In this document: one piece after another, positions 1 through 64,000 of the stretch
Position numbering within the stretch: the first letter of the stretch is position 1
How the letters are laid out: every line of letters begins with the position of its first letter
Assembly: GCA_964591515.1 (NCBI GenBank)
Contig: CAZQBW010000001.1
Coordinates: 36,316 to 100,315, forward strand
Direction of reading: 5' to 3'
DNA: 64,000 nucleotides
Source of the DNA: an uncultured Clostridia bacterium
GTDB lineage: Bacteria > Acidobacteriota > Blastocatellia > UBA7656 > JADIYM01
Notes under the pieces: model-generated
Databases searched by the model: none
Told to the model about the DNA's origin: nothing
What the model saw: the letters and a program-made list of their open reading frames with translations, nothing else
Made by a program: the position numbers and the translations under genes

Positions 1-768
1 CCGGCGCGCATCTTCTACGACCTCGATCCGTGGCAGACACTGCAGGGCCTCGATGCGACGGGCTCCGCCCCATGGCTTCGCGCCGACCAGATCCCGTATT
101 TCGACCTGGTCTTCTCGATTGCCGGCGGTCCGGCCATCGAGCCGTACACATCGCGCTACGGTGCGAAGGAAGCGGTGACGCTCTACGAATCGATCGACAC
201 CGCCACGTTCCATCCGCGTTCGCCGGAGGACGACCTGTCGTGCGACCTCGCGCTCGTCGCCGACCGATATCCGGCGTCGGAGGCGGTCCTCGAGAACTAC
301 CTGCTGGTGGCGGCACGCGCAGTGCCATCGCACCGGTTCATCGTGTTCGGCGACGGCTGGGAAGGCTTCGACTCGTGGCCTGACAACGTCGAGCTGATGC
401 AGGCGGGGAATGCCTCAACGCGAGCCGCCATCTATTCGTCGGCCCGCATCGTGCTCGTCCCTCCAGGCCAGCACCCGATCGATTTCGCGATGCCGTACGA
501 GGTGCTCGAGCCTGCCGCGTGTGGAGCGGCGTGCGCCGTTATCGACCGGCCCGGGCTTTCGGACGTCTTCGAGCCGGGAGTCGAGATCATCGTGCCCGAA
601 AGCGGAGCTGACATCGTTCCGTTCCTTACGCACGTCGGCGACGACCACCTGCACGACTTCGCGACGAACGCGGAGAAACGCGTGCTCAACGATTACGTGA
701 AGCTGCGACAGTCGACGAAGTTCGAACAGCGGGTCGCGCGGAAGTACTACGTTGGCCACAACGGATAA
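1..768 (+). CDS. Glycosyltransferase (GT1/CgeB-like), 5'-truncated by window start
   Basis: Frame continuous from base 1 through the ORF-track 175..768 protein. C-terminal GT-B-like region (IVFGDGWEGF...EPAACGAACAVIDRPG). Motif-level only. Confidence 0.55.
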   Translation, partial: PARIFYDLDPWQTLQGLDATGSAPWLRADQIPYFDLVFSIAGGPAIEPYTSRYGAKEAVTLYESIDTATFHPRSPEDDLSCDLALVADRYPASEAVLENYLLVAARAVPSHRFIVFGDGWEGFDSWPDNVELMQAGNASTRAAIYSSARIVLVPPGQHPIDFAMPYEVLEPAACGAACAVIDRPGLSDVFEPGVEIIVPESGADIVPFLTHVGDDHLHDFATNAEKRVLNDYVKLRQSTKFEQRVARKYYVGHNG

Positions 769-1027
769 GGCCTGCTACCTCGTCACGTGGAAGCCGGATT
801 ACGCGGCCCTGATCGGCGCTCCCGAGGGAAGCGTCGAACGGATCGTCGTGTTCCTCGCGCAGGGCGGGTTCGCGCAGGACGTTACTGACTTCGAGCGGCA
901 GGTGAAGGAGCGGTTCCTGGACGCCGAGTTCGATTACCAGGGCATCGAGCTCGACCGGACGGAAGAAGTCTTCGACACGTATTTCACCCTCGAGGAACCC
1001 GAGCAGGTGATCGATCTCGACGAGTAG
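752..1027 (+). CDS. Small acidic hypothetical protein (91 aa), overlaps the upstream glycosyltransferase stop by 17 nt
   Basis: ORF track. Composition is non-repetitive and protein-like, acidic C-terminus. No recognisable family. Confidence 0.35.
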   Translation: MATTDKACYLVTWKPDYAALIGAPEGSVERIVVFLAQGGFAQDVTDFERQVKERFLDAEFDYQGIELDRTEEVFDTYFTLEEPEQVIDLDE

Positions 1028-1144
1028 GAGCCGAGAGAAGAACATCGCGGATCGGGCGGATTGAGTGGATCAGGCGGATCTGAACTGCAATTCAGGCCGC
1101 CGCTTGATCCGCATCGTCCGCACAATCCGCGATGCACTTCTGCT

Positions 1145-1675
1145 TTACGCCTTCTTGTACTGAGTGAGCTTCTGCTTGAGCTCGCCGACAATCGACGTGA
1201 TGAGCTGGGTCATCCGGGAAATGCTCTCCTCGCCCTTGAGGATGTAGTCGTCGATGTCGATCATCACTCGCTTAGTCGCGAAGACCGAGTTCATCTGGTG
1301 ATCGAGCTTCACGTCGCCGAGCATCGGCATCTTGAAGATGTTCGCCAGATCCGTTCGGTACATCGCCACGAGGTCATCCGGATCGGAAAGGTAGTTCTTC
1401 ACTTCGGCCTGGATCTGGATCGTGGCTTTGGAACCGATCACCGCCTGCTGGATCATCGACCCGCCGGTCTTGCGATCGACGATGATCACAATCGAGTTCA
1501 GGATCGGATCACCAATCGGCTTGAAGTGGATCATCTGTGCGCCGGTATTCGCGTTGAATCCGATTGCAGGAGATTTCAGGCGCGCCATCGCCCGGACGAG
1601 CTCTCCGACGAGGATCTCGTCCTTGCTTTCGCGCATTTCCTGGCCGTGCTTGAACTGGTTGATAAAGGACAGCAT
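1145..1675 (-). CDS. Hypothetical protein (176 aa), cysteine-free, predicted cytoplasmic
   Basis: Clean ORF. Stop 14 bp after the upstream 202-aa ORF on the same strand. No family recognised. Confidence 0.5.
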   Translation of the reverse strand: MLSFINQFKHGQEMRESKDEILVGELVRAMARLKSPAIGFNANTGAQMIHFKPIGDPILNSIVIIVDRKTGGSMIQQAVIGSKATIQIQAEVKNYLSDPDDLVAMYRTDLANIFKMPMLGDVKLDHQMNSVFATKRVMIDIDDYILKGEESISRMTQLITSIVGELKQKLTQYKKA

Positions 1676-1688
1676 TGATCTCCTCCGT

Positions 1689-2297
1689 TCAGGCGCCGAG
1701 CCGGCCGGACAGGTACTTGGACAACGAGTGAACGGTCGCGCCGATGTGCTGTTGCAGCAACGGGTAGTTCACCTCGTAGTTTGACGAGAAATACGTGTCG
1801 AGATCGATGATCAGGGGCACCTGCACGTAGATGTACCCGCTCGCGAGATCCGCGTCGCACGTGATGACGCCCGGTTCGGCGGCGTCGAGGAATCCGCTCT
1901 TGAATTCGGATTTGAGCGCCTGCCAGATGGCGGTCGGATTCTGGACCATCTGACCGTAGCCGATGACGACGCGCGCGAGACGCCCGAGAACCTTGGCGGT
2001 CACGAGGTCCTCGCTCTGGTTCGTCAGCTGGAAGATCAGTCGCGTCTTGGAAGGGAGGTGCTCGAATCGCAGGTAGTGGTTCACACCGTCAGAGTTCAGA
2101 TCGATGAGCGAGTACCCCTGCTCGACGGTCGAGGCAATCACGGCGCCGAGCAGCAGCTCGTCCATGTGGGTGTTGTGCTGGCGCTCGTTGTACTTCTTCC
2201 AACTGAAGTCGACGAGCGAGACGAAGACCTTCTCGAGTTCCTCGGCGGACATCTGGCCTCCTGACAATGGCAAGTAAGGATGGGATTGTGTTGCCAC
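1689..2297 (-). CDS. Hypothetical protein (202 aa), downstream of the aminotransferase
   Basis: Clean ORF, 48-bp gap to the aminotransferase stop. Weak pattern resemblance to the 176-aa neighbour (possible distant paralogs). Confidence 0.5.
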   Translation of the reverse strand: MATQSHPYLPLSGGQMSAEELEKVFVSLVDFSWKKYNERQHNTHMDELLLGAVIASTVEQGYSLIDLNSDGVNHYLRFEHLPSKTRLIFQLTNQSEDLVTAKVLGRLARVVIGYGQMVQNPTAIWQALKSEFKSGFLDAAEPGVITCDADLASGYIYVQVPLIIDLDTYFSSNYEVNYPLLQQHIGATVHSLSKYLSGRLGA

Positions 2298-2344
2298 GGC
2301 GAGCGCCCAGGTTTCCGGGGCGCCCGCCGTAAGGCGTCAGCGAT

Positions 2345-3496
2345 TCAGGCGAGGGCCCGTTCGATTCGGGCAAGCGCTCCGTCGAGCAAACCGTCTCCTC
2401 GGGCTATACAGAGCCGCATCCACTGGTTCCAGGTCGGGTCATCAGCGAAAGCGCTTCCAGGAACGCCCGCAACGCCTTCACGCTCGAGTAGTTGTGCATT
2501 GAGCTGCATCGCATCGCCGAACCCCTGGGGAATTCGGACCCAGAGGTAGAAGGACGATGCGGAGGGATAGACACGGAAGCCCAAGCGCTCGAGGGATGCG
2601 GTGGCGCGTTCCCGTTTCGCCCGAAATTCCTCGCGTTGGGCGTCGTAGTACGACGGCTCGGCCATCAACACCTTGGACAGCGCGTGCTGAAGCGGTGTCG
2701 GCGCACAGACGTAGAACACGTTGCCAGGTCCGTGCAATCGGCTGACGAGCGGACCGTAGCCGACCGCGAAGCCGAGCCGCCAGCCCGAGATTCGCCACGA
2801 CTTGGAGAACGAGTTGCACGTGACCGTGCGTTCGAACATTCCGGGCAAAGTTGCTATTGAGAGGTGGTCGCCGGGGTTCACCACGAAATGTTCGTAGACC
2901 TCGTCGCTGATGCAGATCAAGTCGAGCTCCTGGCAGACGCTCGCGACGAGGTCCAGTTCGGCGCGCGTCATCGACTTGCCGGTCGGATTCGATGGCGAGC
3001 AGACGACAATGGCCTTCAACGGATAATCCGGACGGCGCGCGGCGGTTCTACAACGGGCCCGCAGCTCCTCCGGATCGATCTCGAGCTGGTCACCGCGAAG
3101 CGGAAAGATCTCGGCGCGAGCTCCGGCGGACTCGAGAATTCGCTGGTGATAGGGGTAGTAGGGCTCGAAGAGGAGGGCCGACGCGCCCTTCAGGAATGCG
3201 TTGGCCGCCGAGACAAGAGCGCCCGTGGCGCCAGGCGTGATCATGACCTCTACCGGAGATGCAGTAGGGTCGACCGTAATGCCGTTGTGCTCGAGCACTT
3301 TTTGGGCGAGGACCTTCCGGAGCTCCGGGATACCTTCGAAGAACGTGTAGTGATTGTGTCCTTCGGCGATGGCGTCGGCGGCCGCACGAGCGAGCGCCGG
3401 CGGAAGCGGCAACTCGGACTGGCCCTGTACCAGGTTGCCTTCGGGGGCAACGAGGCGGGCAATCATCCGGATGTCGGGCTTGGCTGGAGCGGTCAT
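2345..3496 (-). CDS. PLP-dependent aminotransferase, class I/II fold
   Basis: Motifs SNPTGKSMT, NSFSKSWRISGWRLGFAVG (PLP-lysine region), 383 aa. Confidence 0.85.
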   Translation of the reverse strand: MTAPAKPDIRMIARLVAPEGNLVQGQSELPLPPALARAAADAIAEGHNHYTFFEGIPELRKVLAQKVLEHNGITVDPTASPVEVMITPGATGALVSAANAFLKGASALLFEPYYPYHQRILESAGARAEIFPLRGDQLEIDPEELRARCRTAARRPDYPLKAIVVCSPSNPTGKSMTRAELDLVASVCQELDLICISDEVYEHFVVNPGDHLSIATLPGMFERTVTCNSFSKSWRISGWRLGFAVGYGPLVSRLHGPGNVFYVCAPTPLQHALSKVLMAEPSYYDAQREEFRAKRERATASLERLGFRVYPSASSFYLWVRIPQGFGDAMQLNAQLLEREGVAGVPGSAFADDPTWNQWMRLCIARGDGLLDGALARIERALA

Positions 3497-3765
3497 TTGA
3501 AGGTCCTCCAGAGGTCAGTATTGCAGGACCGGCAGTCTACCAGAGGGATCCGGCGGGGCGCGAGAGAGCGCGGTGAAGTGATTGCTGAAAAAGAACTTAT
3601 CGGCAATTTCGGCGCACCTTCCCTTTAGTGCGCGGTAACGAATGGTCTGTTGCGTTTGGGGCGCAGACTCCTAGCGCCCAGGCGCCTCTGCGATTCCGGT
3701 TTCTCGCAGCGGCGCCTGGGCGCTAGGTCACCCTTGTCGTGACGACAGGCTCATTCCGACGCGGT

Positions 3766-6675
3766 CTATGCGCCGTTCCAGTTCCCCCGCACTGGCAGGA
3801 CTCCCGACGTCGGTCCGTAAGAAAAGGCGTAATCCGCCGGGCCGTTGGTGTTGCCATTGCGAAGGAAGAACGTACCTGTAGACGGCACGTAGAGTCCGAC
3901 CGAATCGACCGCGTCGGCGTTCCAGTCACCGGCAATCGGAGTCCACGCCATCCCCCCGGGACCGAACGTGAACACGATGTCAGCAGGGCCCGGGGTCGCC
4001 GTGTTCCTGAGGAAGAAGGCTCCGCTCGACGCGATGTAGATTCCGATGGAGTCCTCTCCGTCGCCGTTCCAGTCGCCGGCCAGTGGCATGGCTCCTGCCG
4101 GTCCGAACGTGAAGACGAGGTCGGCGCCGCCCGGCAAATTGAGATTTCGTAGAAAGAACGTGCCGGTTGCCGGTGAGTAGATTCCTACCGTGTCGCGACC
4201 GTCGTTGTCCCAGTCGCCGACGATCGGCACGAATCCCGCGTTTCCGGGACCGAACGAGAAGACGATGTCGGCAGGGCCGGGTGTGGACGTGTTCCGCAGG
4301 AAGAACGTGCCGGTCGTCGGGGCGTAGAAGCCCGGCGTGTCGTAGCCGTCGCCATCCCAGTCGCCGGCGAGCGGAGTCCATCCCGAGCCACCCGGACCGT
4401 ATCCGAACACCAGGTCCGCACCGCCGCCACTGTGCGCATTGCGGAGGAAGAACGCCGAAGTCGATGGCGCATACACGCCGACCGTATCGCCGACGGTCCC
4501 TCCAGCCGAATTGTCGCGCCACCAGCGCACGAGATCGCGGAAGGCCTGCGGCGGGTTCGTCGGAGCGGGCTGCCCGAGCACCGTGTCGGTCGAGTTGATG
4601 CCGTGGCAGTTGGCACACGACCGGATCTCGCCCGAGGCGAAAGTCACCCAGTAGCGCTCGCGGATGACCGGTACGCCCGCCGGCGTCGTCAGCTGCCACG
4701 ACAGCGCCCGGCGGGCAGGCACGATCGCGGCCATGCTGCCGTCGAGGCCAAGCTGCGTGCTGCCGGGTGGAGCTCCGATCAGCGCCGGATTCCGGCCCTC
4801 ATGCATGACTTGCGCGATTGGTCTGCGGCCGCCTTCGTTGATGACCGTGTAACCGCGAACGAGGTCTCCCTGGTAGAACTGCGCATAGAGCATGTCCGTC
4901 AGCGTCGAGCCCGGAAGCGCAGTCTGGACACCTCCACCGGCGATCCGCAGATTGAATGGCTGCTGCCGGTCCGCGCGCCGTGTCACGTTTCGCGAAGTGA
5001 TGAGCGCGACGTTGTGAGACGTGAGCCAGGACTTCAGCCGGTCGACTCCGGGCTGTCCGCCGAGCTCGTCGAGGAGGATCTGGTTTTCGATGGACGGAAG
5101 GGGATTCTGGTGAGTTGACGGCCGCGTCCGCGAACGGACTTCAACCGGATCGAGCTCCCACAGCGGGCCACTGTAGTTGAGCTGCGAGTAGGAGTAGTTG
5201 TCCCAGTAACTGATCGTCTTCGAGATGGGTGTCGCGAGCAGCCGGGTTCCCGGCGTGAAGTAGGGAGATCCAGGCGTCAGCCTGACGAGATGAAAGTCGT
5301 AAATCGACGACAGCGGCGATCCGGTCTGGTTGTCGTCGTATGCGGCTGTCGTCCGGACAGCGATCAGGGTTCCATCCGACAACGGTGTCGGATTCCGGAA
5401 GTGTCCGGCGTAGTTCGGTGGCGGCGTCTGGCCGTCCGGAATCGGATTGGCGGTATTCGGATCCGTTATGTAGTCGAACTGCATGTTGTCGGGGTTGACC
5501 GACTCGCCACCCGAGATCGCGACGATCTGTCCCGCAGCGTGCGTGCCGAACTCAGGAGCGCGCGTCGCGTAGAACCTGCCCGGAACGAGCGGATCTTCCT
5601 TGTAGTGGAAGGTATTAGTCGCGGTGCGCCGGTTCTGCGGAGCAATGAATTCCGGAAGGTCGTCGTTCGAAGAGTCGAAATAGCTGAGCAGCTCGTGGCG
5701 CCCGACGTGGTTGAGCGTCTCGAGAGCAGTTCCGTCCTCGTTGACCTGCCACGGAAAGAACTGGTTGATCGTGTGTCCGTGGTTGTACTCCGAGGCGGGC
5801 ATGACGCGCAGCTCCGGGTAGATCTCTGCAGTGCTGCCGGTGTTGAGTGCAGAAGACTCAGACGCATAATTGAACGCGCCGTAGTCGTTCGTGCCCTCGT
5901 CGTTCTGCTGGTCGCGCTGCAGGTGATCCCATCGCGTGAAGATGACGCGACCGTCGCTTGCGATGATCGGCGTGAACGAGCCCGAGATGGAGTGATCGAG
6001 CAGCTTGAGGTCCGAGCCGTCCGGATTCATCGACCAGATGCCGGTGTTGGTCGGCTGCGATTCGTATTCGTCGAGTTGCGGATAGCTCGACCGCTTGCCG
6101 TTTCGCGGCCGATCGGATGTGAACAGGATCCGGTCGTCGGTCCCGTAGATCGGCGAGACATTGTTGTAGTTGTCGGGCTGGGCGATCTTGCGGAACTGGA
6201 CCGTCTGTCCCTGACCTATACCGGTCACTTCATAGATCTGCCAGTAGACGGGCGTCAGCACGTCCTTCGTAGTGCCGCCTATCACCATGGAGACCAGCGC
6301 CTTGGTGCCGTCCCAATGGATGGACGGCTCGCGCACCGCAATGTCCTGCAGGGGAGTCGTACCGAAACCGGCCTGCTGCGTCAGGTTTCGCAGCGTGCCA
6401 TCCATGTAGCGGATCCAGAGATCTCCGCCACGGGGCGTCGAACCGGTGTTGGCCTCGTGGTTGCCGAATGTGGCGTTCGTGCTCGTGAAGTCGGCGCCGA
6501 ATGGCGCCTGGGTGCAGAACATCACGGCCGGCGTCATCATCGTTTCGGCAGAGCTTCGTGCTGCCGGAAGTGCGACGACCGAAAGAGTCGCGAGCAATGC
6601 TGCAGAGACGAGCTTCGCGACAGAATTCAGGCGCGCTCGCCGGGGCGACGGGTGAAAGCGCATGGCGTGCTCCAT
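3766..6675 (-). CDS. Secreted multidomain protein: TolB/PD40-like beta-propeller N-terminal region, single CxxCH heme motif (CANCH), C-terminal array of about six 44-aa FG-GAP-like repeats
   Basis: N-terminal signal peptide (KLVSAALLATLSVVALPA). Repeats of type TGTFFLRN..PG.ADIVF.FGPG...P.GDWDGDG.DT.GIY. Motif SCANCHG. Confidence 0.75.
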   Translation of the reverse strand: MEHAMRFHPSPRRARLNSVAKLVSAALLATLSVVALPAARSSAETMMTPAVMFCTQAPFGADFTSTNATFGNHEANTGSTPRGGDLWIRYMDGTLRNLTQQAGFGTTPLQDIAVREPSIHWDGTKALVSMVIGGTTKDVLTPVYWQIYEVTGIGQGQTVQFRKIAQPDNYNNVSPIYGTDDRILFTSDRPRNGKRSSYPQLDEYESQPTNTGIWSMNPDGSDLKLLDHSISGSFTPIIASDGRVIFTRWDHLQRDQQNDEGTNDYGAFNYASESSALNTGSTAEIYPELRVMPASEYNHGHTINQFFPWQVNEDGTALETLNHVGRHELLSYFDSSNDDLPEFIAPQNRRTATNTFHYKEDPLVPGRFYATRAPEFGTHAAGQIVAISGGESVNPDNMQFDYITDPNTANPIPDGQTPPPNYAGHFRNPTPLSDGTLIAVRTTAAYDDNQTGSPLSSIYDFHLVRLTPGSPYFTPGTRLLATPISKTISYWDNYSYSQLNYSGPLWELDPVEVRSRTRPSTHQNPLPSIENQILLDELGGQPGVDRLKSWLTSHNVALITSRNVTRRADRQQPFNLRIAGGGVQTALPGSTLTDMLYAQFYQGDLVRGYTVINEGGRRPIAQVMHEGRNPALIGAPPGSTQLGLDGSMAAIVPARRALSWQLTTPAGVPVIRERYWVTFASGEIRSCANCHGINSTDTVLGQPAPTNPPQAFRDLVRWWRDNSAGGTVGDTVGVYAPSTSAFFLRNAHSGGGADLVFGYGPGGSGWTPLAGDWDGDGYDTPGFYAPTTGTFFLRNTSTPGPADIVFSFGPGNAGFVPIVGDWDNDGRDTVGIYSPATGTFFLRNLNLPGGADLVFTFGPAGAMPLAGDWNGDGEDSIGIYIASSGAFFLRNTATPGPADIVFTFGPGGMAWTPIAGDWNADAVDSVGLYVPSTGTFFLRNGNTNGPADYAFSYGPTSGVLPVRGNWNGA

Positions 6676-6797
6676 TCCGGGGGCGGACGGAAAGAAGTTG
6701 ATGTGGGTTCCGCGTTAGCGGGGGACCGAACTTCGCGATTGTCGGCCATGACCTACGGATCGTCAACACGGGGGGAGGGATTGAAGTTGGAGATGCC

Positions 6798-6900
6798 GGC
6801 GTTGCCGTACAGAGAACACAGAGGCACGGAGAGCACAGAGAAATCTGTTCATCAGGACTCTGTGTTCCCCGTGCCTCTGTGCTCTCTGTACGGCAACGCC
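6798..6900. repeat. CACAGAG-family palindromic intergenic element (about 103 bp, 32-bp arms with 31/32 complementarity)
   Basis: ggcgttgccgtacagagaacacagaggcacgg ... ccgtgcctctgtgctctctgtacggcaacgcc, read directly in sequence. Sits in a divergent promoter region. Confidence 0.6.
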
Positions 6901-6998
6901 TCCTCAGTCTCAGTCGGCGAGACACTCGACTTGAGGTTCCGGCGTCGCAACCATAGAATTGCCCCACCTCCCATTACTTCGAAGCCAGAGGGTTACCA

Positions 6999-9125
6999 AT
7001 GATCCGGATCCACCGTTCGTTGCCGTCCGCCGTCCTGCTGTGCCTCCTGCTCGCCAACGTCGTGTTCGGGTCTTCGGCGCTCGTTCGAAAGGACCAGCAG
7101 TCGGCCCCGGCGCTCGCCGTCGTCACGATCGACAAGATCGGGTACGAGCGTTGGTCCGCGTTGACGTCGAGCCCGGCTCTCGCGTGGTGGGTCGAGGTCG
7201 ACACGCACCTGCTTGTTGCAGGCGATCGGGCGGCGCTGTCAGCGCTTCTCGGCGGTCGCTTCGTTTTCCGATTCCTCGACGGCAGTCCGTCGACGGAGGG
7301 TCTCTACTTCACGAATCGATTCCCGGCGAACGAGATCGAGTCAGTTGGCGCGACCATCCTCGTCTCGGATGGCGGATCCAGCGTCATCCGGGCCACCCCT
7401 ACGCAAGTTGCCTCGCTCGAGGATCTCCACGCGGGCGACGACGAGGACGGCTGCCGCGGGCATGCGACGATCCGGCCATTCCAGCCGAACATGCAGCTCT
7501 CGCATCAGGCAGCCAACAGCAACGTTCCGACCTCGGCCCAGTTCAATGCGGCTATTCAGGGGCTCGTGGATCAGGTCAATGGATCGCGCTGGTTCGCTGA
7601 CGATCAGTCGCTCGCGACTTTCAACCGATGGACGCGTGGCGGGTCGATCATCAACGCACGGGAATGGCTCATCACGCAATTCCAGTCGATGCCTGGCCTG
7701 ACGGTCACGACGCAGTCGTTCACCGTACCGGCGAGCGGAGGAAATCCCGCCGTGACGGCCTACAACGTCATTGCGACGTTGCCCGGCACGACGCGCCCCA
7801 ACGACTGGTACATCGTCGGTGCGCACTATGACGCGATCTCCAACGACGATGGACACGCCACGGCAAGGGGAGCGGAAGACAACGGTTCGGGCTCTACCGG
7901 AGTTCTCGAGCTTGCCCGCATCTTCACCGCAAACCCTCCCGACGCCACGATGAAGTTCATCTGTTATGCGGGGGAGGAGCAGGGTCTGTACGGCTCGATC
8001 GCGCACGCCCAGTCGCTGGTGACATCGGGCGACAACGCGAAAGTCCGCGGGATGTTCAACCTCGACATGATCGGGTACACCGGCGACACGGACCTGGACT
8101 GCCGGCTTGAAACGCGGGCAATCGGACAGGGCCTGATGGATGCTTGCTCGGCCGCGGCGGCGCAGTACACGACGCTGCGAATCGTCACGTCTCTGAACCC
8201 ATGCTGTTCTGATCACCAGCCTTACCTGGACCGTTCGATGCCGGCAATTCTCGCCATCGAGAACGACTATGGAACGTATCCCGGCTATCACCAGTCTTCG
8301 GATCTATCGAACAACCTGACGATCGAAATGGCCGTGCAGATCCTCAAGATGTACGTGGCGACGATCGCGCAAATGGTCGGCACGAGTCCCGCCGGTCTCG
8401 GCCTCGAGACAGCAGGCGTCTATTCCCAATCAACGGGCACATTTTTCCTCAGGAACTCTAATTCGCCGGGCGGCGCCGACGCTGCCTTCCAGTTCGGTGC
8501 GGCTGCTGCTGGCTTCACGCCGCTGGCAGGCGACTGGAACGGTGATGGCGTCGACACGATTGGCCTCTACCGTGGAAACACGTCGACGTTCTTCCTTAGG
8601 AACTCGAACACGCCCGGAGCTGCCGACGTGGTTGTCTCGTTCGGCGCCGGTGGTGCCGGGTACCTGCCGCTCGTCGGCGACTGGGACGGCAACGGCACTG
8701 ACACCGTCGGGTTGTATCAGCCCTCAACCGGAGCGTTCTTCCTTCGCAACTCGAACACTCCGGGTGGCGCCGACGTCGTCTTCACATACGGACCCGCGAA
8801 CGCGACGCCGGTCGTCGGAGACTGGGACGGCAGCGGTACCACCACGATCGGGATCTTCATTGGTTCGACCTCGACCTGGTTCCTCCGCAACTCGAATACG
8901 CCGGGCGGTGCCGACATCGTGTTCGGGTACGGACCTGCCGGTTCTGGCTGGCTTCCGGTTGTCGGAGACTGGAACAACGACAACGCCCAGACTGTCGGAC
9001 TTTATGATCCGGTCGGTGGCAACTGGTTCCTCCGAGACTCGAACAGCGCGGGGCCAGGCACGAACGTCTTCGGATACGGTCCGACGGGCCTGATCCCGGT
9101 TCGCGGCGACTGGGACGGGCTGTAA
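6999..9125 (+). CDS. Secreted M28-family Zn aminopeptidase with C-terminal array of six 44-aa FG-GAP-like repeats
   Basis: Signal peptide. M28 motifs (HYDAISNDDGHATARGAEDNGSGSTGVLELARIF, CYAGEEQGLYGS, FNLDMIGY). C-terminal repeats FFLRNSNTPGGADVVF.YGP...GDWDGDG.DT.GLY, same type as in 3766..6675. Confidence 0.8.
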   Translation: MIRIHRSLPSAVLLCLLLANVVFGSSALVRKDQQSAPALAVVTIDKIGYERWSALTSSPALAWWVEVDTHLLVAGDRAALSALLGGRFVFRFLDGSPSTEGLYFTNRFPANEIESVGATILVSDGGSSVIRATPTQVASLEDLHAGDDEDGCRGHATIRPFQPNMQLSHQAANSNVPTSAQFNAAIQGLVDQVNGSRWFADDQSLATFNRWTRGGSIINAREWLITQFQSMPGLTVTTQSFTVPASGGNPAVTAYNVIATLPGTTRPNDWYIVGAHYDAISNDDGHATARGAEDNGSGSTGVLELARIFTANPPDATMKFICYAGEEQGLYGSIAHAQSLVTSGDNAKVRGMFNLDMIGYTGDTDLDCRLETRAIGQGLMDACSAAAAQYTTLRIVTSLNPCCSDHQPYLDRSMPAILAIENDYGTYPGYHQSSDLSNNLTIEMAVQILKMYVATIAQMVGTSPAGLGLETAGVYSQSTGTFFLRNSNSPGGADAAFQFGAAAAGFTPLAGDWNGDGVDTIGLYRGNTSTFFLRNSNTPGAADVVVSFGAGGAGYLPLVGDWDGNGTDTVGLYQPSTGAFFLRNSNTPGGADVVFTYGPANATPVVGDWDGSGTTTIGIFIGSTSTWFLRNSNTPGGADIVFGYGPAGSGWLPVVGDWNNDNAQTVGLYDPVGGNWFLRDSNSAGPGTNVFGYGPTGLIPVRGDWDGL

Positions 9126-9128
9126 TCC

Positions 9129-9998
9129 GTGAATCGGAGGGCGTTTGTAGCCGCGACAATAGCGGTGTCAGGCGCCCTCCTGCTTTCCGCTTGCACGAAC
9201 CCTGCTCCGACGTCTCCCGCGAGCCGCCACGAACTGACCGGACGTATCGTATCGATCGACGCGTCGTCCGGTCGTGTCACCGTCGCGCACAGGGCAATTC
9301 CGGGGTTCATGGATGCAATGACGATGGAGATGGCCGTCGAACCTCCGTCGTCGGTGGCGACGCTAATTCCCGGCGACAGGATTCGCGCGACTCTCGTCAT
9401 CGACGACGAAAAGACCTGGATCGAGAACGTCGAAAGGCTTGAAGGCGAGGCCGCCGGGTTCGACGTCGATGACGCCAGGGATCCCGATCTCGGCGCACCG
9501 GTCCCGCCATTCGAGCTCACTGATCAGAACGGTCAGCGATTCGGCTGGGAGCGGTTCCGAGGCCAGGCCGTGCTCGTGTCGTTCATCTACACTCGATGCC
9601 CGCTTCCGGATTACTGCGCCCGTATGACGGCGAACTTCGACGAGATCGCGCGCACGCTCGAATCCCGGCCGTCCGGTCGCCGGACCAGGTGGGCACTTCT
9701 GAGCATATCGATCGACCCGGATCACGACTCGCCGGCCGTGCTTCGGGACTACGCAGCGCTTCAGGCGCCGACCGCCGGCAACTTCGAGCGGTGGACCTTC
9801 GCGACTGGCTCTCCGGACGAGGTCAGAGCCGTTGCCCGGTTCTTCGGCCTGTCTTATGAAACCCAGTCCGGACAGATCGTCCACTCGCTGCGGACTGTTC
9901 TGGTCGGTCCTGACGGGCGGGTCGCGAAGCTCTTCCGCGGGAATACCTGGACGACCGACGAGGCAATCCGGGCTCTCGAGTCTGCTGACGCACGCTGA
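9129..9998 (+). CDS. SCO1/SenC-family lipoprotein (thioredoxin-like CxxxC copper chaperone) with N-terminal metal-binding-like extension
   Basis: Lipobox LLSAC. SCO1 motif FIYTRCPLPDYC with downstream His. Confidence 0.7.
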   Translation: MNRRAFVAATIAVSGALLLSACTNPAPTSPASRHELTGRIVSIDASSGRVTVAHRAIPGFMDAMTMEMAVEPPSSVATLIPGDRIRATLVIDDEKTWIENVERLEGEAAGFDVDDARDPDLGAPVPPFELTDQNGQRFGWERFRGQAVLVSFIYTRCPLPDYCARMTANFDEIARTLESRPSGRRTRWALLSISIDPDHDSPAVLRDYAALQAPTAGNFERWTFATGSPDEVRAVARFFGLSYETQSGQIVHSLRTVLVGPDGRVAKLFRGNTWTTDEAIRALESADAR

Positions 9999-10038
9999 CG
10001 ATCACACCTCGGTGATCGCCAGCGTTCATCCGTTGACG

Positions 10039-11577
10039 CTACCGCTGAAAGAGGAATTCCGGTGACGATGCTCCGTCCGGGTTGAGAACACGGACCGAGA
10101 CCGTCTCACCGGCGGGAATCGCCGTCGCCCAGGCGTTTTTCGACAGAGCCTTGTGGCGTGACTTCACCTTCGTATCGCGAACCAGCTCGCCGTTCACCAT
10201 GATCAGACTGCCGGCGCGGATGTCATCGCCTTCGACGATGAGCTTCGAGCCCTGGACTCGAATACCGGAAACGACCGGCGTCGAAGGTTCGCGGTGCTCG
10301 GCATCGATGGTCAGACCGAGGAAGCCGATGCACATCTCGTCCGTAGTCTTCTCGCCCCACGAGACGTCGACCGGCGGAATCGTCGGCTGATTGTGGTTCA
10401 GCTCAGAATTGTCGTACCGGGCCGTGAGCTCGACCCTCGTCGCACCTGGAATTGCCAGAGGCTGCCGGTATTTGTACGAGCCTTGCCAGTGGAAGTCCCA
10501 GTTGTCGATGAAGATGAGACACTGGCGCTCGCCCGTGACGAGGTTCTGGGCCGTCAGCTGCATCTCGCGTCCGAGCAGGTGCATATGCGGCGAGATGTAC
10601 TCAACCTTGACGTTCACCAAGGGCGGAAACGTGAACGACGCCGTAACCGGATAGTCACGCGCGTTGGCGGGAATCGTGAAGTTCTGATTGATAACCGGAA
10701 GGATGATCACGTCCTGGTATACCGGCGACCTCGCGAACTTGAGCGCGATCGACGTCGTGTCGACCTCATCCTGACCGTTCGGCTTGTAATGCACCTGAGC
10801 GACGATGCGAGCGCCCTTCGGCACGAGATAGCCAGTTCCATCACGGAGCACCTGTGGCGGAGCACCCGGTGCCCATCCGCCAAGCGTTCCTACAGTGGCG
10901 AAGCCCGGACCGCCGAAACTCGTGTAGCCGGGACCCGGATCCTGCTGATCGAGAGTAACGGAGATTCCGGTTGCGTCGATGTAGAGGATGACGTGGTGCA
11001 CGATCTTCCGATTGCTCGGGCTCACCTCGACGGCCGTGATGAATCGGTCCGCATCGAAGTTCGTCGGTATCGTGAAGCAGCGATAGATGTCGGCCGTAGC
11101 CGATGCCGGAACCCGGTAACCGCTCGGGACCGTCTGAAGTTCGATGTCAGGCACGCCGAGTTTCCACCCGTTGTCGAATACGAGCGACTCGGGCAGATCG
11201 ACTGGATTGCCCTCGGGAGCACCAGCATCCGCCCACTCCGCGAGCGTCGCGATTTCTTCATCCGTCAGGCCACGCTTGTTGGCGAAGTCGCCGCATCCGT
11301 CGACCGGCTTCCAGGGCGGCATCGCGCGAGATTGCGTCTCGGTCCGGATCGCTTCGGCCCACGGCGCGGCATCCTCGTACGTCATCAGACTGAAAGGAGC
11401 GATGTCACCCGGGTGGTGGCACGTCTGGCAGTTCTGCTGGAAGATCCGCACGACCTGATTCGAGAACGTTGCCGGCTCTGCAGGTGCTGCAGCCTGCGAA
11501 GTGGAGCGATCGGAAACGGCATACGCGCCCGCGGCGAGCGCCAACGCGAACGTGAGCAGACCGAGCGAACGTTTCAT
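10039..11577 (-). CDS. Secreted cytochrome c (PSCyt-like CQTCHH) fused to a copper type-II monooxygenase-like (PHM/DBH-like) domain
   Basis: Start placed at internal MKRSLGLLTFALALAAGAYA signal peptide. CxxCH plus MPPW motif. Motifs HHVILY and SPHMHLLGREM resemble Cu-monooxygenase His clusters. Confidence 0.6.
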   Translation of the reverse strand: MKRSLGLLTFALALAAGAYAVSDRSTSQAAAPAEPATFSNQVVRIFQQNCQTCHHPGDIAPFSLMTYEDAAPWAEAIRTETQSRAMPPWKPVDGCGDFANKRGLTDEEIATLAEWADAGAPEGNPVDLPESLVFDNGWKLGVPDIELQTVPSGYRVPASATADIYRCFTIPTNFDADRFITAVEVSPSNRKIVHHVILYIDATGISVTLDQQDPGPGYTSFGGPGFATVGTLGGWAPGAPPQVLRDGTGYLVPKGARIVAQVHYKPNGQDEVDTTSIALKFARSPVYQDVIILPVINQNFTIPANARDYPVTASFTFPPLVNVKVEYISPHMHLLGREMQLTAQNLVTGERQCLIFIDNWDFHWQGSYKYRQPLAIPGATRVELTARYDNSELNHNQPTIPPVDVSWGEKTTDEMCIGFLGLTIDAEHREPSTPVVSGIRVQGSKLIVEGDDIRAGSLIMVNGELVRDTKVKSRHKALSKNAWATAIPAGETVSVRVLNPDGASSPEFLFQR

Positions 11578-11817
11578 TACGAAAACCCTGTATCGGCGTG
11601 GGATGAGCGCGCGAACCGCGGCGCCCGAACTATACTCCGGACCCGACTCCTGGCTCAACGCCCGGGCCACCCCAATCCGATTTGTCTGGTGAATGCGTAG
11701 ACGGGTCGTTCAACCGACTGAGAACGACCCTGCAACTTCGGAATCTTCATGAGGAACTCCTGTCGCCGGTCGTGACTCAATCGCGTCCTCACCGCGAATG
11801 GAGGCGTCACGCAGGTC

Positions 11818-12015
11818 ATGAACGCGTTCTTCCGTGGGACGTCGCCCACCGTGTATGTCGACAATGCGACCGACAAGCGCTACTTCGAGACCCAGAACTA
11901 TTTCGAGTCCAGGCTCCGGCCGGGAGATCCGGTGAGCTCGCGCATCCACGGAACGCCGGGGTACCCGGTCACGATCACCGCCGGCTTGACGTTCCGGCTT
12001 TTCGCCAATAACTGA
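11818..12015 (+). pseudogene. Probable remnant of the C-terminus of a TonB-dependent outer-membrane receptor
   Basis: Translation VYVDNATDKRYFETQNYFESRLRPGDPVSSRIHGTPGYPVTITAGLTFRLF matches the TBDR C-terminal beta-barrel consensus. No upstream in-frame body. Confidence 0.4.
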
Positions 12016-12156
12016 CGAAGGCTATACTTCGGCCGCCCCAACGCTCTCGATCCAGACATTCAATTCACGCACTGCGAACGCGGCTCGGTGTCTCGCGACC
12101 CGACGCCGCGGTTTGCACGTTGAGGTTGGTCCATTGGGAATCCGCCGAGGTCGTTA

Positions 12157-13290
12157 ATGCAGCCAGAGCAGCCGTCGAGTCCGTCCGGCAAGGTGCCCGC
12201 GACGCTCCAGAAGGAGGTCCGTGCAAAACTAGCATCGCTCAACATCAAGCTCACGCTTGCGGCAGAGGAGCTCAAGAAGGAGACGAATCCGGACCGCATC
12301 CGGGAGTTACGAGACCTCTTGTACGAGCTGAAGGCCGAAGCGCAGACGGCAGTCGAAAAGTACCGATGGGCGCAGAAGCTCTATGCGGAGGACTCAGGCG
12401 GAGCGGGGTCTGCAACTGAAGCCGACAACTCCGTCGACGCCGCTTTCGATGGAGTCCTGGTTTTCGGCGATCTCGACCTGTTGTCGCCTCCGCCCCAGGA
12501 TCTCATCAGCGCTGCAGCCGGAAAGTCGACTGACCCGTTGAAACGGCGTGAGACTGACATCGACGACGACGTGGCTGTTGTCTTCGACATCGAGGCAGTA
12601 CAGGACCAGCCGGGTGCGGCCGCCAGGGCATTCGACGACCTCGACGCCTCGGCAGACGTGTTCGATTCGCTGACCTATTCAATCGAGCTCGACGCACCGG
12701 TCGAGGAGGCCGGTGGCGCTCGATCCTCCGTGGCGGGTCGCGGCGGTCGCATCGGCCAGGCTCTTGCGTATGCCGTGTCCGCGTCCCAGGCAGCGGGTGT
12801 TGCGCTGGCAGCGCCGTTGGCGGCAGCATCGCTTGCGATCGAGGGCGGTGCGGACGAGAACGCGACAATCGCGGCGGCGCTCCACGACGTCTGCGAAGGA
12901 CCGGGTGGCGGAGAGCGGCAGCAGGAAGTCATTGACGAGTTCGGGCCTGCCGTTGGCGGCCTGCTCGAGTGGTGCGGGTGGATGAAGTCGATCGATCCGT
13001 GGGAACAGCGCGACCGCGCCTGGTTCACACACTTGCAAACCGCGCCTCCCGATGCGTTCCTCGTCTCGATCTGTTACCGGATCGCAACGTTGTCGGCGAT
13101 CGAGCGTGCGCGTCGCGCGCTCGGCGTCGAGGCGCTTGGCGAATCGGACAAACACCGCGAGCGGTTCTTCTGGAGCCAGCGCGCAATGCTCAAGGCCTAC
13201 AAGTCGAAGGCTCGTGGTCCGCTCGTCGACGAATGGCAGCGTCTCGTCGACGAGCTCGAGACCGGATCTGCCGGGAAGCCCGCCGTTTAA
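12157..13290 (+). CDS. Hypothetical protein: coiled-coil N-terminus plus C-terminal HD-like phosphohydrolase domain
   Basis: ALHDVCEG (HD-like) and surrounding helical region. Weak. Confidence 0.45.
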   Translation: MQPEQPSSPSGKVPATLQKEVRAKLASLNIKLTLAAEELKKETNPDRIRELRDLLYELKAEAQTAVEKYRWAQKLYAEDSGGAGSATEADNSVDAAFDGVLVFGDLDLLSPPPQDLISAAAGKSTDPLKRRETDIDDDVAVVFDIEAVQDQPGAAARAFDDLDASADVFDSLTYSIELDAPVEEAGGARSSVAGRGGRIGQALAYAVSASQAAGVALAAPLAAASLAIEGGADENATIAAALHDVCEGPGGGERQQEVIDEFGPAVGGLLEWCGWMKSIDPWEQRDRAWFTHLQTAPPDAFLVSICYRIATLSAIERARRALGVEALGESDKHRERFFWSQRAMLKAYKSKARGPLVDEWQRLVDELETGSAGKPAV

Positions 13291-13351
13291 TGGTCAGAAC
13301 ATGGGTCAGGTCCTGATCGGAACCGCGAGCGACCGGGTGGATGGGGCAGAA

Positions 13352-13514
13352 GGCGTTGCCGTACAGTGTTCACAGAGGCACAGAGCACGCAGCGAGACAA
13401 TCATCAGAACTCAGAGTTCTCGGTGACTCCGTGCTCTCCGGACGGCGACGCCTTCTGCAGAGGTGTGCTGAAACGCCAGAGAGCACAGAGCCTATGACGA
13501 CTCTGTGCTCTCTG
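13352..13514. repeat. CACAGAG-family palindromic element (degenerate about 100-bp copy plus a perfect 14-bp-stem hairpin cagagagcacagag/ctctgtgctctctg)
   Basis: Read in sequence. Lies between convergent genes, so may act as a bidirectional terminator. Confidence 0.55.
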
Positions 13515-13554
13515 TGAGCGGAGCGTGCCGCTGTCTGAAGCGCCTTGCCTCGAC

Positions 13555-14361
13555 CTACTTGAAGCCAAGCTTCGTTCGCAGCTTGTCCTTGACGATGACA
13601 CCCTTGGCGAATGCCGCGTCAGCAGTCTCACGCACTCCCACGAGAGTGAACGTATGCCACTTCGCCTTCGCGTCGGCGAGCATCGCCTTGACGGCGGCGA
13701 GCTCTGCTTCTTCCGCAGCCACATTCACCTTTCTTTCCTTCGCGGCGTCCATCAATCCGGTTGCCCAGACAACGATTCCGTTGGCGCGATCGATCGCTTC
13801 CATGGCCGTCAGCGCGGAGGCCTCGATGTCCTTGCGATTCGGCAGGAGGTTCCGTTCGATGCCGTGGCACTGGGCGCACAGATTCGCTGCTTCAGGCGGG
13901 AACGAGGCGACGGTTGACGCCATGTGCTGATGGCACGTCGCGCACGTCGGTCCGAGGCCGGCGGCCTTCAACTTCTGGTAATGCGTGCTGCCGGTGAATG
14001 CCGTCGTAATCGGCTCGTGGCAGGCGCCGCAGGTCTGCGGGAGGTTGAGGGAATTGGTCTTGCTCTGCGCTTCTACTGACTTGAGTACGCCGACGTGGGA
14101 CTTTTCCTTGCGGTCCGTGGTCGGGTCCCCGCCGTGGCATTTGTCGCAACTCACGGCCGTCTGCATGTGCCGCGAGAGGTGCCACTCGAGATAGTGGTTG
14201 GTCATTCCCTCGAACTTGAGGTCTCTGGAATGACACGAAACGCACGAGTTGCCCTTGAAAGCCGCGAGTTCGTCCTGAGGCGAGTCGGTGACAGGTCTCG
14301 CGAACGCGATGACTCCGAGGAACAATGCGGCGAAGGCGACGACGACAAAGGTCTTGAACAT
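13555..14361 (-). CDS. Pentaheme c-type cytochrome (secreted or membrane-anchored)
   Basis: Five CxxCH motifs (CVSCH, CDKCH, CGACH, CATCH, CAQCH). Start placed at MFKTFVVVAFAALFLGVIAFA. Confidence 0.8.
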   Translation of the reverse strand: MFKTFVVVAFAALFLGVIAFARPVTDSPQDELAAFKGNSCVSCHSRDLKFEGMTNHYLEWHLSRHMQTAVSCDKCHGGDPTTDRKEKSHVGVLKSVEAQSKTNSLNLPQTCGACHEPITTAFTGSTHYQKLKAAGLGPTCATCHQHMASTVASFPPEAANLCAQCHGIERNLLPNRKDIEASALTAMEAIDRANGIVVWATGLMDAAKERKVNVAAEEAELAAVKAMLADAKAKWHTFTLVGVRETADAAFAKGVIVKDKLRTKLGFK

Positions 14362-14793
14362 GGCGCTTCTCCCATCGAGCGGCTCGACGCCTGCGCCGTG
14401 GCTACTCAGATGTGGCGCCGATTCCTGCCGAGCCTGCGCGATGGAAGGTGCAACCTGCGTGCCAAGTTGACGATTTGAACGCCCCAGACTGGGGCAGCCC
14501 GAAATCGCCGCGTTCCCCCGCATCCCGCCGTCCTTCAGGTATTTCGCTCTGATCGAATCTGCGCCATATGACGAGCCCACGTGCGGAAATGCACCCGGCT
14601 CGACGCTTCATTTCTGAAGGCGTCCGGTGCCTGGCATCCGGCCACCGCGGGCGGACGGCGCCGGCGACCCGACTTCCACCATCTTGAAAGGATCTCAGTG
14701 GAGAATGCGAACGATCCGCTAGTCCATGGCGCAGAGATCCCCCGGGCCGTCAGAGTTTCCGCGATGTCGATCGTTAGTTCCCTCTGACTGAGA

Positions 14794-17064
14794 TCACGGA
14801 ATCGTCGCCACGACGGCTGCCGAGTATGCGGGACCGGGATTGGCGATCCGCACTTCCACTTGTGTTCCTGCCGGCACTGCCGCCCGTTCGATTCGTACGC
14901 GGAAGCTCTTCTTGCTCGTCCGCTCAACCGACATCAATGGAACGGCAGTGCCCGAGCCGTCCGCGAGCCTCACATCGACCGTCGCGTCGTCGAGTACGTA
15001 CTTTCCGCGCACTGTCAGCGTGATGTTCGATCCGTCAGCCACGGTTACTTTCTTGACGAGCGGTCCGATCAGCAGCAGCGGAACGACCGCAACGGATGGA
15101 TCCGTCCCCGGATTCCGGACCTGTACAACCACGCTGCCAGGCGTGTTGCGAACCTCCGGAATGTCATCGAGCGCAACTCTCAGCGTCCGCATGTCGACGA
15201 ACTCAGTCGGCGCGTCGATCCCGTTCAGGACCGCTACTGACCCCGCGACGAACAGCCGCGATGCGTCCGTCGATGCGTTGTTCAGAGTCAGGACGATACC
15301 GGGCTCGCCAGCGTAGATCTTCTTCCTGTCGGGAGCGACAGTCACCGACGTAAGGAGCGGTGAGCTCTGAGCTCCGCGACCGGCGCGCTGGCTGAACCAC
15401 TTTCCAGAGATGATGTACGACTCGCCAGCCGCGTCCAGTCTGTTCCCGGCGCCATCGCCGCCCATTGCATTCGGAACCAGGTCGATGAATCCGTCTCCGT
15501 CGACGTCACCGGTCGCGAGTGAGTACGTGAACATGTCGCCCGCATCAGGCGCCACGATCTGGAAGATCGGCACCGACGGCGGATTGTTCGCCGTGTCGAC
15601 GATCGCCGGAAATGGCTGCTCCGAGCCGAAGATGACTTTCAGGTCGCCGGCGGATTCGCGTCCTGCGCCAGCGTTGATCGGACTTCCGAAGAGAATGTCG
15701 TCGAGACCGTCGTCGTCGATGTCGGCGATACGTAGCGAATCCGCGCCAATGTCGCCGGCGTTCTCACCGTAAATTGTCAGCGCCTTCGCGTTTGCCGCGT
15801 TCCTGAGATCGATCCGGTCTCCGCGTCCGAAACGGCTCCCCCAGACGATGTAGCCGATACCCGCTGCATTCCTGCCCGGCGCATCCGCAACGAGGGCGCC
15901 GATCGCCAGTTCATCGCGCCCGTCGCCGTCGATGTCGCCGGCATCGACGTCTTCCCCAAAGTACCCGTTCGCCTGATCGCCATACACGATGGTGGTGTCG
16001 TTCGGCGGATTCGAAAGCTGAATGGCGGATGGCCACGCCGCGCGACCGTAGAGCACAGTCACCTCGCCAGCGTTCTGCCGGTCGTTGTTCGGGCCGTCGC
16101 CGCCGCCCTGGCCGATGCCGTTGTTCACCTGGCCGTAGCCGGTATACGCAGCCCCCGCGCGCGAGACTCCGGCCGAGCAGGCGATGTCTCCGAAACCGTC
16201 GCCATCGAAATCGCCGGTGGAGATGCACGAGCCGAAGTGATCCTGGTCATCGAGTCCATAGACTGCGGTCACGTCGAGACTGCTCAGATCGGAACCTCGG
16301 GAAAGGTCTATCCGGGCCGGAAAATCCTGACCGCCTGGAATCATGTAAAGGATGCCCCGGGCGGCGCCGGCCCCGCTGCTGCTCTTCGCAAGGTCCGCCG
16401 AGACGAGAATATCGGCGATATCGTCACCGGTGACGTCGCCGGCGTGAACCCAGAATCCCAGCCGGTCGCCCGGGTTCGCTCCGAGAATCTGAATGACGGA
16501 GGGTCCCGGATTGACGAGGTCGATCGTTGGAGGAAACTCGGGCCGGCCGATCACGACATATGCCACGCCTGCCTGCGACCGATTCGAGTCGTTGTCGAAT
16601 CCGTCTCCGTTCTGCGCACCAGTCAGGATATCGGCGATCCCGTCACCGGTGACGTCGCCGAGCGAGATCTCGGTTCCGAGAAAGTCGTCCGGGCGAGCGC
16701 CGAAGATCGAGCACGTGCCCGCAGGAGCCTGGGCCATGTCCACAACCGACCCGGTCAGCGCATCCGCGGATCCGAAGGCCACGTTGATCTGACCGGCAGC
16801 ACGGCGCCCGCCGGACGGTCCCGACGGTCCGTAGAACGCGGCAAGCGCAACGTCATCGAAACCGTCGCCGTTGACATCGCCAGAGCCGACCGGCATTCCG
16901 AGGAGCGATCCTTCGGAGTAGCCGTTGTAGACCGTCATCTGTCCCATCTGGCTGGTGTCACGAGTGTCCCAGATCCGAGTGTAGATGGCGGATGCCGGAA
17001 TTGCCGGAATGGACCAGAGAACGATGGCGGGCAGGACGAGGCTTGCAATGTAGCGTCGGTTCAC
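14794..17064 (-). CDS. Secreted FG-GAP (integrin-alpha-like) beta-propeller protein with C-terminal Ig-like (IPT/TIG-like) domains
   Basis: Signal peptide. Repeated GDVNGDGFDDV, GDVTGDGIADIL, GDFDGDGFGDI, GDIDGDGRDEL, GDVDGDGFIDLV motifs. Confidence 0.8.
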   Translation of the reverse strand: MNRRYIASLVLPAIVLWSIPAIPASAIYTRIWDTRDTSQMGQMTVYNGYSEGSLLGMPVGSGDVNGDGFDDVALAAFYGPSGPSGGRRAAGQINVAFGSADALTGSVVDMAQAPAGTCSIFGARPDDFLGTEISLGDVTGDGIADILTGAQNGDGFDNDSNRSQAGVAYVVIGRPEFPPTIDLVNPGPSVIQILGANPGDRLGFWVHAGDVTGDDIADILVSADLAKSSSGAGAARGILYMIPGGQDFPARIDLSRGSDLSSLDVTAVYGLDDQDHFGSCISTGDFDGDGFGDIACSAGVSRAGAAYTGYGQVNNGIGQGGGDGPNNDRQNAGEVTVLYGRAAWPSAIQLSNPPNDTTIVYGDQANGYFGEDVDAGDIDGDGRDELAIGALVADAPGRNAAGIGYIVWGSRFGRGDRIDLRNAANAKALTIYGENAGDIGADSLRIADIDDDGLDDILFGSPINAGAGRESAGDLKVIFGSEQPFPAIVDTANNPPSVPIFQIVAPDAGDMFTYSLATGDVDGDGFIDLVPNAMGGDGAGNRLDAAGESYIISGKWFSQRAGRGAQSSPLLTSVTVAPDRKKIYAGEPGIVLTLNNASTDASRLFVAGSVAVLNGIDAPTEFVDMRTLRVALDDIPEVRNTPGSVVVQVRNPGTDPSVAVVPLLLIGPLVKKVTVADGSNITLTVRGKYVLDDATVDVRLADGSGTAVPLMSVERTSKKSFRVRIERAAVPAGTQVEVRIANPGPAYSAAVVATIP

Positions 17065-17170
17065 GAGGTGCGAGTCTCCTTACAAGGTGTATCCGGGATG
17101 ATAGCAGCTTGCCGAAGGACGGCTTCACGACCGTATCCGCAGGAGACAAAAGGGCCTTCGGCCGGCTTGG

Positions 17171-17198
17171 TTGACAAAGTCCAGAATGACCGTATACT
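17171..17198 (+). promoter_or_regulatory. Near-consensus sigma70 promoter TTGACA-N16-TATACT upstream of yceD-rpmF-plsX-fabD-acpP-fabF
   Basis: ttgacaaagtccagaatgaccgtatact, read directly. Confidence 0.45.
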
Positions 17199-17218
17199 TC
17201 TCGCTTTTTGGCAGGCAG

Positions 17219-17746
17219 ATGGAAATCGATCTTATTCACCTTGAACCGGATGGTCAGCATCTTCGAATTGCGTTCGGGGCCCTCGAGTTCGGCGCGCAAC
17301 GGAAGAGGGAGCTGCTTCGTCCGCTTCGGGCCGAGATTACGGCGTGGGTGAGGCCTGAGGGTGGAGTTGTTCGGGTGACGGGTGAGATCGAAGCCACGGC
17401 CAGTGCCGAATGCGATCGTTGTTTGAAACCGCTTGAACTTGCCCTGGTCGGAACCTTCGACCAGCGCTACGTCCACGAAGCCGCCCCGAGTGGCGTCGAC
17501 GTCGACGAGACCGAGCTCGACCCGACCGAGCTCGACATCGAAGAGCTGCCTTCGGGTGTGCTCGACGTCCGCGAGGTGGCCCGGGAGCAGGTCGCACTCC
17601 TCGCCCCGATGCACGTGCTCTGTTCCGAGTCTTGTGCGGGACTTTGTCCGACGTGCGGTGGGGACCTGAACGTGACGACCTGCGGATGTGAATCCGAGCA
17701 GATCGATCCGCGCTGGGAAGCGCTAAAGCGGTTGCAGAATTCCTGA
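17219..17746 (+). CDS. yceD: YceD/DUF177-family protein (23S rRNA accumulation protein)
   Basis: C-terminal Cys cluster CSESCAGLCPTCG...CGC. Position immediately upstream of rpmF. Start moved to internal ATG to clear the promoter. Confidence 0.7.
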   Translation: MEIDLIHLEPDGQHLRIAFGALEFGAQRKRELLRPLRAEITAWVRPEGGVVRVTGEIEATASAECDRCLKPLELALVGTFDQRYVHEAAPSGVDVDETELDPTELDIEELPSGVLDVREVAREQVALLAPMHVLCSESCAGLCPTCGGDLNVTTCGCESEQIDPRWEALKRLQNS

Positions 17747-17778
17747 AATCAGAGATTTCGACGAGAAGGTGACTCACA

Positions 17779-17964
17779 ATGCCGAATCCGAAACGACGCC
17801 ATTCCAAGTCGCGACGCAACATGCGCCGCGCCCATGATGCCATCGACGCGCCGCAGACTGTCGCGTGCAAGACCTGCGGTCAGCCGTCGATGCCGCACCG
17901 CATGTGCCCGAGCTGCGGGCACTACGACGGAAAACTGATCAAGAAGATCGAAGACGAGGCATAG
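17779..17964 (+). CDS. rpmF: 50S ribosomal protein L32
   Basis: MPNPKRRHSKSRRNMRRAHDA plus zinc-ribbon cysteines. Confidence 0.9.
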   Translation: MPNPKRRHSKSRRNMRRAHDAIDAPQTVACKTCGQPSMPHRMCPSCGHYDGKLIKKIEDEA

Positions 17965-17992
17965 CCTCCGTTTCCGCCTGCGCCCGCGCCTG

Positions 17993-19009
17993 ATGATCAG
18001 AATTGCCGTCGACGCGATGGGGGGCGATCACGCCCCGGGTCCCGAAGTCGAAGGATCCATCCAGGCCGCCAACGAACTCGGCGTCGAAGTCGTGCTCGTC
18101 GGTGCGGCGGCGCGTCTTCGGGAAGAGCTTCGGCGAAAGGGCTGGCACGGCGGACGAGGCATTGACGTCCTCGATGCAACGGAAGTCATCACGATGTCAG
18201 ACCCGGTTGCGCAGGCGATTCGTCGCAAGCGCAACAGTTCGTTGCACGTTGCTGCGCAAGAGGTTGCGGACGGACGTGCCGACGGATTGGTGTCTGCCGG
18301 AAACACCGGCGCCGTGATGGGCGTTGCGATGATCAAGCTGGGAACGCTCCAGACGGTCGACCGCCCGGCACTCGCCACGGTACTGCCGACGGTAACCGGA
18401 CGCGGTGCGCTTCTTCTCGACGTCGGCGCAAACGCCGAGTGCAAGCCCGAACAGCTCATGCAGTTCGGAGTGATGGGCTCGATCTACGCGCGGGCCATCT
18501 TCCACATCGACGATCCGAAGGTGGCAATTCTGTCTATTGGCGAAGAAGAGATGAAGGGGAACGACCTGACGAAGGAAGCCCATCAGCTCCTCAAGACGGC
18601 GCCGATCCGCTTCGTCGGAAACATCGAGGGACGTGCGATCTTCAGCGGAGACGTGGACGTCATTGTCTGCGACGGGTTTACGGGCAACGTGACGCTCAAG
18701 GTCAGCGAAGGCATCATCGAGACGGTGATCCGGATGCTTCGTGAAGAGCTGCAGCGTTCGTTTCAGGGAATGGCTGGCGCCTTCCTCTCGCGCCCGGCGT
18801 TCCAGGCCTTCAAGAAGAGACTCGACTATGCAGAGTACGGGGGTGCTCCTCTGCTCGGCGTGACCCGCCCGACAGTCATTTGCCACGGACGTTCAAACAG
18901 CCGCGCGATACGAAACGCCATCCGCGTCGCCAAGGAATTCAGCGAGAGCGGGCTCAACCACCGTATCGACACGGATCTGGCCCGTACCAAGGAGCACGCA
19001 AGCGCCTGA
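17993..19009 (+). CDS. plsX: Phosphate acyltransferase PlsX
   Basis: MIRIAVDAMGGDHAP, 338 aa. Confidence 0.9.
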   Translation: MIRIAVDAMGGDHAPGPEVEGSIQAANELGVEVVLVGAAARLREELRRKGWHGGRGIDVLDATEVITMSDPVAQAIRRKRNSSLHVAAQEVADGRADGLVSAGNTGAVMGVAMIKLGTLQTVDRPALATVLPTVTGRGALLLDVGANAECKPEQLMQFGVMGSIYARAIFHIDDPKVAILSIGEEEMKGNDLTKEAHQLLKTAPIRFVGNIEGRAIFSGDVDVIVCDGFTGNVTLKVSEGIIETVIRMLREELQRSFQGMAGAFLSRPAFQAFKKRLDYAEYGGAPLLGVTRPTVICHGRSNSRAIRNAIRVAKEFSESGLNHRIDTDLARTKEHASA

Positions 19010-19028
19010 CCGGGTGCGGACCACATTC

Positions 19029-19985
19029 ATGACAACGGCATACATATTTCCCGGACAAGGATCGCAGGCCGTCGGCATGGGGCGGGCGCTCTACGACTCC
19101 AGTCCTGCTGCGCGTGACGTTTTCGCCGTGGCAGATGAGGCTCTCGGCCTTTCGATATCGAGCCTCTGTTTCGACGGTCCCGAAGACGACCTGAAGCTGA
19201 CGGCGAACACCCAGCCGGCAATCCTCACCGTCTCCGTTGCCGTTTACCGGGCAGCAATCGAGGCCGGAGCGCCGGAGCCGCAGTACGCGGCCGGGCACTC
19301 TCTGGGCGAGTATTCGGCGCTCGTGGCCGCAGGGGTTCTCGAATTGTCGGACGCAGTACGGCTCGTACGCGCTCGCGGAACGTTCATGCAGGAAGCCGTA
19401 CCTGTCGGCGTCGGCGCGATGGAAGTCGTGCTGGGCCTCGAGGACGAGAAGGTCGAGGAAGCGTGCCGCGAGGCCGCCCAGGGAGACGTCTGCGCGCCGG
19501 CCAACTACAACGGTGCCGGCCAGGTGGTCATCGCGGGAACTGCGGCCGCGGTTGCGCGGGCTGGCGAGATCGCCAAACGGCTCGGTGCAAAGCGCGTCAT
19601 AGCCATTCCGGTAAGCGCGCCGTTTCATACGGCGCTGATGCAACCAGCAGCTGAGCGAATGGTCGAGTTGCTCGAGGCAACATCGTTTCGCGACCCCAAG
19701 TTTCCGGTCGTGGCCAACTCGACGGCCGAGCTCGATTACACCGGGGAAAAGGCGCGGGAACTGCTCGAGAAGCAGATTGCGTCGCCCGTGCTCTGGGAGC
19801 AGTCGGTCATCAAGCTCGATGCCCTTGGCGTAAAGAATTGGGTTGAGATGGGACCCGGCCGTGTACTGGCCGGACTCGTTCGGAAGACGGTAAAGGGGGC
19901 GACGTGCCATTCGGTCGAGCGCCCGGACGACATCGTGGCTCTGTTTTCGGCCCCGGCGGCGGGCGCCGAGCCCGCTTCCGTGTAA
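19029..19985 (+). CDS. fabD: Malonyl-CoA:ACP transacylase
   Basis: [16 protein letters not shown]. Alternative GTG start at 19014. Confidence 0.9.
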
Positions 19986-20014
19986 GGTATTTCAAACGTT
20001 CTCAGGAGGATCCC

Positions 20015-20263
20015 ATGGCGGATATCAGTGTTGAGGAAAAGGTCAAGCAGATCATCGTGGAAGAGCTTGGCGTCGATGAGCCGGAAGTCACGGCCAACGC
20101 GCGGTTCATCGAGGACCTTGGTGCGGACTCGCTCGATACGGTCGAGCTGGTGATGCGTTTCGAGGAAGAGTTCGACATCGAGATCCCGGACGAAGACGCC
20201 GAGAAGATCCAGAGCGTGCGCGACGCGGTCTCGTACATCGAGCAGTACAAGAAGGACAAGTAG
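20015..20263 (+). CDS. acpP: Acyl carrier protein
   Basis: [13 protein letters not shown] motif. RBS AGGAGGA precedes the ATG at 20015. Confidence 0.9.
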
Positions 20264-20269
20264 TCGTCG

Positions 20270-20318
20270 ACGCCGTCCGGCCGAGCGGCCGGAAACGATG
20301 TACTGCTGGTTTTTCCCT
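20270..20318 (+). terminator. GC hairpin (tccggcc-gagc-ggccgga) followed by a distal T-run between acpP and fabF; attenuator or terminator-like
   Basis: Read in sequence. The T5 run lies about 16 nt from the stem, so weak. Confidence 0.3.
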
Positions 20319-20326
20319 CAAGGAGT

Positions 20327-21574
20327 GTGGTCGTGAATCGACGTGTCGTCGTGACGGGGATCGGCCTCGTCAGCTGCGTCGGCCTGACGGCCGAAGAGAC
20401 GTGGGCGTCGCTCGTGGCGGGTCGCGGCGGTATCGGTCCCATTACGCGCTTTGACGCGGGTGCGTTCCGATGCCGTTTTGCCGGCGAGGTCAAGGGATTC
20501 GAACCCGAGAAGTTCATCCCGAAGAAGGAGATCAAGAAGTTCGATACGTTCATCCACTACGCGGTTGCGGCCGCGAAGGAGGCGATCGAAGCTTCGGGTC
20601 TCCAGGTGACCGATGAGAATGCCGAACGGTTCGGCACCTACATCGGATCCGGCATCGGCGGGTTTGCCATTATCGAGCGCGAGCACGAGGCGTTCCTCAA
20701 GGGAGGACCGAACCGGATCTCGCCTTTCTTCATTCCCGCCGCCATTATCAACCTGGCGAGCGGGTATGTCTCGATCACTTTCGGGCTGAAGGGCCCGAAC
20801 TCGGCAACGGCGACGGCCTGCTCGTCCGGCGCGCACGCGGTAGGCGACAGCTTCAAGATCGTCCAGCGAGGCGATGCCGACGTCATGGTCTGCGGAGGCG
20901 CCGAAGCGGCCATTACACCGATGGGTGTCGGTGGGTTTGCCGCGATGCGCGCGCTGTCGTTCCGCAACGACGAGCCTGGACTCGCGAGCCGCCCGTTCGA
21001 CAAGGACCGCGACGGCTTTGTGATCGGCGAGGGCGCAGGCATTCTCGTCCTCGAGGAACTCGAGCACGCGAAGGCGCGCGGCGCGAAGATCATCGCCGAG
21101 GTCGTCGGTTACGGCATGACGGGCGATGCGTTCCACATTACCCAGCCGTCGGAAAACGCCGACGGTGCTCGCCGGGTGATGGAAGCGGCAATCCGCGACG
21201 CTGGCATCCAGCCCGAGGACGTCGACTACATCAATGCCCATGGCACTTCGACTCCCTACAACGACAAGCTCGAGACGCTTGCCATCAAGAGGGTCTTTGG
21301 AGAGCACGCCAAGAGCATTCCGGTGAGCTCGACCAAGTCGATGACCGGGCATCTGCTCGGCGCGGCGGGCGGAGTCGAAGCCGGAATCCTTGCTCTTGCG
21401 ATCGAACGCGGTACGATTCCACCGACGATAAACTACATGACGCCCGACGAGGACTGTGATCTCGATTACGTCCCGAACGAGGCGCGGCACCAGAGCATCA
21501 CGTACGGCCTCTCGAACAGTTTCGGCTTTGGCGGCACCAATGCGGCGCTGCTCATGAAGCGATACGAGGAGTAG
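20327..21574 (+). CDS. fabF: 3-oxoacyl-ACP synthase II
   Basis: GTG start after AAGGAG. KAS active-site region ([28 protein letters not shown]). Confidence 0.9.
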
Positions 21575-21670
21575 CCGGACGAATGGAGCGCAGGGGACAA
21601 CAGCCGGGAGACTCGAAGAGCTGCCGGCTCCCTCCGCTTCGTTCGACGGCGTCGATCAAGGAGTGAACCA

Positions 21671-22453
21671 GTGAAGATCGTCGTCTGTATCAAACAGGTC
21701 CCCCGGCGGGACGACCTGCTCCGCATCAATGCGGACAAGACGTGGGTCGATCAGTCGAGCCTCAGTTTCGAGGCCAACGAGTCGGACGCGTACGCCCTTG
21801 AAGAGGCGCTTCGCCTCAAGGAAAAACACGGCGGCGAAGTCATCGTCGCAACTCTCGGGCCCGCAGATGCGAGCAAGACCATCAAGGAAGGTCTTGCAAA
21901 GGGCGCGGACCGCGCCATCCATCTCTGTGACGCCGCGTTCGAGGGGCTCGACGCAGTGGCTACGGCGAAAGCGCTTGCTGCGGCGATCGGGCCCGAGTCA
22001 CCGGATCTTATCTTCACGGGGCTACAGTCGGACGACCTGGGATACGGTCAGACCGGCGTGCTGCTCGCGGAGATGCTCGGCCTTCCGCATGCGTCTATTG
22101 TCATCGCGCTCGAATCGAGCGAAGACGGCGCGACGATGAGAGCGAAGCGCGAGCTCGAGAACGGTTGGTTCCAGTGGGTCTCAATGCAGACACCCGCGCT
22201 GCTGACGATTCAGTCCGGCATCAACAAGCCGCGCTACGCCAGTCTCAAGGGCATCATGGGTGCCAAGAAGAAGCCCGTTGACCAGAAGACGGCTGCGGAC
22301 CTGGGACTCGGCGCGGAGGCGATGGCGCCGCGCGAAGTCATCGGCACGCTCTATATCCCCGTGCGCGAGAAGCAGACGGAGATGCTTGAAGGCGATGCCG
22401 AGACCGTGGCGGCTGCGCTCGTGTCGCGACTACGGGGCAACGGAATCATCTAG
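21671..22453 (+). CDS. etfB: Electron transfer flavoprotein beta subunit
   Basis: MKIVVCIKQVP..., 260 aa. Confidence 0.85.
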   Translation: MKIVVCIKQVPRRDDLLRINADKTWVDQSSLSFEANESDAYALEEALRLKEKHGGEVIVATLGPADASKTIKEGLAKGADRAIHLCDAAFEGLDAVATAKALAAAIGPESPDLIFTGLQSDDLGYGQTGVLLAEMLGLPHASIVIALESSEDGATMRAKRELENGWFQWVSMQTPALLTIQSGINKPRYASLKGIMGAKKKPVDQKTAADLGLGAEAMAPREVIGTLYIPVREKQTEMLEGDAETVAAALVSRLRGNGII

Positions 22454-22492
22454 CGGCGTCGATCGCGCGTCGCGCGATCCGCGGGAGGCATT

Positions 22493-23467
22493 ATGGCGAA
22501 TGGAGTACTGATTTACGCGGAGATTCGCGGGGGCGAGTTGACGAACGCCACGTGGGAATCGATTGCGGCTGGACAGGCGCTCGCGTCGGCACTCGGCACC
22601 ACGGCGAAGGCGGTTCTGATCGGGAGCGGAGTCGGCGAACACGCGGCGAAGGTTGCGACAAAGGACCTCGCCGAGGTGCTGACGATAGAGCACGAGAAGC
22701 TGGCGATGTACACGCCGGACGGATTCGCGGCGGCGATGATCGAGGCTATTCGGGATGTGGACCCGGAGTGGGTGGTGTTCAGCCACTCGTACCAGGTTCG
22801 CGACTTCGCCCCGCGCGTTGCCGCGAGGCTCGACCGGGCGCTCGTTGGCGACGTGATCAAGTTGAAGACCGACGGCGGCAAGGTGACGCTCGTGCGGCAG
22901 ATCTTCCAGGGGAAGATCAATGCTGACGTGACGTGCAGGACTGAGGCGCCTCGGATGATCAGCTTCCAGTCCGGCGCATACCGGACTGACGCAGCGAAGG
23001 ACGGCTCGGCTGCGATTCGGGCGCTTGCGACCGAGGTTGGCTCGGTCGAGATTCGGTGGACCGCCGAAGAACGATTCAAGGAAGTGAAGGGTGCAGTGGA
23101 TCTGTCGGCGGCGCCGCGGATCGTCTCGGTCGGTCGGGGTATCAAGGGCGAAGAGAACCTTGGACTCGTTCGGGATCTGGCCGAAGCACTCGACGCCGAA
23201 GTTGCTGCCTCTAGGCCGATCTGCGACAACGGGTGGCTGCCGATGGATCGGCAGATCGGCAGTTCGGGTCAGACGGTGACGCCGCAACTGTATGTTGCCG
23301 TTGGCATTTCGGGTGCAATTCAGCACGTCGTGGGTATGAAGAATTCGGGAACGATCGTCGCGATCAACAAGGACAAGGAAGCGCCGATTTTCGACCTTGC
23401 GGACTTCGGAGTGGTTGGCGATTTGTTCGAGGTCGTGCCGGCGATCATCAAGAAGCTGAAGGAGTAG
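22493..23467 (+). CDS. etfA: Electron transfer flavoprotein alpha subunit
   Basis: FAD-binding C-terminal region (PQLYVAVGISGAIQHVVGM). Confidence 0.85.
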   Translation: MANGVLIYAEIRGGELTNATWESIAAGQALASALGTTAKAVLIGSGVGEHAAKVATKDLAEVLTIEHEKLAMYTPDGFAAAMIEAIRDVDPEWVVFSHSYQVRDFAPRVAARLDRALVGDVIKLKTDGGKVTLVRQIFQGKINADVTCRTEAPRMISFQSGAYRTDAAKDGSAAIRALATEVGSVEIRWTAEERFKEVKGAVDLSAAPRIVSVGRGIKGEENLGLVRDLAEALDAEVAASRPICDNGWLPMDRQIGSSGQTVTPQLYVAVGISGAIQHVVGMKNSGTIVAINKDKEAPIFDLADFGVVGDLFEVVPAIIKKLKE

Positions 23468-23478
23468 GTCGCGCTCAA

Positions 23479-23571
23479 GGCGTCCCCTTGTCTCTGTGAC
23501 TCTGTGTCTCAGTGCCTCTGTGTGCGAAGCGTCAGAAGAAAGCTGCGCATACAGAGAGCACAGAGGCACAG
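23479..23571. repeat. CACAGAG-family palindromic element
   Basis: tgactctgtgtctcagtgcctctgtg ... cacagaggcacagagtca. Confidence 0.55.
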
Positions 23572-23603
23572 AGTCAATTTTCGCGTGATCGAGAACCTTC
23601 TCA

Positions 23604-24317
23604 ATGCGCATTGTTCTCGTCCGTCCCCGCGATCCCAATAATGTCGGCGCGGCCGCGCGCGCGATGGCGAACTTCGGATTCGAGGACCTTGTCGTCGTAG
23701 ATCCCTGGGAGCCGACGTGGCGCGAGGCGAAGTCCGCAGTTGGCGCTTCGCACGTTCTAGAGTCGGCCAGGTCGGTCTCGACGCTCGAAGAGGCGATCGG
23801 CGACTGCCACCACGTCATCGCGACGACGGCCGCGACAGGTCGACAGCTCTCAGAAGCGCTGGACCCGGTTGTCGCATTCGCCTCGATGCGGGAGCAGGGA
23901 ATCGAGCCCTCCCGGGCTGCGATTCTGTTTGGGAACGAGAAACACGGACTGACGTCCGAGGAGCTCGATCGCGCCCACGCCGTTGTCGTTGTCCCGACGA
24001 GTGCGCGACAGCCATCGATGAACCTCTCGCACGCTGTAACGGTGATTGTGTGGGAGGCTTCGCGTGCATTCGGCGCCGCCACGGGAGCCTCCGAGCCAGC
24101 CGGGCGTGGAGTGAAACAGCGCGCTACCATCGCCCAGATCGAGCGTCTCGTCGAAGCCGCTACCGGCACGAAACCCGGCGCGGTCGAGTTGGCGAGGCCC
24201 GTCGCCGCGGCCGACCGCTTCCGCCGCCTCCTGCTTAGATCGAACCCCAGCGCTGAAGACATCCAGCTTCTTCACGCTCTCCTGAACCGTCAGTCTGATA
24301 ACGATTCAGCATCGTAA
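23604..24317 (+). CDS. SpoU/TrmH-family RNA 2'-O-methyltransferase (TrmJ-like)
   Basis: MRIVLVRPRDPNNVGAAARAMANFG, LFGNEKHGLT. Confidence 0.75.
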   Translation: MRIVLVRPRDPNNVGAAARAMANFGFEDLVVVDPWEPTWREAKSAVGASHVLESARSVSTLEEAIGDCHHVIATTAATGRQLSEALDPVVAFASMREQGIEPSRAAILFGNEKHGLTSEELDRAHAVVVVPTSARQPSMNLSHAVTVIVWEASRAFGAATGASEPAGRGVKQRATIAQIERLVEAATGTKPGAVELARPVAAADRFRRLLLRSNPSAEDIQLLHALLNRQSDNDSAS

Positions 24318-24442
24318 CTATCTGATCTGTGCCATCTGTTTCAGTCTGTGAGATCTGTGGACCGTCTTGACAACCCCGCGCGTCGGCAGTGATGCTGACC
24401 GGTCCGCGGCAGCGGCAATTCAATCGGAGCAATCGTCACCTT

Positions 24443-26113
24443 ATGTCACAAATCGAGCGCGAGGAGCTGCCCTTTGATGTTGTCTTCGTCGGCGCCGGTC
24501 CGGCGAGTCTCGCCGGGGCGCTCCATCTTGCCAACCTCATCAAGAAGCACAATGCCGGAGGCGGAAAGCTCGGCGAGATCGAGATTGCCGTCATCGAGAA
24601 GGGCGCGGAGGTGGGCGCACACGGTTTGTCCGGCGCAGTGATGGATCCCAAGGCGCTCGCGGAGCTGATGCCGGACTTCCTCGAGCGCGGCTGTCCGATC
24701 GAGGCCCCGGTTGGCGAAGATGCCGTGATGTACCTGACCGGGTCGTCCAAGTTCACACTGCCGGTTACGCCGCCTCCACTCGTCAATCACGGCTACTACG
24801 TGGTGAGCCTCTCGCGATTGCTTCGATGGATGGCTCCGATCTGCGAAGAGGCGGGAGTGAACATATTTCCGGAGTTTCCGGGACAGTCGCTACTGTACGA
24901 CGGGGACCAGGTGGTCGGCGTCCGCACTGGCGACAAGGGAATCGACAAGCACGGGCAACCGAAGGAGAACTTCGAGCCCGGGGTGGATCTGCAGGCGAAG
25001 GTCGTGGTGCTCGGCGAGGGTCCACGCGGAACGTTGACGAAGGAGCTCACCGCCCGAATGAACCTGGACCGCAGGAGCGATCCTCAGGTTTATGCGCTCG
25101 GAGTGAAGGAAATCTGGGAGCTGCCTGACGACCGTCTGGCGGCTGGGACGGTCTACCACACTCTCGGATTCCCGCACTCGAGTGAGACTTTCGGTGGTGG
25201 ATTCCTCTACATGATGAAGGACCGGCTTCTGGACATCGGTCTCGTGACCGGCCTCGATTGCCTGGATCCCCAGATCGACCCCCATCACGAGTTCCAGCGC
25301 TTCAAGACTCATCCGTGGATTGCCAGGCTGCTCGAGGGCGGAAAAATGATCGGCTACGGAGCCAAGGCCATTCCGGAAGGCGGTTACTACTGCATTCCAC
25401 GGCTTCACACCGGCGGGGCGCTCATCGTGGGGGATTCGGGCAGTCTGCTGAACGGTCAGCGGTTGAAGGGGCTCCACACGGCGATGAAGTCGGGAATGCT
25501 CGCGGCTGAGACGATCTTCGACGCGCTCCTGGCGGATGACTTCTCGGCGGACGCGATGTTGCGATACTCGCAGAAGGTCAAATCGAGCTGGATCGAGAAG
25601 GAGCTCTACGAGGTCCGGAATTTCCACCAGGGCTTTGAAAAGGGGCGGATGGCGGGCGTCGTGACGACCGGTATCTCATTCATGACGCGCGGAGTATTTC
25701 CGAAGCGGCTTCCGGTCCACGCTGGCCACCTGAGAATGAAGACGCTGACCGAGTACTACGGCCGAACGGACGTGAAGAAGTACGACATCAAGTTCGACGG
25801 CAAGCTGACCTTCGACAAGGTCACCGACGTCTATCACTCGGGTGCCGCCCACGACGAAGACCAGCCGTGCCACCTGAAGGTCGTCGACACGACCATCTGC
25901 ACGGATCGATGCACCAGGGAGTTCGGCAACCCGTGCGAGCGCTTCTGTCCGGCTGCTGTGTACGAGATGGTCGGAGCGAACGAAGAGCGTCGCCTGCAGA
26001 TCAACTTCTCGAATTGCGTCCACTGCAAGACCTGCGACATTCTGGACCCGTACCAGATCATCAACTGGACGCCGCCTGAAGGTGGCGGGGGACCGAACTA
26101 CAAGCGGATGTAG
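24443..26113 (+). CDS. Electron-transferring-flavoprotein dehydrogenase (ETF:quinone oxidoreductase)
   Basis: FAD motif FDVVFVGAGPASLAGA. C-terminal 4Fe-4S cysteines (CTDRCTREFGNPCERFCP...CVHCKTCDI). Start at internal ATG 24443. Confidence 0.85.
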   Translation: MSQIEREELPFDVVFVGAGPASLAGALHLANLIKKHNAGGGKLGEIEIAVIEKGAEVGAHGLSGAVMDPKALAELMPDFLERGCPIEAPVGEDAVMYLTGSSKFTLPVTPPPLVNHGYYVVSLSRLLRWMAPICEEAGVNIFPEFPGQSLLYDGDQVVGVRTGDKGIDKHGQPKENFEPGVDLQAKVVVLGEGPRGTLTKELTARMNLDRRSDPQVYALGVKEIWELPDDRLAAGTVYHTLGFPHSSETFGGGFLYMMKDRLLDIGLVTGLDCLDPQIDPHHEFQRFKTHPWIARLLEGGKMIGYGAKAIPEGGYYCIPRLHTGGALIVGDSGSLLNGQRLKGLHTAMKSGMLAAETIFDALLADDFSADAMLRYSQKVKSSWIEKELYEVRNFHQGFEKGRMAGVVTTGISFMTRGVFPKRLPVHAGHLRMKTLTEYYGRTDVKKYDIKFDGKLTFDKVTDVYHSGAAHDEDQPCHLKVVDTTICTDRCTREFGNPCERFCPAAVYEMVGANEERRLQINFSNCVHCKTCDILDPYQIINWTPPEGGGGPNYKRM

Positions 26114-26147
26114 GACTTCCGCCGGCGCAGGGAGGAAGGTGATCGGA

Positions 26148-26630
26148 ATGCCCGGTTTCGCACGCGCCGACGCCGAATCGATCGCCGATATTGAGCAGTT
26201 TCTTTGCAGGGCGACCGGGGAGCCGGTCGCCCTCGGTACAGTGTGGATTGCGGACGGCCTGCTCGGACGCACCGTCGCAAGGGTCGCGCGAGCCCGGGCA
26301 ATCACGTTCGGGTCGCTGATCTTCTTCGCCGAAGGGCCGGATCGACCTCGTGCGGAACCTGAGGTTCAGACGTCACTTGAACGATTCGAGAGCCTGCTTG
26401 TCCACGAATGCGTGCATGTTTGGCAGTACCGGCGGGAAGGTTGGATGTTTTTCCTAAGACAATACTTGAAATCCTATTTCTCAGGTATTTGGGTGCGAGG
26501 ATCGATGAGTCGCCTGGCTCGCCACGCCGCGTATGTCGCGATCCCTCTGGAGCAGGAAGCGTTCCGACTCGAGTTGTCCTGGAGCGAAGCGAGGTCGAGC
26601 GGGCGGAGGGGCAGTCGACGGGACGGCTGA
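26148..26630 (+). CDS. Small DUF4157-like protein with HExxH (HECVHVWQY) motif
   Basis: ITFGSLIFFAEG ... LLVHECVHVWQY resembles the DUF4157 metallopeptidase-like signature. Good RBS GGGAGGAAGG. Confidence 0.5.
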   Translation: MPGFARADAESIADIEQFLCRATGEPVALGTVWIADGLLGRTVARVARARAITFGSLIFFAEGPDRPRAEPEVQTSLERFESLLVHECVHVWQYRREGWMFFLRQYLKSYFSGIWVRGSMSRLARHAAYVAIPLEQEAFRLELSWSEARSSGRRGSRRDG

Positions 26631-26821
26631 CCGCCGGATCGCATTCGTTCGCCCGCGTTCCGGGCCAGTCGTAATGGGTTTGGCCGCGCTCGTGTCCACG
26701 AACTGAGCCGGAAGGGCGGGAGCCCTGCTCGGCCCGAAGCTCGCGCTTGGTTCTAATTACTAATTCACTAGATATATCAGTTTTATGTGTGCTGATATTC
26801 GGACTCGAAGGCGCTTGAAAG

Positions 26822-26948
26822 CTGACCGCCGGTCACAATCTCCGGTGCTTTCAAGGCCAGGGGTCAGCCGTCGCGATGCGAATTGGCCGTGACTGCAGAC
26901 GTGACCGTCGGTCAGTCGGCGCGCCGACTTTGTGCTGACTGCCGGTCA
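26822..26948. promoter_or_regulatory. Three copies of the 13-bp palindrome TGAC(C/T)G(C/T)CGGTCA in an ORF-free region; operator-like
   Basis: tgaccgccggtca (26822), tgaccgtcggtca (26902), tgactgccggtca (26936). Confidence 0.35.
26914..26929. repeat. AGTCGGCGCGCCGACT perfect 16-bp palindrome (variant of the GTCGGCGCGCCGAC family)
   Basis: Read in sequence. Confidence 0.7.
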
Positions 26949-27501
26949 GCTTGGACCGGTAGCTCGTATTCGCACAGTGTCAGACGAACAATCCGCCAGA
27001 CCGAACCCGGAGCGAAGCGACGGGCCGGCGATCCAATTGCGTTCAGTTCGGGGAGATCGATCCATGCCGGGGCCGCGACGACTTTCAACTGTCGGATTGT
27101 CAGGCTGGCCGGTCCCAAAGCCGCTACCCGCACGAATTCTTCTTGGCGTCGGCGCGGGCCGCCACTGAAAAGGCGCCAGCCCCGTCGCTACTGCCCGAAG
27201 ATCCAGCCCTTGAACCCGCGACCGACGCGGCCGCGTAACTCGTCTGATCGCAAGCACTTAGCGAACAGGCATCTCATCAGCCGCGGCCGCCCCGCCGTCG
27301 CCTCGCCGCGACGTAACATCTCTAAATACAGCAATTTAGCGTGAACGCATACCTGTGGTTGGGACGGCGTGAAGATACGCGCTGACTGTGCCATAACGTT
27401 CATTATCAGACGCGCTTTATCTCGTGTTCCGCTCGTGATACTCCGGTCAGTCGCCCGTCTACAGCCATGAACTCTGACATCCGATCAGGAGACGCCTCTG
27501 G

Positions 27502-28224
27502 ATGCGAAATGCAACACCTGCCGTTGAAGCAGTCAAAATCACCCGATCGCTCCCTCTTGGATCCGAGACCATCTCGATCCTCCGGGGCCTTTCCTTCACG
27601 ATCGAACACGGAGAATGGGTGGCTCTGACGGGTCCGTCCGGCTCCGGCAAGTCAACGCTTCTCGGGATTCTCGCAGGACTCGACACTCCTACCTCGGGGA
27701 TGATTCGCATCGATGGAACGGACATCGCGCATCTCTCCGAATCCCGTCTCGCACGCCTGCGCAACTCTACGATCGGTGTGGTCTTCCAGTCCTTCAACCT
27801 GATCGCCGCATTGACAGCGCTCGAGAACGTCGAAGCGCCACTTCACGTCCACTCCAGCCGCCGGAGCGCCCGCTCCGCTGCTCGCGAAATGCTCGACCGG
27901 GTCGGACTCTCCGATCGACTCAACCATCGCCCGCACCAGCTTTCCGGAGGTCAACAGCAGCGCGTCGCCATCGCTCGCGCCCTCGTCACGAAACCCGCGC
28001 TGCTCGTAGCCGACGAGCCCACGGGCAACCTCGACACCTCCTCCGGGGCGCTTGTGCTCGACCTGATAGCCGAGTTGAGGCGCGAGCTCTCGATTACCGT
28101 GGTAGTAGCGACCCACGATCCGGACGTCGCGTCGCGGGCCGACCGAATCCTGCACATTGTCGACGGGCGTATCACCCCGTCATTCCCCGAGCTTGTGGCC
28201 GAAGAACTCGTGGAGGTCCGATGA
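27502..28224 (+). CDS. ABC transporter ATP-binding protein (LolD/MacB-type)
   Basis: Walker A GPSGSGKSTLL. Signature LSGGQQQRVAIARAL. Confidence 0.85.
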   Translation: MRNATPAVEAVKITRSLPLGSETISILRGLSFTIEHGEWVALTGPSGSGKSTLLGILAGLDTPTSGMIRIDGTDIAHLSESRLARLRNSTIGVVFQSFNLIAALTALENVEAPLHVHSSRRSARSAAREMLDRVGLSDRLNHRPHQLSGGQQQRVAIARALVTKPALLVADEPTGNLDTSSGALVLDLIAELRRELSITVVVATHDPDVASRADRILHIVDGRITPSFPELVAEELVEVR

Positions 28225-30692
28225 CCCCCACGTTTGTAGTCCGTCACGCTGTGCGCAGCCTCGTGAGGGGCGGTCAACGCAGCCTTCTCGCCATCGTCTG
28301 CGTTGCGACCGGCGTCGCGTCGCTCGTTTCGCTGCAACTGCTTGCGACAATGATCGGTGCGTCCATCGGCGTCGACGGTCGTGCCGTCGTCGGAGGCGAT
28401 GCTTCCCTTTCGCCACAGAGCGGCCGCTTCGACGGTCCGGCCCGCGAAGCGCTCAATCGCCTCGTTTCAGACGGATCCGCGACTGCCGTCACACTTCTGT
28501 CGGAACGTCCCTCAGCACTCCTCACCCACTCGCGCGGCGGGCGAGCCCATTTTCTGAACCGGCTCGTCGGAATCGATCCGACGACGTTCCCTCTGGTCGG
28601 CACAGTCGAGCTTCGTGACTCGTCAGGCACTCATCTCCAAACTCTCCTCGAGCAGCCTCAGTCTGCCATCGTAACTCGTGATATTGCCGATCGAATCGGA
28701 GTCTCTACCGGCGATGAGGTCATTGTCGGCGGCGGCCCCGACGGGCCTCCGGCTTCCCTCTACATCACAGCCATCGCCGAGTTGACGCCGGATCGCCGTG
28801 GAAACACGGTCTATGTCAGCCTCGACACGGCTCGTCTGCTTGCCGCGCGCGAGGACGTCATTACAAGCGTTTCGGTCCTGTGGAGCGACACTCCGCCAAG
28901 CGCCGAGCAACTTGCCTCGGAAGGCTGGGATGTCACGACGCCAGTCGGAGTCGACCAAGAGCGCCAGGACGTCGTGAAGCTATTCGGCACGATGCTCAAG
29001 GGCGCCGGCATCCTCGGACTCCTGCTCGGCGGCATCGGAGTAACGAACACGATGAACGTCCTGCTGGTTCGGCGTCGCGGCGAGATCGCAACGCTGAAGG
29101 CAATTGGGTACGAACGTCGCCATCTGCTCGTGCTTTTCGGACTCGAGGCGGGATTCCTTGGCCTGGCCGGCGGCATTGTCGGATCGACCGTCGGCGTCGT
29201 CCTGTCGGCGTGGCTTCGAGTGCTGCTCGGCCGCACCGGGCCGATCCTCCTCGAGCAATCCTTCAGTCCAGCCACAGTCGCAGGTGGAGTGGCGATCGGC
29301 GTGGCCACGGCCGTGATATTCGGGCTCCACGCCATCATCAGGGCGAGCGCCGTCCGCCCGTCAACGCTGTTTCGAGATCTACCCACCCCGATACGCTGGC
29401 CCGAGACCGTTGCACTCGGAATTGCTCTCGGCGGAGCCTTCGCTTCTCTTGCCTCCATTGTTCTCGGCTCGGTGCTCTATGGCGCCGCAGTAGTCGCCAT
29501 CGGATTCGTCGGGCTCGGCCTGTTGCTCGCCGCGCTCGGAGCCCTGTTCTTCGGCGTGGTGTCCGTTCCGGTCCCGCTTCCGGGACTAGTGGCAATGGCC
29601 CACGCCAACCTGCGTCGAACGCCGGGACGGGCCCTGGTTGCGCTCGTGGCGCTCTTCTGCGGTGTCTTCACGATCGGATTCGCGGCGGGAACACTTCAGA
29701 ACGCAGCAGACAGATTCGCGAGCCGCTCACTGCCCAGCGATGGGATCAACCTCGTTGCATATTCTTCGGCGGATCACTCCGAATCCATCGCCGACGCGAT
29801 TGCCAAGGAGAGTCCCGTCGCTGTCGAACGAACGGTGACGGCGTCCGGGGCGGTCGAGGACCACGACCATCGGTTCACGGGCATCCGCACGCTCACCGGG
29901 ATCGGCGCCGAGCTGCCGTCGGCGGTGGCGCTGAAAGAAGGAGATTGGAAGCCCGACAAAGGACTTGCGCTCCTTCCGGATCGTTATCAGCGTTCCCCAT
30001 TTCCCGCCGCCGTAGGGGACACCCTGTCGGTGCGGGGTTCCTCCGGCGTCTCCGTGGAGGTGCGAATCGGTGGCTTTTACGGAGTCCAGCCCTCGTCGCC
30101 CGTCGAGCCGAGACCATCAGGAGCAATCGTGGATGCTTCGGTAGTCGAGCGTGTGGGCGGAGCAGGTGTGCAGCACGTGTTCGCCGCGAAAGTTGCAGCG
30201 GACGATCTCGACCGCTCGTCGACGGCCGTGGCCTCGGTTTCCCCTGGTTCGATCGTTCTCAGCCGCCGAGACTTCAACGAGATGCTCATCGGCGCCATCC
30301 GCAGTCTCTTTGGCTTCGTTGTAGCAGTGGCGGGATTTGCACTGGCGGCTGGCGCCGTGCTGATCGCCAACGCCGCCGCACTGGTGATGGTCGAGAGACG
30401 GCGCGAGATCGGAGTGCTCAAGGCAATCGGCTTTTCGAGTCGTCGAGTCCTCGCAACCGTCGCAGTCGAATTCGCGACGCTCGGACTCGTCGCAGGTGCT
30501 TCCGGAATCGCGGCGGTTGCGCTGGCTTTCGTGGTCCTGAACAGGGTGCAGCCGAACGCCCACCTCTCGCTCGGTCCGTGGATGTCGGCGGCGATGATCG
30601 GCATCTCGGCGGCGATTGCGCTCGTAAGCTCCATCGCCGCGAGTTGGGCGCCGGCGCGCTGTCGTCCCCTGGACGTCCTGCGACAGGATTAG
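28221..30692 (+). CDS. ABC transporter permease with two FtsX-like domains (MacB/YbbP-like)
   Basis: ATGA overlap with the upstream ATPase. Multiple transmembrane segments. Conserved RRREIATLKAIGY and RRREIGVLKAIGF FtsX motifs. Confidence 0.8.
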   Translation: MTPTFVVRHAVRSLVRGGQRSLLAIVCVATGVASLVSLQLLATMIGASIGVDGRAVVGGDASLSPQSGRFDGPAREALNRLVSDGSATAVTLLSERPSALLTHSRGGRAHFLNRLVGIDPTTFPLVGTVELRDSSGTHLQTLLEQPQSAIVTRDIADRIGVSTGDEVIVGGGPDGPPASLYITAIAELTPDRRGNTVYVSLDTARLLAAREDVITSVSVLWSDTPPSAEQLASEGWDVTTPVGVDQERQDVVKLFGTMLKGAGILGLLLGGIGVTNTMNVLLVRRRGEIATLKAIGYERRHLLVLFGLEAGFLGLAGGIVGSTVGVVLSAWLRVLLGRTGPILLEQSFSPATVAGGVAIGVATAVIFGLHAIIRASAVRPSTLFRDLPTPIRWPETVALGIALGGAFASLASIVLGSVLYGAAVVAIGFVGLGLLLAALGALFFGVVSVPVPLPGLVAMAHANLRRTPGRALVALVALFCGVFTIGFAAGTLQNAADRFASRSLPSDGINLVAYSSADHSESIADAIAKESPVAVERTVTASGAVEDHDHRFTGIRTLTGIGAELPSAVALKEGDWKPDKGLALLPDRYQRSPFPAAVGDTLSVRGSSGVSVEVRIGGFYGVQPSSPVEPRPSGAIVDASVVERVGGAGVQHVFAAKVAADDLDRSSTAVASVSPGSIVLSRRDFNEMLIGAIRSLFGFVVAVAGFALAAGAVLIANAAALVMVERRREIGVLKAIGFSSRRVLATVAVEFATLGLVAGASGIAAVALAFVVLNRVQPNAHLSLGPWMSAAMIGISAAIALVSSIAASWAPARCRPLDVLRQD

Positions 30693-30878
30693 CCGAGATA
30701 TCAGGCGACTCGATGCATTCGGTGTTGATTCTCGGGACGGATCGTCATTTGATGCGTGTGGACATTGCGATCGGGACCGAACCTCGATTCCCGCGCAGAA
30801 GTCCGTACCGCTGCCGGCACCCTGCTGGCTGAGCCGCTGACGACATCCGATACCGACCCGATCTCTGGAGGAACCGAA

Positions 30879-31367
30879 ATGCAACGAGCCCTGTCGTCCC
30901 TGTTGGTAGTCCTGCTTGCAGCGCTGAGTGTGAGCGCTCAGGACGTCGCGAAACCGAGTCAGGAAAGCCGCCCCGCCGATCCGCGGCCGGCCGTCACGGA
31001 ACTCAACCTCAACGTGAATCCGGACACACAGTTCTACAAGTTGTCGTCCGGGAGCCGCATGGAAAACAACGCCACGAGCAGCTGGACCCTGAACACGCTC
31101 GGATTCCGCGAGTTGCGCCTCGTGGTCTCCATGGGCGCAGATTCAAAGAAAGACAATCGGGCGACGGGATCGTCCCTGATGGTGAACATGTATGTGAACG
31201 AGGGCGATAACGAAGTGGAGATCGGCGAAATGGAAGTTCCGATCTCGGCCGGAAAGACCAGCGGTCGCGCCTTCGTCTGGAACGTCTTCAACAGCAAGAC
31301 GACGATTCGTGTGACGGCGAAGAACATTGCCGGATCGGCTACGGTGACGGCTTACGTGGTCAAGTAG
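30879..31367 (+). CDS. Small secreted hypothetical protein (162 aa)
   Basis: RBS GGAGG. Signal peptide MQRALSSLLVVLLAALSVSA. Confidence 0.5.
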   Translation: MQRALSSLLVVLLAALSVSAQDVAKPSQESRPADPRPAVTELNLNVNPDTQFYKLSSGSRMENNATSSWTLNTLGFRELRLVVSMGADSKKDNRATGSSLMVNMYVNEGDNEVEIGEMEVPISAGKTSGRAFVWNVFNSKTTIRVTAKNIAGSATVTAYVVK

Positions 31368-31395
31368 GAGTCTTCCAGTCTTCTCTCCGTTCCTT

Positions 31396-31470
31396 CGTGA
31401 CTCTGTGGCTCAGTGTGCGGAGCTCTTCGGGAATCCTGAAATCGCTTCGCACACAGAGCCAAAGAGTCGC
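31396..31470. repeat. CACAGAG-family palindromic element
   Basis: gtgactctgtggctcagtgtgcg ... cgcacacagagccaaagagtc. Confidence 0.5.
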
Positions 31471-31490
31471 CGAGATACGAAGGAGCAGTT

Positions 31491-33161
31491 TTGCACGGCA
31501 TCCAACCTGTCTCGTCCGCTGGGACCGAAGGCGCCTGCTTGCCGCAGGTCATTGAATACAGTAGAGTTGCGGACCTGATGTCGATCGCAGACGTTCATCC
31601 GGAGCCCGTTGACGCGGAGACGCTCGCCCGTTTGCGGGAGCGCTCCGACCGGTGCGAGCTTGCGCGTGAGCTTCCGATGCTCCTTACCGCCGACGCGCCG
31701 CCAGGGTCGTCCAGAATGGCAGTTCGATTCAAATCCGAAGCCGGAACGAGTCTCGCCGCATTCTGGAGTCCGGACTCTCCCCCAGTCGCAACGACCGTCC
31801 GCATCGGAATGGTGGCGCTCGACCGCGATGGCGAGCCGTCGCCGGCGACGGCCTCGGCACTTCGATCTGCCATTGCCTTCATCTTTCGAACTACGGCCGC
31901 GTGCAGGGTCGAACGCGTCGTTCACGCGGACGACGCGGTCGCGGTGCGCGCCTGCCGTCGCGCCGGATTCACGGACGAAGGCCGGCGCCGTCAGGCGATC
32001 CTCGTTGGCGGCCGTCCGGGCGACGCGAGGGCATTCTCGACGACAAGGGCTACGTTCGTTACCGGACCACCGCCGGAGATCCGGCGCATCGCGCTCGTAA
32101 CCGGTGGAGGCGACGCGCCAGGCCTGAACGCGGTGATAAGGGCGGTCGTCAAGACCGCGAACATAGACCGGAAGTGGGAGGTGGTCGGCGTGGAGGGAGG
32201 CTTCGACGGCCTGCTCGGCGAGCCACGCACGCGTCTCCTGACCCCGAACGACGTTGGCGGACTGCTTCCGCGCGGTGGCACCATCCTTGGCACATCGAAT
32301 CGCGGCAAGTTCAATCGAAAGCACATGCCGGATGGAACGGCGATAGTACCCGACCCGCCAGTCGACGAGGCTTCGGCCGCGCTTCGCAAACTCGGCGCAG
32401 ACGCGCTCATCGTCATCGGAGGCGACGGATCCCAGGCGATAGCGGAGGCATTTGCGCGCCGGGGCATCCGCGTCGTTGGCGTGCCCAAGACAATCGACAA
32501 CGACCTTGGCGGAACGGACGGCACGTTCGGGTTCAGCTCTGCAGTCGAAGTAGCGACCGACGCCATCGACCGCCTGCACACGACTGCCGAGAGCCACGGT
32601 CGCGTCATGGTTCTCGAGGTCATGGGACGAACGGCAGGTTGGATCGCCGTGCACGCCGCTATTGCCGGCGGCGCCGACGCATGTCTTATTCCCGAAATTC
32701 CCTTCGATCTTGGACGAGTTGCCGCTGCCGTCGATCGGCGCAGCAGGCTGGGACATCATTTCTCGATCGTTGTGGTCGCCGAGGGAGCAGCTCCCGTTGG
32801 TGGATCACCGTCTTACCAGGGTCGCGAGATCGAGGGGAAGCGCCGACGTCTGGGCGGCATTGGCGAGCACGTTGCCGCCGAGCTCGAGGTTGCGACGGGC
32901 AAGGAGTGCAGGACAGTCGTTCTCGGACACCTGCAGCGCGGCGGCACGCCTTCGGCCTTCGATCGTCTGCTGGCAACCGCATTTGGAACTGCGGCGGTTG
33001 CGGCGCTTGCCGAAGGGCGATCCGGGTGCGTCGTCGCGCTGAACGGAAACGACGTCGTGACCGTGCCAATTTCGGAGGTCGCGGGACGCGTCCGCCGTGT
33101 CTCGCTCGATGCTCCCCTGCTCGCGCTCGCCAGAGCGCTCGGCATAGAGCTCGGCGGTTGA
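31491..33161 (+). CDS. pfkA: ATP-dependent 6-phosphofructokinase with about 190-aa N-terminal GNAT-like acetyltransferase extension (or translationally fused genes)
   Basis: PFK motifs RIALVTGGGDAPGLNAVIRAVV, GGDGSQ, PKTIDNDL, MGRTAGWIA. No in-frame start codon found near the domain junction. Confidence 0.7.
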   Translation: MHGIQPVSSAGTEGACLPQVIEYSRVADLMSIADVHPEPVDAETLARLRERSDRCELARELPMLLTADAPPGSSRMAVRFKSEAGTSLAAFWSPDSPPVATTVRIGMVALDRDGEPSPATASALRSAIAFIFRTTAACRVERVVHADDAVAVRACRRAGFTDEGRRRQAILVGGRPGDARAFSTTRATFVTGPPPEIRRIALVTGGGDAPGLNAVIRAVVKTANIDRKWEVVGVEGGFDGLLGEPRTRLLTPNDVGGLLPRGGTILGTSNRGKFNRKHMPDGTAIVPDPPVDEASAALRKLGADALIVIGGDGSQAIAEAFARRGIRVVGVPKTIDNDLGGTDGTFGFSSAVEVATDAIDRLHTTAESHGRVMVLEVMGRTAGWIAVHAAIAGGADACLIPEIPFDLGRVAAAVDRRSRLGHHFSIVVVAEGAAPVGGSPSYQGREIEGKRRRLGGIGEHVAAELEVATGKECRTVVLGHLQRGGTPSAFDRLLATAFGTAAVAALAEGRSGCVVALNGNDVVTVPISEVAGRVRRVSLDAPLLALARALGIELGG

Positions 33162-33295
33162 CTCGCGTGCGGCTCGGGCGGCGTTCGAGGCGTTTTTCGC
33201 AGACACGGCAATCGCTCGCGACGCCGAGTCGATTTCAATAAGACTCGGCGCCGCGAGCGACAGCACGCGAACTCAGCGTTGACGTCGCCGAGGTT

Positions 33296-33907
33296 CTAGA
33301 ATCGAACTCGTTCGACCGTTGCGCCTTCGTACCAGGTCGGACAGTCTTCCGGCTTGGCGTACCTTGCGGCTTCGAAATCGATAAGACTGTAAACCGGCAA
33401 CGAGCTCGGAAGGTCGAACTTCGCGGTCGAGAGCCGCACCAGCACGGCAACGGCAAGAACCTCGCCGCCGGCGTTCGTGATGAGATCATAGACCTTCTTC
33501 ACGGCGTCGCCGGAACGCGCTATGTCGTCGACGATGACGCACTTCTGACCGGGCTTGATCTCGTTGTACTGGCGAAAGCGGAACTCGCCGGACTCCCGCT
33601 CTGTCCAGAAGATCTGCTCGGCGCGAAGGGCCTGTCGGACCTCGAACGCCACCGGAACACCGCCGGCTCCAGGCGCAACGATCGAGACGTTGGGCAGCGA
33701 GGAAATGAGCTCGCGCGACCGCCGCAGAATCCTGCTCAGGCTGACGCTGAGCCGGCGATTGTTGTCGGCATAGCGAAGCGACAGCGGGATCTGGAAATAG
33801 AAGGACGTGAAGTACCCGGCAGGATGCTCGAAGATGCCTTCGCGATAGGCTCCCGTCTTCTTGAGCACATCCATGACCTGGTCGTTGTCGAGGATCAGAG
33901 ACATCAT
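33296..33907 (-). CDS. Phosphoribosyltransferase-family protein
   Basis: PRPP-binding motif KCVIVDDIARSGDAV. Confidence 0.65.
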   Translation of the reverse strand: MMSLILDNDQVMDVLKKTGAYREGIFEHPAGYFTSFYFQIPLSLRYADNNRRLSVSLSRILRRSRELISSLPNVSIVAPGAGGVPVAFEVRQALRAEQIFWTERESGEFRFRQYNEIKPGQKCVIVDDIARSGDAVKKVYDLITNAGGEVLAVAVLVRLSTAKFDLPSSLPVYSLIDFEAARYAKPEDCPTWYEGATVERVRF

Positions 33908-34079
33908 CCGCCAGCCTCCAGAGCGTGAGGTATTGATTACGAAGTTCGGTGGTTATACCACAAGGGGCGCGCGGATCGAGGCCGAAGCGGCGCGGGCTCC
34001 GACGGGCGCACGGTGCCGATGCGCGGCAAGTGCGCCGCCGGCCGTGCCCTGACAGTAACCGGTGCATGCGGTATAAGGC

Positions 34080-35717
34080 TTGGCGATGGCGAACAAGTCA
34101 CGTCGCAATGCACCGAAAAGCCGGCGACCGAACGAGCCCGGCGAACAATCGATTCCATCTGACGCCGAGACCTCGACGGCTACCGTCCAGTCATCAGTAC
34201 AGCAGACTCGATGGCGACCTACTGTCTGGACCTGGTTGGCGATCACCGTCACAGTCGTGGGCACCGTGATTCGATTATGGGATCTCGGCGGCAAGAGCCT
34301 CTGGTTCGACGAAGCGCTCTCGATTGCGGATTCGAGGTCGCTCCAGTCCGGGTTCGGATCGGGATTTCATCCTCCGATCTTCTACTACCTTCTCCACGCA
34401 TGGCTTCCCTTCTCGGAGTCATCAGACTCACTGGTACGACTCGTTGCAGCGGTACCCGGCGCGCTGACGGTACTGGCTGTCTACCTCGCGGGTTGGCGGT
34501 TCTTCAACGAGCGAGCCGGAGTCCTCGCTGCCGCCGTACTCGCCGTCGCGTCACTCCACGTCGAGTACTCGCAGGAAGTTCGAATGTACGCACTCGCAGC
34601 GCTTCTCACGACGCTTGCGACCGTCGCTCTCGCGGAACTGATGCGCAGGTGGCCAACCGCATCGAACGGCACGAAATGGAGGCTGGCCATTTCGTACACG
34701 GTCCTGGCCTACTTCGCAATCGCGACACACTATCTGTCGGTGCTCCCGATCGCCGGCCAGGCACTTGCCCTTCTCCTTTGCTGGAAGCAGACACGCGAAG
34801 TCGTTATCAGACTCGCGGTTCTCCAGATTCCGGCAATGCTGGGTGCGACCGTAGCGATCTTCGGCCTTGGCTACGGACGAAGACTCGGAGTCGCCGCCGA
34901 CTTTCTCGTGAAGATGGGCGGCGTGAACCAGACCATATTCTCCGAGCCTGCGGCGCGACTGATCGCGCTCCCGAAAGACCTGCTGCTGCAGGTGCTGCCC
35001 GGGCCCTCGCTCAAGTGGCTCGTCATCGCCTGGTACCGGATTCCGGCAGTCGTCGGATTCGACCTGGTCGCCATCGGCGCGGCAGTCGCACTCTGGCGCT
35101 CCAACCTGGGGATACGCCCGGTTCGCCTTGTCGTAACTTTGGGCGCACTCCTCCCTCTTCCCATTACAGTTCTGATGGTTGGGCCGGATCAGCTCAGGTT
35201 TTACTTGAGCTGCGCGCCGATGCTTGCGCTCCTGATTGGGGCGGGACTTGATGTGATGCCACGCAAGTGGTTGACGGCATTTGGGTTGGCTGTAGTACTG
35301 ATCCCATCGATACTGGCGACATGGTGGTACTTTGCGCCGGGAATGGACAAGCAGCCATGGAGACGCGTTGGGACGCTCCTGAGTGAACAGTGCCGCCCCG
35401 GAGACATCATTCTCGTCAACGAACCGCACCAGACCATAGCCTTCGAGCGCTATTTCAATGAACGGAAAGGCGTTGAGGTGGAGGGGTATCCGGAGATCGG
35501 CGGCGTCCGGATCACGACTGACAACTTCGATCGGTGGTTCCTTCCCCTGGTCCGGAACCGTGAGCGTGTCTGGTTCATCCGCATGTCGGCAACTGCAAGC
35601 ACGTCCGATCCACAAGGACTTGGACTCTCATGGCTCAACGAAAACATGAAGTTGCGCACTAGGGTCAAGGAGCCCGGATACAACGGCGACGTCGAGGTGT
35701 TTCTGTTCGACCGTTAA
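34080..35717 (+). CDS. Membrane glycosyltransferase, GT39/ArnT-PMT-like (about 12 TM segments)
   Basis: RLWDLGGKSLWFDEA motif typical of GT-C ArnT/PMT_2. Multiple TM helices. Confidence 0.7.
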   Translation: MAMANKSRRNAPKSRRPNEPGEQSIPSDAETSTATVQSSVQQTRWRPTVWTWLAITVTVVGTVIRLWDLGGKSLWFDEALSIADSRSLQSGFGSGFHPPIFYYLLHAWLPFSESSDSLVRLVAAVPGALTVLAVYLAGWRFFNERAGVLAAAVLAVASLHVEYSQEVRMYALAALLTTLATVALAELMRRWPTASNGTKWRLAISYTVLAYFAIATHYLSVLPIAGQALALLLCWKQTREVVIRLAVLQIPAMLGATVAIFGLGYGRRLGVAADFLVKMGGVNQTIFSEPAARLIALPKDLLLQVLPGPSLKWLVIAWYRIPAVVGFDLVAIGAAVALWRSNLGIRPVRLVVTLGALLPLPITVLMVGPDQLRFYLSCAPMLALLIGAGLDVMPRKWLTAFGLAVVLIPSILATWWYFAPGMDKQPWRRVGTLLSEQCRPGDIILVNEPHQTIAFERYFNERKGVEVEGYPEIGGVRITTDNFDRWFLPLVRNRERVWFIRMSATASTSDPQGLGLSWLNENMKLRTRVKEPGYNGDVEVFLFDR

Positions 35718-35780
35718 GCCGGCAACTTGCTCATTGGGCGAGCCGAACTACGGTCGGACGAGAACCCAGGTCGTGCGAAC

Positions 35781-35842
35781 AAAAAAAGAGCCGTAGCCCG
35801 GCGTGAATTCCTGAGGAGTTCGTGGAGTGCGCCGGGCTACGG
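35781..35842 (-). terminator. Perfect 14-bp inverted repeat (gccgtagcccggcg/cgccgggctacggc) followed on the minus strand by T7; probable intrinsic terminator of the kinase-regulator operon
   Basis: Read in sequence. aaaaaaag precedes it on the plus strand. Confidence 0.45.
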
Positions 35843-36023
35843 CATTCGCCCCTGTAAGTTCACCTGTCTCTAAGGCAACTTCAGTGCCAAGACGGGGCGA
35901 TTCGGTGCAATTCCCGGCAACCTATTGATTACAGGATACCGTGCGTCAATAGCACAGGCACGGCAATCCTGCGGTAGCCATTACCATTGGACTCAAATGT
36001 CCGGTTAGATTGGGCACGATCGG

Positions 36024-37427
36024 TCATTTTGACATCTCGTACTCACGGAGTTTCCGGTAGAGCGTCTTCGTCGCGATTCCGAGCGCCCTCGCAGTGCGGT
36101 CTCGATGGCCTTCGAATCGCTGGAGCATAGCCTCGATGTGCCGCCGCTCGACCTCCGCGAGCGTCGCCGCTTCGGAAGGGTCTGTCGGACTCGCCTGGCC
36201 GGCTGCGGATTCACCTCCCGGTCTTCCCGCAACAAGGATTCTTCCGGGCAGATCGCGAACCCGAAGCACGTTTCCGTCCGACAGGATGACGGCGCTCTCG
36301 ATGGCGTTCCTCAACTCGCGGACGTTGCCAGGCCATTCATACTCCGAGAGCGCCGCAACCGCAGCCGGCTCGATTGCCGTGACGCGGCACCCGGTCTCGA
36401 GCGCCGCCCGCCGCATGAAGTGCTCTGCCAGCAACGGCACGTCGTCTCTCCGCTCCCGAAGTGACGGCACCTCGAGCGTCACAACTGCGAGTCGAAAAAA
36501 CAGATCGCGCCGAAAGCCGCCACCCTCGATCAGCGATTCCAGCGGCCGGTTCGAGGCGGCTACAACCCGAACGTTTGCAGTAAGTTGAGACACACCGCCG
36601 AGCCTCCGGAACCTGCCGGTCTCGAGGAACCGCAGCAGCTTCACCTGCGACGCGTGAGGCATTTCCGAGACTTCGTCCAGAAAAAGCGTGCCGCCGTCCG
36701 CCGCCTCGACAAGCCCCGACTTTCGACCGGCAGCACCCGTGAACGCTCCCTTCTCATGGCCAAAGAACTCGCTCTCGAAGAGCGTCTCCGGAAGCGCGCC
36801 GCAGTTCACGTCGACGAACGCCTTGTCGGCGCGCCGACTTTTCCTGTGGACGAGCTGTGCAGCGAGCTCCTTGCCGGTGCCCGATTCGCCGAGGAGAAGG
36901 ACATTTGCATCTGTCGGAGCGATCCTGGCGATTCGAACTTCGAGGTCGTGCATCGGGCGACTGCGGCCAATGAGCTCGATCTCGCCTTCCCGGTGCCGCA
37001 GGATCGTGCGAAGCGCCGTGTTCTCGCGCAACAGCTCGCGACGCTCGAGCGCGCGCTCGATGACGGCACGCATCTCGTCAATGTCGCACGGCTTTGTCAG
37101 GTAGTCGTACGCACCTAGCTTCATGGCCTCGATCGCCGTGTCGATCGTCCCGTGCCCCGTTAGCATTACGACCTGTGGACCAAATTCGCCAGTCGCGGCA
37201 ATTCGGCGCAGCACCTCGATTCCACCGAGCCCCGGGAGCCTGATGTCGAGCAGGACGACTGCCGGCGCCGTCGCCTCGACTGCAGCGATGGCAGCGTTTC
37301 CGTCTCCCACGCCTTCGACAGGAAATCCGAAGTCTCCGAGCTCGGCAACGAGGAATCGCCGATAGGCGTCGTCGTCCTCGACCACGAGAAGTCGCGCACG
37401 CTCGGTTCGTTCGGCCGCCTTCGCCAT
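36024..37427 (-). CDS. Sigma-54-dependent response regulator (NtrC family)
   Basis: REC domain. GESGTGKE, GAFTGA. C-terminal Fis-type HTH. Confidence 0.9.
   Translation of the reverse strand: MAKAAERTERARLLVVEDDDAYRRFLVAELGDFGFPVEGVGDGNAAIAAVEATAPAVVLLDIRLPGLGGIEVLRRIAATGEFGPQVVMLTGHGTIDTAIEAMKLGAYDYLTKPCDIDEMRAVIERALERRELLRENTALRTILRHREGEIELIGRSRPMHDLEVRIARIAPTDANVLLLGESGTGKELAAQLVHRKSRRADKAFVDVNCGALPETLFESEFFGHEKGAFTGAAGRKSGLVEAADGGTLFLDEVSEMPHASQVKLLRFLETGRFRRLGGVSQLTANVRVVAASNRPLESLIEGGGFRRDLFFRLAVVTLEVPSLRERRDDVPLLAEHFMRRAALETGCRVTAIEPAAVAALSEYEWPGNVRELRNAIESAVILSDGNVLRVRDLPGRILVAGRPGGESAAGQASPTDPSEAATLAEVERRHIEAMLQRFEGHRDRTARALGIATKTLYRKLREYEMSK
36824..36839. repeat. TGTCGGCGCGCCGACT, 15/16 copy of the palindrome family; inside the sigma-54 regulator CDS
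   Basis: Read in sequence. Confidence 0.7.
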
Positions 37428-40232
37428 TTACGTGGCCTCCTCGGACACTCGGCTTCGCGGGAGCACGAGCGTGAACGTGGCTCCTTTCCCGAGCGTGCTA
37501 ACCGCATCGAGACGGCCACCCAGACGCGAGACGAGGCTCCTGGAGATCGACAATCCGAGGCCCGTTCCTCGCCCCGGCTGCTTGGTAGTGAAGAACGGAT
37601 CGAAAATCCGCTCGAGATCCACGGCCGAAATGCCGGGCCCCGTGTCCTTGACGATTACCCGCGCCCCACGCGCCAGATGGCGAATCTCGATGGAGAGTCG
37701 TCCTCGCGGTCTCGACTCGATGGCATCCAGTCCGTTAGCGATGAGGTTGATCAAGACCTGTGAGACCAGGTCGGGATCCGTATGGAGCGGCATCGCAGTT
37801 CCGGACTCCCGGAGCCGAACCCGCTCGGTATTCCGCTCGCGAGCCACGACGGCAATGGCTCCGGACGCGATGCTCGCAATGTCGCACTCCTGGATCCTCG
37901 GGCGCGTAGGGGCTGCAAAATCCAGCAGATCTCTCGTGATGCGCTTGCAGCGAAACGACTGTTCAACGATAGCGTCTATCCGTTCGCGGATCGACGGCCA
38001 CCGGTCCGAGTTGCGCAACTCCTCGAGCGACGAAAGCTGACGGTCGAGCGACTGCGCCGAACCGGCGATCGTAGCCAAGGGCGTATTTATCTCGTGCGCC
38101 ACTCCGGTTGCGAGCTGCCCTATCGAGGCCATCTTGGAAGACTGGGCGAGGTTCTCGGCGATGGTCCTTTCGTTCGTCACATCCCGAATGGACAGGATGA
38201 ACGAAGGATTCGACGCTGTCTCGAGACGCGACACTGAAAGGGCAAGCCAGCGTCCGAGCGCCGCGTCCTCCACTTCGATCTGGACCGGCCTCCGGCCCGA
38301 ATCGACCCTGGACAAGGCCTCGACGATCGCCGTTCCGGTTTCTTCCGAAACCAGACTAGTAAGGGGCTGACCGACCATCGCGGACGGCTTCGATCGAACC
38401 ATTGCGGCGAATGCGCGATTCGATCGGATCACGAAACTGGATGCGTCAACGACCACGACACCGTCGGGCAACGAGTCGAAAGCGCCTTCCCAGACCCGCT
38501 TGGCATCCGACACGGCCCCCAGCAGCGACGACGCACCGATCGCGAGTCCGACGTGCACGGCGACGGCGTCGAGCAACGCTCTCGTGTCGGGGTCGACCCT
38601 GGCCGTGCGCAAGTGGACCGCAAGAACACCGTCTACCCCATGCCGAGCCGAGAAGAACGACATCGAGAAGGAAGAATCGGCGTCGGTCGGCTCGCCATCC
38701 AGCGCCAGCCGGGCCCGAGCATCGAGACCGGACGATGCCGGGTCGGCTGAGACAATAGCGCCCTCGCCCGTCAGCTTCCAGCACCACGACTGGTAGCGAT
38801 CCGGCTCCGGCCCCCGGCACAGGACCGACACTTCGTCCGATTCCGTTGCGGTCATCAGAAGGTCCGCAACACTAGAAAGCGCCTCCTCACGCGAGGCGGC
38901 CGAGTGAACGGCCACGGCGAGGCGGGCAACCGTGGATTCGTGCTCGACTTGCCTGCGCGCATTCTCGTGAATCTCCCAATGACCAATGGAAAGGCCTACT
39001 TGCGAGGCTATCGAGACGGCGAGCTCGACGTCTCCCTCCGTCCAGGACCGTGCACGATCCGATTGAAGGACGGCAAGCACACCACGAGGCTCGCGACGGA
39101 CAGCGATTGGGGCGACTATGGCCGATGCGGCGCCCGATCGACCGAGCGGGCCGGAATCGGAGCTCGTCAACATGGCACTCGATTGCTCGATCACGACGGG
39201 CTGCAGTGAACGCAGGGCCTCGCTCGTCGCCGGCAGCAGGTCGAACGTCGCCGCAAGCCCTTTCGAGAATTCCTGCGACGCGCGCACGTGCTCGTGCGCG
39301 ATCGTGACATCGCCCATCGGATCGACGAACGCGATCTGGCAGCAGCTCGCACCTAGAAGGCGACCCGTTTCGGCAACTGCCGTCTCGAGGACCGTCTCGA
39401 GGTCGAAGGACTGGTGCAGGAGGCTCGCCGTCTGTTGCACGAGCCGCGAGCGACGGGCGACCTCCTCCGCCTGGGCAGCCTGCCGTCTGAGTTCCGCTTC
39501 TGCCTTGCGGCGCAAGGTAGCGTCCGAGAGCCGAATTATGGCGTCGCACGTCGTGAATCCGCCCGCAATCATTTCCGCTTCAACGAGATGGCGGCCGAGT
39601 TCGAACTCGAAACTCTCGCGAAACGGGGCGTCGATGATCGAGCCCATCCAGGACTGATATTGCTGAAACACCTGGCGAGCGCCCGGTCCGGCGGCAACGT
39701 CTATAAAGAAGTTCCGGCCGATGAGTCCGCTAGGAAACAGCAATTCGATCGGCAGGAAGTGGTTGTGGTCGAGGATTCGGCCGCTCGTGTCGACCTCCAC
39801 CACGCCGAGTCCGAGCGCATCGAGAAGCGTCCGGCGCTCACGTCCAGAGTTTGCAAGGGTTCGCGCGAGCAGCCGGACTCTCGACACGTCCTCTAGAACG
39901 ATCAGGCAGGCAGTGCAGCCGCTAAGGTCGAGGCGATGTGCTCGGGCACGAACTTCAGCCGATGTCCCGTCGATGCGTTCAAAGTACAGGTCGACCGGCT
40001 CGTCGGAGGTCTGCGCCAGCCAGACTGCCCGCTCGACCGCGCGCTCACCGTCCAGGGTGAACAGCGACTCGAGCGCGACCCCGACGAGCGAGCCTCCGTA
40101 GAGGACTTCAGCATGATCATTGGCAGCGACGACACGCCAGCTTACGTCGTCGGCGACCACGAACGGCACCGGAACGATCGTGGCGAGCGCTTCGCCGATC
40201 GAGGCCATCACGGAGACGCCGAGCGCGCTCAT
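37428..40232 (-). CDS. Multidomain sensor histidine kinase (multiple GAF/PAS, HisKA, HATPase_c)
   Basis: HEINTPLATI (H-box), GTGLGLSISRSLV (G2 box). 934 aa. Directly abuts the regulator gene. Confidence 0.85.
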   Translation of the reverse strand: MSALGVSVMASIGEALATIVPVPFVVADDVSWRVVAANDHAEVLYGGSLVGVALESLFTLDGERAVERAVWLAQTSDEPVDLYFERIDGTSAEVRARAHRLDLSGCTACLIVLEDVSRVRLLARTLANSGRERRTLLDALGLGVVEVDTSGRILDHNHFLPIELLFPSGLIGRNFFIDVAAGPGARQVFQQYQSWMGSIIDAPFRESFEFELGRHLVEAEMIAGGFTTCDAIIRLSDATLRRKAEAELRRQAAQAEEVARRSRLVQQTASLLHQSFDLETVLETAVAETGRLLGASCCQIAFVDPMGDVTIAHEHVRASQEFSKGLAATFDLLPATSEALRSLQPVVIEQSSAMLTSSDSGPLGRSGAASAIVAPIAVRREPRGVLAVLQSDRARSWTEGDVELAVSIASQVGLSIGHWEIHENARRQVEHESTVARLAVAVHSAASREEALSSVADLLMTATESDEVSVLCRGPEPDRYQSWCWKLTGEGAIVSADPASSGLDARARLALDGEPTDADSSFSMSFFSARHGVDGVLAVHLRTARVDPDTRALLDAVAVHVGLAIGASSLLGAVSDAKRVWEGAFDSLPDGVVVVDASSFVIRSNRAFAAMVRSKPSAMVGQPLTSLVSEETGTAIVEALSRVDSGRRPVQIEVEDAALGRWLALSVSRLETASNPSFILSIRDVTNERTIAENLAQSSKMASIGQLATGVAHEINTPLATIAGSAQSLDRQLSSLEELRNSDRWPSIRERIDAIVEQSFRCKRITRDLLDFAAPTRPRIQECDIASIASGAIAVVARERNTERVRLRESGTAMPLHTDPDLVSQVLINLIANGLDAIESRPRGRLSIEIRHLARGARVIVKDTGPGISAVDLERIFDPFFTTKQPGRGTGLGLSISRSLVSRLGGRLDAVSTLGKGATFTLVLPRSRVSEEAT

Positions 40233-40238
40233 CGGAGG

Positions 40239-41120
40239 CTAAGCTCGAGGATGGAACTTGCGGTACGCCTCGCGCAGCCGTTCGTTCGTGACGTGGGTGT
40301 AGATCTGGGTCGTGGAGATGTCGCTGTGGCCGAGCATCATCTGGACCGACCGCAAATCTGCACCGTGTTCGAGCAGGTGCGTTGCGAATGTATGACGGAG
40401 CATGTGAGGTGTCACGCGGCCGAGCTTGGCCCGCTCGCCATATTCGACAAGGCGCTTCCAGTAGATCTGCCGCGTAACGGGCGTACCTCGCGACGTCACG
40501 AAGAGGCTGTCGCCATTTCTGTCTCCGGCCATGCGCCTTCGAGCTGGCAGGTAACGGCGGATGGCCTCGATGGCACCACTCCCGACCGGAACACGGCGTT
40601 CCTTCGAGCCCTTCCCCAGACACGTGACGAGTCCGGCGTCGATGTCGACGTCCGAAAGCTTCAACGTGACCATCTCAGACACACGCAGTCCCGACGAATA
40701 CAGGAGCTCGGTCATCGCCCGATCGCGAAGCCCCTCGTCAGTCGTGACATCGGGCTCTTCCATCAATTGGTCGACCTCTTCCCGGGTGAGGAATTTCGGC
40801 AACGTCTGCCAGCTGCGGGGAGTCTCGATATTCACCGTCGGATCGTGATGAATATGTCCGTCGAGGATGAGAAACTTGTAGAGGTTTCGGACTGTAACCA
40901 TTGTGCGCGCACAGGATTGGGGCTCCAGTCCCGATTCCCTCAAGTGACGGATGAAGGAAAGCAGATCGGCGCGCTCGATTGTCAGGATCTCACGCCCGCA
41001 CGACGCAGCATAGCTCACGAGCTTTCGAAGGTCTCGCTCGTAAGCCTCCATCGTATTTGACGAAAGTCCCTTCTCGACGCGAAGGTATCGGAGGAATTCC
41101 TGGCAGAGGTCGCGCGGCAT
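40239..41120 (-). CDS. xerD: Tyrosine site-specific recombinase XerD
   Basis: C-terminus LRHTFATHLLEHGADLRSVQMMLGHSDISTTQIYTHV...HPRA closely resembles XerD. Start at internal ATG. Confidence 0.8.
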   Translation of the reverse strand: MPRDLCQEFLRYLRVEKGLSSNTMEAYERDLRKLVSYAASCGREILTIERADLLSFIRHLRESGLEPQSCARTMVTVRNLYKFLILDGHIHHDPTVNIETPRSWQTLPKFLTREEVDQLMEEPDVTTDEGLRDRAMTELLYSSGLRVSEMVTLKLSDVDIDAGLVTCLGKGSKERRVPVGSGAIEAIRRYLPARRRMAGDRNGDSLFVTSRGTPVTRQIYWKRLVEYGERAKLGRVTPHMLRHTFATHLLEHGADLRSVQMMLGHSDISTTQIYTHVTNERLREAYRKFHPRA

Positions 41121-41249
41121 CGCCTCGGGTGGCTCCTTGTCTCGGTCCGGAAACGGCGTTAGTCTTGCGACGCGTCGCGCCGGTGAATCTGACCGGCGCC
41201 AAACCATTGCGTTATCAGACGATATGTTCGTTTCGGGGAGACGTCAAGA

Positions 41250-42296
41250 ATGAAATTGAGCGAGGTTGCTGCCGCGCTGGGTCTCGAGATGGGAGGCGCC
41301 AGCGAACCGGAGACCGAGATCACATCGCTAGGCAGCCTGATCGACGCGAAAGCTGGACAATTGACCTACATCGCGGAAGCCAAGCACGCACAGGGACTTG
41401 CGACAACGGGAGCATCGGCTGCAATCTGCCGGACCGAACATGCCGAGGGCGCGCGGATTCCCTGCCTCTTGAGCAAACACCCGGGGGCGGACTTTGCAAG
41501 GGCGAGTCGACTTCTGCATCCGAGGCGGCGAATGGCGGCCGGAGTGCACGACACGGCCGTCGTTGCCGAGTCGGCTACGATCGGGCACGGCGTCCACATC
41601 GGTCCGTTCGCTGTGATCGGCGAAGGCGTCATTGTTGGAGACGGCAGCGAGATCCATGCACACTCGGTCCTCTATGACGGAGTCCGCGTCGGCCTCGATA
41701 CGGTTATCTACGGCGGCTGTGTCATCAGAGAAGGCTCGACCATTGGTGACCGCTGCATCCTGCAGCCGGCCGTCGTTCTCGGAAGCGACGGTTTCGGTTT
41801 CGCGCGCGATGGCGACGGACACTACGAGAAGATCGAGCAACTCGGCGTTGTGGTCGTCGAGGACGACGTCGAAATTGGCGCCGCAACCACTGTCGACCGG
41901 GCCACTTTCGGCGAGACGCGAATCCGCCGCGGTGCCAAGATCGACAACCTCGTCCAGATCGGCCACAACGTGGTCGTCGGAGAAGACACGATTCTCTGCG
42001 CACAGGTCGGCCTTGCCGGATCGACGATCGTCGGTCGCGGTGTGACGCTCGCGGGACAGGTCGGAGTGGCAGGACATTGCGAGATTGGCGACGGCGTCAT
42101 AGCGACGGCACAGACCGGCATTCCCAACTCGGTCGAGGCGGGCAAAGTCGTTTCAGGCTACCCGGCTATCGAGAATCGGGCGTGGCTCAAGTCCTCGGCT
42201 GTCTTCAACAAACTGCCGGAGCTGCAGAAGGCGGTGCGAAGACTCGAAAGGGGGCTCGCTGATCGTGCCGGAGACGACGAATCCGGAGTTCTGTGA
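41250..42296 (+). CDS. lpxD: UDP-3-O-acylglucosamine N-acyltransferase
   Basis: Hexapeptide-repeat left-handed beta-helix. LpxD N-terminal region. Confidence 0.85.
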   Translation: MKLSEVAAALGLEMGGASEPETEITSLGSLIDAKAGQLTYIAEAKHAQGLATTGASAAICRTEHAEGARIPCLLSKHPGADFARASRLLHPRRRMAAGVHDTAVVAESATIGHGVHIGPFAVIGEGVIVGDGSEIHAHSVLYDGVRVGLDTVIYGGCVIREGSTIGDRCILQPAVVLGSDGFGFARDGDGHYEKIEQLGVVVVEDDVEIGAATTVDRATFGETRIRRGAKIDNLVQIGHNVVVGEDTILCAQVGLAGSTIVGRGVTLAGQVGVAGHCEIGDGVIATAQTGIPNSVEAGKVVSGYPAIENRAWLKSSAVFNKLPELQKAVRRLERGLADRAGDDESGVL

Positions 42297-42377
42297 TCTC
42301 TGTGTCTCTATGCTCTCTGTATGGCAACGCCTATGCCGTTGGCATACTGAGAGCACGGAGTCACGGAGACCACAGAG
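42291..42377. repeat. CACAGAG-family palindromic element (contains ctctctgtatggcaacgcc, near-identical to the end of the 6798..6900 copy)
   Basis: Read in sequence. Overlaps the lpxD stop. Lies between convergent genes. Confidence 0.55.
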
Positions 42378-42395
42378 CCGAGACGTTCTCGGTCC

Positions 42396-44873
42396 CTACT
42401 GCAATACGACCGGTGCGGTGAAGATGCCAGAGATGAAGACTCGAACAGCAACCGGCTTTGCTTGAAGGAGTTGCGGTAGTCGCGAGTCTTTGCCGACCAG
42501 TCGGCTGCTCGTTCCGTCCGTCCCGACAAAACGCGGCGGAGCTTTCACTGATCCGAGGGCAGTCTCGCCAACGAAGATCTCCCCACCCGTAGCCGGCAAG
42601 CGCAGTCCGTCGACCGTCAGCTTCTTGCCGCTCGTGGCGAACCTGGCGGATCCAAGAACTGGAGCAAACGGATCCAGCGCGTCCACGGCGGCTGACGATG
42701 CTGTCGCCATCGATTCGATTCCCTCTCCATCAACGAAATCGACCCGCACAGTAGCCGATGCGAGCATCAGGCCATTCACGATTGCTGGCGCGGCCGACTG
42801 ACCGAGCACGAAAGCTGACTTGGATCCCGTGGCCCAGTCGCCGTCCCCGTCAAGATCCACTCGGAGCACGGCGCCGATCGCATCGCGATCCGGCTGAGCA
42901 TCTGCCGCGTGTGCGTCTGCGTCGGAATCCGTTCGAGCTCGCAGACGAAGCGTCCCCGTTCCGGAGCGCGGATTCTGCATGATTCCGATCTCGCCAGACG
43001 ACGTCACGCCAAGATCAACGGTGCCGGAACCATCCCGATCCACCCATACCGCCGACGTCAGGTCCGCAGGCAGAGAGAAGCGCGCCGTCGCGTCGTCGAA
43101 TCCGTTCGCACCGCGATTGCGAAGCACGTGGATGCCGTCCTGCCCACCCTCGACGAGCAGGTCCGTATCGCCGTCGGCATCGTAATCCGCCGGCAATACT
43201 CGAGTTCCCCCCGCAAGCCCCCCGATCGCAAGCTCCGACGTAACGTCGAGAAAACGAAGTTCGCCTCCAACACCGGCGAGCACCAGATTCCCTGCCAGAC
43301 GCGTCGCAACGACGTCGAGCCATCCGTCTCCGGTCACGTCCGCCCACGCAACGGCCGACGCGGGAAAGCTCACGGCAGATCCGAACGCCGTCGACTCGTC
43401 AACCATTCTTCCTTCGGTGTAGCTATAGACTCGAAGTCCGGCTCCGGTCGCGACCAGCAGCCGCGGTCCCCCGGCAAGCCCCGTTACCGGCCCCGTTGGC
43501 GCGCTCCACGTCGACGAAGCATCGACGAAGCCGTCCGCCGTGTTCTTCAGTGCGAGCAGTCCCGTCGACCCGCCAGCCACGACATCGAGACGACCGTCCC
43601 GGTCGACGTCCATCCAGACGACCGCGCGCGGGTCCGCGAATCGGGGAAGAGATGTCGGCGCGCCGACACTGGTGAACGAACCGAGCCCATCGTTACGCCA
43701 GATGCTCGTCGCATTGACAGCGAGCACCGCGAGATCCGGAGTCCCGTCGCCATCGGCGTCGCCCCAGGCGAGCGCGCGAACATCGCCGGGAAGCGTCAAT
43801 CCAGAGGCCTCGGTCGATTCGGTGAACGTCCCGTCGGCCTCCTGCAGGTAGAGGAGGACGCCTCCTGCGCTGCGGCCAACCACGACGTCCTGACGGCCGT
43901 CGCCGTCGACATCGGCCCAGGCCTGTCGCTGAAAGTCGCCGCCGAGAGGCGCCTCCGCGATTGGCACCGCCGTGGACAGCCCAAGCGGCGCGATCGTGAG
44001 GTTAGACCGCGACTGATCGGTTCGCTCGGTACCACCAGTGTCCACTACAACGACCCGGATCCGGGCATCGGTCGTGGCGAGGGCCTCGGGAATGGTCCAC
44101 ACGAATGACCGTGCGGTCGCCGGCAGATTGTCTGCCAGGACGGACGGGTAATTCTCGCCGCCGTCCGTCGAGAGCAGAACACGGAAATAGGATGGCGTGG
44201 CAGAGTCGCCATCGGTTGCGCTCCAGCGAATGACTACGCGCTCACCCGATCCGAGCGGACTGCCAGTCGTCGGCGATTCGAGTCGGACGCGAACAAAGCG
44301 TGTTAATCCATCGATAGTTACGCTCGTTGTGTAAATGTAATCGTAGAAGTCCGTGTGGTCACCGTTGGCCGCATTTCCAGCTGCGTAGAACGTCACGGGT
44401 CCGAGGTCGGTCGATGGCGCTTTCCAGACCATTGACCAGGATACTTCTCCGCGTGATCCGTCATAGGTCCCAGTCAAGGTGTGCTGTGCGTAATACCGGC
44501 CAAGACGCTGCGAAGGCCCGAGTGCCGAGACCGAGAGCGTGCTCGACTGGAAGAAGCCCGCGGCGTGACCGAGTTCGTCGATGGCCGTGATCTGGAATCC
44601 CCACTTCTTGGCCAGCGGATCCGAGACCCTAACGGTCACTGGGTACGTCTGGCCGGGTGTGTACTGTGTCGGAAGTCCCTCGATCGCCACACGGCCGGGG
44701 CCGGAATCGAGTGGATAGGTCCGGTGGCACGTATTGCACGCCACCTCGCTGGGCGCACCGGTCCGCTCGAGAAAGGGTCCGGTCGACAGCGCTTCCACCG
44801 ACTCGGACGACGACATCAGTACGACCGCGGCTACCGCAAAGACGAGAAGGGCGAGTGACTTCAGTAGTTTCAT
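42396..44873 (-). CDS. Secreted FG-GAP/VCBS-repeat protein with N-terminal CxxCH motif (CNTCH)
   Basis: Signal peptide MKLLKSLALLVFAVAAVVL. Repeated D.DGDG..D motifs (DVDGDGRQDVVVG, GDADGDGTPDL, DVDRDGRLDVV, DVTGDGWLDVV, DYDADGDTDLL). Confidence 0.75.
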   Translation of the reverse strand: MKLLKSLALLVFAVAAVVLMSSSESVEALSTGPFLERTGAPSEVACNTCHRTYPLDSGPGRVAIEGLPTQYTPGQTYPVTVRVSDPLAKKWGFQITAIDELGHAAGFFQSSTLSVSALGPSQRLGRYYAQHTLTGTYDGSRGEVSWSMVWKAPSTDLGPVTFYAAGNAANGDHTDFYDYIYTTSVTIDGLTRFVRVRLESPTTGSPLGSGERVVIRWSATDGDSATPSYFRVLLSTDGGENYPSVLADNLPATARSFVWTIPEALATTDARIRVVVVDTGGTERTDQSRSNLTIAPLGLSTAVPIAEAPLGGDFQRQAWADVDGDGRQDVVVGRSAGGVLLYLQEADGTFTESTEASGLTLPGDVRALAWGDADGDGTPDLAVLAVNATSIWRNDGLGSFTSVGAPTSLPRFADPRAVVWMDVDRDGRLDVVAGGSTGLLALKNTADGFVDASSTWSAPTGPVTGLAGGPRLLVATGAGLRVYSYTEGRMVDESTAFGSAVSFPASAVAWADVTGDGWLDVVATRLAGNLVLAGVGGELRFLDVTSELAIGGLAGGTRVLPADYDADGDTDLLVEGGQDGIHVLRNRGANGFDDATARFSLPADLTSAVWVDRDGSGTVDLGVTSSGEIGIMQNPRSGTGTLRLRARTDSDADAHAADAQPDRDAIGAVLRVDLDGDGDWATGSKSAFVLGQSAAPAIVNGLMLASATVRVDFVDGEGIESMATASSAAVDALDPFAPVLGSARFATSGKKLTVDGLRLPATGGEIFVGETALGSVKAPPRFVGTDGTSSRLVGKDSRLPQLLQAKPVAVRVFISGIFTAPVVLQ

Positions 44874-44925
44874 GATCGCCGGGAATGGTACCACGACGCG
44901 TCGCGAACGAACCTCGGTGCTCAAG

Positions 44926-44995
44926 GGGACTCTGAGCTCTCTGTATGCCGACGGTAACTCCAGTGGGGTACTTAGAGCACCGAGACCCTGAGTCC
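44926..44995. repeat. Degenerate CACAGAG/CTCTGTA-type inverted repeat upstream of the 42396..44873 gene
   Basis: ggactctgagctctctgta ... tagagcaccgagaccctgagtcc. Confidence 0.35.
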
Positions 44996-45048
44996 GCAGG
45001 GCGCGAATTTGACGGCCTCCGCTGCATACCTGTACCCTTCGCCACCTT

Positions 45049-45597
45049 ATGGCGATAAAGGTTGAACATCAGTCCTCCATCGAAGTGAAAGATCTGGACT
45101 CTCAGGTGCAGGCGGCCATCGAGTGTCTGCCGATCGAGCACCTACGCGGATTCAGTCGTATCCGGTTCGTCGACCGTATCGAGGATTCCCGACTTCCGCA
45201 GGACCTTCTCAAGGGTCTTCCGGCGCTCTACCGTCCAAAGCAGCCAGGGCACGCGTCCGCTTTTGGCGACGTTGCTCTGATGGTGCTCCAGCCGCAGGAC
45301 CTGAACTGGTTCAAGCGGCTGGCGGCGAAGGCACAGTTGAAGGCGCTGATCGCGCAATCGGTGATGTCGCTCGTGGCTCAACATTACCTGGTCACTGTTT
45401 CGAGCAAGAAGAAGAAGGGTCCGGAGATCGAGCGGGCCGTTCGCGAGTACGTCGAGCGATACTTCAAGGTGTGGCGGGGTCGTCAGTCCGGCTGGCGGGC
45501 CCGTCTTTTCCGTCCGCTCGTGCCCTACCTCGAGAAGTGGCAGAAGTCCGCTCGCAAATACCAGCTCGAGCAGGCGCGCAAGAAAGCCGGGAAATAG
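45049..45597 (+). CDS. Hypothetical basic protein (182 aa)
   Basis: ORF only. K/R-rich C-terminus. Confidence 0.4.
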   Translation: MAIKVEHQSSIEVKDLDSQVQAAIECLPIEHLRGFSRIRFVDRIEDSRLPQDLLKGLPALYRPKQPGHASAFGDVALMVLQPQDLNWFKRLAAKAQLKALIAQSVMSLVAQHYLVTVSSKKKKGPEIERAVREYVERYFKVWRGRQSGWRARLFRPLVPYLEKWQKSARKYQLEQARKKAGK

Positions 45598-45742
45598 CAG
45601 AATTGGCAGAGTGAATGGACAGGATTGCAGGTATTTCCGGGGATTAGCAGGATCTGTCTTGGTCCTTTGAACTCACCGCGAAGAACCTAAGGCAGATCCT
45701 GACAAGCCTCGGAAAATCCTGAAATCCTGTCCACTCACTCAC

Positions 45743-47716
45743 TCACACGGCGACGTACTTTGACCCGGCGCGCTGCAGGCGCAGAACCGTGGCGGATCCG
45801 TCCGGATTCGTGACCTGAAGGAACCTCACAGCACCGGAAGGCCAGAATTGGCTGAGCTTTAGCCCTCCAATCTTTCCTTTCTGCGTGAGCTTCATGCCAG
45901 AACCGGCGACCTTCGCCGGCGAGTCGAAAGAGACCCAGGCGCCAGTCGGATCCGTAGCCGAGACCGTGGAGCCCTGCGCAAAGAGCCGGGTTGCCCCAGT
46001 GATGACCCGAAGTCGAAGGCCCTCATTGTTCACGACCTTGTCGCGATTGATCTCCGCGCCGGGAGCCATCACGTCTCGAGCATCGGACGCCATCACCACT
46101 CCGAATGCCGGTCCAATCAGATCGGGATTTGGCCGCCCGTGCCCGGTTGTGATCCATCCCTTCAGGTCGACGAGCTCACGCGGCGCGCGACGGTAGACAA
46201 GCTGCGCAGATATCGATACCGGATCAAAGCCGTCAGGGAGCGCGAAAGCATATTCGCTCCAATCCGTGGCACCTGCGGGAATTCGATTGTCCGAGACGAT
46301 TCGTGTGGCTTCCGTGAAGAAGACTCCTGATTCGTTCTCGTTGCCGAAGATCTTTGCGAACGCCTTGCCGGGCTGCCCTGCATAGTAGCCCTGTGCAGGA
46401 TCTCCAACGCCACCTATCGAAGGAACCGTCTCGGATCCTTCTGCAACGAATTCGAGTCCAGAGCCGAAGGCGTCCGATGCTCTGACGAGCAATATGGCGT
46501 GCCGGATCGCCTGTCCCCCCGGAAGGTCGTGCCCCGTACGGTCGTTCGTCACCGCAATCGAGACGCGAAGTGTTGATCCATCACGTCGTCCAATCGCACG
46601 TAAGGTCGCGGCATTCTGGACAAATTCGACTGTAGTACCCTCGAAATCGTGCGAGTAGACCTGCGACGGATCTCGAGTGACTGGCTGGTACTGCTCGCAC
46701 ATTGCACGATCGCCCTTCGGCGCCATGTGGCAATCCATGCACGTCTTCATCCCGGCTCCCGGGACCGCGTACGGGCTCGCAAGCCACTCGGACCAGGTCT
46801 CTTCGCTGACCACACTGCCTTCATCGAGGTAGTCGAGGTCGAAATCGTGGTCGTTGTTGTCTTCGTGGCACGCAGCACACAGTAGTCCGGTAGTGTGAAT
46901 CTTGCTGTAGGAGGCCCGCATCACGCCCGGGAAGTTCGGCGCTGAATCCGGCAGCGGGCCGAAAATCGTCTCGCGCGACGAGCGAGCCATCATCATTCCC
47001 TGCACGCCCGGCAGCTTGACGTTCGAGATGTCGTAGGTCTTGTGACAGACGTCGCAGGACACGCCGAATTCTCGGGCAAATGGAGTGATCTCGGAGAAGT
47101 CGGTGTTGTCTCCAGGATTCTTCGCGGAGTCCATCGGCGCGTGGCACTCAGCACAGTCTCCCTTGAACCCGGGGTGGACGTCCTTGTAGACGAACCCATT
47201 CCCTCCGGTTCCGGGTGTGCCTTGTCCGTCGTACATGTCGCGAACCCAGGTGTTCTTCGCGGCATTCCTGTGCGCCGAGTCCTGCCAGTACTCGAACAGC
47301 GTACCGTGGCAGAGGCGACAGTCCTGCGGGCTCGTGAACTCGTAAGTCGGGTCGTCGGCAAGCACCGCCGGAGCGAGCGCCAGCTCGAGGCCAGAATCGC
47401 CAACGAGAACCGACAGTTTCGCGTTGTAGTAGCTCGCGTGGGTCGCCTCGCCATTCAGCGCTCCGGCCGCGATCGTGACTGCGGCGCCGGCTTCTCGCGT
47501 GGTACGTAACGTGAACGTGCCATCGGCGCCCGACGTCGTCTGCTCGGTAAGGCTCGCCTGAATGCGGACGTCGGCGTTCGGAATCGGCGTGCGAGTTGCC
47601 GAGTCGATCACCTTCCCGGTGATGGTCTGCTGCGGCGCCGCGAACTCGACGGCCCAAGGCCCGAACATCAGTCCGAGCCAGAGAATGGCGAAGGCAAAGA
47701 ACGAGACTCTCTTCAT
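45743..47716 (-). CDS. Secreted multiheme cytochrome c (five CxxCH) with N-terminal carboxypeptidase-regulatory-like domain
   Basis: Signal peptide. ITGKVIDSATRTPIPNADVRI. Heme motifs CRLCH, CAECH, CDVCH, CAACH, CMDCH. Confidence 0.8.
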   Translation of the reverse strand: MKRVSFFAFAILWLGLMFGPWAVEFAAPQQTITGKVIDSATRTPIPNADVRIQASLTEQTTSGADGTFTLRTTREAGAAVTIAAGALNGEATHASYYNAKLSVLVGDSGLELALAPAVLADDPTYEFTSPQDCRLCHGTLFEYWQDSAHRNAAKNTWVRDMYDGQGTPGTGGNGFVYKDVHPGFKGDCAECHAPMDSAKNPGDNTDFSEITPFAREFGVSCDVCHKTYDISNVKLPGVQGMMMARSSRETIFGPLPDSAPNFPGVMRASYSKIHTTGLLCAACHEDNNDHDFDLDYLDEGSVVSEETWSEWLASPYAVPGAGMKTCMDCHMAPKGDRAMCEQYQPVTRDPSQVYSHDFEGTTVEFVQNAATLRAIGRRDGSTLRVSIAVTNDRTGHDLPGGQAIRHAILLVRASDAFGSGLEFVAEGSETVPSIGGVGDPAQGYYAGQPGKAFAKIFGNENESGVFFTEATRIVSDNRIPAGATDWSEYAFALPDGFDPVSISAQLVYRRAPRELVDLKGWITTGHGRPNPDLIGPAFGVVMASDARDVMAPGAEINRDKVVNNEGLRLRVITGATRLFAQGSTVSATDPTGAWVSFDSPAKVAGSGMKLTQKGKIGGLKLSQFWPSGAVRFLQVTNPDGSATVLRLQRAGSKYVAV

Positions 47717-47725
47717 TGATTGAGG

Positions 47726-50038
47726 CTAGGGAGCGACGGCCATCGCAGGGCTAGAATAGGCCGGACCTGGATTGACGGCCCTGACGGTGAGAACGGCACC
47801 TGACGGTTGACCTGGAATCGTCGCCCGAAGCTTCGTCCCGCTCTTTCGAACGACCGAGATCGTCGGGATTTCCACACCGCTCGCGTTGGCTACCGTGACA
47901 GTGGATCCTGCGAGGAAGTCAGCTCCCTTCACTGTCAGCCTCAGGTTTGCTCCCTTCTTCTGCAGCTTGATGAACGTTATCGACGGACCCCTGAGCGTTA
48001 TCGCCGAAACGCCGATCGACGCATCGGATCCGGGGTTCTTGACCCGAGCCGTCACGAGTCCAGGCGTATTGCGCACCTCGGGTGCGTCATCGAGGCTGAC
48101 ACGCAGTTCCTTGTTGTTGATGAAGGTCGTCTGTACCTCCACGCCGTTCAGTATCGCCTTCGCTCCGGCCACGTACAGACCGTCCGACTGATCGGTTTCG
48201 CAGAGCAGCGTCAACTGAATTCCAGTCTGTCCCGCGTAGTACACCGTCGACGCCGGTGACACCGTCACCCTCGTCAGGCAGGGAGTGCCGGCGGGCCCGC
48301 GACCGGCGCGCAAACTGAATTCCTTTCCCGACAGGATGTACAGCTCGCCCGCATCGCGGCAGCAGTTGCCGAGTCCGTCACCGCCCATTCCATTTGGCAT
48401 GAGATCGGTGAAGCCGTCGCCGTCAAAGTCGCCGACAGTAAATGAGTAGGCGAACATGTCGCCCGGATCCGCGGCGATCACCTGATATACAGACACGGAG
48501 GCCGGCGGATTCGCCAGGTCGACGACCGTCGGCAGCCGGTCAGCATCGCCGAAGATCACCTTGATGTCGCCGGCTTCGGGGCGAGATGCCGGATCGTAGG
48601 TCGGACTCGCGAAGATCATCTCGTCGAGTCCGTCGGCATTGACGTCTGCGAGCGCGATCGTGTCTGACCCGATGTCACCTGCGGCCTCGCCATAGATGCG
48701 CGTCATTCGCGGTTCGGTCGTTCCGAGAGCGCGAGTGTCGACCCGCTCGCCCCGAGATATGAACGTACCCCAGAAGATGTAGCCTACGCCGCTGTCGTTT
48801 CGCGGCGGAACGCCCGGAGTTCCGGACGGCGCGCTTGCCGTGAGTGCTCCGACCGCAAGTTCGATCTGGCCGTCGCCGTCGAAGTCGCCGACGCGCACAT
48901 CCTCGCCGAAGTGATCACCGCCGTTCTGCCCGTAATAGATCGCCACGTCGGCTGTCGGGTTCGACAACTCCATGGTCGCCGGCCAGTTCGTCCGCCCGTA
49001 GATGATGTAGACCTCGCCAGCCTCGGTCCGGTCGTTGCTGGGTCCGCCGCCGCCGCCAAGTCCGTTGGAGCAGAATGCGCCAGCAGGCTCTTCTACCTTT
49101 GCCGTCGGAAACGCGCCGGAGCGGGCCAGGCCGGCGGAACAGACGATGTCGTCGATTCCGTCCCTGTCAAAGTCACCTGAAGTGATACATGAGCCGAAGT
49201 GGTCACAATCATCGACACCATAGATGATCGAAATGTCCAGACTTGCGAGTTGACTTGAGCTTCCGAGGTCGATCTGAGCCGGTAGAGTCGGCCCGCCGGG
49301 AATGATGTAGAGCTTTCCACGTGCTGATCCGATTCCAGCTGAGCTCTTCGCAAGGTCGGCTGAAACGAGGATGTCGTTCGTCCCGTCGCCGTTCACGTCG
49401 CCGTACGACGGCCAGAATCCGCAGCGTTCGCCCGCAACTGCGCCAATGATCTCGGTCACACCCGTCATCGGAGTGCCCGCAAGGTCAATCGTCTCGGGCC
49501 AGGTCGTTCTGCCGTTGATGACGTAGAGCTTGCCGGCCAGCGGACGGCTCGAATCGGTGCCTAGGCCATCGGCGTTCTGCGCCCCGACGAGAATGTCCTC
49601 CAGTCCGTCGCCGGTCACGTCGCCGGTCTCCACCTCGTTTCCAAGAAAATCGCCCGCTCGTGCGCCAAAAATCGTCGTGTGAGTACCGGGGGCCGCCGTC
49701 AAATCGGTCACGGTGCCGGAGATGGAATCCGGGGCGCCGAAATGGACCTGTAGCTCGCCTGCACGCGGTCGCACGTTGCCCGGTCCCGAGGGAGCGAGAA
49801 ATGGAGCGAGGATGGCATCGTCATCGCCGTCGCCGTCGAGATCGCCGGAAGCGCACGGCATCCCGAGGGTCGTGCCGTCCGGGTCGGAGTTGTAGATCGA
49901 CCTCTGACCGGTTTGCGCGGTGGTCTTGATGTCCCAGATCATCGTCGTCGCGCGCTCATCGGCTCGAGCCTGTCGCGCTGGTGCAATGACAGCAAACGCG
50001 AGGCACATCGCAACCGCAATTCCCGCAAGTCTTTTCAT
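47726..50038 (-). CDS. Secreted FG-GAP beta-propeller plus IPT-like protein, paralog of 14794..17064
   Basis: Start at MKRLAGIAVAMCLAFAVIAPA. Co-linear similarity to the 14794..17064 product (IWDIKTTAQTGQRSIYN..GDLDGDGDDDAILA vs IWDTRDTSQMGQMTVYN..GDVNGDGFDDVALA). Confidence 0.8.
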   Translation of the reverse strand: MKRLAGIAVAMCLAFAVIAPARQARADERATTMIWDIKTTAQTGQRSIYNSDPDGTTLGMPCASGDLDGDGDDDAILAPFLAPSGPGNVRPRAGELQVHFGAPDSISGTVTDLTAAPGTHTTIFGARAGDFLGNEVETGDVTGDGLEDILVGAQNADGLGTDSSRPLAGKLYVINGRTTWPETIDLAGTPMTGVTEIIGAVAGERCGFWPSYGDVNGDGTNDILVSADLAKSSAGIGSARGKLYIIPGGPTLPAQIDLGSSSQLASLDISIIYGVDDCDHFGSCITSGDFDRDGIDDIVCSAGLARSGAFPTAKVEEPAGAFCSNGLGGGGGPSNDRTEAGEVYIIYGRTNWPATMELSNPTADVAIYYGQNGGDHFGEDVRVGDFDGDGQIELAVGALTASAPSGTPGVPPRNDSGVGYIFWGTFISRGERVDTRALGTTEPRMTRIYGEAAGDIGSDTIALADVNADGLDEMIFASPTYDPASRPEAGDIKVIFGDADRLPTVVDLANPPASVSVYQVIAADPGDMFAYSFTVGDFDGDGFTDLMPNGMGGDGLGNCCRDAGELYILSGKEFSLRAGRGPAGTPCLTRVTVSPASTVYYAGQTGIQLTLLCETDQSDGLYVAGAKAILNGVEVQTTFINNKELRVSLDDAPEVRNTPGLVTARVKNPGSDASIGVSAITLRGPSITFIKLQKKGANLRLTVKGADFLAGSTVTVANASGVEIPTISVVRKSGTKLRATIPGQPSGAVLTVRAVNPGPAYSSPAMAVAP

Positions 50039-50339
50039 TTGATTCGCATCCCCAGTTGTTTGACCGGCCGAATTGTACCAGTCGGATTCAAGAGGCGGCC
50101 AAGAATGAAAGAGATACGCGGCCCTGTGCCTTCGCGGATGACCTGACACCTGGCGACGGCGAGGGGCGGCACACGCAATTGCGCACGTTGCTTTGCGAAC
50201 TGCGTTCGTCCACAGAGGCACCGCGGGACCGAGAAAGGTATTCTCTGTCGTCGTGCCGCTGCTGCCGCGCGGACTCTGACCAGGGATAGTGTTCGGGAAT
50301 CCCGGTATCCGCCGATAGACGCGGCTGATGCCAACGATT

Positions 50340-51557
50340 CTAGATCTTCGGGCCGACGCCGCTCAGGTTTCCCCGCTTGCTCCAGGGACCGGTCAGACTT
50401 TTTGCAGCCCACACGGCGCCGACTCCGTCGAGGACGAGAACTTCCCCCGGATTAGTCCACACTGGCCTCGAAAGCGGAGCGGGCGCCTGCAGTGCAATCT
50501 TCCAATCAGGTCGACCGGACTGGTTGACCGAAAGGTTTCCCCGGGCGCCCGCGTGTCCGACAACCCACGTGAGTCCACCGTCCGCCGGGCCGATTGCGTC
50601 AAGATCCTGTCCAGCCAGGACCGGGCGTGGCAGCCAAGTCTGTCCACCGTCACGCGATTCGATGACAAGTCCGCCATCCGCGGCTATCCACGCTTGCGTT
50701 GCCGATGCAAAGGCAATGTCATTTAGACTTGCGCCCGAGAGCGTTGCTCCACGCGCGTGGTCCTCACCATTTGCCCCGCCGAGAATCACGGTCGAGCCGA
50801 CGATTGCGGCAAAAATCCGATCCGAGCGCCAAGCCGCGATTGCGGCACCGGCTATCCGAGTGCCAAGTTTCCAACCGGTAGAGTCGCCCACGAGAAGCGC
50901 CGATGACGGCAGCGGCTCGTTCCATCCCCGAATCACCGCCCACGCCCCGGCTGCGCTCACGCCTGCGACTTCCACCGCGCGCGGACCCGAGATGTCGGAC
51001 ATCGGCGCGAGGTCCGCCGTCGTTGTCCAGGTCCGTGCGGAATCCCGTGACTCGGCCACGATCCCGGACCGCAACACGCAGGTCCACGTACCGCCCGGTC
51101 CTACTCCGACTGCTACTGCCTCGTCTCCGTTACTCCCTACCGGGCCCTGCTGAAGCCAGGTGGCTCCACCGTCCCCGCTCGTCATAGCGCGCCCACGAAC
51201 GACCGCCACCAGGAGCTGGCCCGATACGCCGACGATCGGACGCGGTGCCCAGGCCCGCCGGCGGGCTGGCCCACTCTGAGCGACGATATCCGCATACGAC
51301 CGTCCCGTGACCGGAGCGACTCGCGGCGCGTCGGGAGCCTTCGGTCCTCCTTGCTTCTGGCCTCCCTTGTTGTTGGCCTTTTTGGCCTTCGGCTTCTGCA
51401 CGGTCTCGGGACCTTCGGCCCCGGCTGGAGCCGCGAACAGAACGGCCAGCGCCGCGACCATGAACAAGCTCAACGCGAGGTGGAAGGGACGATTTCTCCG
51501 AGAGCAGTTCTGCCGATGCTCGCGGGTTGCCACTTGACTGGATTCCAGGGGTTTCAT
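50340..51557 (-). CDS. BNR/Asp-box repeat beta-propeller protein (Ycf48-like), membrane-anchored
   Basis: Asp-box motifs SGDGGATW, SRDSARTW, SRDGGQTW. N-terminal TM segment. Confidence 0.6.
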   Translation of the reverse strand: MKPLESSQVATREHRQNCSRRNRPFHLALSLFMVAALAVLFAAPAGAEGPETVQKPKAKKANNKGGQKQGGPKAPDAPRVAPVTGRSYADIVAQSGPARRRAWAPRPIVGVSGQLLVAVVRGRAMTSGDGGATWLQQGPVGSNGDEAVAVGVGPGGTWTCVLRSGIVAESRDSARTWTTTADLAPMSDISGPRAVEVAGVSAAGAWAVIRGWNEPLPSSALLVGDSTGWKLGTRIAGAAIAAWRSDRIFAAIVGSTVILGGANGEDHARGATLSGASLNDIAFASATQAWIAADGGLVIESRDGGQTWLPRPVLAGQDLDAIGPADGGLTWVVGHAGARGNLSVNQSGRPDWKIALQAPAPLSRPVWTNPGEVLVLDGVGAVWAAKSLTGPWSKRGNLSGVGPKI

Positions 51558-51735
51558 GGTGTTCGGACTACGCCGGCGGACCTCGCATTGGCCAACTGTG
51601 GCCGCAGCTGAATATCGGCAAAGCTGAGGCTCGACTTCAGCAGGCAGCCGAAAAGCTCTGGAATGACCATCTTCCGGTGATTAGTCAATGCTGCGTCGGA
51701 GGCAACGATAGTAAAACCACTGTGGCGATTGGCAT

Positions 51736-52596
51736 TTACTGTTTCGTGTCCTTCTTGCTGGTTGAGATCCGGGATTCGACCTCCGTAAGGGCGGTCCGTA
51801 GCGCTTCAGCAAGGTCGTGATCGGAAACTTGCGATCGCTTGAAGCGGAGCTGGACCGAAAACTCCTTCGACACCGGCTGGAACCGGAACTCGTAGGGCCG
51901 CGGACGTGAAGACACCTCGGGCTTGCGAGCCGCCCTCGCCTCATCCCGTGTCATTCCCTGGTTTCGAATTCGCTCGACGAATGCACGCTGCTGGTCGGCA
52001 TCCTTCAACCGGACGACCTGAAGCAGCAGTGATTTCGAGGAAATGTCGGCGCGCCGACAAAGATCCTTGACCTCGGCCGGAAGCGTCGCAATCGACAAGG
52101 CCTCGGTGATTGTCGAACGCGATTTCCCTATCCGCTGGGCGATCAACTCGTGAGTGTAGCCATACCTCGTCGCGAGAGCCTCGAGCCCCTCGGCTTCCTC
52201 GAAAGGCGTGAGGTCCTTGCGCTGCAGGTTCTCGATGAGCGCAATTTCGGCAACAGTTCGGTCGTCGACGTGCATTTCGATACACGGCAGCTCTACGAGG
52301 CCGGCCGCCATGCTCGCCCGATATCGACGCTCGCCCGAGATGATCATGAATCGGCCACCGATTTCTGCCGGGCGGACGAGCAGCGGCTCGAGCACGCCGA
52401 CTGATTTGATCGAGGCGACCAGATCCGTGAGATCGCCGATCTCGACGCGTGGCTGGCCAGGATTCGGCTCGAGTCGGTCAATCGGGATGAGCCGGCCGAT
52501 CGGGGCGCCAACCGATCGCGTTGCGAGTTGCTCGACGTAGTGCTGGTCATGGCGGAGCTTGAAATCCGTCGGAAGACCTCGCTTAGACACGTGCAA
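51736..52596 (-). CDS. parB: Chromosome partitioning protein ParB
   Basis: GERRYRA box. [22 protein letters not shown]. Confidence 0.85.
52044..52059. repeat. TGTCGGCGCGCCGACA perfect 16-bp palindrome located inside parB
   Basis: Read in sequence. Confidence 0.75.
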
Positions 52597-53344
52597 TTAC
52601 CTCCTGGCAGAGCCTGGCATACTCGGTCGCTCCCGTGGACGTGGGCGCGAACGTGAAGATGGGTTCCTTGTAAGCCGGACTCTCCTCGAGTCGGACCGAC
52701 TTCGAGATCACGGTGTCGAACACCTTGTCGCCAAAGACTCCGCATATCTGGCGGTAGATGTCGCGGGCGAGGGTCGTACGCTTGTCGTGAAGCGTTATGA
52801 CGACGCCGAGCACCTGCAGATTGGGGTTTGGCCGCTGCTTGACCTTCTCGACGGTCTCGAGCAGGTCCTCTGTTCCCTCGAGCGCGAAATAGCTGGATTG
52901 GATAGGAATGATCAGATGAGATGACGCAACCAGTGCATTGACGGTGATCAGTCCAAGTGTCGGCGGCGTATCGACGATGACGAAATCATAGGTGTGTCGA
53001 ATCGGGTCGATCCGGTCCTTGAGGCGAAACGGAGCGTCGAACTCACCAATGAGCTTGGCCTCGACCTTGGCGAGCGAGATCCGCGAAGGAAGCACGAAAA
53101 GCCCGTCGACCGCCGTCGACAGCAAGCATTCACTGACCGTAACCGATTGATCCGTAAGGAGATCATAGACCGATAGCCCGATCTGGCTGGCTTCGATGAA
53201 GGAAATGGACGAATTCGCCTGCGGATCGAGGTCGACGAGCAGGACACGCTTTCCGAGCAGTGCAAGCCCGGCAGCGACATTTATAGCTGTCGTTGTCTTG
53301 CCGACGCCGCCCTTCTGATTTGCTACCGCTATGACAGGAGTCAC
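52583..53344 (-). CDS. parA: Chromosome partitioning ATPase ParA/Soj
   Basis: [18 protein letters not shown] deviant Walker A. Confidence 0.9.
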
Positions 53345-53362
53345 GAGAATCGGACCTCCACG

Positions 53363-53914
53363 CTACATCTTGTAATCGCTGCTGACGTCGTCGTCGAAGT
53401 CATCCGGCCATTCGGACTCCTCGTCCTCACTGAACGGATCGTCATCGGCGGCGTCGTCATCGTCCTCTTCATCGACGTCATCTTCCTCATCGTCGGCAAT
53501 ATCGCTGGTGGCGATCGTGTTGCGCGACGAGTTGATGACTTCCTCGTTCACGAAAATGGGGCAATCGACGCGCAGCGCGAGCGCGATCGCATCCGATGGG
53601 CGCGCATCCAGCACCAGGCGCTTGCCGTCAAGCGTCATCTCGATCACTGCGAAGAAGGTGTTCTCGATGAGATCCGTAACGACAATCCGGTCTACAGTGG
53701 CACCGATCTGAGCAATCAGGTTCCGGAGCAGGTCGTGAGTCATCGGTCGTTGCGGTGCGCTCTTTTCGATCTCGAGAGCTATCGCATTCGCCTCATATGG
53801 CCCCACCCAGATTGGGAGCATCCGGTCGCTGATGACGTCCTTGAGGATCACTATCGGGGTGTTCGCCGTCGGATCCATCATCAACCCCCGGATCTTCATT
53901 TCTACTTCGACCAT
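53363..53914 (-). CDS. Bifunctional nuclease (DUF151) family protein with acidic C-terminal tail
   Basis: IVILKD...LPIWVGPYEANAIA...THDLL pattern. Poly-D/E tail. Confidence 0.65.
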   Translation of the reverse strand: MVEVEMKIRGLMMDPTANTPIVILKDVISDRMLPIWVGPYEANAIALEIEKSAPQRPMTHDLLRNLIAQIGATVDRIVVTDLIENTFFAVIEMTLDGKRLVLDARPSDAIALALRVDCPIFVNEEVINSSRNTIATSDIADDEEDDVDEEDDDDAADDDPFSEDEESEWPDDFDDDVSSDYKM

Positions 53915-53931
53915 GGCCACGTCCTTGCTGC

Positions 53932-55326
53932 TCAATTGGTTACGGCAGGACAACTAATGTCCCGCACGAGCTCCCCATAGAGACTGTGCGCCTTCACACC
54001 CGTGATTCTTACCGGAACCACCGATCCAGGCCCAATTTCGGTCCCGGATCTGAAGTTCACAACTGCATTGCAGGTGGAATGCCCGGTCAGATCGATTGGA
54101 TTGCGAGCAGACGGGCCATCAACCAATACTTGATGTATTGAGCCTAAATACCTGCCAGCTCGGCGATTTTGGACTTCGGCCTGAAGTAAGAGCAAGCGAT
54201 CGAATCGCTCACGCTTTACATCAGGCGATACGTCATCGATCCACTCGGCGGCCGGCGTATGAGGTCTCGGCGAGTAGTTAAAGGTGTAAAGTGCGTCGAA
54301 TTCGACCTGACGGACCAGATCGAGGGTCTCTTCGAAGTCATCGTCCGTCTCTCCCGGAAATCCGACGATGATGTCGGACGTCAATGTGTAGTCACGCCGG
54401 GCCGCCCTTATCGTGCCGATGAGCTCGAGGTACCGTTCGCGTGTGTAGCCTCGGTACATTCGCTTCAGTGTGCGATTCGAACCGGATTGCACCGGAAGGT
54501 GAATCCAGTCGCACAATTCGGGATTGTCGTCCATTACGCGAACGATGTCTTCGCTGAAGTCGCGTGGGTGTGAAGTGGTGTACTTGATACGGTCGACGCC
54601 AGACTCCCGCGCGACACGCTCGAGCAATGCCGGAAAGGCATTCTCCTCGAATCGCCTACCGGACGAACGCTCGACCCACGCGGAATACGAGTTTACGTTC
54701 TGGCCGAGCAGATGCACTTCCCGGTACCCGGCTTCGCCAAGCTTTCGAACTTCCTCGACGACCGAATCCATCGTCCGGCTTCGCTCGCGCCCTCGCGTGT
54801 AAGGCACGATGCAGTAAGAGCAGTTCTTGTTGCAGCCCTCGATGATGGTAACGAATGCCACGGAACCTGCGCGCCGAGCGCCAGAATCAACGTCGATGAA
54901 ATCGGGACGGTTGTCCTGGCGAAGGTCAATGGCGCGCTCGAATCCGCGATCGAGCTGTCCGACGAGGTCGACCAGTCCGTCCAGCGCCTGTGGGCCGACG
55001 ACGAGCCTCACGGTCGGCGACCGCTCGAAGATCTTCTCGGCTTCGGACTGTGCGACGCAGCCGAGAACCCCTACGATCGGATCGCGCCCCTTCGTCAGGT
55101 GTCGCAACGCCCGAACTCGATGGAAGACCTTCTCCGAGGCTTTCTCGCGGACGCTGCAAGTATTCAAGAGGATCAGGTCGGCTGCTGACGGATCGTCCGT
55201 TTCCGAAAAACCAATCGGACCAAGCAGAGACAGAGCCTTCTCGGAGTCGTGAACGTTCATCTGACAACCGTGTGTCTCAATGAATACGCGTCGCGTAGCT
55301 GCAGGGTCGTGCGACTCTCGCGACAT
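53932..55326 (-). CDS. miaB: tRNA methylthiotransferase MiaB (radical SAM plus TRAM)
   Basis: FIETHGCQMNVHDSE, CNKNCSYCIVP radical-SAM cysteines, C-terminal TRAM. ORF extends in frame to 55455; start chosen at internal ATG. Confidence 0.75.
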   Translation of the reverse strand: MSRESHDPAATRRVFIETHGCQMNVHDSEKALSLLGPIGFSETDDPSAADLILLNTCSVREKASEKVFHRVRALRHLTKGRDPIVGVLGCVAQSEAEKIFERSPTVRLVVGPQALDGLVDLVGQLDRGFERAIDLRQDNRPDFIDVDSGARRAGSVAFVTIIEGCNKNCSYCIVPYTRGRERSRTMDSVVEEVRKLGEAGYREVHLLGQNVNSYSAWVERSSGRRFEENAFPALLERVARESGVDRIKYTTSHPRDFSEDIVRVMDDNPELCDWIHLPVQSGSNRTLKRMYRGYTRERYLELIGTIRAARRDYTLTSDIIVGFPGETDDDFEETLDLVRQVEFDALYTFNYSPRPHTPAAEWIDDVSPDVKRERFDRLLLLQAEVQNRRAGRYLGSIHQVLVDGPSARNPIDLTGHSTCNAVVNFRSGTEIGPGSVVPVRITGVKAHSLYGELVRDISCPAVTN

Positions 55327-55550
55327 TCGGGCGATCGGCGCGGCATCGATCGCAACTGGCGAATCGACGGCCGAATCCGACAAGACTGGAAGTTTGAGGA
55401 CGGGCACGATTATCGGCGATCGGAGGACGTACCTACGAGATGGAGTATGTTCCACGTGACACGGTCACAAGCTGTGGTAGTCGCGTCGAAACGGAGAGGA
55501 GTCTATCACGTGCCAGCGAGCCATGCCAGCAACGTCGTTTCGAGCCATAG

Positions 55551-55566
55551 TGTCGGCGCGCCGACA
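55551..55566. repeat. TGTCGGCGCGCCGACA perfect 16-bp palindrome upstream of miaB
   Basis: Read in sequence. Confidence 0.75.
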
Positions 55567-55929
55567 TAGTGCGCAAGTTACTGACTCAGGACATTTTGCG
55601 GCTTCTCAAACGGCTATAGACCCTGAATGTCTACTAGCAACCGGACCACCGGTATCACGTAAGCGGCCTTAGGCAGTCGTTCCACTGTCAAACGCGCCAC
55701 GGAACCCTACCGTGGAACATTTCGAGCCGGAATATCTACCCTTTCAAAAGCAAGAACTCTGGCCCAGAAGCGGCCCTAAGGGACTTCGAGCCATCGTGAC
55801 CGTCCCCGATCCAGGCTTCCCGAATTGAGAAGCCACGCGTCGGCCTTGTTACAGGGTCAGAACAGTTCGCTGGAACCTCTCGCGCGCTCATTAACTCGAT
55901 CTGACGGGCCAGTTAGGTCTGCGTCGAGC

Positions 55930-57606
55930 TCAGTGCGGGCTTTTCCGGAGTAGTTCCCTGGCGTGGCGTCGAGCCGTCTCGAGAGTTCCGCCGATCATCC
56001 GGGCGATTTCGTCAACCTGGCCCTTTCCGTCCAGCAACTCGATCCTGGTTACGGCGCGGTCGTCAACTGTGTCTTTCCGGGCCGAATAGTGTACGTCCGC
56101 GAATCTCGCAATCTGGGCCTGGTGAGTGACACAAAGCACCTGATTGGCTCGACTCAACCTTGCCAGCCGATGCCCGATCGACTCGGCGACGCGGCCCCCG
56201 ATTCCGACGTCGATCTCATCGAAAATCAGCGTTCGCGGGATCTGCGGCGGCGCAGACACCGTCTTCAGTGCCAGCATCAACCGTGACGTCTCGCCACCCG
56301 ACGCGATCCGGGCGAGCGGTCTCAGCTCATCTCCAGGGTTCGTGGCAACGAGAAACTCGACCTGATCGATTCCGTTCGACTTGAATCCCGCCTGATCGCT
56401 CTCCGCAGAAGACCTGATTTCTACCGAGAAACGAGTCTCCTCCATTGCCAGCTCTCGTAGTTCGGAAAGTACGGATTCCTCAAGTCGCGCAGCAGCGCCT
56501 TTTCGCCGTTTCGATAGCTTATGTGCTACTTCAATAAATCGATCGCAAGCTGCTCTCATTTCTGCAGTGAGAGCATCTCGCCTCTCGGCTGAATCGAAGA
56601 TCCGCGAGCTCTCGGCCGATAGCTCTTCGAGGGTCTCGCGCACTGCCGCGAGCGAGCCGCCGTACTTTCGTTTCAACCGGTCGAGCTCCTGTAGCCTGTC
56701 TTCAACGGCGCTCAGTCGATCTGCTGAAAAATCAATCTCTTGCAGGTAATCCCTGAGGTATTGCGCGAGGTCATCAAGCGTATACTTTACCGTTCTGAGC
56801 TGGTCGACATACGGAACAAGCCGTTCGTCGAATCGGGACAATGACTCGAGCTTGCGATCCACGTGAGCCAGAGTGGCAAGCACCGAACCTTCGGCGTCAT
56901 AAAGGCCGACATATGCTTCGTTTGCGGCGTCAATGATGCGCTCGGCGTTCACCAGCATCTGCCGCTCGCGCTCCAGCTCATCATCTTCGCCAATCTTCAC
57001 GGCAGCTCGTTCGATTTCCGCAAGCTGAAAGGCCAGCACGTCGGCGCGCTGCAGCCTTTCCGCCTCGGACTGATTCAGACTATCGGCTTCGGCCCGGGCC
57101 GCACTCCATTCAGCGTGCCGCCGGGCGACTTCCTCGCGAAGGCCCGATACATCCGCAAACTCGTCGAGGAGCTCGACGTGCGCCCCGGGATCCAGAAGCG
57201 TCTGCTGGTCGCCCTGTCCGTGAATGTCGACGAGAAACGGTCGAAGGTCTCGCAGGAGTGAAGTCGTCACCACAACGTCGTTGGCGAAGGCCCGGCCACG
57301 TCCCTTCTCACTTATCTCTCGACGGAGAATCAGTTCGCCTTCACCTGCCTCTATCCCTGCGTCGGAAAGCAGCGCCAGGGCGGCCAGATTGCCGGAGACG
57401 TCGAAGACACCTTGAACCGTTGCCGATTGCGAACCTGTTCGAATTACGTCCGACGAGGCCCGAGCGCCAAGCAGCAGGGCTATGGCCTCGACGAAGATCG
57501 ACTTGCCCGATCCGGTCTCACCGGTGAGCAGATTCAGGCCGGGGCCAAGCTCGATCGAGGCCTCGGTGACGACTGCAAAGTTCCTGATCCGAACCAGTTT
57601 CAGCAT
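55930..57606 (-). CDS. recN: DNA repair protein RecN
   Basis: MLKLVRIRNFAVV...GETGSGKSI Walker A. Coiled-coil middle. C-terminal signature region. Confidence 0.9.
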   Translation of the reverse strand: MLKLVRIRNFAVVTEASIELGPGLNLLTGETGSGKSIFVEAIALLLGARASSDVIRTGSQSATVQGVFDVSGNLAALALLSDAGIEAGEGELILRREISEKGRGRAFANDVVVTTSLLRDLRPFLVDIHGQGDQQTLLDPGAHVELLDEFADVSGLREEVARRHAEWSAARAEADSLNQSEAERLQRADVLAFQLAEIERAAVKIGEDDELERERQMLVNAERIIDAANEAYVGLYDAEGSVLATLAHVDRKLESLSRFDERLVPYVDQLRTVKYTLDDLAQYLRDYLQEIDFSADRLSAVEDRLQELDRLKRKYGGSLAAVRETLEELSAESSRIFDSAERRDALTAEMRAACDRFIEVAHKLSKRRKGAAARLEESVLSELRELAMEETRFSVEIRSSAESDQAGFKSNGIDQVEFLVATNPGDELRPLARIASGGETSRLMLALKTVSAPPQIPRTLIFDEIDVGIGGRVAESIGHRLARLSRANQVLCVTHQAQIARFADVHYSARKDTVDDRAVTRIELLDGKGQVDEIARMIGGTLETARRHARELLRKSPH

Positions 57607-57712
57607 ACGTGCAGGGAGGGCGCAGTCTACCACAGGCGTCCGTTGGACAGCCTCTGCGATGGTCTGCTAGATTGCCTTTCGAGAGGCGCCACGAAACACT
57701 GCGGAGGAAGAT

Positions 57713-58162
57713 ATGGCTTCGTTTAACAAGATTACTATCGTCGGCTATCTCGGGCGGGATCCCGAGTTGCGATACACGCCGTCCGGAACGGCCGTCTGCG
57801 ATTTTTCGATGGCGACTACCGAGCGAAAAGGACGTCGCGACAGCGGCGAGGGCGAAGACGTCACGACCTGGTTTCGCGTTTCGCTCTGGGCAAAGCAGGC
57901 CGAGCTCGCACACCAGTACCTCGCCAAGGGACGTCTGGTTTACGTCGAGGGTCGACTGACCCTTCGCGAGTACACCGATCGTGAAGGCAACAAACGAACT
58001 AGCCTGGATGTCTTCGGCACCGACATGCAGTTCATCGGTTCGCGCGCTGACGAAATGGCGGCCGGGGCCGGTGGCGGCGGCGGCCGTGCCGCTTCACAGT
58101 CCGGGCCGCGTGAGGCCGCGCCGGCCAGCGAAGCAATCGGGGATGATGATATCCCCTTCTAG
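57713..58162 (+). CDS. ssb: Single-stranded DNA-binding protein
   Basis: OB-fold N-terminus (NKITIVGYLGRDPELRYTPSG). Gly-rich linker. Acidic tail DDDIPF. Confidence 0.9.
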   Translation: MASFNKITIVGYLGRDPELRYTPSGTAVCDFSMATTERKGRRDSGEGEDVTTWFRVSLWAKQAELAHQYLAKGRLVYVEGRLTLREYTDREGNKRTSLDVFGTDMQFIGSRADEMAAGAGGGGGRAASQSGPREAAPASEAIGDDDIPF

Positions 58163-58264
58163 GCAAGAACGTTCCCAATGGGGGCCGGCATCGCTGGCCC
58201 CCAGTTTTGCAGGTACCTCGCGATCCTGACGCGGGGACTGCACTTCAGTTCTCAGGTCGAGCTG

Positions 58265-58282
58265 CCTCTACGTAATGTCGGC
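58265..58282. repeat. ATGTCGGCGCGCCGACAT perfect 18-bp palindrome between ssb and the SDR gene
   Basis: Read in sequence. Confidence 0.75.
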
Positions 58283-58383
58283 GCGCCGACATAACGACTG
58301 TTTCGATGATTTGGTAAGAAATCCGAGTCTCGATCTCTCGGGTTCTACTCTCACAGGGCCAGTTTCAGTCACCATTCGCAGCA

Positions 58384-59160
58384 ATGGACCTTCACCTAGC
58401 GGAGAAAGTGGCGATTGTAACCGGCGCGAGCCGCGGAATCGGTCGATCGATCGCTGAGACGCTCTCGGCCGAGGGTATGCCGGTCGTGTTGGTGGCACGT
58501 TCGCTGGACGACCTCGAATCTGTAGCGTCTTCGCTTACTGCGCCTAGCTTCGTGCTGGCAGTCGACCTTCGCGACGACGGAGCTCCTGAACTCGTAGTTC
58601 GCTCCACCATCGATCGGTTCGGGCGGATAGACCTGCTTGTCAACAATGCCGGCGACACGAAGCGGGGTGACTTTCTCGACCTGACTGATGACGACTGGGC
58701 CCAAGGCTTCTCGCTCAAGTTCCGAAGCGCCATGCGATGCTGCAGAGAAGCCTGGCCCTATCTCAAGGAAAGCAGAGGTTCGATCGTCAACATCGCCGGA
58801 ATCGGAGGAAGAACCGGAAGCGCCGAGTTCACCATTGGTGGTTCCGTCAACGCCGCGCTCCTCAATCTCACGAAGGCGCTTGCGGATCGTGGCGTCCGGG
58901 ACGGTGTTCGGGTCAACGCCGTCAATCCGAGCTCGATTGCCACAGACCGGCTGACCTCACGGGTTCGCCGCGTGGCGGAGGATCGCGGTATTGACGAGAG
59001 TGTGGCCGCAACGGAAATGGCCGGCAGGTTGCGCGTCTCGCGATTCGGCCGTCCGGATGAAGTGGCACACGTCGTGGCTTTTCTCGCATCAGAGGCGGCG
59101 TCGGGCTACTGCAATGGGTCAATAGTTGATGTCGACGGGGGGCAGACGAGGACTCTTTGA
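58384..59160 (+). CDS. SDR-family oxidoreductase
   Basis: TGASRGIGRSIA Rossmann motif, 258 aa. Confidence 0.8.
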   Translation: MDLHLAEKVAIVTGASRGIGRSIAETLSAEGMPVVLVARSLDDLESVASSLTAPSFVLAVDLRDDGAPELVVRSTIDRFGRIDLLVNNAGDTKRGDFLDLTDDDWAQGFSLKFRSAMRCCREAWPYLKESRGSIVNIAGIGGRTGSAEFTIGGSVNAALLNLTKALADRGVRDGVRVNAVNPSSIATDRLTSRVRRVAEDRGIDESVAATEMAGRLRVSRFGRPDEVAHVVAFLASEAASGYCNGSIVDVDGGQTRTL

Positions 59161-59334
59161 ACGATTATGCCCACGAATGCGCTGGGACGTGATGCCGTCA
59201 GTTGATTCAGCTTTTACATTATCATTACGTTCGTAAACATCACCTATCGTGACTGTTTTTGACATCAAGCGATTTATGAGCATCTGCCGGGACTGCTAGC
59301 TGACTTGGTCCACTTGCCCTCGCTGAGCGGCGAT

Positions 59335-60144
59335 TCATCGAAGGATTACCGCGCGAATGAGAGCGTTGAACAGCGAGTCTGGAAGCAGCCGGCGTAACAC
59401 GAGCAGCTGCAGTGAGTTCGCGCTGTACCTGAGCTTCCTGGATCCATCTGTCAGCGCGCGTTGCACAACTTTCGCAACGAGCTCAGGGCCAGGAGCCGTT
59501 TCTCCAGACCTCTGCATGTTCGCCATAGCGCGTTCAACGAACGCATCGTATGCCGTAAGACCTTCTTTTCGAATAACATCCATCGATCTATCGTAGAATT
59601 CAGTGCGTATGGGCCCCGGCTCGACAATCTTCATGTGAATGTTGAACTGACGAAGCTCAAACTGAAGCGACTCTGAGAATCCTTCCACAGCCCACTTTGT
59701 CGCGTGATAGACGCTGTAGAGCGGAAACGTAATTCGTCCGCCGACCGAGGCCACGTTGAGAATCGTCCCTCCACCCTTCTCACGCATATGCGGAACTACT
59801 TCGCGGACTACATTCATTAGTCCGAAGACGTTCGTCGAGAACTGTCGCTCTACCTGCTCGGAAGTCGACGCCTCGAACGGGCCGACGAGTCCGTATCCGG
59901 CGTTGTTCACGACTGCGTCAATCCGGCCGAATCTCACAATTGATTCGCCGATCACGCGCCTGATCGACTCGGTATCCGTGACATCGAGACTGGGCGCTAT
60001 GAAGCGGTCACTCGTCGGCACCCAAGTCGCTTTCTCCGGACTCCGCATCGAGGCAACGACGTTCCAGCCGGCTTCGTGAAGCCGCAGAACAGTTGCCTTT
60101 CCAATTCCGGAAGATGAACCTGTGACAATGAGCGTCTTCGTCAT
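59335..60144 (-). CDS. SDR-family oxidoreductase
   Basis: Start at MTKTLIVTGSSSGIGKA. 1-nt TGATG overlap with the upstream TetR stop. Confidence 0.75.
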   Translation of the reverse strand: MTKTLIVTGSSSGIGKATVLRLHEAGWNVVASMRSPEKATWVPTSDRFIAPSLDVTDTESIRRVIGESIVRFGRIDAVVNNAGYGLVGPFEASTSEQVERQFSTNVFGLMNVVREVVPHMREKGGGTILNVASVGGRITFPLYSVYHATKWAVEGFSESLQFELRQFNIHMKIVEPGPIRTEFYDRSMDVIRKEGLTAYDAFVERAMANMQRSGETAPGPELVAKVVQRALTDGSRKLRYSANSLQLLVLRRLLPDSLFNALIRAVILR

Positions 60145-60875
60145 CAGTTCGAAGCGCCTCCTGCCTCGTAACCGCGAAGGAGAGTTCTGAGGCCTTCCGT
60201 AAACTCCCGGTCGAAATCGAGCGCAAAGATTGAAAGCGATCGATCGTCGGCTATCACACGTTCCACCGCCGGTGACGGAGACGTCATCATCGCGAGACCG
60301 AGAAGGAATGCCCGCAACTGGAAGATGAGCCGCGCTCCATCTCCGGGTCGCAGGAAGGTGATCCTCCGCTCGAGCCGCTGGCCAGTCGCAGCCATTCGAC
60401 CGGCGAGCCATCGCTTGAACACCCGGAGCGTGTCGACGTCCACGTTGTACTCGATCACGGACTCGAGAGCAGTCAGCAGCCTGATGAGAGACCGGCGCCC
60501 TTCGAAAGACAGCGCGATCTCTCGCGCCGCCCGATCGCTGCTCCAGGAGCCGAATGACGAGTCAAGTGCAGCGTCGATCGCCGAGAACCAGGCGTCGAGC
60601 TTCTCTCTGAGGATCTCGAGGAGCAACTGCTCCTTGGTGTCGAAGTAGAGATACACGGTGGCCTTCGAGACTCCTGCGCGCTGACCGATGCCGGCCATTG
60701 TCGTCGACTCATAAGTCCCCAGGTCCCAGAGATCTCGTGCGGCCGCAAGCAGCGCTTCTCGCCTCTCGAGTTTGTGCTCGGTATTGCGGGCCCTCTGTCG
60801 GATCGATACTGCCACCGCGTACCTCACTTTACTGACCGCTGGTCGGAAAATAACCGACCACCGGTCAGTCGTCAA
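60144..60875 (-). CDS. TetR-family transcriptional regulator
   Basis: HTH TMAGIGQRAGVSKATVYLYFDTKEQLL. Confidence 0.8.
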   Translation of the reverse strand: MTTDRWSVIFRPAVSKVRYAVAVSIRQRARNTEHKLERREALLAAARDLWDLGTYESTTMAGIGQRAGVSKATVYLYFDTKEQLLLEILREKLDAWFSAIDAALDSSFGSWSSDRAAREIALSFEGRRSLIRLLTALESVIEYNVDVDTLRVFKRWLAGRMAATGQRLERRITFLRPGDGARLIFQLRAFLLGLAMMTSPSPAVERVIADDRSLSIFALDFDREFTEGLRTLLRGYEAGGASN

Positions 60876-61119
60876 TCGAAAAGTGAGAAGTCAGCACGCG
60901 TCCGTGCAGTTCTGGAAGCAGTTGAAGGCGCGCGTCGTCCGCCTCACGCATCCGTACGGGGCGCGGCAGTGCTCGGGTCGATCTCGGGAGCGTGTTGCCA
61001 CAAAAGGCGCGGGCTACCGGAGAAACTGGCGCGAGCGCTGCCGCGCCCGGTCCTGATGTTTGGACCGCCCGTCTCGCGGGATTGCCGGCAGCCTCCCCGC
61101 TGCGACTGTGTGCCTGTCG

Positions 61120-62091
61120 CTACATAGCGACAGGCTGGCCCAATTCAACCAGCCGCAACGCAATACTCTCGGAAATCGAAGCGGGAAATACGGCGCCGGC
61201 CTGGATGACCCGGGACCCGGAGGCAGCGAGCGCTCCTCGGGGCATTCCACGCTCGACCACGACAACCGCCGGACCCGAGAGGCCTGCCTCCCCGAGCGAC
61301 GGAGCGACGACCCGGGCAACGTTCACGATTCCGGCGTAACCGGAGACGGCGTCGGCAAGCCAGGTGGCGGCGCGTTCATCTCCGGCCACCACTATTACGG
61401 AGCTGCGCGGCTCGATCTCGAGTATCTCGCGGATACAGGCTCGATCGAGAAGCAGCGCGACGTCCAATGTCGGCGCGCCGACAGGAGGCGCTGCAGGGTC
61501 GAGCACACCGAAGAGCGGGCGGACAACGAGATCGCAGCCCTCGATGCCAGCCGGCTCCGAAACGGGCCGCACGCGTCCGGCTCCCATGGCCCGAAGCGAT
61601 TCGGCGAGCTCGCGCGCTCGCCACGCCGGCGACGCCAGGACCCCGATCGTCGGGCCTGCCGGAGCGCGGCCGCCGGCAGACTCGAGCGCTGCCTGTGTCC
61701 GGGCGATGACCTCTGCCGGATCGAGTCCAGCCGAAAGCGCGTGCTCGACCGCCGCGGAGATCATTGCATCGATGGACTCCGGCACTTCGCCGGTCGCGCT
61801 TCGATAAGCCGTGGCCGATTCCGACTCGGTCCGGAGGATGACGGCTCCCTTTCCGCGCGTGCTCTGGATTATCCCATCGCGCTGGAGTTCCGCGTATGCC
61901 CGCAGCACTGTATTTAAATTCAGTCCGAGTTCATCTGCCACCTGTCGCATCGGCGGCAGGTATTCGCCAACTCGAAATCGCCCCGCAGCAATGAGATACC
62001 GGAGCTGATCGACAACCTGCAAATAAACCGGAAGGCCGCTGCCGCGTCGCAATACGACTCCGGTTGGCTCTGAAGCGATCTGTCTTCGCAT
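61120..62091 (-). CDS. GntR-family transcriptional regulator with about 230-aa C-terminal effector domain
   Basis: N-terminal GntR wHTH (LPPMRQVADELGLNLNTVLRAYAELQRDGII). Confidence 0.65.
   Translation of the reverse strand: MRRQIASEPTGVVLRRGSGLPVYLQVVDQLRYLIAAGRFRVGEYLPPMRQVADELGLNLNTVLRAYAELQRDGIIQSTRGKGAVILRTESESATAYRSATGEVPESIDAMISAAVEHALSAGLDPAEVIARTQAALESAGGRAPAGPTIGVLASPAWRARELAESLRAMGAGRVRPVSEPAGIEGCDLVVRPLFGVLDPAAPPVGAPTLDVALLLDRACIREILEIEPRSSVIVVAGDERAATWLADAVSGYAGIVNVARVVAPSLGEAGLSGPAVVVVERGMPRGALAASGSRVIQAGAVFPASISESIALRLVELGQPVAM
61468..61483. repeat. TGTCGGCGCGCCGACA perfect 16-bp palindrome inside the GntR-family gene
   Basis: Read in sequence. Confidence 0.75.
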
Positions 62092-62160
62092 CTTCCTCGA
62101 TTAGAACAGATTCGCTGCTATTTTCAATATTTACTATTTAACTAGGTATATAAGTATTTA
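62092..62160 (-). promoter_or_regulatory. AT-rich putative promoter region of the GntR-family gene (TTGAAA-N16-TCTAAT on the minus strand, very short leader)
   Basis: AT-rich island in otherwise high-GC DNA, read directly. Confidence 0.25.
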
Positions 62161-62528
62161 GTGAACCCCTGCCAGGGAGCATCCTTTCACCTGGCGCGTC
62201 TCCTATGCAGGATCTGCAGCTCCTTGCCAACGGCACTTTGCATTCTCCCTTGCCCGCCATTGTGACTGTCGTCGGGAAAATGGCGCAGCACGGGTGAAAC
62301 GTGACGGAGACCGACTGCAAATCTCGCGAGTCGCAAGACTGAGCAATTGCGATCGCGTGCGGTCTGACCGTATCCGTCGCCTGCACTGTTGATCGAACAG
62401 CGATCTGAGTGATCGCCGACGTGAGAATCGACGAATCCTGCGCCGCAGACCGCTCTAGTTCAGGGCCCCGATACTTCGACAGCGAGCCGGATTCCGACGG
62501 CCAATCGAAACTGAAGGGCGTGCACTGT

Positions 62529-63311
62529 TCAGCTCGCCTCGGCCTCGTCGATGTCCAGAGGCCACTCCCCGTCCTGAAATTCCAGGTGGATCCGGGCGAT
62601 GTTGTCTTCTCCCGTGCGACAGCGGAGCACGACTGCATTGGTCGCGAACTCAGTCTGCTGGGAGGTGACCCTGACGACGCTTCCAGGTGTCGGCTTCATG
62701 GACGTGTAGCAGCTTGCGCCGTGCCGGCTGATGTTCTCGGTTACGGTCACCTCCGACCCAACCGATCGTCCACGATCATCCAGTAGATCCAGCTGCACCA
62801 TTAGCGCCGCCAGGATGCGTCCTTCACGGCGCTCGTCTACTCCGTCCCGGGACGGCGGCTGGGGTATGTTCTCGTCGTCAACCTTGGAAGTACCATAGAT
62901 CCGGGAAGGATCGTGAATCCAACTTGCCGGCGGGTTCTTTCCAACGAACGCGACGCCAACAGCGTACCCACCGTCGTCACGCGGACGCACCCACCGAACG
63001 AGCGCATAGATTCGGTACAGCTCTTCGGAATGGTCGTACTGACGCAGCCTCCAGGGCAACGGGAGGCTCATGTGGAGGATCCGGCCCTGCTCGATCTTTC
63101 CTTCGAGAGTGAAAGAAGCTCCAATCTGCGTCACATCGAGGATGTGGGTGAGTTCGCCCCACTCCTGCCCGTCTGTCTCCTTGACACGTACACGAACCGG
63201 TATATGCAACTCGAGCCGGCCACGTTTCCGAAAGTCGCCTGGTCCGCTAGTCATGCCACGCCTCGCATTACTGGGATTGTTCGCCGTCCGCCTCCGAATC
63301 GCATTACTCAA
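62529..63311 (-). CDS. Hypothetical protein with two PilZ-like regions (RxxxR ... D.S.GG-like)
   Basis: RKRGRLELHIPVRV...DVTQIGASF and a second degenerate repeat. Weak. Confidence 0.4.
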   Translation of the reverse strand: MSNAIRRRTANNPSNARRGMTSGPGDFRKRGRLELHIPVRVRVKETDGQEWGELTHILDVTQIGASFTLEGKIEQGRILHMSLPLPWRLRQYDHSEELYRIYALVRWVRPRDDGGYAVGVAFVGKNPPASWIHDPSRIYGTSKVDDENIPQPPSRDGVDERREGRILAALMVQLDLLDDRGRSVGSEVTVTENISRHGASCYTSMKPTPGSVVRVTSQQTEFATNAVVLRCRTGEDNIARIHLEFQDGEWPLDIDEAEAS

Positions 63312-63760
63312 CGCAACTTCCGAGCCGCAACTGAGTCATTTCGACTCAAAATGCAGTTCGATGGAAATTGTTCGCAAATATCTATTAACTTTAGGTTTGC
63401 TGGAATGCGGCGGCAGGACTCGCGGAATCAGCGGATCTGTTTGGTCACCGTTGTGACAAAAATTGTCAGTGCGAACGTCCCACAAATTGTGAAGCGCGAT
63501 AGTCACAGACAGCTGAAGGTCTCCCTTAGCGCACGAAATCGCCTACGACGCACGTCGTCCATGGGACTGACGATGCGACCGCTCCGCGGTCGGACCGAGG
63601 TGGGCGGCGGTACCGCGGGTCTCGTGTGCTCGTTGCACTCACTCCCGCGACCCATGGCTATTTCCTTCGACCGCTCCGCGGTCGAATAGCGAAGGACTCC
63701 CTTCTTGAGGGAGACCTTCGCTGATTGATGATCCAGGGCTCGCGGTCGACGATGTCCCGA

Positions 63761-64000
63761 CTACAACCGGATACGTCGCGCAGAGAGCAGGTCCGGCAGC
63801 CCGGAAATCGCGTCGATCTGAGCGTCTTCGACGGGACCATCCACCTGTATCAGTGCCATTGCTTCATGTCCCGCCGCCTTGCGGCCCAGGTAGAAGTGAC
63901 CGATGTTGATGCCCGCATCGCCAAGTAACGTGGCGATGCGCCCGATCACTCCCGGCACGTCCCGGCTTCGAGTCATGACGAGGTGACCTTCCGGCAGAGC
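63761..64000 (-). CDS. ACT-domain C-terminus, probably of D-3-phosphoglycerate dehydrogenase; 5' part lies beyond the window
   Basis: RDVPGVIGRIATLLGDAGINIGHFYLGR...ALIQVD is the classic SerA ACT region. ORF runs off the window edge. Confidence 0.55.
   Translation of the reverse strand, partial: ALPEGHLVMTRSRDVPGVIGRIATLLGDAGINIGHFYLGRKAAGHEAMALIQVDGPVEDAQIDAISGLPDLLSARRIRL

Follow-up and report, generated by a model that had tools for sequence, protein, structure and literature searches.

Two divergently transcribed genes of a soil acidobacterium, p1 and p2, encode putatively secreted proteins that end in the same kind of repeat array. What is this shared C-terminal module, and what could it do for two proteins that are otherwise unlike each other? 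We addressed these questions by sequence, profile and structure-based comparison of the locus, which lies in a 64-kb window (the whole stretch of DNA analysed), with related genes from other genomes.

Two divergent genes with a common C-terminus

Analysis of the open reading frames recovered the p1/p2 pair at exactly the coordinates of the original prediction (Table 1). Both proteins end in tandem repeats of the form FFLRN...GADxVFxFG...PxxGDWDGDGxDTxGxY, down to the terminal letters first read (...PVRGNWNGA in p1 and ...PVRGDWDGL in p2). The repeat geometry required revision: five repeats were counted in each protein instead of six, the periods were 49, 49, 47 and 49 aa in p1 and again in p2 instead of ~44 aa, and the arrays are separated by 3.9 kb instead of ~2 kb. 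The two arrays align as homologs over 239 aa (59% identity, E = 8e-93) and p1 and p2 have no similarity outside them, in keeping with the proposed grafting of one module onto unrelated N-terminal parts. A tblastn search of the 64-kb window revealed the p1 and p2 arrays only, plus a weak match (E = 0.024) that corresponds to a canonical FG-GAP_3 gene (42396-44924). The same arrangement was present at an orthologous locus from a Blastocatellia MAG (L001), where the p1 ortholog was 86% identical and the p2 ortholog 77% identical.

Table 1. Positions of the genes, domains and intergenic features in the window
Feature	Position	Strand	Description
p1	3766..6675	-	969 aa ORF; putatively secreted hydrazine-synthase-alpha-like protein with predicted C-terminal five-bladed propeller
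p1 core	4486..6543	-	aa ~45-730; predicted beta-propeller and haem-c 'middle domain'; conserved family
CANCH (c-type haem-binding CxxCH)	4603..4617	-	aa 687-691; read from translation
p1 array	3769..4485	-	aa 731-969; five blades
p1 array blades	4339-4485, 4192-4338, 4051-4191, 3904-4050, 3769-3903	-	repeat register
Strong hairpin 3' of p1	3666..3732	-	34 nt past stop codon
Divergent intergenic region	6676..6998		323 bp; L001 counterpart 181 bp
Candidate p1 promoter, sigma-70-like	6738..6766	-	TTGACG, 17 nt, GACAAT; consensus match
Palindromic repeat element	6798..6900		103 nt; insertion, from sequence comparison
Candidate p2 promoter, sigma-70-like	6931..6959	+	TTGAGG, 17 nt, TAGAAT; consensus match
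p2	6999..9125	+	708 aa ORF; putatively secreted M28 aminopeptidase with predicted C-terminal five-bladed propeller
Peptidase_M28 catalytic domain	7764..8342	+	p2 aa 256-448; Pfam PF04389
p2 array	8409..9122	+	aa 471-708; five blades
p2 array blades	8409-8555, 8556-8702, 8703-8843, 8844-8990, 8991-9122	+	repeat register

The N-terminal part of p2 matched the Pfam M28 peptidase profile as proposed, at 121.4 bits against a cut-off of 21.3 (E = 5e-35), and inspection of the translation identified the M28 metal-ligand motifs HYDA, EDNGSG, GEEQGLYGS, NLDMIG and YHQSSD. A LapA-like NCBIfam profile also gave a match, under its cut-off (E = 9e-16). By inspection, the hydrophobic N-terminus of p2, MIRIHRSLPSAVLLCLLLANVVFG, is a putative signal peptide.

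The label 'TolB-like' given to p1 was not sustained. When the AF2 model of the p1 core (pLDDT 87.9) was compared with the PDB using Foldseek, the top match was hydrazine synthase alpha (5c2v_A, E = 7.5e-17, 762 columns), and TolB (2ivz_D) ranked only tenth (E = 3e-5, TM 0.18/0.31). Pfam detected no PD40 repeats in p1 at E up to 1, and sequence searches of the PDB with the p1 core gave no match. The core fits the hydrazine synthase alpha-like class, with an N-terminal propeller and an HZS_alpha middle domain containing CxxCH, the Pfam HZS_alpha score being just below the cut-off (23.5 vs 26.6 bits). PF18582 was present in most homologs of the core. The translation of p1 contains, by inspection, a single CxxCH (CANCH), and its residues C687, C690 and H691 were invariant among 52 homologs. 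Because one CxxCH was noted and no HzsB or HzsC genes adjoin p1, we conclude that p1 is not a hydrazine synthase. At least 3758 homologs of the core were identified at 50-90% identity, with widely varying C-terminal modules; orthologs carry a different binding module (BACON, CHRD, PKD, TIG, dockerin or TIGR03437) at the C-terminal position of the array. At the p1 N-terminus, a basic n-region is followed by a hydrophobic helix (aa 20-31, low pLDDT in the AF2 model), and on inspection this segment was likewise taken as a probable signal peptide.

The intergenic region measured 323 bp, close to the ~320 bp first given. A scan for sigma-70-like promoters returned two sites (0.0 expected), one candidate for each gene; the -35 sequence of the p1 candidate was also found in L001, and the TAGAAT of the p2 candidate is kept there. 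The hairpin reported between the genes was confirmed, with 43-nt arms that are 93% complementary, a 17-nt loop and a folding energy of -87.8 kcal/mol (z = -13.75 vs shuffles). Its placement in a conserved shared regulatory region was not upheld: the hairpin is absent from L001 and occurs elsewhere as a dispersed repeat, with a related copy in the window (42290-42378) and members of the same palindromic element family in soil metagenome contigs (L082, L100, L108 and L119). Judged from sequence, the 103-nt hairpin arose when a dispersed palindromic repeat inserted between the two promoters in this lineage. The insertion bounds (~6775-6925) were set by eye from the promoter-like boxes shared with L001, the MAFFT alignment being poor. 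The hairpin 3' of p1 (-63.1 kcal/mol, z = -6.9) is probably the p1 terminator; it is without a T-run and would therefore be missed by a simple terminator scan. Against Rfam, positions 3000-10000 matched nothing but microRNA precursors, below threshold and at the long hairpins; these matches were dismissed as generic hairpin similarity.

Two homologous arrays in inverted orientation could recombine, either flipping the 3.9-kb segment between them or swapping the C-termini, and the original prediction raised the question of whether their DNA identity is sufficient for inversion. It was only ~70%, with a longest exact match of 17 nt. RecA-dependent recombination needs a perfectly identical stretch of at least ~25 nt, a requirement that this match does not reach, and inversion by recombination is implausible for this reason. 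L001 also shows the same orientation and arrangement, although its proteins differ by 14-23%, and in both genes an inversion would move the N-terminal part out of frame with the promoter. We give inversion a negligible probability. The p1/p2 locus is an ordinary modular architecture.

Fold and superfamily placement of the array

To define the array itself, we examined its predicted structure. The AF2 model of the p2 array (pLDDT 97.3, pTM 0.92) contained 20 strands, corresponding to five blades of four strands. From this model, each array is predicted to form one discrete domain, a closed five-bladed beta-propeller with four-stranded blades; the seven blades suggested earlier were not borne out by the model or by the blade counts. 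The sequence register and the DSSP order would assign PxxGDW to strand A, TxGxY to strand B, FFLRN to strand C and xVFxFG to strand D. The A-B loop would then consist of the calcium-type motif Dx[DN]xDG (DWDGDG) and the C-D loop of xNxPGxAD, and the D-A' loop would be variable; in p1 as in p2 it has a G-aromatic pair in blades 1, 2 and 4. The array starts with strand B and finishes with strand A, and the ring would be closed by packing of this last strand on the first three. Dx[DN]xDG is intact in p1 blades 1-3 (DWDGDG, DWDNDG and DWNGDG) and p2 blades 1-2 (DWNGDG and DWDGNG) and degenerate in the other blades (DWNADA and NWNGA in p1; DWDGSG and DWNNDN in p2). Conservation across 328 arrays was at least 90% in the core strands and the GDWDGDG loop, and the B-C and D-A' loops varied most.

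The symmetry of the array bears on whether the propeller could itself be catalytic or bind a metal cofactor, in the manner of the VCBS-related AUDH dehydratase or RGL11 lyase. Both fall within the same supercluster (PMC8023676). Against a comparable role here, the blades are highly symmetric (52-66% identity within arrays), no unique blade with a distinct conserved residue set was found among the 328 arrays, and the fusion partners of the module are already catalytic domains. A catalytic or cofactor-binding propeller is thus very improbable.

The arrays had been described as FG-GAP-like but distinct, and profile scores agreed with this description. No high-scoring match to plain FG-GAP was obtained for the whole proteins, which reached only 12.5 and 12.6 bits with FG-GAP_3 (PF13517; Pfam gathering threshold 26.9 bits). 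The arrays alone scored 20.4 and 13.6 bits, also below threshold, and five copies of an idealised consensus blade cleared it (36.4 bits vs 26.9). For contrast, the canonical FG-GAP protein in the same window matched at E = 9e-34; among module homologs, ~15% had a precomputed PF13517 match. With the arrays below threshold and the idealised consensus above it, these scores therefore indicate a remote superfamily member, not a plain FG-GAP_3 protein. The arrays carry the VCBS/FG-GAP hallmark, Dx[DN]xDG in the A-B loop, with metal binding predicted, and this loop and the fold place them in the VCBS/FG-GAP propeller superfamily covered by Pereira & Lupas 2021 (PMC8023676). The module is an unnamed member of this known superfamily.

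The top Foldseek matches of the array were the GlcNAc lectins PVL, PAL and AAL2, integrin alphaIIb and TcB (probability 1.0, E = 2e-4 to 1e-2). The TM-score against seven-bladed targets was only ~0.46. Lectin propellers (Streptomyces UmbA4, tachylectin-2 and PVL) led the structural matches. Searches of the PDB by sequence with the array, a 60-sequence array profile and a 10-blade profile identified no solved relatives.

Distribution and fusion partners of the module

The module was identified in ~7,500 protein clusters (50% identity) from many phyla. Exactly five blades were present in 106 of the 111 arrays from 78 genome loci, and among 11,887 matches the best 150 had five blades or a multiple of five. 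The array was mostly C-terminal; N-terminal and internal positions and tandem sets of 10, 15 or 20 blades also occurred, as did stand-alone proteins of 283-340 aa consisting of a signal peptide and the propeller. Partners were surveyed in complete ORFs from genome loci; an earlier homolog list comprised only proteins of at most 419 aa and was biased short. The search for further N-terminal partners, recommended at the outset, yielded 70 Pfam families in 86 genome-derived proteins, overwhelmingly secreted hydrolases and adhesin-type domains (among them M12B, M10, M36, M28, S8, GSDH, CARDB and Ig/cadherin-like).

These architectures speak to a further explanation, in which the array aids export or folding, as a calcium-dependent nucleus for folding at the C-terminus or as a pro-domain, and is later cleaved, so that it plays no part in the mature enzyme; this role has been likened to that of PPC pre-peptidase C-terminal domains or RTX blocks. 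Such a role would suit the calcium-type loops and the predominant position of the array at the very C-terminus of secreted proteases. It is at odds with the N-terminal, internal and tandem occurrences, the stand-alone proteins, the non-protease partners, and the presence of the module in phyla, and in archaea, whose secretion systems differ; moreover, a domain of 240 aa whose surface loops vary does not resemble a sorting tag. We consider an export aid decidedly unlikely.

At least two module genes lay within ~10 kb of each other in 25 of the 78 loci, and the arrays of neighbouring genes with unrelated N-termini were 66-96% identical. Median array identity was 72-78% within a genome compared with 48% between genomes. 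Recent duplication or gene conversion, instead of a shared ligand, could explain this within-genome similarity. The p1 and p2 arrays were also considered as a private, recently exchanged pair, and this was rejected: in an identity matrix with average-linkage clustering, p2 ranked 29th among the neighbours of p1, and p1 ranked 9th among those of p2.

A putative glycan-binding anchor and its known counterparts

Our best inference is that the arrays have a binding or targeting role. More specifically, we lean towards a non-catalytic, calcium-stabilised, multivalent glycan-binding propeller of the VCBS/FG-GAP superfamily that tethers secreted enzymes. It would attach the p2 M28 aminopeptidase and the p1 haem-c propeller protein to a polysaccharide-bearing surface, which could belong to the producer itself (its envelope or matrix) or to a glycan-coated substrate such as the walls of other microbes, and would move among genes by domain shuffling while staying similar within a genome. 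Carbohydrates are the main targets of VCBS-like propellers, and the sugar pocket of PVL and tachylectin-2 is formed by a G-W motif in the D-A' loop (PMC8023676; PMC9218822); a study of UmbA4 likewise described a conserved core and variable B-C and D-A' loops in carbohydrate-binding blades (PMC13274773). Because the module has no sequence-detectable relative with a solved structure, its assignment as a lectin rests on analogy of fold and motif. The degenerate Dx[DN]xDG in several blades is a point against the proposal.

VCBS/FG-GAP propellers also make protein-protein contacts and, rarely, catalyse. The module may instead be an integrin-alpha-like domain for protein-protein interaction or self-recognition/adhesion, not for glycan binding; its partner would be a protein, such as one of the envelope or S-layer or another carrier of the module, and exoenzymes would be assembled into a surface complex. 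This explanation draws on the Foldseek matches to integrin alpha and BBS propellers, the homogeneity of arrays within a genome would fit co-evolution with a lineage-specific protein partner, and protein-protein interaction and self-recognition are possible roles of VCBS propellers (PMC9218822). We judge it rather unlikely.

A bolder form of the glycan-binding proposal, which we put forward only tentatively and think improbable as it stands, is that the FFLRN five-bladed propeller is a phylum-spanning 'anchor' domain for a lineage-specific envelope or matrix glycan, its copies co-evolving with the ligand. If this were so, the 72-78% versus 48% identity pattern would result from all copies having co-evolved with one ligand, and the module would organise a set of exoenzymes on the surface of the producer, analogous to SLH-SCWP or dockerin-cohesin, in hosts that include Acidobacteriota, Planctomycetota, Chloroflexota, Actinomycetota and even Methanoperedens.

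The module clusters come from abundant, hard-to-culture soil and water phyla, and current annotation labels these proteins by their other domains or leaves them unlabelled. A dedicated profile would improve the annotation of secreted proteins in Acidobacteriota, Planctomycetota and Chloroflexota, and the ligand, once identified, would reveal how these organisms place their proteases and other exoenzymes. With its fixed five-blade count, high internal symmetry and within-genome homogeneity, the module is also a clean case for domain shuffling and concerted propeller evolution.

Compared with known systems, the module resembles VCBS/FG-GAP propellers in occurring in secreted, multidomain bacterial proteins, and its G-aromatic pair in the D-A' loop is shared with the sugar pockets of PVL. 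It is set apart from them by the conserved FFLRN strand C and the GxAD C-D loop, and from the integrin-alpha/PVL type by having five blades in place of seven. The acidic residue after DxDxDG occupies motif position 8 in the module, compared with what we take to be position 9 in integrins. UmbA4 (PDB 9oee; PMC13274773, PMC11062931) has six blades, and UmbA proteins (UmbA1, 8w20) carry at the N-terminus a trypsin-like domain, which docks UmbB, and form complexes with UmbB and UmbC, features that are absent here; no sequence homology between the module and UmbA was detectable, and the Trypsin family was not among the 25 commonest of the 70 partner families. Tachylectin-2 (PDB 1tl2) is a five-bladed GlcNAc/GalNAc lectin with 47-aa repeats; it shares 7% identity with the module and, unlike it, is a stand-alone eukaryotic protein. 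The DxDxDG loop is missing from tachylectin-like propellers (PMC8023676), and homology searches at the Pfam/HMM level did not place the arrays in the tachylectin-2 family. In proposed role, the closest counterparts are CBMs and the PPC, PKD, BACON, dockerin and SLH modules, which are likewise promiscuous and usually C-terminal appendages but differ from the propeller in fold.

Fold of the arrays shared by p1 and p2

Both predicted open reading frames, here p1 and p2, were recovered with their original boundaries, together with a clear Peptidase_M28 domain in p2 and C-terminal tandem repeats carrying the predicted motif in both proteins. Six repeats of about 44 aa had been proposed; counting the [FW]FLR[ND] motif gave five repeats in each protein, with start-to-start spacings of 49, 49, 47 and 49 aa that were identical in p1 and p2, and a DNA repeat finder agreed (147/147/141/147 nt). 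The arrays share 59% protein identity (E 8e-93) and lie 3.9 kb apart rather than about 2 kb. A genome scan placed the window in Blastocatellia (Acidobacteriota), and the closest locus, L001 from another genome of this class, encodes homologs (p2, 77% identity; p1, 86%) in the same divergent arrangement. DNA identity between the arrays had been raised as a possible basis for inversion; it is about 70%, no exact match exceeds 17 nt, and the orientation is conserved in L001, leaving a role as a recombination or inversion substrate a negligible probability.

Features of the p1/p2 region and related elements in the window
Feature	Position	Strand	Description
p1	3766-6675	-	ORF, 969 aa
p1 array	3769-4485	-	repeat mapping
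p1 core	4486-6543	-	730 aa, N-terminal to array
p2	6999-9125	+	ORF, 708 aa
Peptidase_M28 domain	aa 256-448 of p2		Pfam E 5e-35
p2 array	8409-9122	+	repeat mapping
p1 promoter candidate	6766-6738	-	sigma-70-like, TTGACG/GACAAT
p2 promoter candidate	6931-6959	+	sigma-70-like, TTGAGG/TAGAAT
Intergenic hairpin	6798-6900		43-nt arms, 93% complementary, 17-nt loop; -87.8 kcal/mol, z = -13.75
Permuted hairpin copy	42290-42378		between convergent genes
Hairpin downstream of p1	3666-3732		17+6 bp stem, -63 kcal/mol, z = -6.9, no T-run
CusF-SCO1/SenC fusion gene	9129-9998	+	starts 4 nt after p2 stop codon
Cytochrome c motif gene	10039-11670	-	543 aa, N-terminal motif
FG-GAP_3 gene	42396-44924	-	842 aa, canonical repeats, Kre9/KNH-like Ig domain

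From a 60-sequence alignment, AlphaFold2 modelled the p2 array with very high confidence as 20 strands forming five blades of four strands each (pLDDT 97.3, pTM 0.92), not the seven blades that had been considered. In the sequence register, TxGxY corresponds to strand B of each repeat, FFLRN to strand C, xNxPGxAD to the C-D loop and xVFxFG to strand D; after a variable D-A' loop come PxxGDW as strand A and Dx[DN]xDG as the loop that follows it. Because the array begins with strand B and ends with strand A, we infer the usual 'velcro' closure of the ring.

The repeat had been described as FG-GAP-like but distinct, and this was borne out: the arrays scored 12.5-20.4 bits against Pfam FG-GAP_3, below the cut-off of 26.9, with no high-score match to plain FG-GAP. 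The canonical FG-GAP_3 protein of the window, used as an internal control, gave E 9e-34, and five copies of an idealised consensus blade reached 36.4 bits. With the real arrays below the cut-off and the consensus above it, the family is best placed within the VCBS/FG-GAP repeat superfamily, as a diverged branch of it. PVL, integrins and tachylectins form one VCBS supercluster, whose hallmarks are a DxDxDG loop and, in loop D-A', a G-W pair forming the sugar pocket (PMC8023676). In both p1 and p2, the D-A' loop contains G-W, G-F or G-Y in the 49-aa blades 1, 2 and 4, and no such G-aromatic pair in the short blades 3 and 5. This pattern suggests three candidate pockets per array, at matching positions in the two proteins.

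Distribution and partners of the module

Searching 1.84 billion representative proteins with a blade profile yielded 11,887 matches at E<=1e-3, of which 7,542 passed E<=1e-10 and 3,061 passed E<=1e-30; among the best 150 of the 11,887, the number of matched blades was, with few exceptions, five or a multiple of it (10, 15, 20). The genome scan also found the module in Planctomycetota, Chloroflexota, Actinomycetota, Armatimonadota, Gammaproteobacteria and one Methanoperedens MAG, and a single genome often carried many paralogs. Across 78 loci, exactly five blades were present in 106 of 111 arrays. Most arrays form the very C-terminal end of the protein, with a few placed N-terminally or internally or present in duplicate, and near-stand-alone forms consist of a signal peptide and propeller with little else. 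An export or folding pro-domain, removed afterwards, is improbable given these N-terminal, internal, tandem and stand-alone forms and the differing secretion systems that the module spans.

The N-terminal parts of 86 module proteins matched 70 Pfam families, including metalloproteases (M12B, M10, M36, M28), subtilases, PQQ sugar dehydrogenases, GH38, SBBP and DUF5122 propellers, NosD/beta-helix, CARDB, SdrD_B, and Ig- and cadherin-like domains. DUF11, M23, CAP, CHAP and beta-lactamase appeared among the best 120 metagenome matches to the 239-aa array query, although partner statistics from this set are skewed, since the word-indexed search apparently favours query-length proteins (all matches were <=419 aa, and full-length p1/p2 orthologs with the array were missing). 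Public names of module proteins were all taken from other domains, and the module itself is effectively unannotated.

The original prediction of one module grafted onto unrelated proteins was correct, and the same pattern extends genome-wide. Two or three arrays occurred within about 10 kb in 25 of the 78 loci, and in many of these the neighbours' arrays were 66-96% identical while their N-terminal parts were unrelated (L010, L018, L025, L029, L060, L061, L064, L069, L073 and others). Median array identity was 78% within a locus, 72% between loci of the same genome and 48% between genomes; the same-genome versus different-genome difference was highly significant (Mann-Whitney p = 7e-48) and the within-locus versus same-genome difference marginal (p = 0.03). 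At 60%, the p1/p2 pair falls towards the bottom of the same-genome values. Its arrays are not mutual nearest relatives, with p2 ranking 29th for p1 and p1 9th for p2. As adjacency and within-genome likeness are both common, the pair is one case of a general pattern and not a peculiarity. The likeness points to intragenomic shuffling, gene conversion or selection for a common lineage-specific ligand. At L029, on contig JAPZAP010000123 of a bin classed as archaeal (Candidatus Methanoperedens MAG), a run of three genes encodes proteins of about 540-560 aa whose N-terminal parts are mutually unrelated and whose arrays are 91-93% identical.

The p1 core had been labelled a TolB-like propeller. TolB was among the structural matches of the AlphaFold2 model (pLDDT 87.9), but only tenth; the best match, over the whole length, was hydrazine synthase alpha (5c2v_A, E 7.5e-17). 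Pfam gave only a near-threshold HZS_alpha middle-domain match around the invariant CANCH haem motif. The core family comprises at least 3758 proteins with a hydrazine-synthase-alpha-like propeller and a single haem c, conserved at 50-90% identity in Acidobacteriota, Planctomycetota, Deltaproteobacteria, Sumerlaeota and Hydrogenedentes. Hydrazine synthase itself was ruled out for p1, as inspection of the translation identified a single CxxCH and no HzsB or HzsC gene adjoins p1; HZS_alpha-domain proteins without known function are reported to be common (PMC12758564). Family members stop directly after the core or add other C-terminal modules (TIGR03437, BACON, CHRD, TIG, CarboxypepD_reg, dockerin, PKD, fn3, FG-GAP_3), and this interchangeability supports the propeller as occupant of a swappable 'binding module' slot.

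The CusF-SCO1/SenC gene is probably co-transcribed with p2, and L001 ORFs match it and the cytochrome c motif gene in size, strand and order. A copper/haem maturation setting beside the haem protein p1 is possible.

The intergenic hairpin and its family

The shared intergenic region, predicted at about 320 bp, measures 323 bp, and its palindromic element was confirmed, flanked by the two promoter candidates. Comparison by eye revealed that L001 keeps the p1 candidate's TTGACG -35 box and the p2 candidate's TAGAAT -10 box in an intergenic region of only 181 bp that lacks the hairpin. Its absence there marks the hairpin as an insertion of about 140 nt, specific to the lineage, that separates the two candidate core promoters.

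Scanning metagenomes for an 18-mer taken from the arm turned up complete hairpins with this design in L082, L100, L108 and L119 (-80 to -97 kcal/mol) and about ten half-elements, most from two soil assemblies. The intergenic hairpin is part of a dispersed family of long palindromes that also includes these elements and the permuted copy at 42290-42378. Their arms have the sequence GGCGTTGCCGTACAGAGAGCACAGAGNCACGGAG... with 8-9-nt CACAGAG/CACGGAG sub-repeats; the elements are arranged head-to-head and tail-to-tail, and were intergenic in every case seen. Rfam microRNA matches were rejected as sub-threshold generic hairpin matches. The permuted copy lies directly downstream of the stop codon of the FG-GAP_3 gene, and the strong hairpin 34 nt past the p1 stop codon probably represents either a terminator or a further palindromic repeat.

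Function and relation to known propellers

We modestly favour a calcium-stabilised, glycan-binding propeller: calcium would stabilise the array, which would bind glycan multivalently and target or anchor the attached secreted enzymes. The predicted five-bladed structure is held with far greater confidence. A protein-protein or self-recognition domain is a less likely reading of the array, and a catalytic propeller is very improbable.

Earlier work had established this superfamily along with its function as a lectin and its use as a module, and a catalogue of Streptomyces secreted proteins fused to five-bladed lectin propellers already exists. The novelty lies in one particular family, widespread but unnamed, that combines FFLRN in strand C, a strict five-blade unit and within-genome homogeneity. 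UmbA propellers bind a cell-wall glycopolymer and conserve their core and calcium loops while pocket residues vary (PMC13274773). Similarly, across 328 arrays of the present family, the core strands and GDW..G were conserved at >=90% and the B-C and D-A' loops were the most variable, the UmbA-like combination of conserved core and variable loops.

Follow-up and report, generated by a model that had tools for sequence, protein, structure and literature searches.

Three secreted proteins encoded in the window (the whole 64,000-nucleotide stretch of DNA that was analysed) each contain a single CxxCH motif, and we consider it likely that all three motifs are genuine c-type haem sites in unrelated, independently encoded, Sec-exported proteins, in each of which a haem domain of its own is fused to other modules. 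The three genes, and the features within them, are located on the minus strand, and each product has a signal-peptide-like N-terminus. The first protein (p1; 3766..6675; 969 aa, from the ORF and its translation) consists of a core similar to hydrazine synthase alpha (HZS alpha) and a C-terminal repeat module; the second (p2; 10039..11577; 512 aa) is a fusion of a cytochrome c domain, a two-copper monooxygenase and a C-terminal beta-sandwich; and the third (p3; 42396..44873; 825 aa) combines a choice-of-anchor V domain, an Ig-like domain, an FG-GAP propeller and a C-terminal beta-sandwich. The starts of p2 and p3 were taken as the Met codons at 11577 and 44873; the mechanical ORF of p2 extends to 11670, and the ORF of p3 to 44924.

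The predicted haem c attachment sites are CANCH in p1 (C687, C690 and H691, residues 687-691; 4603..4617), CQTCH in p2 (followed by a further His, giving CQTCHH; 11416..11430) and CNTCH in p3 (44724..44738). An earlier note on this DNA had reported one CxxCH in each of these proteins and was correct as to coordinates, motifs and single copy; when all six frames of the window were surveyed for CxxCH in ORFs of 150 aa or more, the motif was confined to these three proteins and two pentahaem cytochromes. The motif is also conserved in orthologues. It is kept in 118 of 120 homologues of p1, the two exceptions being of fragment length (624 and 649 aa), in 119 of 120 homologues of p2, and, as the family-wide C-x(2-4)-CH of choice-of-anchor V, in all 80 genome loci and all 143 cluster representatives. 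Judged from sequences and structural models, the conserved motifs are very probably haem c sites. Each is located in a separate domain (the HZS alpha middle domain, a class-I cytochrome c domain and the choice-of-anchor V domain, respectively), so the description of their carriers as non-cytochrome proteins does not hold, and three large "hypothetical" secreted proteins should carry a haem-protein annotation. Since each motif belongs to a large family that is already catalogued, with thousands of members, the finding is real but largely ordinary.

The core of p1 (approximately aa 44-727; 4495..6546), as delimited by an AF2 model, Foldseek and Pfam, comprises a beta-propeller and a middle domain predicted to bind haem. 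The model of the core has a pLDDT of 92.4, and Foldseek matches it best to hydrazine synthase alpha (5c2v_A; 751 columns, E 3.2e-18, TM 0.53/0.48), with the next unrelated match at 1e-8. The Pfam family PF18582 matches aa 638-691 (E 8.3e-5; 23.5 bits, against a gathering threshold of 26.6), ending at H691 of CANCH. There are more than 4,149 homologues of p1, and nearly all of the 120 listed have a precomputed PF18582 match. Because sequence searches of the PDB with p1 (as a single sequence, as a full-length profile and as a profile of the middle domain only) returned no hydrazine synthase match, the link to hydrazine synthase comes from the Pfam and Foldseek matches only. C687, C690 and H691 are invariant in two alignments, one of 20 and one of 64 sequences (50-75% identity). 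We propose that a face of the propeller would be set against the middle domain with one His-ligated haem c. The combination of a propeller and a haem is the layout of the solved hydrazine synthase alpha structure and recurs in over 4,000 homologues, contrary to the suggestion that mono-haem tagging of beta-propellers is unusual. Export of p1 by the Tat system, which its start (SPRRARL) could indicate and which would argue against haem c maturation, was rejected, as the RR pair is not conserved in the family consensus.

The C-terminal module of p1 (3772..4488) consists of five FG-GAP-like repeats of about 48 aa and shares 59% identity over 239 aa with the C-terminal end of an M28 peptidase encoded at 6999..9125. 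The peptidase gene is divergently transcribed from that of p1. The repeats are an accessory module that is also present on the adjoining peptidase, and the role of this module is probably one of anchoring or binding.

The motif of p2 is part of a class-I cytochrome c domain (approximate limits 11221..11475), which is identified by its invariant residues and by matches to PF13442 (E 2.7e-5; 24.8 bits, against a gathering threshold of 27) and PF00034 (E 7.5e-3; 18, against a gathering threshold of 21.3); several homologues have precomputed PF13442 matches. An alignment of 21 sequences shows no variation at C50, C53, H54 or M86 (the last being part of MPPWK), and M86 may be the Met axial ligand of the haem. 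A candidate distal axial ligand is thus conserved in p2; none conserved across the family was identified in the alignments of p1 or of choice-of-anchor V.

The catalytic core of p2 (approximate limits 10303..11151) was assigned to the PHM/DBH-like copper monooxygenases from the family profile and its invariant ligands. The profile matches PHM structures at 5.5e-11 and DBH at 3.7e-5, and its HH, H and HxH align with the copper-ligand motifs of PHM; all six copper ligands (H194, H195, H263, H331, H333 and M415) are invariant in the 21 sequences. The single-sequence Pfam score of p2 for copper monooxygenase is 19.3, below the cut-off of 30. Relatives of p2 are already named "ascorbate-dependent monooxygenase" or "mono/diheme cytochrome c family protein" in the sources. 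We propose that p2 would be a self-sufficient copper monooxygenase, in which single electrons would reach the CuH site from the N-terminal His/Met cytochrome c domain instead of from ascorbate, and hydroxylation of the substrate would then take place at the CuM site; ascorbate itself is unlikely to be the electron donor. Convergent with p2 is a gene for a CusF-SCO1/SenC fusion (9129..9998, plus strand; PF11604 1.2e-13, PF02630 3.1e-22), a likely copper chaperone that probably loads the copper of p2. This gene is missing along with p2 from an otherwise syntenic contig (L094); no SCO1 was found beside p2 homologues in two other genomes. A literature search for bacterial PHM fused to cytochrome c found no paper. 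Such cytochrome-c-fused enzymes of the PHM/DBH type may constitute an ascorbate-independent route to copper-dependent hydroxylation in bacteria.

In p3, the motif is found in a choice-of-anchor V (reeler-fold) domain (44319..44810; ORF aa 39-202), matched by NCBIfam NF041895 with 98.4 bits (cut-off 42), and the propeller corresponds to an FG-GAP repeat region (approximate limits 43005..43937; PF13517 9.1e-34, five stretches). The choice-of-anchor V family comprises at least 3,588 clusters at 50% identity (E <= 1e-30) and is found in the Acidobacteriota, Poribacteria, Bacteroidota, Ignavibacteriae, Gemmatimonadota and Planctomycetota; most members are 200-300 aa long, with a sorting tail and without a propeller. 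The haem domain and the FG-GAP propeller of p3 are separate modules, and the idea of a haem grafted onto propellers is to be corrected here as well. The family-wide motif is near the predicted mature N-terminus: there is a conserved predicted signal-peptidase site, from which the first Cys is 17 residues away in 66 of 96 sequences. Across 100 sequences, the Cys residues are 99% and the His 100% conserved.

Known haem c sites include CX2-4CH, and the spacing between the two Cys in full-length choice-of-anchor V proteins is almost always 2, 3 or 4. We think it reasonably likely that the choice-of-anchor V domain binds haem, in which case the family would represent a new class of beta-sandwich cytochrome. 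A minority of members, with spacings of 5-7 that are unusual for haem c, would also fit a different reading, in which a disulphide between the two Cys staples a short loop and a metal (e.g., copper) is bound by the invariant His, possibly together with the free N-terminus, or the His is part of a binding site; the domain of p3 would then be a reeler-type adhesion or metal-binding module and not a cytochrome, which we regard as unlikely. If, as we favour, the motif does carry haem, p3 would present it on the conserved N-terminal extension of a reeler-type beta-sandwich, and with its Ig domain and integrin-like FG-GAP propeller it is probably a surface-exposed module for electron transfer or ligand sensing. 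A BNR/Ycf48-like protein encoded next to one choice-of-anchor V homologue was considered as a partner, given a BNR-like gene in the window (50340..51557), and rejected because the two proteins share only BNR repeats. Literature searches on choice-of-anchor domains, and on the reeler domain in combination with haem, found nothing relevant.

The window does hold the redox components on which its earlier description as strongly enriched was based, including pentahaem cytochromes at 13555..14580 and 45743..47716 (both from the CxxCH census), the CusF-SCO1 protein, ETF (ETF-beta, 21671..22453) and ETF-QO (24389..26113). The two pentahaem proteins are further c-type cytochromes of the host genome. 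These components probably do not form one system, however, and are better described as independent insertions into a housekeeping backbone. ETF and ETF-QO, which had been counted among the periplasmic or extracellular parts, are cytoplasmic or inner-membrane proteins encoded beside plsX/fabD/fabF and are unrelated to the secreted haem proteins. The genes for p1, p2 and p3 are not an operon and have no common conserved neighbourhood; in the genomes examined, no conserved gene neighbourhood was found for homologues of p1, p2 or choice-of-anchor V, and hence no hint of a substrate.

It could still be argued that p1, p2, p3, the two pentahaem cytochromes, the FG-GAP proteins and SCO1 constitute one extracellular electron-transfer system on a redox island. 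Five CxxCH-bearing proteins are encoded within 44 kb, a gene pair for an FG-GAP protein and a pentahaem cytochrome occurs twice in the window, with one copy directly upstream of p3, and HzsA homologues in other bacteria are reported to adjoin genes for FG-GAP (CRTAC1-like) proteins and multihaem beta-gamma homologues (PMC12758564). The redox genes of the window are, however, interspersed with housekeeping genes (plsX, fabD, fabF, ETF, lpxD, xerC-like and parAB), and contig L094, with a p1 orthologue of 75% identity, keeps the backbone but has neither SCO1 with p2 nor the pentahaem cytochrome with its FG-GAP gene. Elsewhere, the genes for homologues of p1, p2 and choice-of-anchor V stand alone, in surroundings unrelated to one another. 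A single system thus seems improbable to us. The view that the motifs arose by chance or are relics, and bind no cofactor, is scarcely tenable, given that the analytic expectation, calculated with the Cys and His content of the protein concerned, is 4e-5 to 1.5e-3 motifs per protein (1.8e-4 for p1, 1.5e-3 for p2 with its six Cys, and 3.5e-5 for p3), that two of the three Cys of p1 and both Cys of p3 are inside the motif, and that in the p1, p2 and choice-of-anchor V families the motifs remain invariant in comparisons between phyla, at an overall identity of 22-50%.

Among known systems, p2 is most readily compared with PHM and DBH, the copper type II ascorbate-dependent monooxygenases (PF01082/PF03712), with which it shares the two-domain core, a CuH site of the form His-His...His and a CuM site of the form His-x-His...Met. 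p2 is bacterial and secreted, and it has an N-terminal class-I cytochrome c domain, which is not seen in the solved animal enzymes.

The choice-of-anchor V domain may be compared with the Reeler family (PF02014), as represented by the reeler domain of F-spondin (PDB 2ZOT/2ZOU/3COO). The bacterial domain differs in its conserved N-terminal extension, [FY]SSGPPxxRTGAPGExTC-x(2-4)-CH; the match to the F-spondin reeler domain begins after this extension, and the predicted haem motif is therefore outside it. Within its own family, p3 is set apart from most members by the further modules joined to the domain (Ig domain, FG-GAP propeller and C-terminal sandwich).

A second comparison is with cytochrome f, which has a large beta-sandwich domain, a haem site placed on an extension at the N-terminus, and, as the sixth ligand of its haem, the alpha-amino group of residue 1. 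We raise tentatively, as a doubtful proposal, that choice-of-anchor V is a large unrecognised family of surface beta-sandwich mono-haem c cytochromes built like cytochrome f, in which a conserved extension would carry the haem some 17 residues from the mature N-terminus, the free amino group there being perhaps the sixth ligand; true homology to cytochrome f we consider quite improbable. An hhalign comparison aligned the two locally, with CxxCH and the first strand in register. The score of this alignment, 25.5, is within about 2 SD of that of shuffled cytochrome f (PetA) sequences in which the motif was kept (21.8 +/- 1.7, maximum 28.1), and unrelated CxxCH proteins score similarly (19-25), so the alignment was rejected as evidence of homology. 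Cytochrome f is neither among the 25 Pfam families that choice-of-anchor V members match most frequently nor among the top 50 Foldseek matches of the domain, and a literature search for "cytochrome f-like" proteins found nothing relevant. The small-domain insertion of cytochrome f has no counterpart in the choice-of-anchor V domain of 184 residues. The resemblance of choice-of-anchor V to cytochrome f would be one of design. To our knowledge, the origin of cytochrome f has not been explained so far, and if common descent were true, choice-of-anchor V would supply its first candidate relatives.

Finally, p1 resembles the HZS alpha of Kuenenia stuttgartiensis (PDB 5C2V chain A) in that an N-terminal beta-propeller precedes a middle domain with CxxCH (the site of haem alpha-I) at its end, at a sequence identity of only about 13%. 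In anammox HZS, a Tyr four residues past the motif His is a haem ligand; p1 has a canonical CxxCH and no Tyr in the 15 residues past the His (GINSTDTVLGQPAPT), in agreement with the "HZS_alpha domain-containing proteins" of non-anammox bacteria, which are reported to retain a canonical haem alpha-I pocket (PMC12758564). The anammox enzyme also has an extra Cys for a zinc site or a third thioether, and a second, bis-His haem (alpha-II) in its C-terminal domain; p1 contains neither, its sole other Cys (C54) not being conserved and its CxxCH being the only one. There is no gene for an HZS beta-gamma partner in the window, nor any dihaem ORF among those of at least 150 aa, the neighbours of p1 encoding an aminotransferase and the M28 peptidase; the C-terminal FG-GAP-like module of p1 is, conversely, an addition not found in HZS alpha. 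p1 is not a hydrazine synthase: it has none of the features specific to that enzyme, and so is probably a haem enzyme that works in the periplasm or outside the cell.

Three secreted proteins encoded on the minus strand each contain exactly one CxxCH haem-attachment motif, and both the ORFs and the single motif apiece claimed for them in the earlier note were borne out by translation and motif count. The first, p1 (3766..6675; 969 aa), carries CANCH at residues 687-691; p2 (10039..11577; 512 aa from the Met chosen in that note, with a mechanical ORF start at 11670) carries CQTCHH; and p3 (42396..44873; 825 aa from the chosen Met, mechanical start 44924) carries CNTCH. The proteins have only 3, 6 and 2 cysteines in total, and the numbers of CxxCH motifs expected by chance from their own compositions are 1.8e-4, 1.5e-3 and 3.5e-5, respectively. 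All three N-termini resemble signal peptides, a requirement for haem c attachment. Conservation of the motif among homologues, set beforehand as the check, holds for all three families. The motifs are real and conserved, and we predict that they are very probably haem c sites. Each protein is a modular fusion, and its motif belongs to a recognisable haem domain. All three fall in already catalogued families, whose members have predicted functions only, and are therefore of moderate interest; the part that deserves an experiment is the choice-of-anchor V domain of p3.

The window (G+C about 62%; closest relatives, Blastocatellia genomes of the Acidobacteriota) is ordinary chromosome, in which the secreted redox genes are scattered among the genes plsX, fabD and fabF and those for ETF, ETF-QO, LpxD, a tyrosine recombinase, a sigma-54 two-component pair, ParAB, a radical-SAM methylthiotransferase and RecN. 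Because the genes are scattered, and homologues of p1, p2 and p3 elsewhere are stand-alone genes in unrelated contexts, we regard them as three separate cases, not one system. In two minus-strand gene pairs, a gene for an FG-GAP repeat protein precedes one for a pentahaem cytochrome c (14794..17064 then 13555..14580; 47726..50221 then 45743..47716, the latter pair just upstream of p3). Over 743 aa the two FG-GAP proteins share 51% identity, and the cytochromes are barely alike. At the C-termini of several secreted proteins, namely p2 (10048..10248), both FG-GAP proteins (gene ends at 14794 and 47726) and one pentahaem protein (gene end at 45743), lies a beta-sandwich roughly 70 aa long that is weakly similar from protein to protein (E 1e-3 to 2e-4 in pairwise comparisons); it may be a sorting or anchoring domain specific to the lineage; the p2 C-terminus also weakly matches the choice-of-anchor Z repeat, and the p3 tail has no significant match to the shared sandwich. 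Elsewhere, a small plus-strand ORF (26082..26630) matches eCIS_core (PF13699, E 1.2e-6) and shares about 30 bases with the end of the ETF-QO gene. On the minus strand, opposite the likely ETF-alpha gene (22493..23467, plus strand), a 610-aa ORF (22430..24262) has no Pfam match and is probably a spurious product of high G+C content.

Residues 39-202 of p3 match the choice-of-anchor V family (NCBIfam NF041895) well over the cut-off, and the remainder comprises an Ig-like domain, five FG-GAP repeats and a C-terminal sandwich. The family is large: 3,588 clusters pass E <= 1e-30 in a profile search, and at E <= 1e-3 the count rises to 28,467, a figure inflated by C-terminal tail domains included in the profile. 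Most members are 200-300 aa long with sorting tails (type IX secretion tail, PEP-CTERM or dockerin). Among 120 homologues the motif takes the form C-x(n)-CH, with n=2 in 84, n=3 in 2, n=4 in 19, n=5 in 5 and n=6 in 2, the other 8 being mostly N-terminally truncated fragments; it is likewise found at all 80 loci examined in species-level genomes (n=2 or 4) and in all 143 further cluster representatives (n=2, 3 or 4). The CxxCH lies on a conserved N-terminal extension, [FY]SSGPPxxRTGAPGExTCxxCH, that starts directly at the predicted signal-peptidase site (-3 A/V 73%, -1 A/G/S/T 95%, +1 F/Y 63%), with 17 residues from +1 to the first Cys in 66 of 96 sequences. We consider this motif a likely haem c site. 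The fold is a reeler-type beta-sandwich: the family profile matches the F-spondin reeler domain (5e-5), a reeler domain is the top Foldseek match (2e-7) and Pfam Reeler is matched in 41 of 100 members. A putative haem motif on an extension near the predicted mature N-terminus of a beta-sandwich recalls cytochrome f. Sequence comparison gave no support past the motif itself, and cytochrome f is missing from the top 50 Foldseek matches; we treat the likeness as a lead, one of design only and not of family membership. In L008, an Acidobacteriota genome (CP065000.1), a 1,323-aa FG-GAP and M36 peptidase protein (1952..5923) is directly followed by a 280-aa choice-of-anchor V protein (6001..6843), an arrangement echoing the association of FG-GAP repeat, peptidase and haem protein in the window.

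The p2 protein has more than 4,592 homologues, some named by their sources 'ascorbate-dependent monooxygenase' or 'mono/diheme cytochrome c family protein'. In 21 sequences (46-74% identity; residues numbered from the Met at 11577), the haem-motif residues C50, C53 and H54 are invariant, as are M86, in the motif MPPWK, and H194, H195, H263, H331, H333 and M415. The family profile matches structures of peptidylglycine alpha-hydroxylating monooxygenase (PHM; 5.5e-11) and dopamine beta-hydroxylase (DBH; 3.7e-5), and the HH, H and HxH motifs line up with the PHM copper ligands. In its architecture, p2 joins a predicted His/Met class-I cytochrome c domain to a complete PHM/DBH-type two-copper core and ends in a small C-terminal beta-sandwich. 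The haem domain would most likely serve as one-electron donor to CuH, in place of ascorbate. Convergent with p2 is a gene (9129..9998, plus strand), starting four bases past the stop of an M28 peptidase gene, that combines a CusF-like copper-binding domain and SCO1/SenC in a single protein, a likely copper chaperone. We compared 2345..19985 with L094, a contig encoding a p1 orthologue 75% identical to p1. L094 keeps the backbone aminotransferase-p1-M28-HD-YceD-L32-plsX-fabD, except that an inserted protein kinase gene separates M28 from p1. It has neither SCO1 nor p2, which suggests that the pair travels together; in two other genomes SCO1 does not adjoin the p2 homologues. Relative to L094 the window has two specific insertions, SCO1 with p2 and the pentahaem and FG-GAP pair at 13555..17064.

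The last 240 residues of p1 (3772..4488, minus strand) form five FG-GAP-like repeats of about 48 aa each, not detected by Pfam. The divergent neighbouring gene, encoding the M28 peptidase (6999..9125, plus strand), ends in the same 240-aa module (59% identity, E 1e-85), which is therefore a shared accessory module, not the haem-carrying part; it may have an anchoring or binding role. More than 4,149 homologues exist for the N-terminal 684 residues, and the best 120 of them, still at least 50% identical, come from Acidobacteriota, Planctomycetota, Deltaproteobacteria, Sumerlaeota and Hydrogenedentes. Almost all of these 120 contain PF18582 ('hydrazine synthase alpha subunit middle domain'), which in p1 spans residues 638-691, ending at the His of CANCH, with a score just under the gathering threshold. 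One CxxCH is present in 118 of them, the two exceptions being of fragment length, and alignments of 20 and 64 sequences show no variation at C687, C690 or H691. The AlphaFold2 model (pLDDT 92.4) aligns along its entire length with hydrazine synthase chain A (5C2V; Foldseek E 3.2e-18); the next matches are ten orders of magnitude weaker and are propellers only. Unlike anammox hydrazine synthase, p1 has a single haem motif and lacks both the Tyr after the motif His and the conserved third Cys, and no beta-gamma partner gene was found in its neighbourhood. HzsA homologues do occur outside anammox bacteria; their roles are not established, haem alpha-II is often missing, and they keep the canonical haem alpha-I pocket without the Tyr and Cys features peculiar to the anammox enzyme (2025 paper, PMC12758564), a description that p1 fits.

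Follow-up and report, generated by a model that had tools for sequence, protein, structure and literature searches.

Seven intergenic hairpins built from CACAGAG units

The window analysed here, a whole stretch of 64 kb of chromosome belonging to a Blastocatellia member of the soil Acidobacteria, carries a REP-like family of seven copies, all of them intergenic. The word CACAGAG/CTCTGTG occurs 21 times in the window (both strands) against an expectation of 6.74 +/- 2.56, a count that no shuffle reached, and 18 of these 21 occurrences fall within the seven hairpins. Each element is a hairpin of 50-110 bases whose arms usually hold three or four tandem CACAGAG units. All six sites listed in the initial annotation (6798, 13352, 23479, 31396, 42291 and 44926) are present, and a mini-hairpin at 13477 adds a seventh copy (features are given here without strand). 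Upon folding the corresponding segments as RNA (6794-6904, 13346-13458, 13474-13524, 23479-23582, 31392-31478, 42286-42382 and 44922-44998), the five large hairpins yielded free energies of about -53 to -90 kcal/mol, and with the mini-hairpin included z runs from -5 to -15 relative to shuffles. Six of the seven hairpins fold much better than shuffles, the exception being the 44926 copy, and the initial observation is confirmed.

Copies 1 and 2 belong to sub-family A, in which a GC clamp lies at the hairpin base and the length is uniform (about 109-112 nt). Copy 1 (6794..6904) is nearly perfect, with 43-nt arms that are 93% complementary: an outer clamp, GGCGTTGCCGTA, leads into the units ACAGAGAA, CACAGAGG, CACGGAGAG and CACAGAG, followed by a 17-nt loop containing TTCATCAGGA and by the mirror arm (-86.9 / -89.6 kcal/mol, z -15; covariance model score 107 bits). 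It is flanked by divergent genes, which encode a 969-aa protein (- strand) and an M28 peptidase (+ strand), and with promoters predicted outside it at 6766-6738 (-) and 6931-6959 (+), it appears to be positioned between two putative outward promoters. Copy 2 (13346..13458) is degenerate (arms 77% complementary), keeps a 109-nt frame with the loop motif ATCATCAGAAC (-59 / -55.6 kcal/mol; 100 bits), and lies between convergent genes for an HD-domain protein (+) and a multihaem cytochrome (-), with half of an element from a different palindromic family (13320-13345) directly before it. The neighbouring mini-hairpin (13477..13520) lacks a clamp, its arms having two units each (AGAGAGCACAGAG / CTCTGTGCTCTCTGTG; -29 / -33 kcal/mol, z -4.9 / -6.9; 24 bits, E 6e-4).

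In sub-families B and C, the array order is reversed relative to A (CTCTGTG...CACAGAG) and the clamp sits at the tip. Copy 3 (23488..23578, sub-family C) comprises four CTCTGTG units, a central clamp TGTGCGAAGC..GCTGCGCA, and then ACAGAGAG, CACAGAGG and CACAGAG; it occupies the etfA-spoU intercistronic gap, with a stop codon 20 nt before it and the next start codon 25 nt after it, and folds at -58.9 kcal/mol on the + strand versus -47.8 kcal/mol on the - strand. Copy 4 (31396..31475; GACTCTGTGGCTCAGTGTGCGGAGCTCTTCGGG...GCTTCGCACACAGAGCCAAAGAGTC), a degenerate member of sub-family C, lies between a 203-aa ORF and a phosphofructokinase gene, both on the + strand (-52.9 (+) / -45.6 (-) kcal/mol, z -8.6), and shares with copy 3 a different central clamp, TGTGCGAAGC/GCTTCGCACA. 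The larger sub-family B copy (42289..42380) consists of four CTCTGTG-type units, the central clamp TATGGCAACGCC-TAT-GCCGTTGGCATA and four CACRGAG units (-59.5 / -53.7 kcal/mol, z -10). Its neighbours converge on it: lpxD (+), whose stop codon falls within the first unit, and the gene for an FG-GAP protein (-). The same centre is also found in loci L111, L119, L124, L125 and L128. The second sub-family B copy (44926..44995; CTCTGAGCTCTCTGTATGCCGACGG...TACTTAGAGCACCGAGACCCTGAG) lies in a divergent promoter region and, because it folds no better than shuffles (z -1.3 / -0.5), is read as decayed.

One arm module is combined with three clamps

All three sub-families are built on one common arm module, (CACRGAG + 1-2 purines) x 3-4, so that one and the same array appears with three clamps and in two topologies. 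The GGCGTTGCCGTACAGAG...CTCTGTACGGCAACGCC ends by which one family had originally been defined are found at 6798 and 13352; at 42291, 44926, 23479 and 31396 the clamps are central, and the family, though united by its arm module, splits into three. Placement of most copies between convergent genes was likewise overstated: convergent context accounts for three of the seven hairpins at two sites (13352 with the 13477 mini-hairpin, and 42291), and two copies (23479, 31396) occupy co-directional intercistronic gaps too short for a promoter, 11-28 nt from the adjoining genes. Where the initial annotation counted one copy in a divergent promoter region, two (6798 and 44926) lie between divergent genes.

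Shared architecture extends beyond the short CACAGAG word, as an alignment of 14 non-orthologous copies spans about 109 nt at a mean identity of 75%. Within this alignment the clamp and the first two units are invariant and the loop motif ATCAG is shared, the distal units and loop being variable; thus the ends are conserved and the centres are not, with five compensatory changes at one stem pair. The half-element combines a clamp (GGCGTNGCC), in which just 3 bp self-pair, with a direct CACRGAG array, and has no GTAG. The window also has hairpins of like architecture built on other words (GCGGATC at 1036-1141 and CAGGAT at 45609-45740), CACCAAG is a further word that was observed, and long T-less hairpins, of the CACAGAG and other word families, occur at five of its convergent junctions.

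Copies elsewhere and turnover at orthologous sites

Further copies are present in 22 metagenome contigs and at least five loci of a Blastocatellia MAG, and the covariance model recovers copies at 70-119 bits. The further copies agree with those of the window in clamp, length and loop motif, which bears out the original view of a dispersed REP-like palindromic family. Metagenome contigs often end inside a copy, and L001-L004 start within copy 1; the species itself is represented in many soil metagenomes (99 index blocks). Copies 1 and 4 are absent at the syntenic sites of a relative with 72-86% protein identity; copy 4 is missing from the orthologous site in L145, and its centre matches that of the element in L143. 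In relatives of 90% and 82% identity, a different palindrome takes the place of copy 2, and in L124 an element is nested in the loop of this other palindrome. The shared length, clamp and loop, the nesting, the contig breaks and the absence in relatives, with insertion boundaries taken from diverged orthologues rather than from near-identical empty/filled pairs, therefore point to a family that spread by copying.

Target-site duplication was found at none of 18 copies, whose flanks are complementary or inverted (GGAAGAAGG...CCTTCTTCC) rather than direct. No transposase or RAYT (PF01797) was detected among the 40 window proteins scanned, neither the window nor array-bearing loci totalling about 0.9 Mb showed a parent insertion sequence, and no transposase-sized ORF was evident in the ORF list for the interval between two direct copies in L076.

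Orthologous sites can change their word yet retain their architecture. Copy 3 is kept at the orthologous site in L143 (a 93% relative) with its right arm rebuilt; the etfA-spoU site of L144 (a 90% relative) matches copy 3 in architecture and resembles it at the centre, with the word CTTTGCG/CGCAAAG instead; and fabF-etfB in L146 carries yet another, (AGTAGAC)n. The word swap in L144 looks more like in-place concerted evolution, or selection for a hairpin there, than transposition. These observations lend themselves to a rival explanation that we consider unlikely overall, in which functional modules (terminators, attenuators or mRNA-stability elements) evolved in place through slippage of 7-9-nt units and template switching within the palindrome, each site acquiring its own words. 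Such an origin would accommodate the L144 and L146 sites, the GCGGATC and CAGGAT hairpins, the unit number that varies among paralogous Rhodocyclaceae copies, the lack of target-site duplication and of any transposase found, and the absence of canonical terminator enrichment in the window; furthermore, heptamer repeats are over-represented in bacteria, with polymerase slippage as the proposed cause (PMC4692102). It does not account for the clamp, 109-nt frame and loop motif common to non-orthologous copies, for the copy nested within another palindrome, for contigs that break at copies, or for copies between divergent genes, where a terminator is not needed; units are moreover held to three or four (226 of 233 arrays, see below), unlike in a free-running microsatellite.

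Elements lack the signature of canonical terminators

A scan for hairpins followed by T-runs called none of the elements as a terminator, the element tails being of TTCT/TCC or GTTAA type, and terminator-like sites did not exceed shuffle expectation (9 vs 12.7, 17 vs 14.2, 6 vs 13.9). The suggestion that the copies double as bidirectional terminators is thus not upheld in the canonical sense, as no T-run follows the stems and copies also occur in co-directional gaps and between divergent genes. The elements resemble intrinsic terminators in being stable GC-containing stem-loops, some of them at gene ends, with a palindrome that reads alike on both strands; they differ in stems 3-5 times longer, in the absence of a U-tract and in the location of some copies inside operons or between divergent genes.

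For the three CACAGAG hairpins in co-directional gaps of the Blastocatellia lineage, the sense strand folds 4-11 kcal/mol better in every case, versus 8 of 13 across phyla (mean about 0) and no advantage for other-word hairpins. As a test of RNA-level selection, this comparison suffers from mutation bias linked to transcription and from gene calls that are crude. At the gathering threshold, Rfam 15 matched neither the window nor any of 18 array-bearing loci, and a tRNA/tmRNA search of the sequences returned none; a permissive Rfam E-value search matched only eukaryotic miRNA precursors, rejected as chance matches of a long hairpin. If transcribed, the elements would form very stable stems of 7-bp helices broken by small purine-pyrimidine mismatches. 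Their most likely RNA role would be that of an intercistronic or 3'-end hairpin, acting as an exonuclease barrier or in leaky, U-tract-independent attenuation, and such an effect would presumably be a by-product or domesticated use rather than the cause of the family's spread.

CACRGAG arrays recur across bacterial phyla

Hairpins of at least 15 phyla contain this array type, with 3-4 units, purines as spacers and a TTTMAM flank, and the groups that carry it include Acidobacteriota, Beta-, Gamma- and Alphaproteobacteria, Desulfobacterota, Myxococcota, Bacteroidota, Planctomycetota, Verrucomicrobiota, Chlamydiota, Nitrospirota, Chloroflexota, Cyanobacteria, Gemmatimonadota, Armatimonadota and Omnitrophota. 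Among 233 arrays of period 8-9, 138 have three units and 88 have four. Inverted pairs number 67, with CACAGAG first in 48 and CTCTGTG first in 19, and 77 of 131 elements are single arrays with no inverted partner, as on a Nostoc plasmid. Arm-to-arm complementarity is 91% at heptamer positions and about 43% per nt in spacers (approximately the level given by purine-only composition), a contrast partly built in by array detection, which allowed at most one mismatch per unit. Rhodocyclaceae carry a 185-nt version with defined ends, in which unit number differs between paralogous copies. Matches in viral contigs were few (10) and uninformative, and those on plasmids were confined to Nostoc/Anabaena.

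An all-against-all BLAST of 2,857 ORFs from 98 array-bearing loci revealed no neighbouring gene family in more than 7 loci, and contexts and orientations relative to genes showed no pattern across phyla. Literature searches with the CACAGAG word and double-unit strings found no description, the only match being a Bacteroides fragilis primer in which CTCTGTGTTCTCTGTG occurs by chance. The cross-phylum recurrence of this unit array in hairpins appears to be undescribed.

We tentatively propose, as a possibility short of probable, that (CACRGAG + 1-2 purines) x 3-4 with its TTTMAM lead-in is a conserved recognition element of REP-like hairpins in at least 15 phyla. Either one widely distributed enzyme might mobilise the array-bearing hairpins of all these phyla, or a universal machine such as RNA polymerase might read the word, lineages converging on CACRGAG. 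If true, extragenic palindromic repeats would for the first time include a pan-bacterial family, and if the recurrence reflects a shared reader (mobilising enzyme, binding protein or RNA polymerase), it would offer a testable handle on the reason for the strong over-representation of heptamer-type arrays in bacterial intergenic DNA.

A further rival reading, which seems to us distinctly doubtful, gives the function to the arrays: a sequence-specific factor, whether RNA polymerase or some protein that binds DNA or RNA, would read CACRGAG words spaced 8-9 nt apart, and the hairpin would be two inverted arrays. The elemental pause consensus from NET-seq work is reportedly G-10/-11 ... T-3 G-2 Y-1 G+1, which CTCTGTG at period 8-9 presumably resembles; the other words found in hairpins of this architecture do not match it. 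Conservation of the word over variable spacers would suit a bound factor, with the reservation about array detection given above, as would the restriction to three or four units, the many elements lacking an inverted partner (the Nostoc plasmid included), the recurrence of word and TTTMAM flank in at least 15 phyla and the preference for CACAGAG-first order. Set against these are the absence of a gene family common to the neighbourhoods, the patternless contexts and orientations, and the location of copy 1, seemingly outside both transcription units.

Relation to known repeat families

On balance, the elements are probably non-autonomous REP/REPIN-type foldback repeats of a Blastocatellia (Acidobacteriota) lineage. 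Their building block is the half-element, a short GC-rich clamp with 3-4 units of the CACRGAG heptamer followed by 1-2 purines; two half-elements in inverted orientation give the 50-110-nt hairpin with its clamp at the base (A) or tip (B, C). Copies are evidently made and inserted in intergenic DNA, even in the loops of other palindromes, and subsequently decay outward from the loop and swap arms. Because target-site duplication is lacking, this picture fits a single-strand or hairpin-based mechanism acting in trans, for which a Y1/HUH enzyme of the RAYT/IS200 type, encoded outside the window, is the obvious candidate.

REP/REPIN are RAYT-associated repetitive extragenic palindromes, such as the BIMEs of E. 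coli and the REPINs of Pseudomonas fluorescens (PMC3116915, PMC8266576). The present elements are likewise extragenic, multi-copy and lineage-specific, with inverted doublets forming a hairpin of about 100 nt, conserved ends around a looser centre, half-elements arranged head-to-head and tail-to-tail, no target duplication, and sites between convergent genes and inside operons. They depart from REP/REPIN in a half-element made of 8-9-nt tandem units and a clamp rather than an imperfect palindrome with a GTAG-type head, a difference that counts against the REP/REPIN assignment. REP/REPIN also usually include a RAYT gene flanked by repeats, found here in none of the 40 window proteins, and REP sequences are normally species-specific, unlike the CACRGAG array word common to several phyla. 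To our knowledge, each known REP-type family is restricted to one species or genus; the modular build of the present family, the word swaps at orthologous sites and the recurrence of the word array over most major bacterial phyla exceed this, although within Blastocatellia the CACAGAG family itself is a fairly ordinary REP-like repeat.

Heptamer arrays offer a second comparison. Known examples are Xanthomonas GGGAATC, Nostoc GGGGAYT and the cyanobacterial STRR, with 70-75 Xanthomonas cases being convergent pairs able to form stem-loops, and TAACTGA repeats are distributed patchily across phyla in Beggiatoaceae, Cyanobacteria and Bacteroidetes (PMC4692102, PMC4679880). The Xanthomonas and Nostoc arrays are similarly intergenic, tandem 7-nt words, most often of about four units and often in convergent pairs; by contrast, the present arrays have 1-2 purines between the 7-nt cores (period 8-9, not 7), CACRGAG has no G-quadruplex potential, and the arrays lie within longer dispersed elements that carry clamps, keep a defined length and have conserved loops.

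The initial annotation had also offered a MITE reading, and the elements, at 50-190 nt, do share with Correia/NEMIS, Nezha and RUP a small, non-coding form, dispersed intergenic copies and terminal inverted repeats, including the defined-end Rhodocyclaceae version; that they are classical MITEs, derived by deletion from a DDE insertion sequence and mobilised by its transposase via terminal inverted repeats, is nevertheless very improbable, as direct target duplication is lacking at the 18 copies, no cognate IS was found in the window or the array-bearing loci, and the element is palindromic throughout instead of having a core between two ends. Absence of target-site duplication, of a transposase in the window and of a U-tract thus leads us to regard the family as REP/REPIN-like rather than as classical MITEs or canonical terminators.

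Several further candidates were set aside. An assembly or adapter artefact was rejected because the elements are present in isolate and complete genomes, and CRISPR because the period is far too short; CsrA GGA sites, IHF sites in the loop, integron attC, CRP/FNR boxes and Type III restriction-modification sites (CAGAG) were dropped as unsupported.

REP-type repeats influence operon expression, genome rearrangement and assembly quality, and the elements described here account for contig breaks in soil Acidobacteria assemblies.

Foldback elements with array-built arms

The heptamer CACAGAG occurs 21 times in the window on both strands combined, against 6.7 ± 2.6 expected (no shuffle reached 21), and 18 of these 21 occurrences fall inside seven short intergenic stretches, the same seven places being recovered by inverted-repeat and tandem-repeat scans. 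These scans further resolved each hairpin arm into a short tandem array with a period of 8–9. The arm module comprises three to four units of CACRGAG (R, A or G) plus one or two purines, e.g. ACAGAGAA-CACAGAGG-CACGGAGAG-CACAGAG, and is found in three arrangements, termed sub-families A, B and C. Sub-family A (copies 1 and 2; 6794–6904 and 13346–13458) runs from an outer clamp, AGAAGGCGTNGCCGTA, through a CACAGAG array, a loop and a CTCTGTG array to the mirror clamp. Sub-family B (copy 5 at 42289–42380; decayed at 44926–44995) has the reversed order, CTCTGTG array first, with the tip clamp TATGGCNACGCC-NNN-GCCGTNGGCATA, and sub-family C (copies 3 and 4; 23488–23578 and 31396–31475) is likewise reversed, with another tip (TGTGCGAAGC-loop-GCTTCGCACA). 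Because a palindrome reads identically on both strands, the reversed order is a distinct topology of the same half-element (clamp plus array) and not the other strand of sub-family A. The arms of copies 1 and 3 share an identical 20-nt stretch, TACAGAGAGCACAGAGGCAC.

Six of the seven hairpins fold as RNA far better than shuffles, with energies (plus/minus strand, kcal/mol) of −86.9/−89.6 for 6794–6904 (z about −15), −59/−56 for 13346–13458, −29/−33 for 13474–13524, −59/−48 for 23479–23582, −53/−46 for 31392–31478 and −60/−54 for 42286–42382. The copy at 44922–44998 folds no better than shuffles (z −1.3 and −0.5) and is therefore a decayed remnant. The palindromic CACAGAG/CTCTGTG family of at least six copies proposed in the initial annotation is real, all six sites having been read directly and a mini-copy added at 13477–13520; the ends it described as shared are found literally at the first two sites only (6798 and 13352), the remaining sites having other clamps or another order.

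Host and gene context

The window represents core chromosomal DNA from an uncultured member of the Acidobacteriota, class Blastocatellia. Its genes include plsX-fabD-acpP-fabF, etfBA, ETF-QO, pfk, lpxD, an XerC/D-type recombinase, parAB, miaB and recN; the closest named homologues of EtfA come from Blastocatellia MAGs, and no transposase or Y1/RAYT protein is encoded within the window. Three of the seven hairpins lie at two convergent junctions (13346 with 13477, and 42289) and two between divergent genes (6794, 44926), copy 1 being flanked by both outward promoters predicted for its divergent pair by consensus scans. The remaining two fill co-directional gaps: that at 23488 begins 20 nt past the upstream stop codon and ends 25 nt ahead of the next start codon, the corresponding distances at 31396 being 28 and 15 nt. 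In copy 5, the lpxD stop codon (TGA) lies within the first CTCTGTG-type unit (42289–42296), so that the reading frame either takes its end from the element or runs into it.

A canonical terminator was rejected, since no element carries a T-run; hairpin-plus-T-run scans showed no excess over shuffles anywhere in the window (9 versus 12.7, 17 versus 14.2 and 6 versus 13.9). This, together with the two co-directional and two divergent placements, speaks against the bidirectional terminators initially suggested, at least in canonical form. The hairpins may plausibly act at the RNA level, stabilising or attenuating transcripts between cistrons or at 3′ ends. Sense-strand folding is favoured by 4–11 kcal/mol in the three co-directional CACAGAG copies from this lineage, an advantage that does not generalise to the cross-phylum sample or to hairpins built on other words.

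Recurrence and spread

The protein beside copy 2 is present on many soil-metagenome contigs, four of which begin within copy 1, ~100 nt upstream of the M28 peptidase gene. When metagenomes were scanned with GCCRTACAGAGARCACAGAG, 22 contigs matched, the majority belonging to one soil assembly (CXWL/CXWK), and a Blastocatellia MAG (JADIYM01) carries several copies on a single 484-kb contig. Fourteen non-orthologous sub-family A copies can be aligned over a 109–112-nt frame at a mean identity of 75%, with the clamp and first two units invariant, the distal units looser and the loop motif ATCAG common; with a covariance model trained on these sequences, copies score 70–119 bits, and five of the matched contigs end within a copy. 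At locus L124, a second palindromic family (CAGAACCSGGAGCGTAGCGASSGGCC) has a member whose loop contains a sub-family A copy; a half copy of this second family directly precedes copy 2 in the window, and relatives at 90% and 82% have only the second-family palindrome at the copy 2 site. Copies 1 and 4 are absent at the syntenic sites of a relative with 72–86% protein identity. No direct target duplication was seen at the 18 copies examined, whose flanks prolong the palindrome (GGAAGAAGG...CCTTCTTCC); a classical MITE was accordingly rejected, and with it the MITE-like reading of the initial annotation. Taken together, the recurrence, contig breaks, nesting, absence in relatives and lack of target duplication point to a family that spreads by copying, with quick turnover and without the hallmark of DDE transposition.

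The second palindromic family is non-array (CAGAACCSGGAGCGWAGCGASSGGCC plus mirror) and belongs to the same lineage, some copies hosting a CACAGAG element in their loop. Members lie at 27003–27026 and 13320–13345 in the window and at L109 2325–2416, L110 1997–2170, L124 4160–4470, L143 12175–12269 and L144 5095–5189 in other loci.

The same architecture with other words

Array hairpins may alternatively arise by in-place evolution, through slippage and arm homogenisation, for which the main evidence is the recurrence of the same site or architecture with other words. Downstream of etfA, the 93% relative (L143) has an orthologous sub-family C element with a nearly identical left arm and a rebuilt right arm; in the 90% relative (L144, 1975–2082), a hairpin with the same architecture is built from CTTTGCG/CGCAAAG units around a similar centre (GCGAATCTCTTC versus GCGAAGCTCTTC), and in the 86% relative the site lacks any such hairpin. 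Between fabF and etfB of a further relative lies an (AGTAGAC)n/(GTCTACT)n hairpin (L146 9036–9119). Within the window, hairpins between convergent genes are built from GCGGATC units at 1036–1141 (GCGGATCGG GCGGATTGA GTGGATCAG GCGGATC and mirror; −66 kcal/mol, z −7) and from CAGGAT-type units at 45609–45740 (ACAGGATT GCAGGTAT .. GGGGATTA GCAGGATC; 52-nt arms, 83% complementary; −81 kcal/mol, z −10.6), and 24320–24360 holds one unpaired array of four ATCTGTG-like units. Because other-word hairpins occur both in relatives and in the window, array hairpins are general to this Blastocatellia lineage, and at least some of them may switch words in situ or be replaced at favoured sites.

The ATCTGTG array stands immediately upstream of a conserved −35-like box, CGTCTTGACAA, ahead of the ETF-QO gene; it has a degenerate orthologue at L143 9483–9520 and is missing in L144 and L145, where the TTGACAA box is retained. 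Elsewhere, a GATCCGC array occurs in a Blastocatellia MAG (L027 338–373), ATCCTG arrays in Terriglobales (L034) and Pirellulales (L077) loci, and CGCAAAGG arrays in a Roseiflexaceae MAG (L018). An extreme case of this architecture is the rumen Bacteroidales MAG RUG12118 (L023 and L089), in which nearly every intergenic gap within 8 kb has arrays, often inverted pairs, of different 7–8-nt words (TGTTGGG, CATGGAA/AATGTTC, TCATTCC, ATTTACA, ATTTCTC, ATTGTGAC/TGTCACA, CACGGAT, CTTGAAA and CACAGAG).

CACAGAG arrays across phyla

Scanning one genome per species with the pattern ACAGAGARCACAGAGNCAC gave at least 98 loci, against roughly 35 chance hits estimated from pattern degeneracy and collection size. 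True arrays (at least three units) are present at 89 of the 98 listed loci and two or more at 62; the shuffled loci contained one. Among the matches listed, array-bearing loci come from Acidobacteriota (several classes), Gamma- and Alphaproteobacteria, Betaproteobacteria (Sulfuritalea, other Rhodocyclaceae, Propionivibrio, Ca. Desulfobacillus, Chitiniphilus, Janthinobacterium), Desulfobacterota, 'delta proteobacteria', Bacteroidota, Planctomycetota, Verrucomicrobiota, Chlamydiota, Nitrospirota, Nitrospinota, Chloroflexota, Cyanobacteria, Gemmatimonadota, Armatimonadota, Omnitrophota and Clostridia-labelled MAGs; they include isolate and complete genomes, and arrays also occur on plasmids of Nostoc and Anabaena.

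Across 233 arrays, 138 have three units and 88 have four; their mostly purine spacers (G, AA, AG, A) measure 1 nt in 257 cases and 2 nt in 264, and a bias to TTT[AC]A[CA] is seen in the five or six bases ahead of the first unit. Sixty-seven inverted pairs were found (CACAGAG first in 48, CTCTGTG first in 19), with a median innermost-unit gap of ~28 nt; arm-to-arm complementarity is 91% at heptamer positions and ~43% per base in spacers, a contrast to which the detection rule itself contributes in part. The arrays occur in gene contexts of every kind, with no recurrent gene family adjoining them among the loci listed, and no Rfam family matched. In Rhodocyclaceae the arrays sit within a distinct, dispersed ~185-nt palindromic element with its own conserved ends and loop, and thus each lineage embeds the same array in an element of its own. 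The cross-phylum recurrence is firm as an observation; it may reflect one enzyme mobilising all the arrays, a common reader such as RNA polymerase, or convergence on a limited set of slippage-prone words.

Six loci from AT-rich 'uncultured bacterium' MAGs (L009, L012, L026, L033, L085, L101) share a conserved unpaired motif, CACAGAGAACACAGAGCCACAnAnCACnCCCAA, followed by an AT-rich stretch; this may represent an independent small RNA or promoter element that has only the word in common.

Relation to described repeats

We found no description of CACAGAG arrays in the literature searched, the closest described kinds being REP/REPIN elements, the heptamer arrays of Xanthomonas, Nostoc/STRR repeats and TAACTGA repeats. 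Xanthomonas GGGAATC arrays number about 185 per genome, most of four units, with 70–75 convergent pairs able to form stem-loops; their function is unknown, and slippage was suggested as the cause of heptamer over-representation (PMC4692102). The Nostoc GGGGAYT and STRR repeats have likewise been described (PMC4692102), and TAACTGA repeats are patchily distributed (PMC4679880). Like REP/REPIN elements, the window family is extragenic and multi-copy, an inverted doublet with conserved ends and no target duplication, but it lacks the defining shape of the REP unit (a short palindrome with a GTAG head). The window family thus most closely fits a REP/REPIN-like foldback repeat whose arms are built from arrays; on these features it would work like a REPIN, without being established as one.

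Other palindromes in the window

Two near-perfect plain palindromes, both without unit arrays or a T-run, lie downstream of a 969-aa gene (3670–3727; 24-nt arms, 96% complementarity) and at the pfk/phosphoribosyltransferase convergent junction (33212–33260; 19-nt arms, 95%). A 15-bp palindrome, CTGACCGNCGGTCAG, has three copies (at most one mismatch) within 130 bp at 26822–26949, with further positions at 26627, 27474 and 60832–60868, the last a pair of two-mismatch copies at 60832 and 60854. Its window-wide count at three mismatches is not above chance, the clustering is, and the cluster, within 1.4 kb of non-coding DNA that precedes an FtsX-like permease gene, looks like a putative operator cluster for a regulator.

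Follow-up and report, generated by a model that had tools for sequence, protein, structure and literature searches.

Two convergent genes on opposite strands, their stop codons 40 bp apart, occupy the locus within the window (the whole stretch of DNA analysed, 64,000 nt). One encodes a fusion of a cytochrome c with a PHM-like core, the other a lipoprotein composed of a CusF-like and a SCO1-like domain (CusF-SCO1). PHM stands for peptidylglycine alpha-hydroxylating monooxygenase, which, like dopamine beta-hydroxylase (DBH), processes hormones in animals. Both open reading frames lie exactly where the original prediction had placed them. The host is a soil-type bacterium (Blastocatellia). The reading frame of the fusion gene stays open upstream of ATG 11577, to GTG 11670; ATG 11577 as the start is backed by homologue N-termini, by a signal peptide from Met1 and by a promoter-like site. 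The identical fusion-protein sequence is present in public assemblies. An M28 peptidase gene (6999-9125) ends 3 bp before the start of CusF-SCO1 and, given this gap, appears to be co-transcribed with it. Features of the locus are listed in Table 1.

Table 1. Features of the fusion gene and the CusF-SCO1 gene, in window coordinates.
Feature	Position	Strand	Basis
Fusion gene (cytochrome c + PHM-like, 512 aa)	10039-11577	(-)	ORF call; homologue N-termini
Stop codon of fusion gene	10039-10041	(-)	
Sigma-70-like promoter match, 5' of ATG 11577	11629-11658	(-)	9/12 consensus positions, consensus match only
Sec-type signal peptide, residues 1-20 (MKRSLGLLTFALALAAGAYA)	11518-11577	(-)	read off sequence
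Mono-haem class I cytochrome c domain, residues ~35-125	11203-11475	(-)	Pfam Cytochrome_CBB3/Cytochrom_C matches
CQTCH haem motif	11416-11430	(-)	
Axial Met86 of MPPW	11320-11322	(-)	
PHM N-terminal (CuH) jelly-roll domain, residues ~140-290	10708-11160	(-)	
CuH ligands H194/H195	10993-10998	(-)	
CuH ligand H263	10789-10791	(-)	
PHM C-terminal (CuM) jelly-roll domain, residues ~291-430	10288-10707	(-)	alignment to PHM
CuM ligands H331-M-H333	10579-10587	(-)	
CuM ligand M415	10333-10335	(-)	
C-terminal Ig-like (IPT/TIG-type) domain, residues ~435-512	10042-10275	(-)	
CusF-SCO1 lipoprotein gene, 289 aa	9129-9998	(+)	ORF call; Pfam
Signal peptide, RR motif + lipobox LSAC (Cys22)	9129-9194	(+)	read off sequence
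CusF-like Cu(I)/Ag(I)-binding domain	9228-9434	(+)	Pfam CusF_Ec E 1e-13
His54 and M61-x2-M64-x-M66 cluster of CusF domain	9288-9332	(+)	
SCO1/SenC thioredoxin-fold domain	9504-9923	(+)	Pfam E 3e-22
CPLPDYC (CX5C) motif of SCO1 domain	9597-9617	(+)	
His252 of SCO1 domain	9882-9884	(+)	

The CusF-SCO1 protein is a general periplasmic copper-chaperone lipoprotein. Both of its domains score above the curated Pfam cut-offs, CusF_Ec (PF11604) with 51.2 bits against 27 and SCO1/SenC (PF02630) with 79.4 bits against 22.8, which bears out the SCO1-family copper lipoprotein first proposed here. Ligands align with those of the known proteins: His/Met/Met with CusF of E. coli, H54 and M64-x-M66 (MTM) falling on ligand positions of both SilB and CusF, and Cys/Cys/His with Sco/YpmQ of B. 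subtilis (1on4/1xzo, E 5e-17), where both cysteines, with a 2-residue insertion, and His252 match. Differs from these proteins in joining both domains in one lipoprotein, in having a CX5C rather than a CX3C cysteine motif, and in the position of its gene, away from cytochrome oxidase genes in the window. The architecture is ordinary, common in Acidobacteriota and often stand-alone; about 2,300 homologues carry the names 'SCO family protein' or 'copper-binding protein'. May metallate periplasmic cuproenzymes, the fusion protein included.

The fusion protein is a predicted exported protein with a class I c-type cytochrome module. Attachment of c-type haem requires export; with a signal peptide from Met1, the protein would acquire both its haem c and its copper outside the cytoplasm. 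The module has the CxxCH motif and distal Met of its class (CQTCHH at residues 50-55, MPPW at 86-89). C50, C53 and H54 are retained in 120 of 121 close homologues and M86 in all 121; the haem motif is kept in 124 of 150 diverse representatives, and most of those without it are short, probably fragments. As a single sequence, the protein scores 25 bits with Cytochrome_CBB3, below the cut-off of 27. The label 'PSCyt-like', given to this module earlier, is not upheld: PSCyt1 gives no match at E <= 1, and the families that Pfam returns are generic class I cytochromes c. As a sign of rigid haem-CuH docking, two disulfide tethers (C95-C167, C353-C416) were considered and dropped, covariation being weak in the wider family.

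The core following the cytochrome has the two-domain double jelly-roll fold of copper type II monooxygenases (PHM/DBH/TBM; PF01082 + PF03712, Pfam clan CL0612). Searched as a single sequence, the protein stays below the Pfam cut-offs, with 19.5 bits against 30 for Cu2_monooxygen (PF01082) and 14.6 bits against 23 for Cu2_monoox_C (PF03712); some homologues do exceed the gathering thresholds. A single-sequence search of PDB sequences returns spurious multihaem matches only; a family profile is needed. With a profile of 28 homologues, all six ligands fall in register, and the E values are 4e-12 for PHM and 1e-5 for DBH. Scores below cut-off in a protein whose family profile yet matches PHM indicate a distant clade of the superfamily.

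Copper ligands correspond one to one with those of PHM in the family-profile alignment: H194, H195 and H263 of the CuH site with H107, H108 and H172, and H331, H333 and M415 of the CuM site with H242, H244 and M314. The motifs are HHVILY (residues 194-199), SPHMHLLGREM (329-339) and TDEMC (412-416), the DEM of the last aligning with D312-E313-M314 of PHM. All six ligands are invariant in 121 of 121 close homologues and occur together in 136 of 150 diverse representatives, where individual CuH ligands are retained in 143-149 and CuM ligands in 142-149 sequences. The second sphere is conserved as well, Y79, Q170, Q272, Y275 and E313 of PHM being represented by Y165, Q261, Q365, Y368 and E414. 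The original prediction of a cytochrome c joined to a PHM/DBH-type copper core is thereby sustained: CQTCHH, MPPW, HHVILY and SPHMHLLGREM, on which it rested, are all present, and the copper ligands, whose loss on a proper alignment would have spoken against it, are kept. Residues that anchor the peptidylglycine substrate in PHM are replaced, R240 by S329, N316 by I417 and Y318 by F419, and the replacement is family-wide (R240 by T/A/S, N316 by L/I/V, Y318 by F). Because these carboxylate-anchoring residues are replaced, the substrate would not be a glycine-extended peptide bound in the manner of PHM.

At 50% identity, the core family falls into about 9,000 clusters. Hosts are Acidobacteriota and also one Planctomycete-like contig; some carriers are classified as Thermoanaerobaculia, a class including anaerobes. 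If the family were common in strict anaerobes, O2-dependent chemistry would fit poorly. A cytochrome c domain is found in nearly all complete members and immediately precedes the CuH domain in all architectures examined, including Redoxin-cytochrome c-PHM and doubled forms. Many members also bear a redoxin domain at the N-terminus or form tandem arrays of paralogues, with five copies in one array (L023) and four in another (L089); such arrays suggest diversified small-molecule or peptide substrates. Bacterial Redoxin-cytochrome c-PHM-like proteins (P0131, P0143, P0144) have a core 34-46% identical to that of the window protein and the same ligands, and add an N-terminal AhpC/TSA-type thioredoxin fold with a monothiol CPxS/A motif that the window protein lacks; some are duplicated or end in EF-hand/dockerin tails. 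Relatives are named 'ascorbate-dependent monooxygenase' (NCBI) or 'cytochrome c family protein' in databases. A full-text search of open-access papers turned up no bacterial cytochrome c-PHM protein that has been characterised.

PHM, the catalytic core of PAM (1phm/1opm/1sdw), is 16-19% identical to the fusion protein. Unlike PHM, the fusion protein is exported from a bacterial host, adds N-terminal cytochrome c and C-terminal IPT/TIG domains, presumably takes electrons from a cytochrome rather than from ascorbate, and shares with other bacterial members a family-specific YDNSxxNPxNPNxPP loop (alignment, invariant residues). DBH, tyramine beta-monooxygenase and MOXD1 (4zel) form the other point of comparison. 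DBH has a DOMON and a C-terminal dimerisation domain, whereas the N-terminal module of the fusion protein is a c-type cytochrome with predicted covalent haem, and there is no sign of phenylethylamine binding. Haem domains feed mononuclear copper outside the cytoplasm also in three-domain NirK and from the cytochrome of cellobiose dehydrogenase to LPMOs. These systems have the design principle in common with the fusion protein, but folds and copper sites are unrelated and there is no homology.

The fusion protein is fairly likely to be an exported non-coupled binuclear copper monooxygenase of the PHM/DBH fold, in which the fused haem c replaces ascorbate as the point of electron entry; this assignment is made from sequence. 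On the best reading it is periplasmic or secreted, with its place in the periplasm or on the cell surface. Haem and copper would occupy the conserved sites. Respiratory-chain c-type cytochromes, soluble or membrane-bound, would reduce haem c; from there, electrons would move to the neighbouring CuH site (His194, His195, His263) and on across the interdomain cleft to CuM (His331, His333, Met415), where O2 would be activated and a C-H bond of the bound substrate hydroxylated. The near-universal fused cytochrome c points to haem-mediated rather than ascorbate reduction, and the tandem paralogue arrays are typical of enzymes diversified in substrate. Counting against this function are the two-copper plus cytochrome c layout, which could serve a reductase or oxidase reaction in identical form, the lack of a conserved operon partner and the sub-threshold single-sequence Pfam scores.

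Gene context is variable. Across 80 genome loci the fusion gene is usually stand-alone, without pathway context, and ORF clustering together with a Pfam tally of immediate neighbours yields no partner gene conserved in more than 11. With no conserved partner, the substrate cannot be inferred from operons, and the electron donor is likewise not indicated. Peptidases (S9, S41, M48 and S8 families) make up about 15% of immediate neighbour genes in related loci; in the window the M28 peptidase gene stands two genes from the fusion gene. A SCO1-like gene adjoins the fusion gene in three of the 80 loci (L005, L006 and L007). In L005 and L006 tblastn of the CusF-SCO1 protein aligns from residue 1, and the SCO1 of L007 is 46% identical to the window copy. 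CusF-SCO1 orthologues elsewhere have unrelated neighbours and no PHM-like gene beside them; that of Pyrinomonas adjoins the fab cluster, as in the window, and has no PHM-like gene in its vicinity. The redoxin domain of the paralogues was considered as a 'Rosetta-stone' link to SCO1 and rejected, its motif being monothiol CPxS/A and its likeness to the window's SCO domain generic to the thioredoxin fold (blastp E 0.02-0.2).

It is very unlikely that the two genes form a dedicated pair or copper-homeostasis module, with metallation of the fusion protein as the specific task of CusF-SCO1, or with the fusion itself handling copper. Both proteins are exported, predicted copper binders, their genes are convergent and 40 bp apart, and L005 and L006, at 87% identity, keep the adjacency, as does L007 at 63%. 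However, no SCO1-like gene is detected in the flanks (up to 8 kb per side) of the other 77 loci, even at E 1e-2, and the adjacency in 3/80 loci is confined to relatives of at least 63% identity, so that the chaperone-enzyme partnership implied at the outset has no comparative support. CusF-SCO1 is moreover commonly stand-alone and lies on the opposite strand in apparent co-transcription with the M28 peptidase gene, and the redoxin domains fused to the paralogues are not SCO-like. The copper-chaperone gene is probably a mere neighbour, and its product is not a dedicated partner of the fusion protein.

A cytochrome c-dependent reductase or oxidase, respiratory or detoxifying and acting on O2, nitrite/NO, superoxide or peroxide at copper, is an unlikely function, proposed by analogy; cytochrome c-fused copper nitrite reductases are the model for it. 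It would accord with a fused haem c and two mononuclear copper sites, which the PHM template puts about 11 A from each other, with the existence of nitrite-bound PHM crystal structures (3mib, 3mlk), with a mostly stand-alone gene, and with the N-terminal AhpC/TSA-type redoxin domain of many paralogues, which would suit oxidant chemistry. The ligand sets are, however, exactly the His3 and His2Met of PHM, not the type 1 and type 2 sites of NirK; second-sphere residues linked to catalysis in PHM are retained, and arrays of up to five diverged paralogues would be unusual for a respiratory or detoxifying enzyme. Very unlikely is an ordinary ascorbate-dependent PHM/DBH orthologue that amidates glycine-extended peptides or hydroxylates phenylethylamines. 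The fold and six copper ligands common to PHM and DBH, the NCBI naming of relatives and the nearby peptidase genes agree with it. Against it stand the family-wide loss of the R240, N316 and Y318 anchors, the low identity to PHM and a cytochrome c fused to the core in nearly all members, which speaks for electron delivery by a protein; to our knowledge, there is no ascorbate pool in the bacterial periplasm, and the peptidase neighbours reflect lineage-linked synteny and are statistically non-independent. For the bacterial cytochrome c-PHM clade, 'ascorbate-dependent monooxygenase' is probably a misleading annotation.

The textbook examples of non-coupled binuclear copper monooxygenases are PHM and DBH, and there is continuing debate on how an electron covers the roughly 11 A between their CuH and CuM sites. 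The haem-fed monooxygenase favoured here would offer an expressible system, triggered optically or electrochemically, for studying that step. PHM/DBM are described as eukaryotic in a review and a comparative-genomics study (PMC7435645, PMC8812541). Tentatively, the family may be a bacterial clade of PHM/DBH type, very large and as yet practically without study, with a haem c to CuH to CuM wire to the respiratory chain and new extracytoplasmic substrates, and possibly the prokaryotic root of animal neuropeptide and catecholamine enzymes. If so, PHM/DBH chemistry would be neither confined to eukaryotes nor bound to ascorbate, and C-H hydroxylases, periplasmic or secreted, would await exploration by the thousand in abundant soil and wastewater bacteria, with possible roles in the turnover of peptides or organic matter.

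The best-supported reading of ORF B, the cytochrome c-PHM-like fusion gene, is a predicted exported monooxygenase that activates O2. ORF B and ORF A, a CusF-SCO1 fusion lipoprotein gene, are found at exactly the coordinates of the original prediction. The genes are convergent, with stop codons 40 bp apart; G + C content of the window is ~62%. ATG 11577 is favoured as the start of ORF B, since the equivalent MKR... is the N-terminus of all homologues in alignment A1, a typical signal peptide (MKRSLGLLTFALALAAGAYA) begins at its Met and a sigma-70-like promoter match lies near it. All motifs quoted from the sequence earlier are present in ORF B: CQTCHH (residues 50–55), MPPW (86–89), HHVILY (194–199), SPHMHLLGREM (329–339) and TDEMC (412–416). 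An inverted repeat (GATCAC-6 nt-GTGATC) lies inside the 40-bp gap and is not flagged by the terminator scan. The gap of 580 bp upstream of ORF B contains a 65-aa ORF that public assemblies annotate as a gene; it has no Pfam match and may be a gene remnant or spurious.

Coordinates of the features described (window positions)
Feature	Position	Strand	Remarks
969-aa secreted protein gene	3766–6675	-	
M28 peptidase gene	6999–9125		
ORF A	9129–9998	+	289 aa
Inverted repeat	10001–10018		
ORF B	10039–11577	-	512 aa from ATG 11577; open frame extends to GTG 11670
Sigma-70-like promoter match	11658–11629		
65-aa ORF	11818–12015	+	
Pentahaem c-type cytochrome gene	13555–14580	-	
FG-GAP repeat protein gene	14794–17064	-	
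FG-GAP repeat protein gene	47729–49945	-	

Alone, ORF B gives sub-threshold Pfam matches (Cytochrome_CBB3, 25 bits; Cu2_monooxygen, 19.5 bits; Cu2_monoox_C, 14.6 bits) and, in a single-sequence search, no meaningful match to PDB sequences. Evidence at the level of the family is decisive for its identity. Homologues number more than 4,592; a profile of 28 of them (A1) matches rat PHM at E 4e-12 and human DBH at E 1e-5. In the profile alignment VHHVILY of ORF B lies over VHHMLLF of PHM (H107/H108), QVHY over LQVHY (Q170/H172), PHMHLLG over VHTHHLG (H242/H244) and TDEMC over SDEMC (M314); six of six copper ligands are therefore present. The PHM/DBH-like ligands proposed earlier thus hold on a proper alignment, all six being kept in 121/121 close homologues, and in 136 of 150 diverse representatives (50% identity clusters). 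The axial Met of cytochrome c is invariant in the 121 close homologues and CxxCH is found in 120. The cytochrome c fusion is near-universal and position-fixed, with the motif in register in 124 of the 150 representatives; those devoid of it are mostly short, probably fragments. Pfam gives no support to the 'PSCyt-like' label first attached to this cytochrome. PHM second-sphere residues Y79, Q170, Q272, Y275 and E313 are conserved as Y165, Q261, Q365, Y368 and E414. The AlphaFold2 model built on A1 (pLDDT 84.9, pTM 0.79) agrees with the PHM-like reading, and Foldseek gives the same ranking; its additional weak matches to viral double jelly-roll capsids fit a known fold relationship (PMC8812541).

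ORF A has a signal peptide with an RR motif and the lipobox LSAC, and is by its sequence a lipoprotein. Its CusF-like domain (Pfam E 1e-13) has His/Met/Met ligands that align with CusF and SilB. A SCO1/SenC domain (Pfam E 3e-22) follows the original prediction of a SCO1-like lipoprotein; both Cys and the His are matched in Bacillus subtilis Sco (E 5e-17), with CX5C in place of CX3C. The fusion is common in Acidobacteriota (~2,300 matches, named 'SCO family protein' or 'copper-binding protein'). Public gene calls shorten ORF A to 229 aa (L001, a public contig, 11580–12269), so that the CusF domain is cut. Homologues support the full 289 aa, signal peptide and lipobox included: tblastn alignments to loci L005 and L006 start at residue 1. 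ORF A starts 3 bp past the M28 peptidase gene and is thus probably co-transcribed with it rather than with ORF B.

In the proposed mechanism haem c of ORF B would take up electrons from periplasmic cytochromes and pass them to the sequence-adjacent CuH domain; electrons would cross to CuM, the other copper site of PHM, where O2 would be activated and a C-H bond hydroxylated. The analysis shows the architecture, the fold, the ligands, the second-sphere residues, the export signal and the fixed cytochrome c fusion; from these we infer cofactor occupancy, electron-flow direction and reaction type. A cytochrome c-dependent reductase or oxidase would also accommodate the fused haem domain and, beside the retained PHM ligands and second sphere, is unlikely. 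A canonical ascorbate-dependent PHM/DBH would share these ligands and is very improbable. The peptidylglycine anchors of PHM are replaced: R240 by S329 (T/A/S in the family), N316 by I417 (L/I/V) and Y318 by F419. A PHM orthologue in substrate terms is ruled out because these anchors are not conserved. The database name 'ascorbate-dependent monooxygenase' of relatives has domain similarity as its sole basis.

A dedicated copper module of ORF B with the SCO1 protein of ORF A, to which their adjacency would point, is quite improbable. Just three loci show the adjacency: L005 and L006, at 87% identity, and L007, at 63%. For the remaining 77 genome loci, no SCO1-like neighbour is detected even with the cut-off at E 1e-2. 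Around two CusF-SCO1 orthologues of greater divergence, the neighbouring genes are unrelated. In Pyrinomonas (GCA_000820845.2, L087 6001–6909) the orthologue stands beside ETF and a fab cluster (FabF, ACP, FabD, FabH, PlsX), and its surroundings contain no PHM-like gene. In the lineage of the window, too, this fab cluster is only a few kb away from the locus (L001 gene list), which suggests that the genes for the PHM-like protein, the HD_4 protein, the cytochrome and the FG-GAP proteins were added to the region in this lineage specifically. From this context, the narrow distribution and the unrelated neighbours elsewhere, the adjacency looks like local synteny. The redoxin domains that paralogues carry are not of the SCO type, so Rosetta-stone support is lacking as well.

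With the copper core alone (residues 130–430) as query, 8,983 representative clusters are retrieved at E ≤ 1e-3, of which 1,485 remain at E ≤ 1e-30. Architectures are cyt c-PHM as in ORF B, with or without IPT/TIG and TIGR03437 tails; Redoxin(AhpC/TSA)-cyt c-PHM of ~600–650 aa; duplicated versions; and EF-hand/dockerin-tailed forms. The 80 closest relatives in one-genome-per-species contigs are labelled Acidobacteriota (the named groups being Blastocatellia, Thermoanaerobaculia and Chloracidobacterium) or bear an 'uncultured' label that is evidently mis-assigned; a Blastocatellia MAG matches best, at 87% identity. No neighbour family is conserved in more than 11 of the 80 loci; immediate neighbours are mixed (FdhD, S9/S41/M48/S8 peptidases, two-component systems, amidohydrolases). 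Tandem arrays of cytochrome c-PHM-like paralogues comprise five genes in a Blastocatellia MAG (L023 158–8470; 35–53% identity to the query) and two genes in each of L008 and L010; a further array, on a Planctomycete-like contig (L089 3–15188), is a cluster of four Redoxin-cyt c-PHM genes.

NCBI, ENA and Logan assemblies already contain the exact ORF B protein, and no source gives this sequence a name; the gene is known to databases and its domains are recognised by automated pipelines. Full-text searches of open-access papers found no characterised bacterial member of the family. PHM/DBM are treated as eukaryotic in two papers (PMC7435645, PMC8812541), in the former appearing in the eukaryote column only. 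As an enzyme type, a PHM-like monooxygenase wired through haem c, its substrate site unlike that of PHM, would be an unstudied form of a known class, of appeal in bioinorganic chemistry and useful for annotation. ORF B itself is a single representative of a very large family.

Five CxxCH motifs and a Cytochrome_C7 match (E 5e-9) mark the pentahaem c-type cytochrome, a conceivable candidate electron donor whose gene lies 2 kb from ORF B on the same strand; between the two stands an HD_4-domain gene of opposite orientation. In the 969-aa secreted protein a single CxxCH (CANCHG) falls inside a region that weakly matches the middle domain of hydrazine synthase alpha (PF18582, E 8e-5). At its C-terminus this protein carries a repeat module of ~240 aa (FFLRN...GDWDGDG) that shares 59% identity with the C-terminus of the adjoining M28 peptidase. 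The two large FG-GAP repeat proteins are 50% identical to each other.
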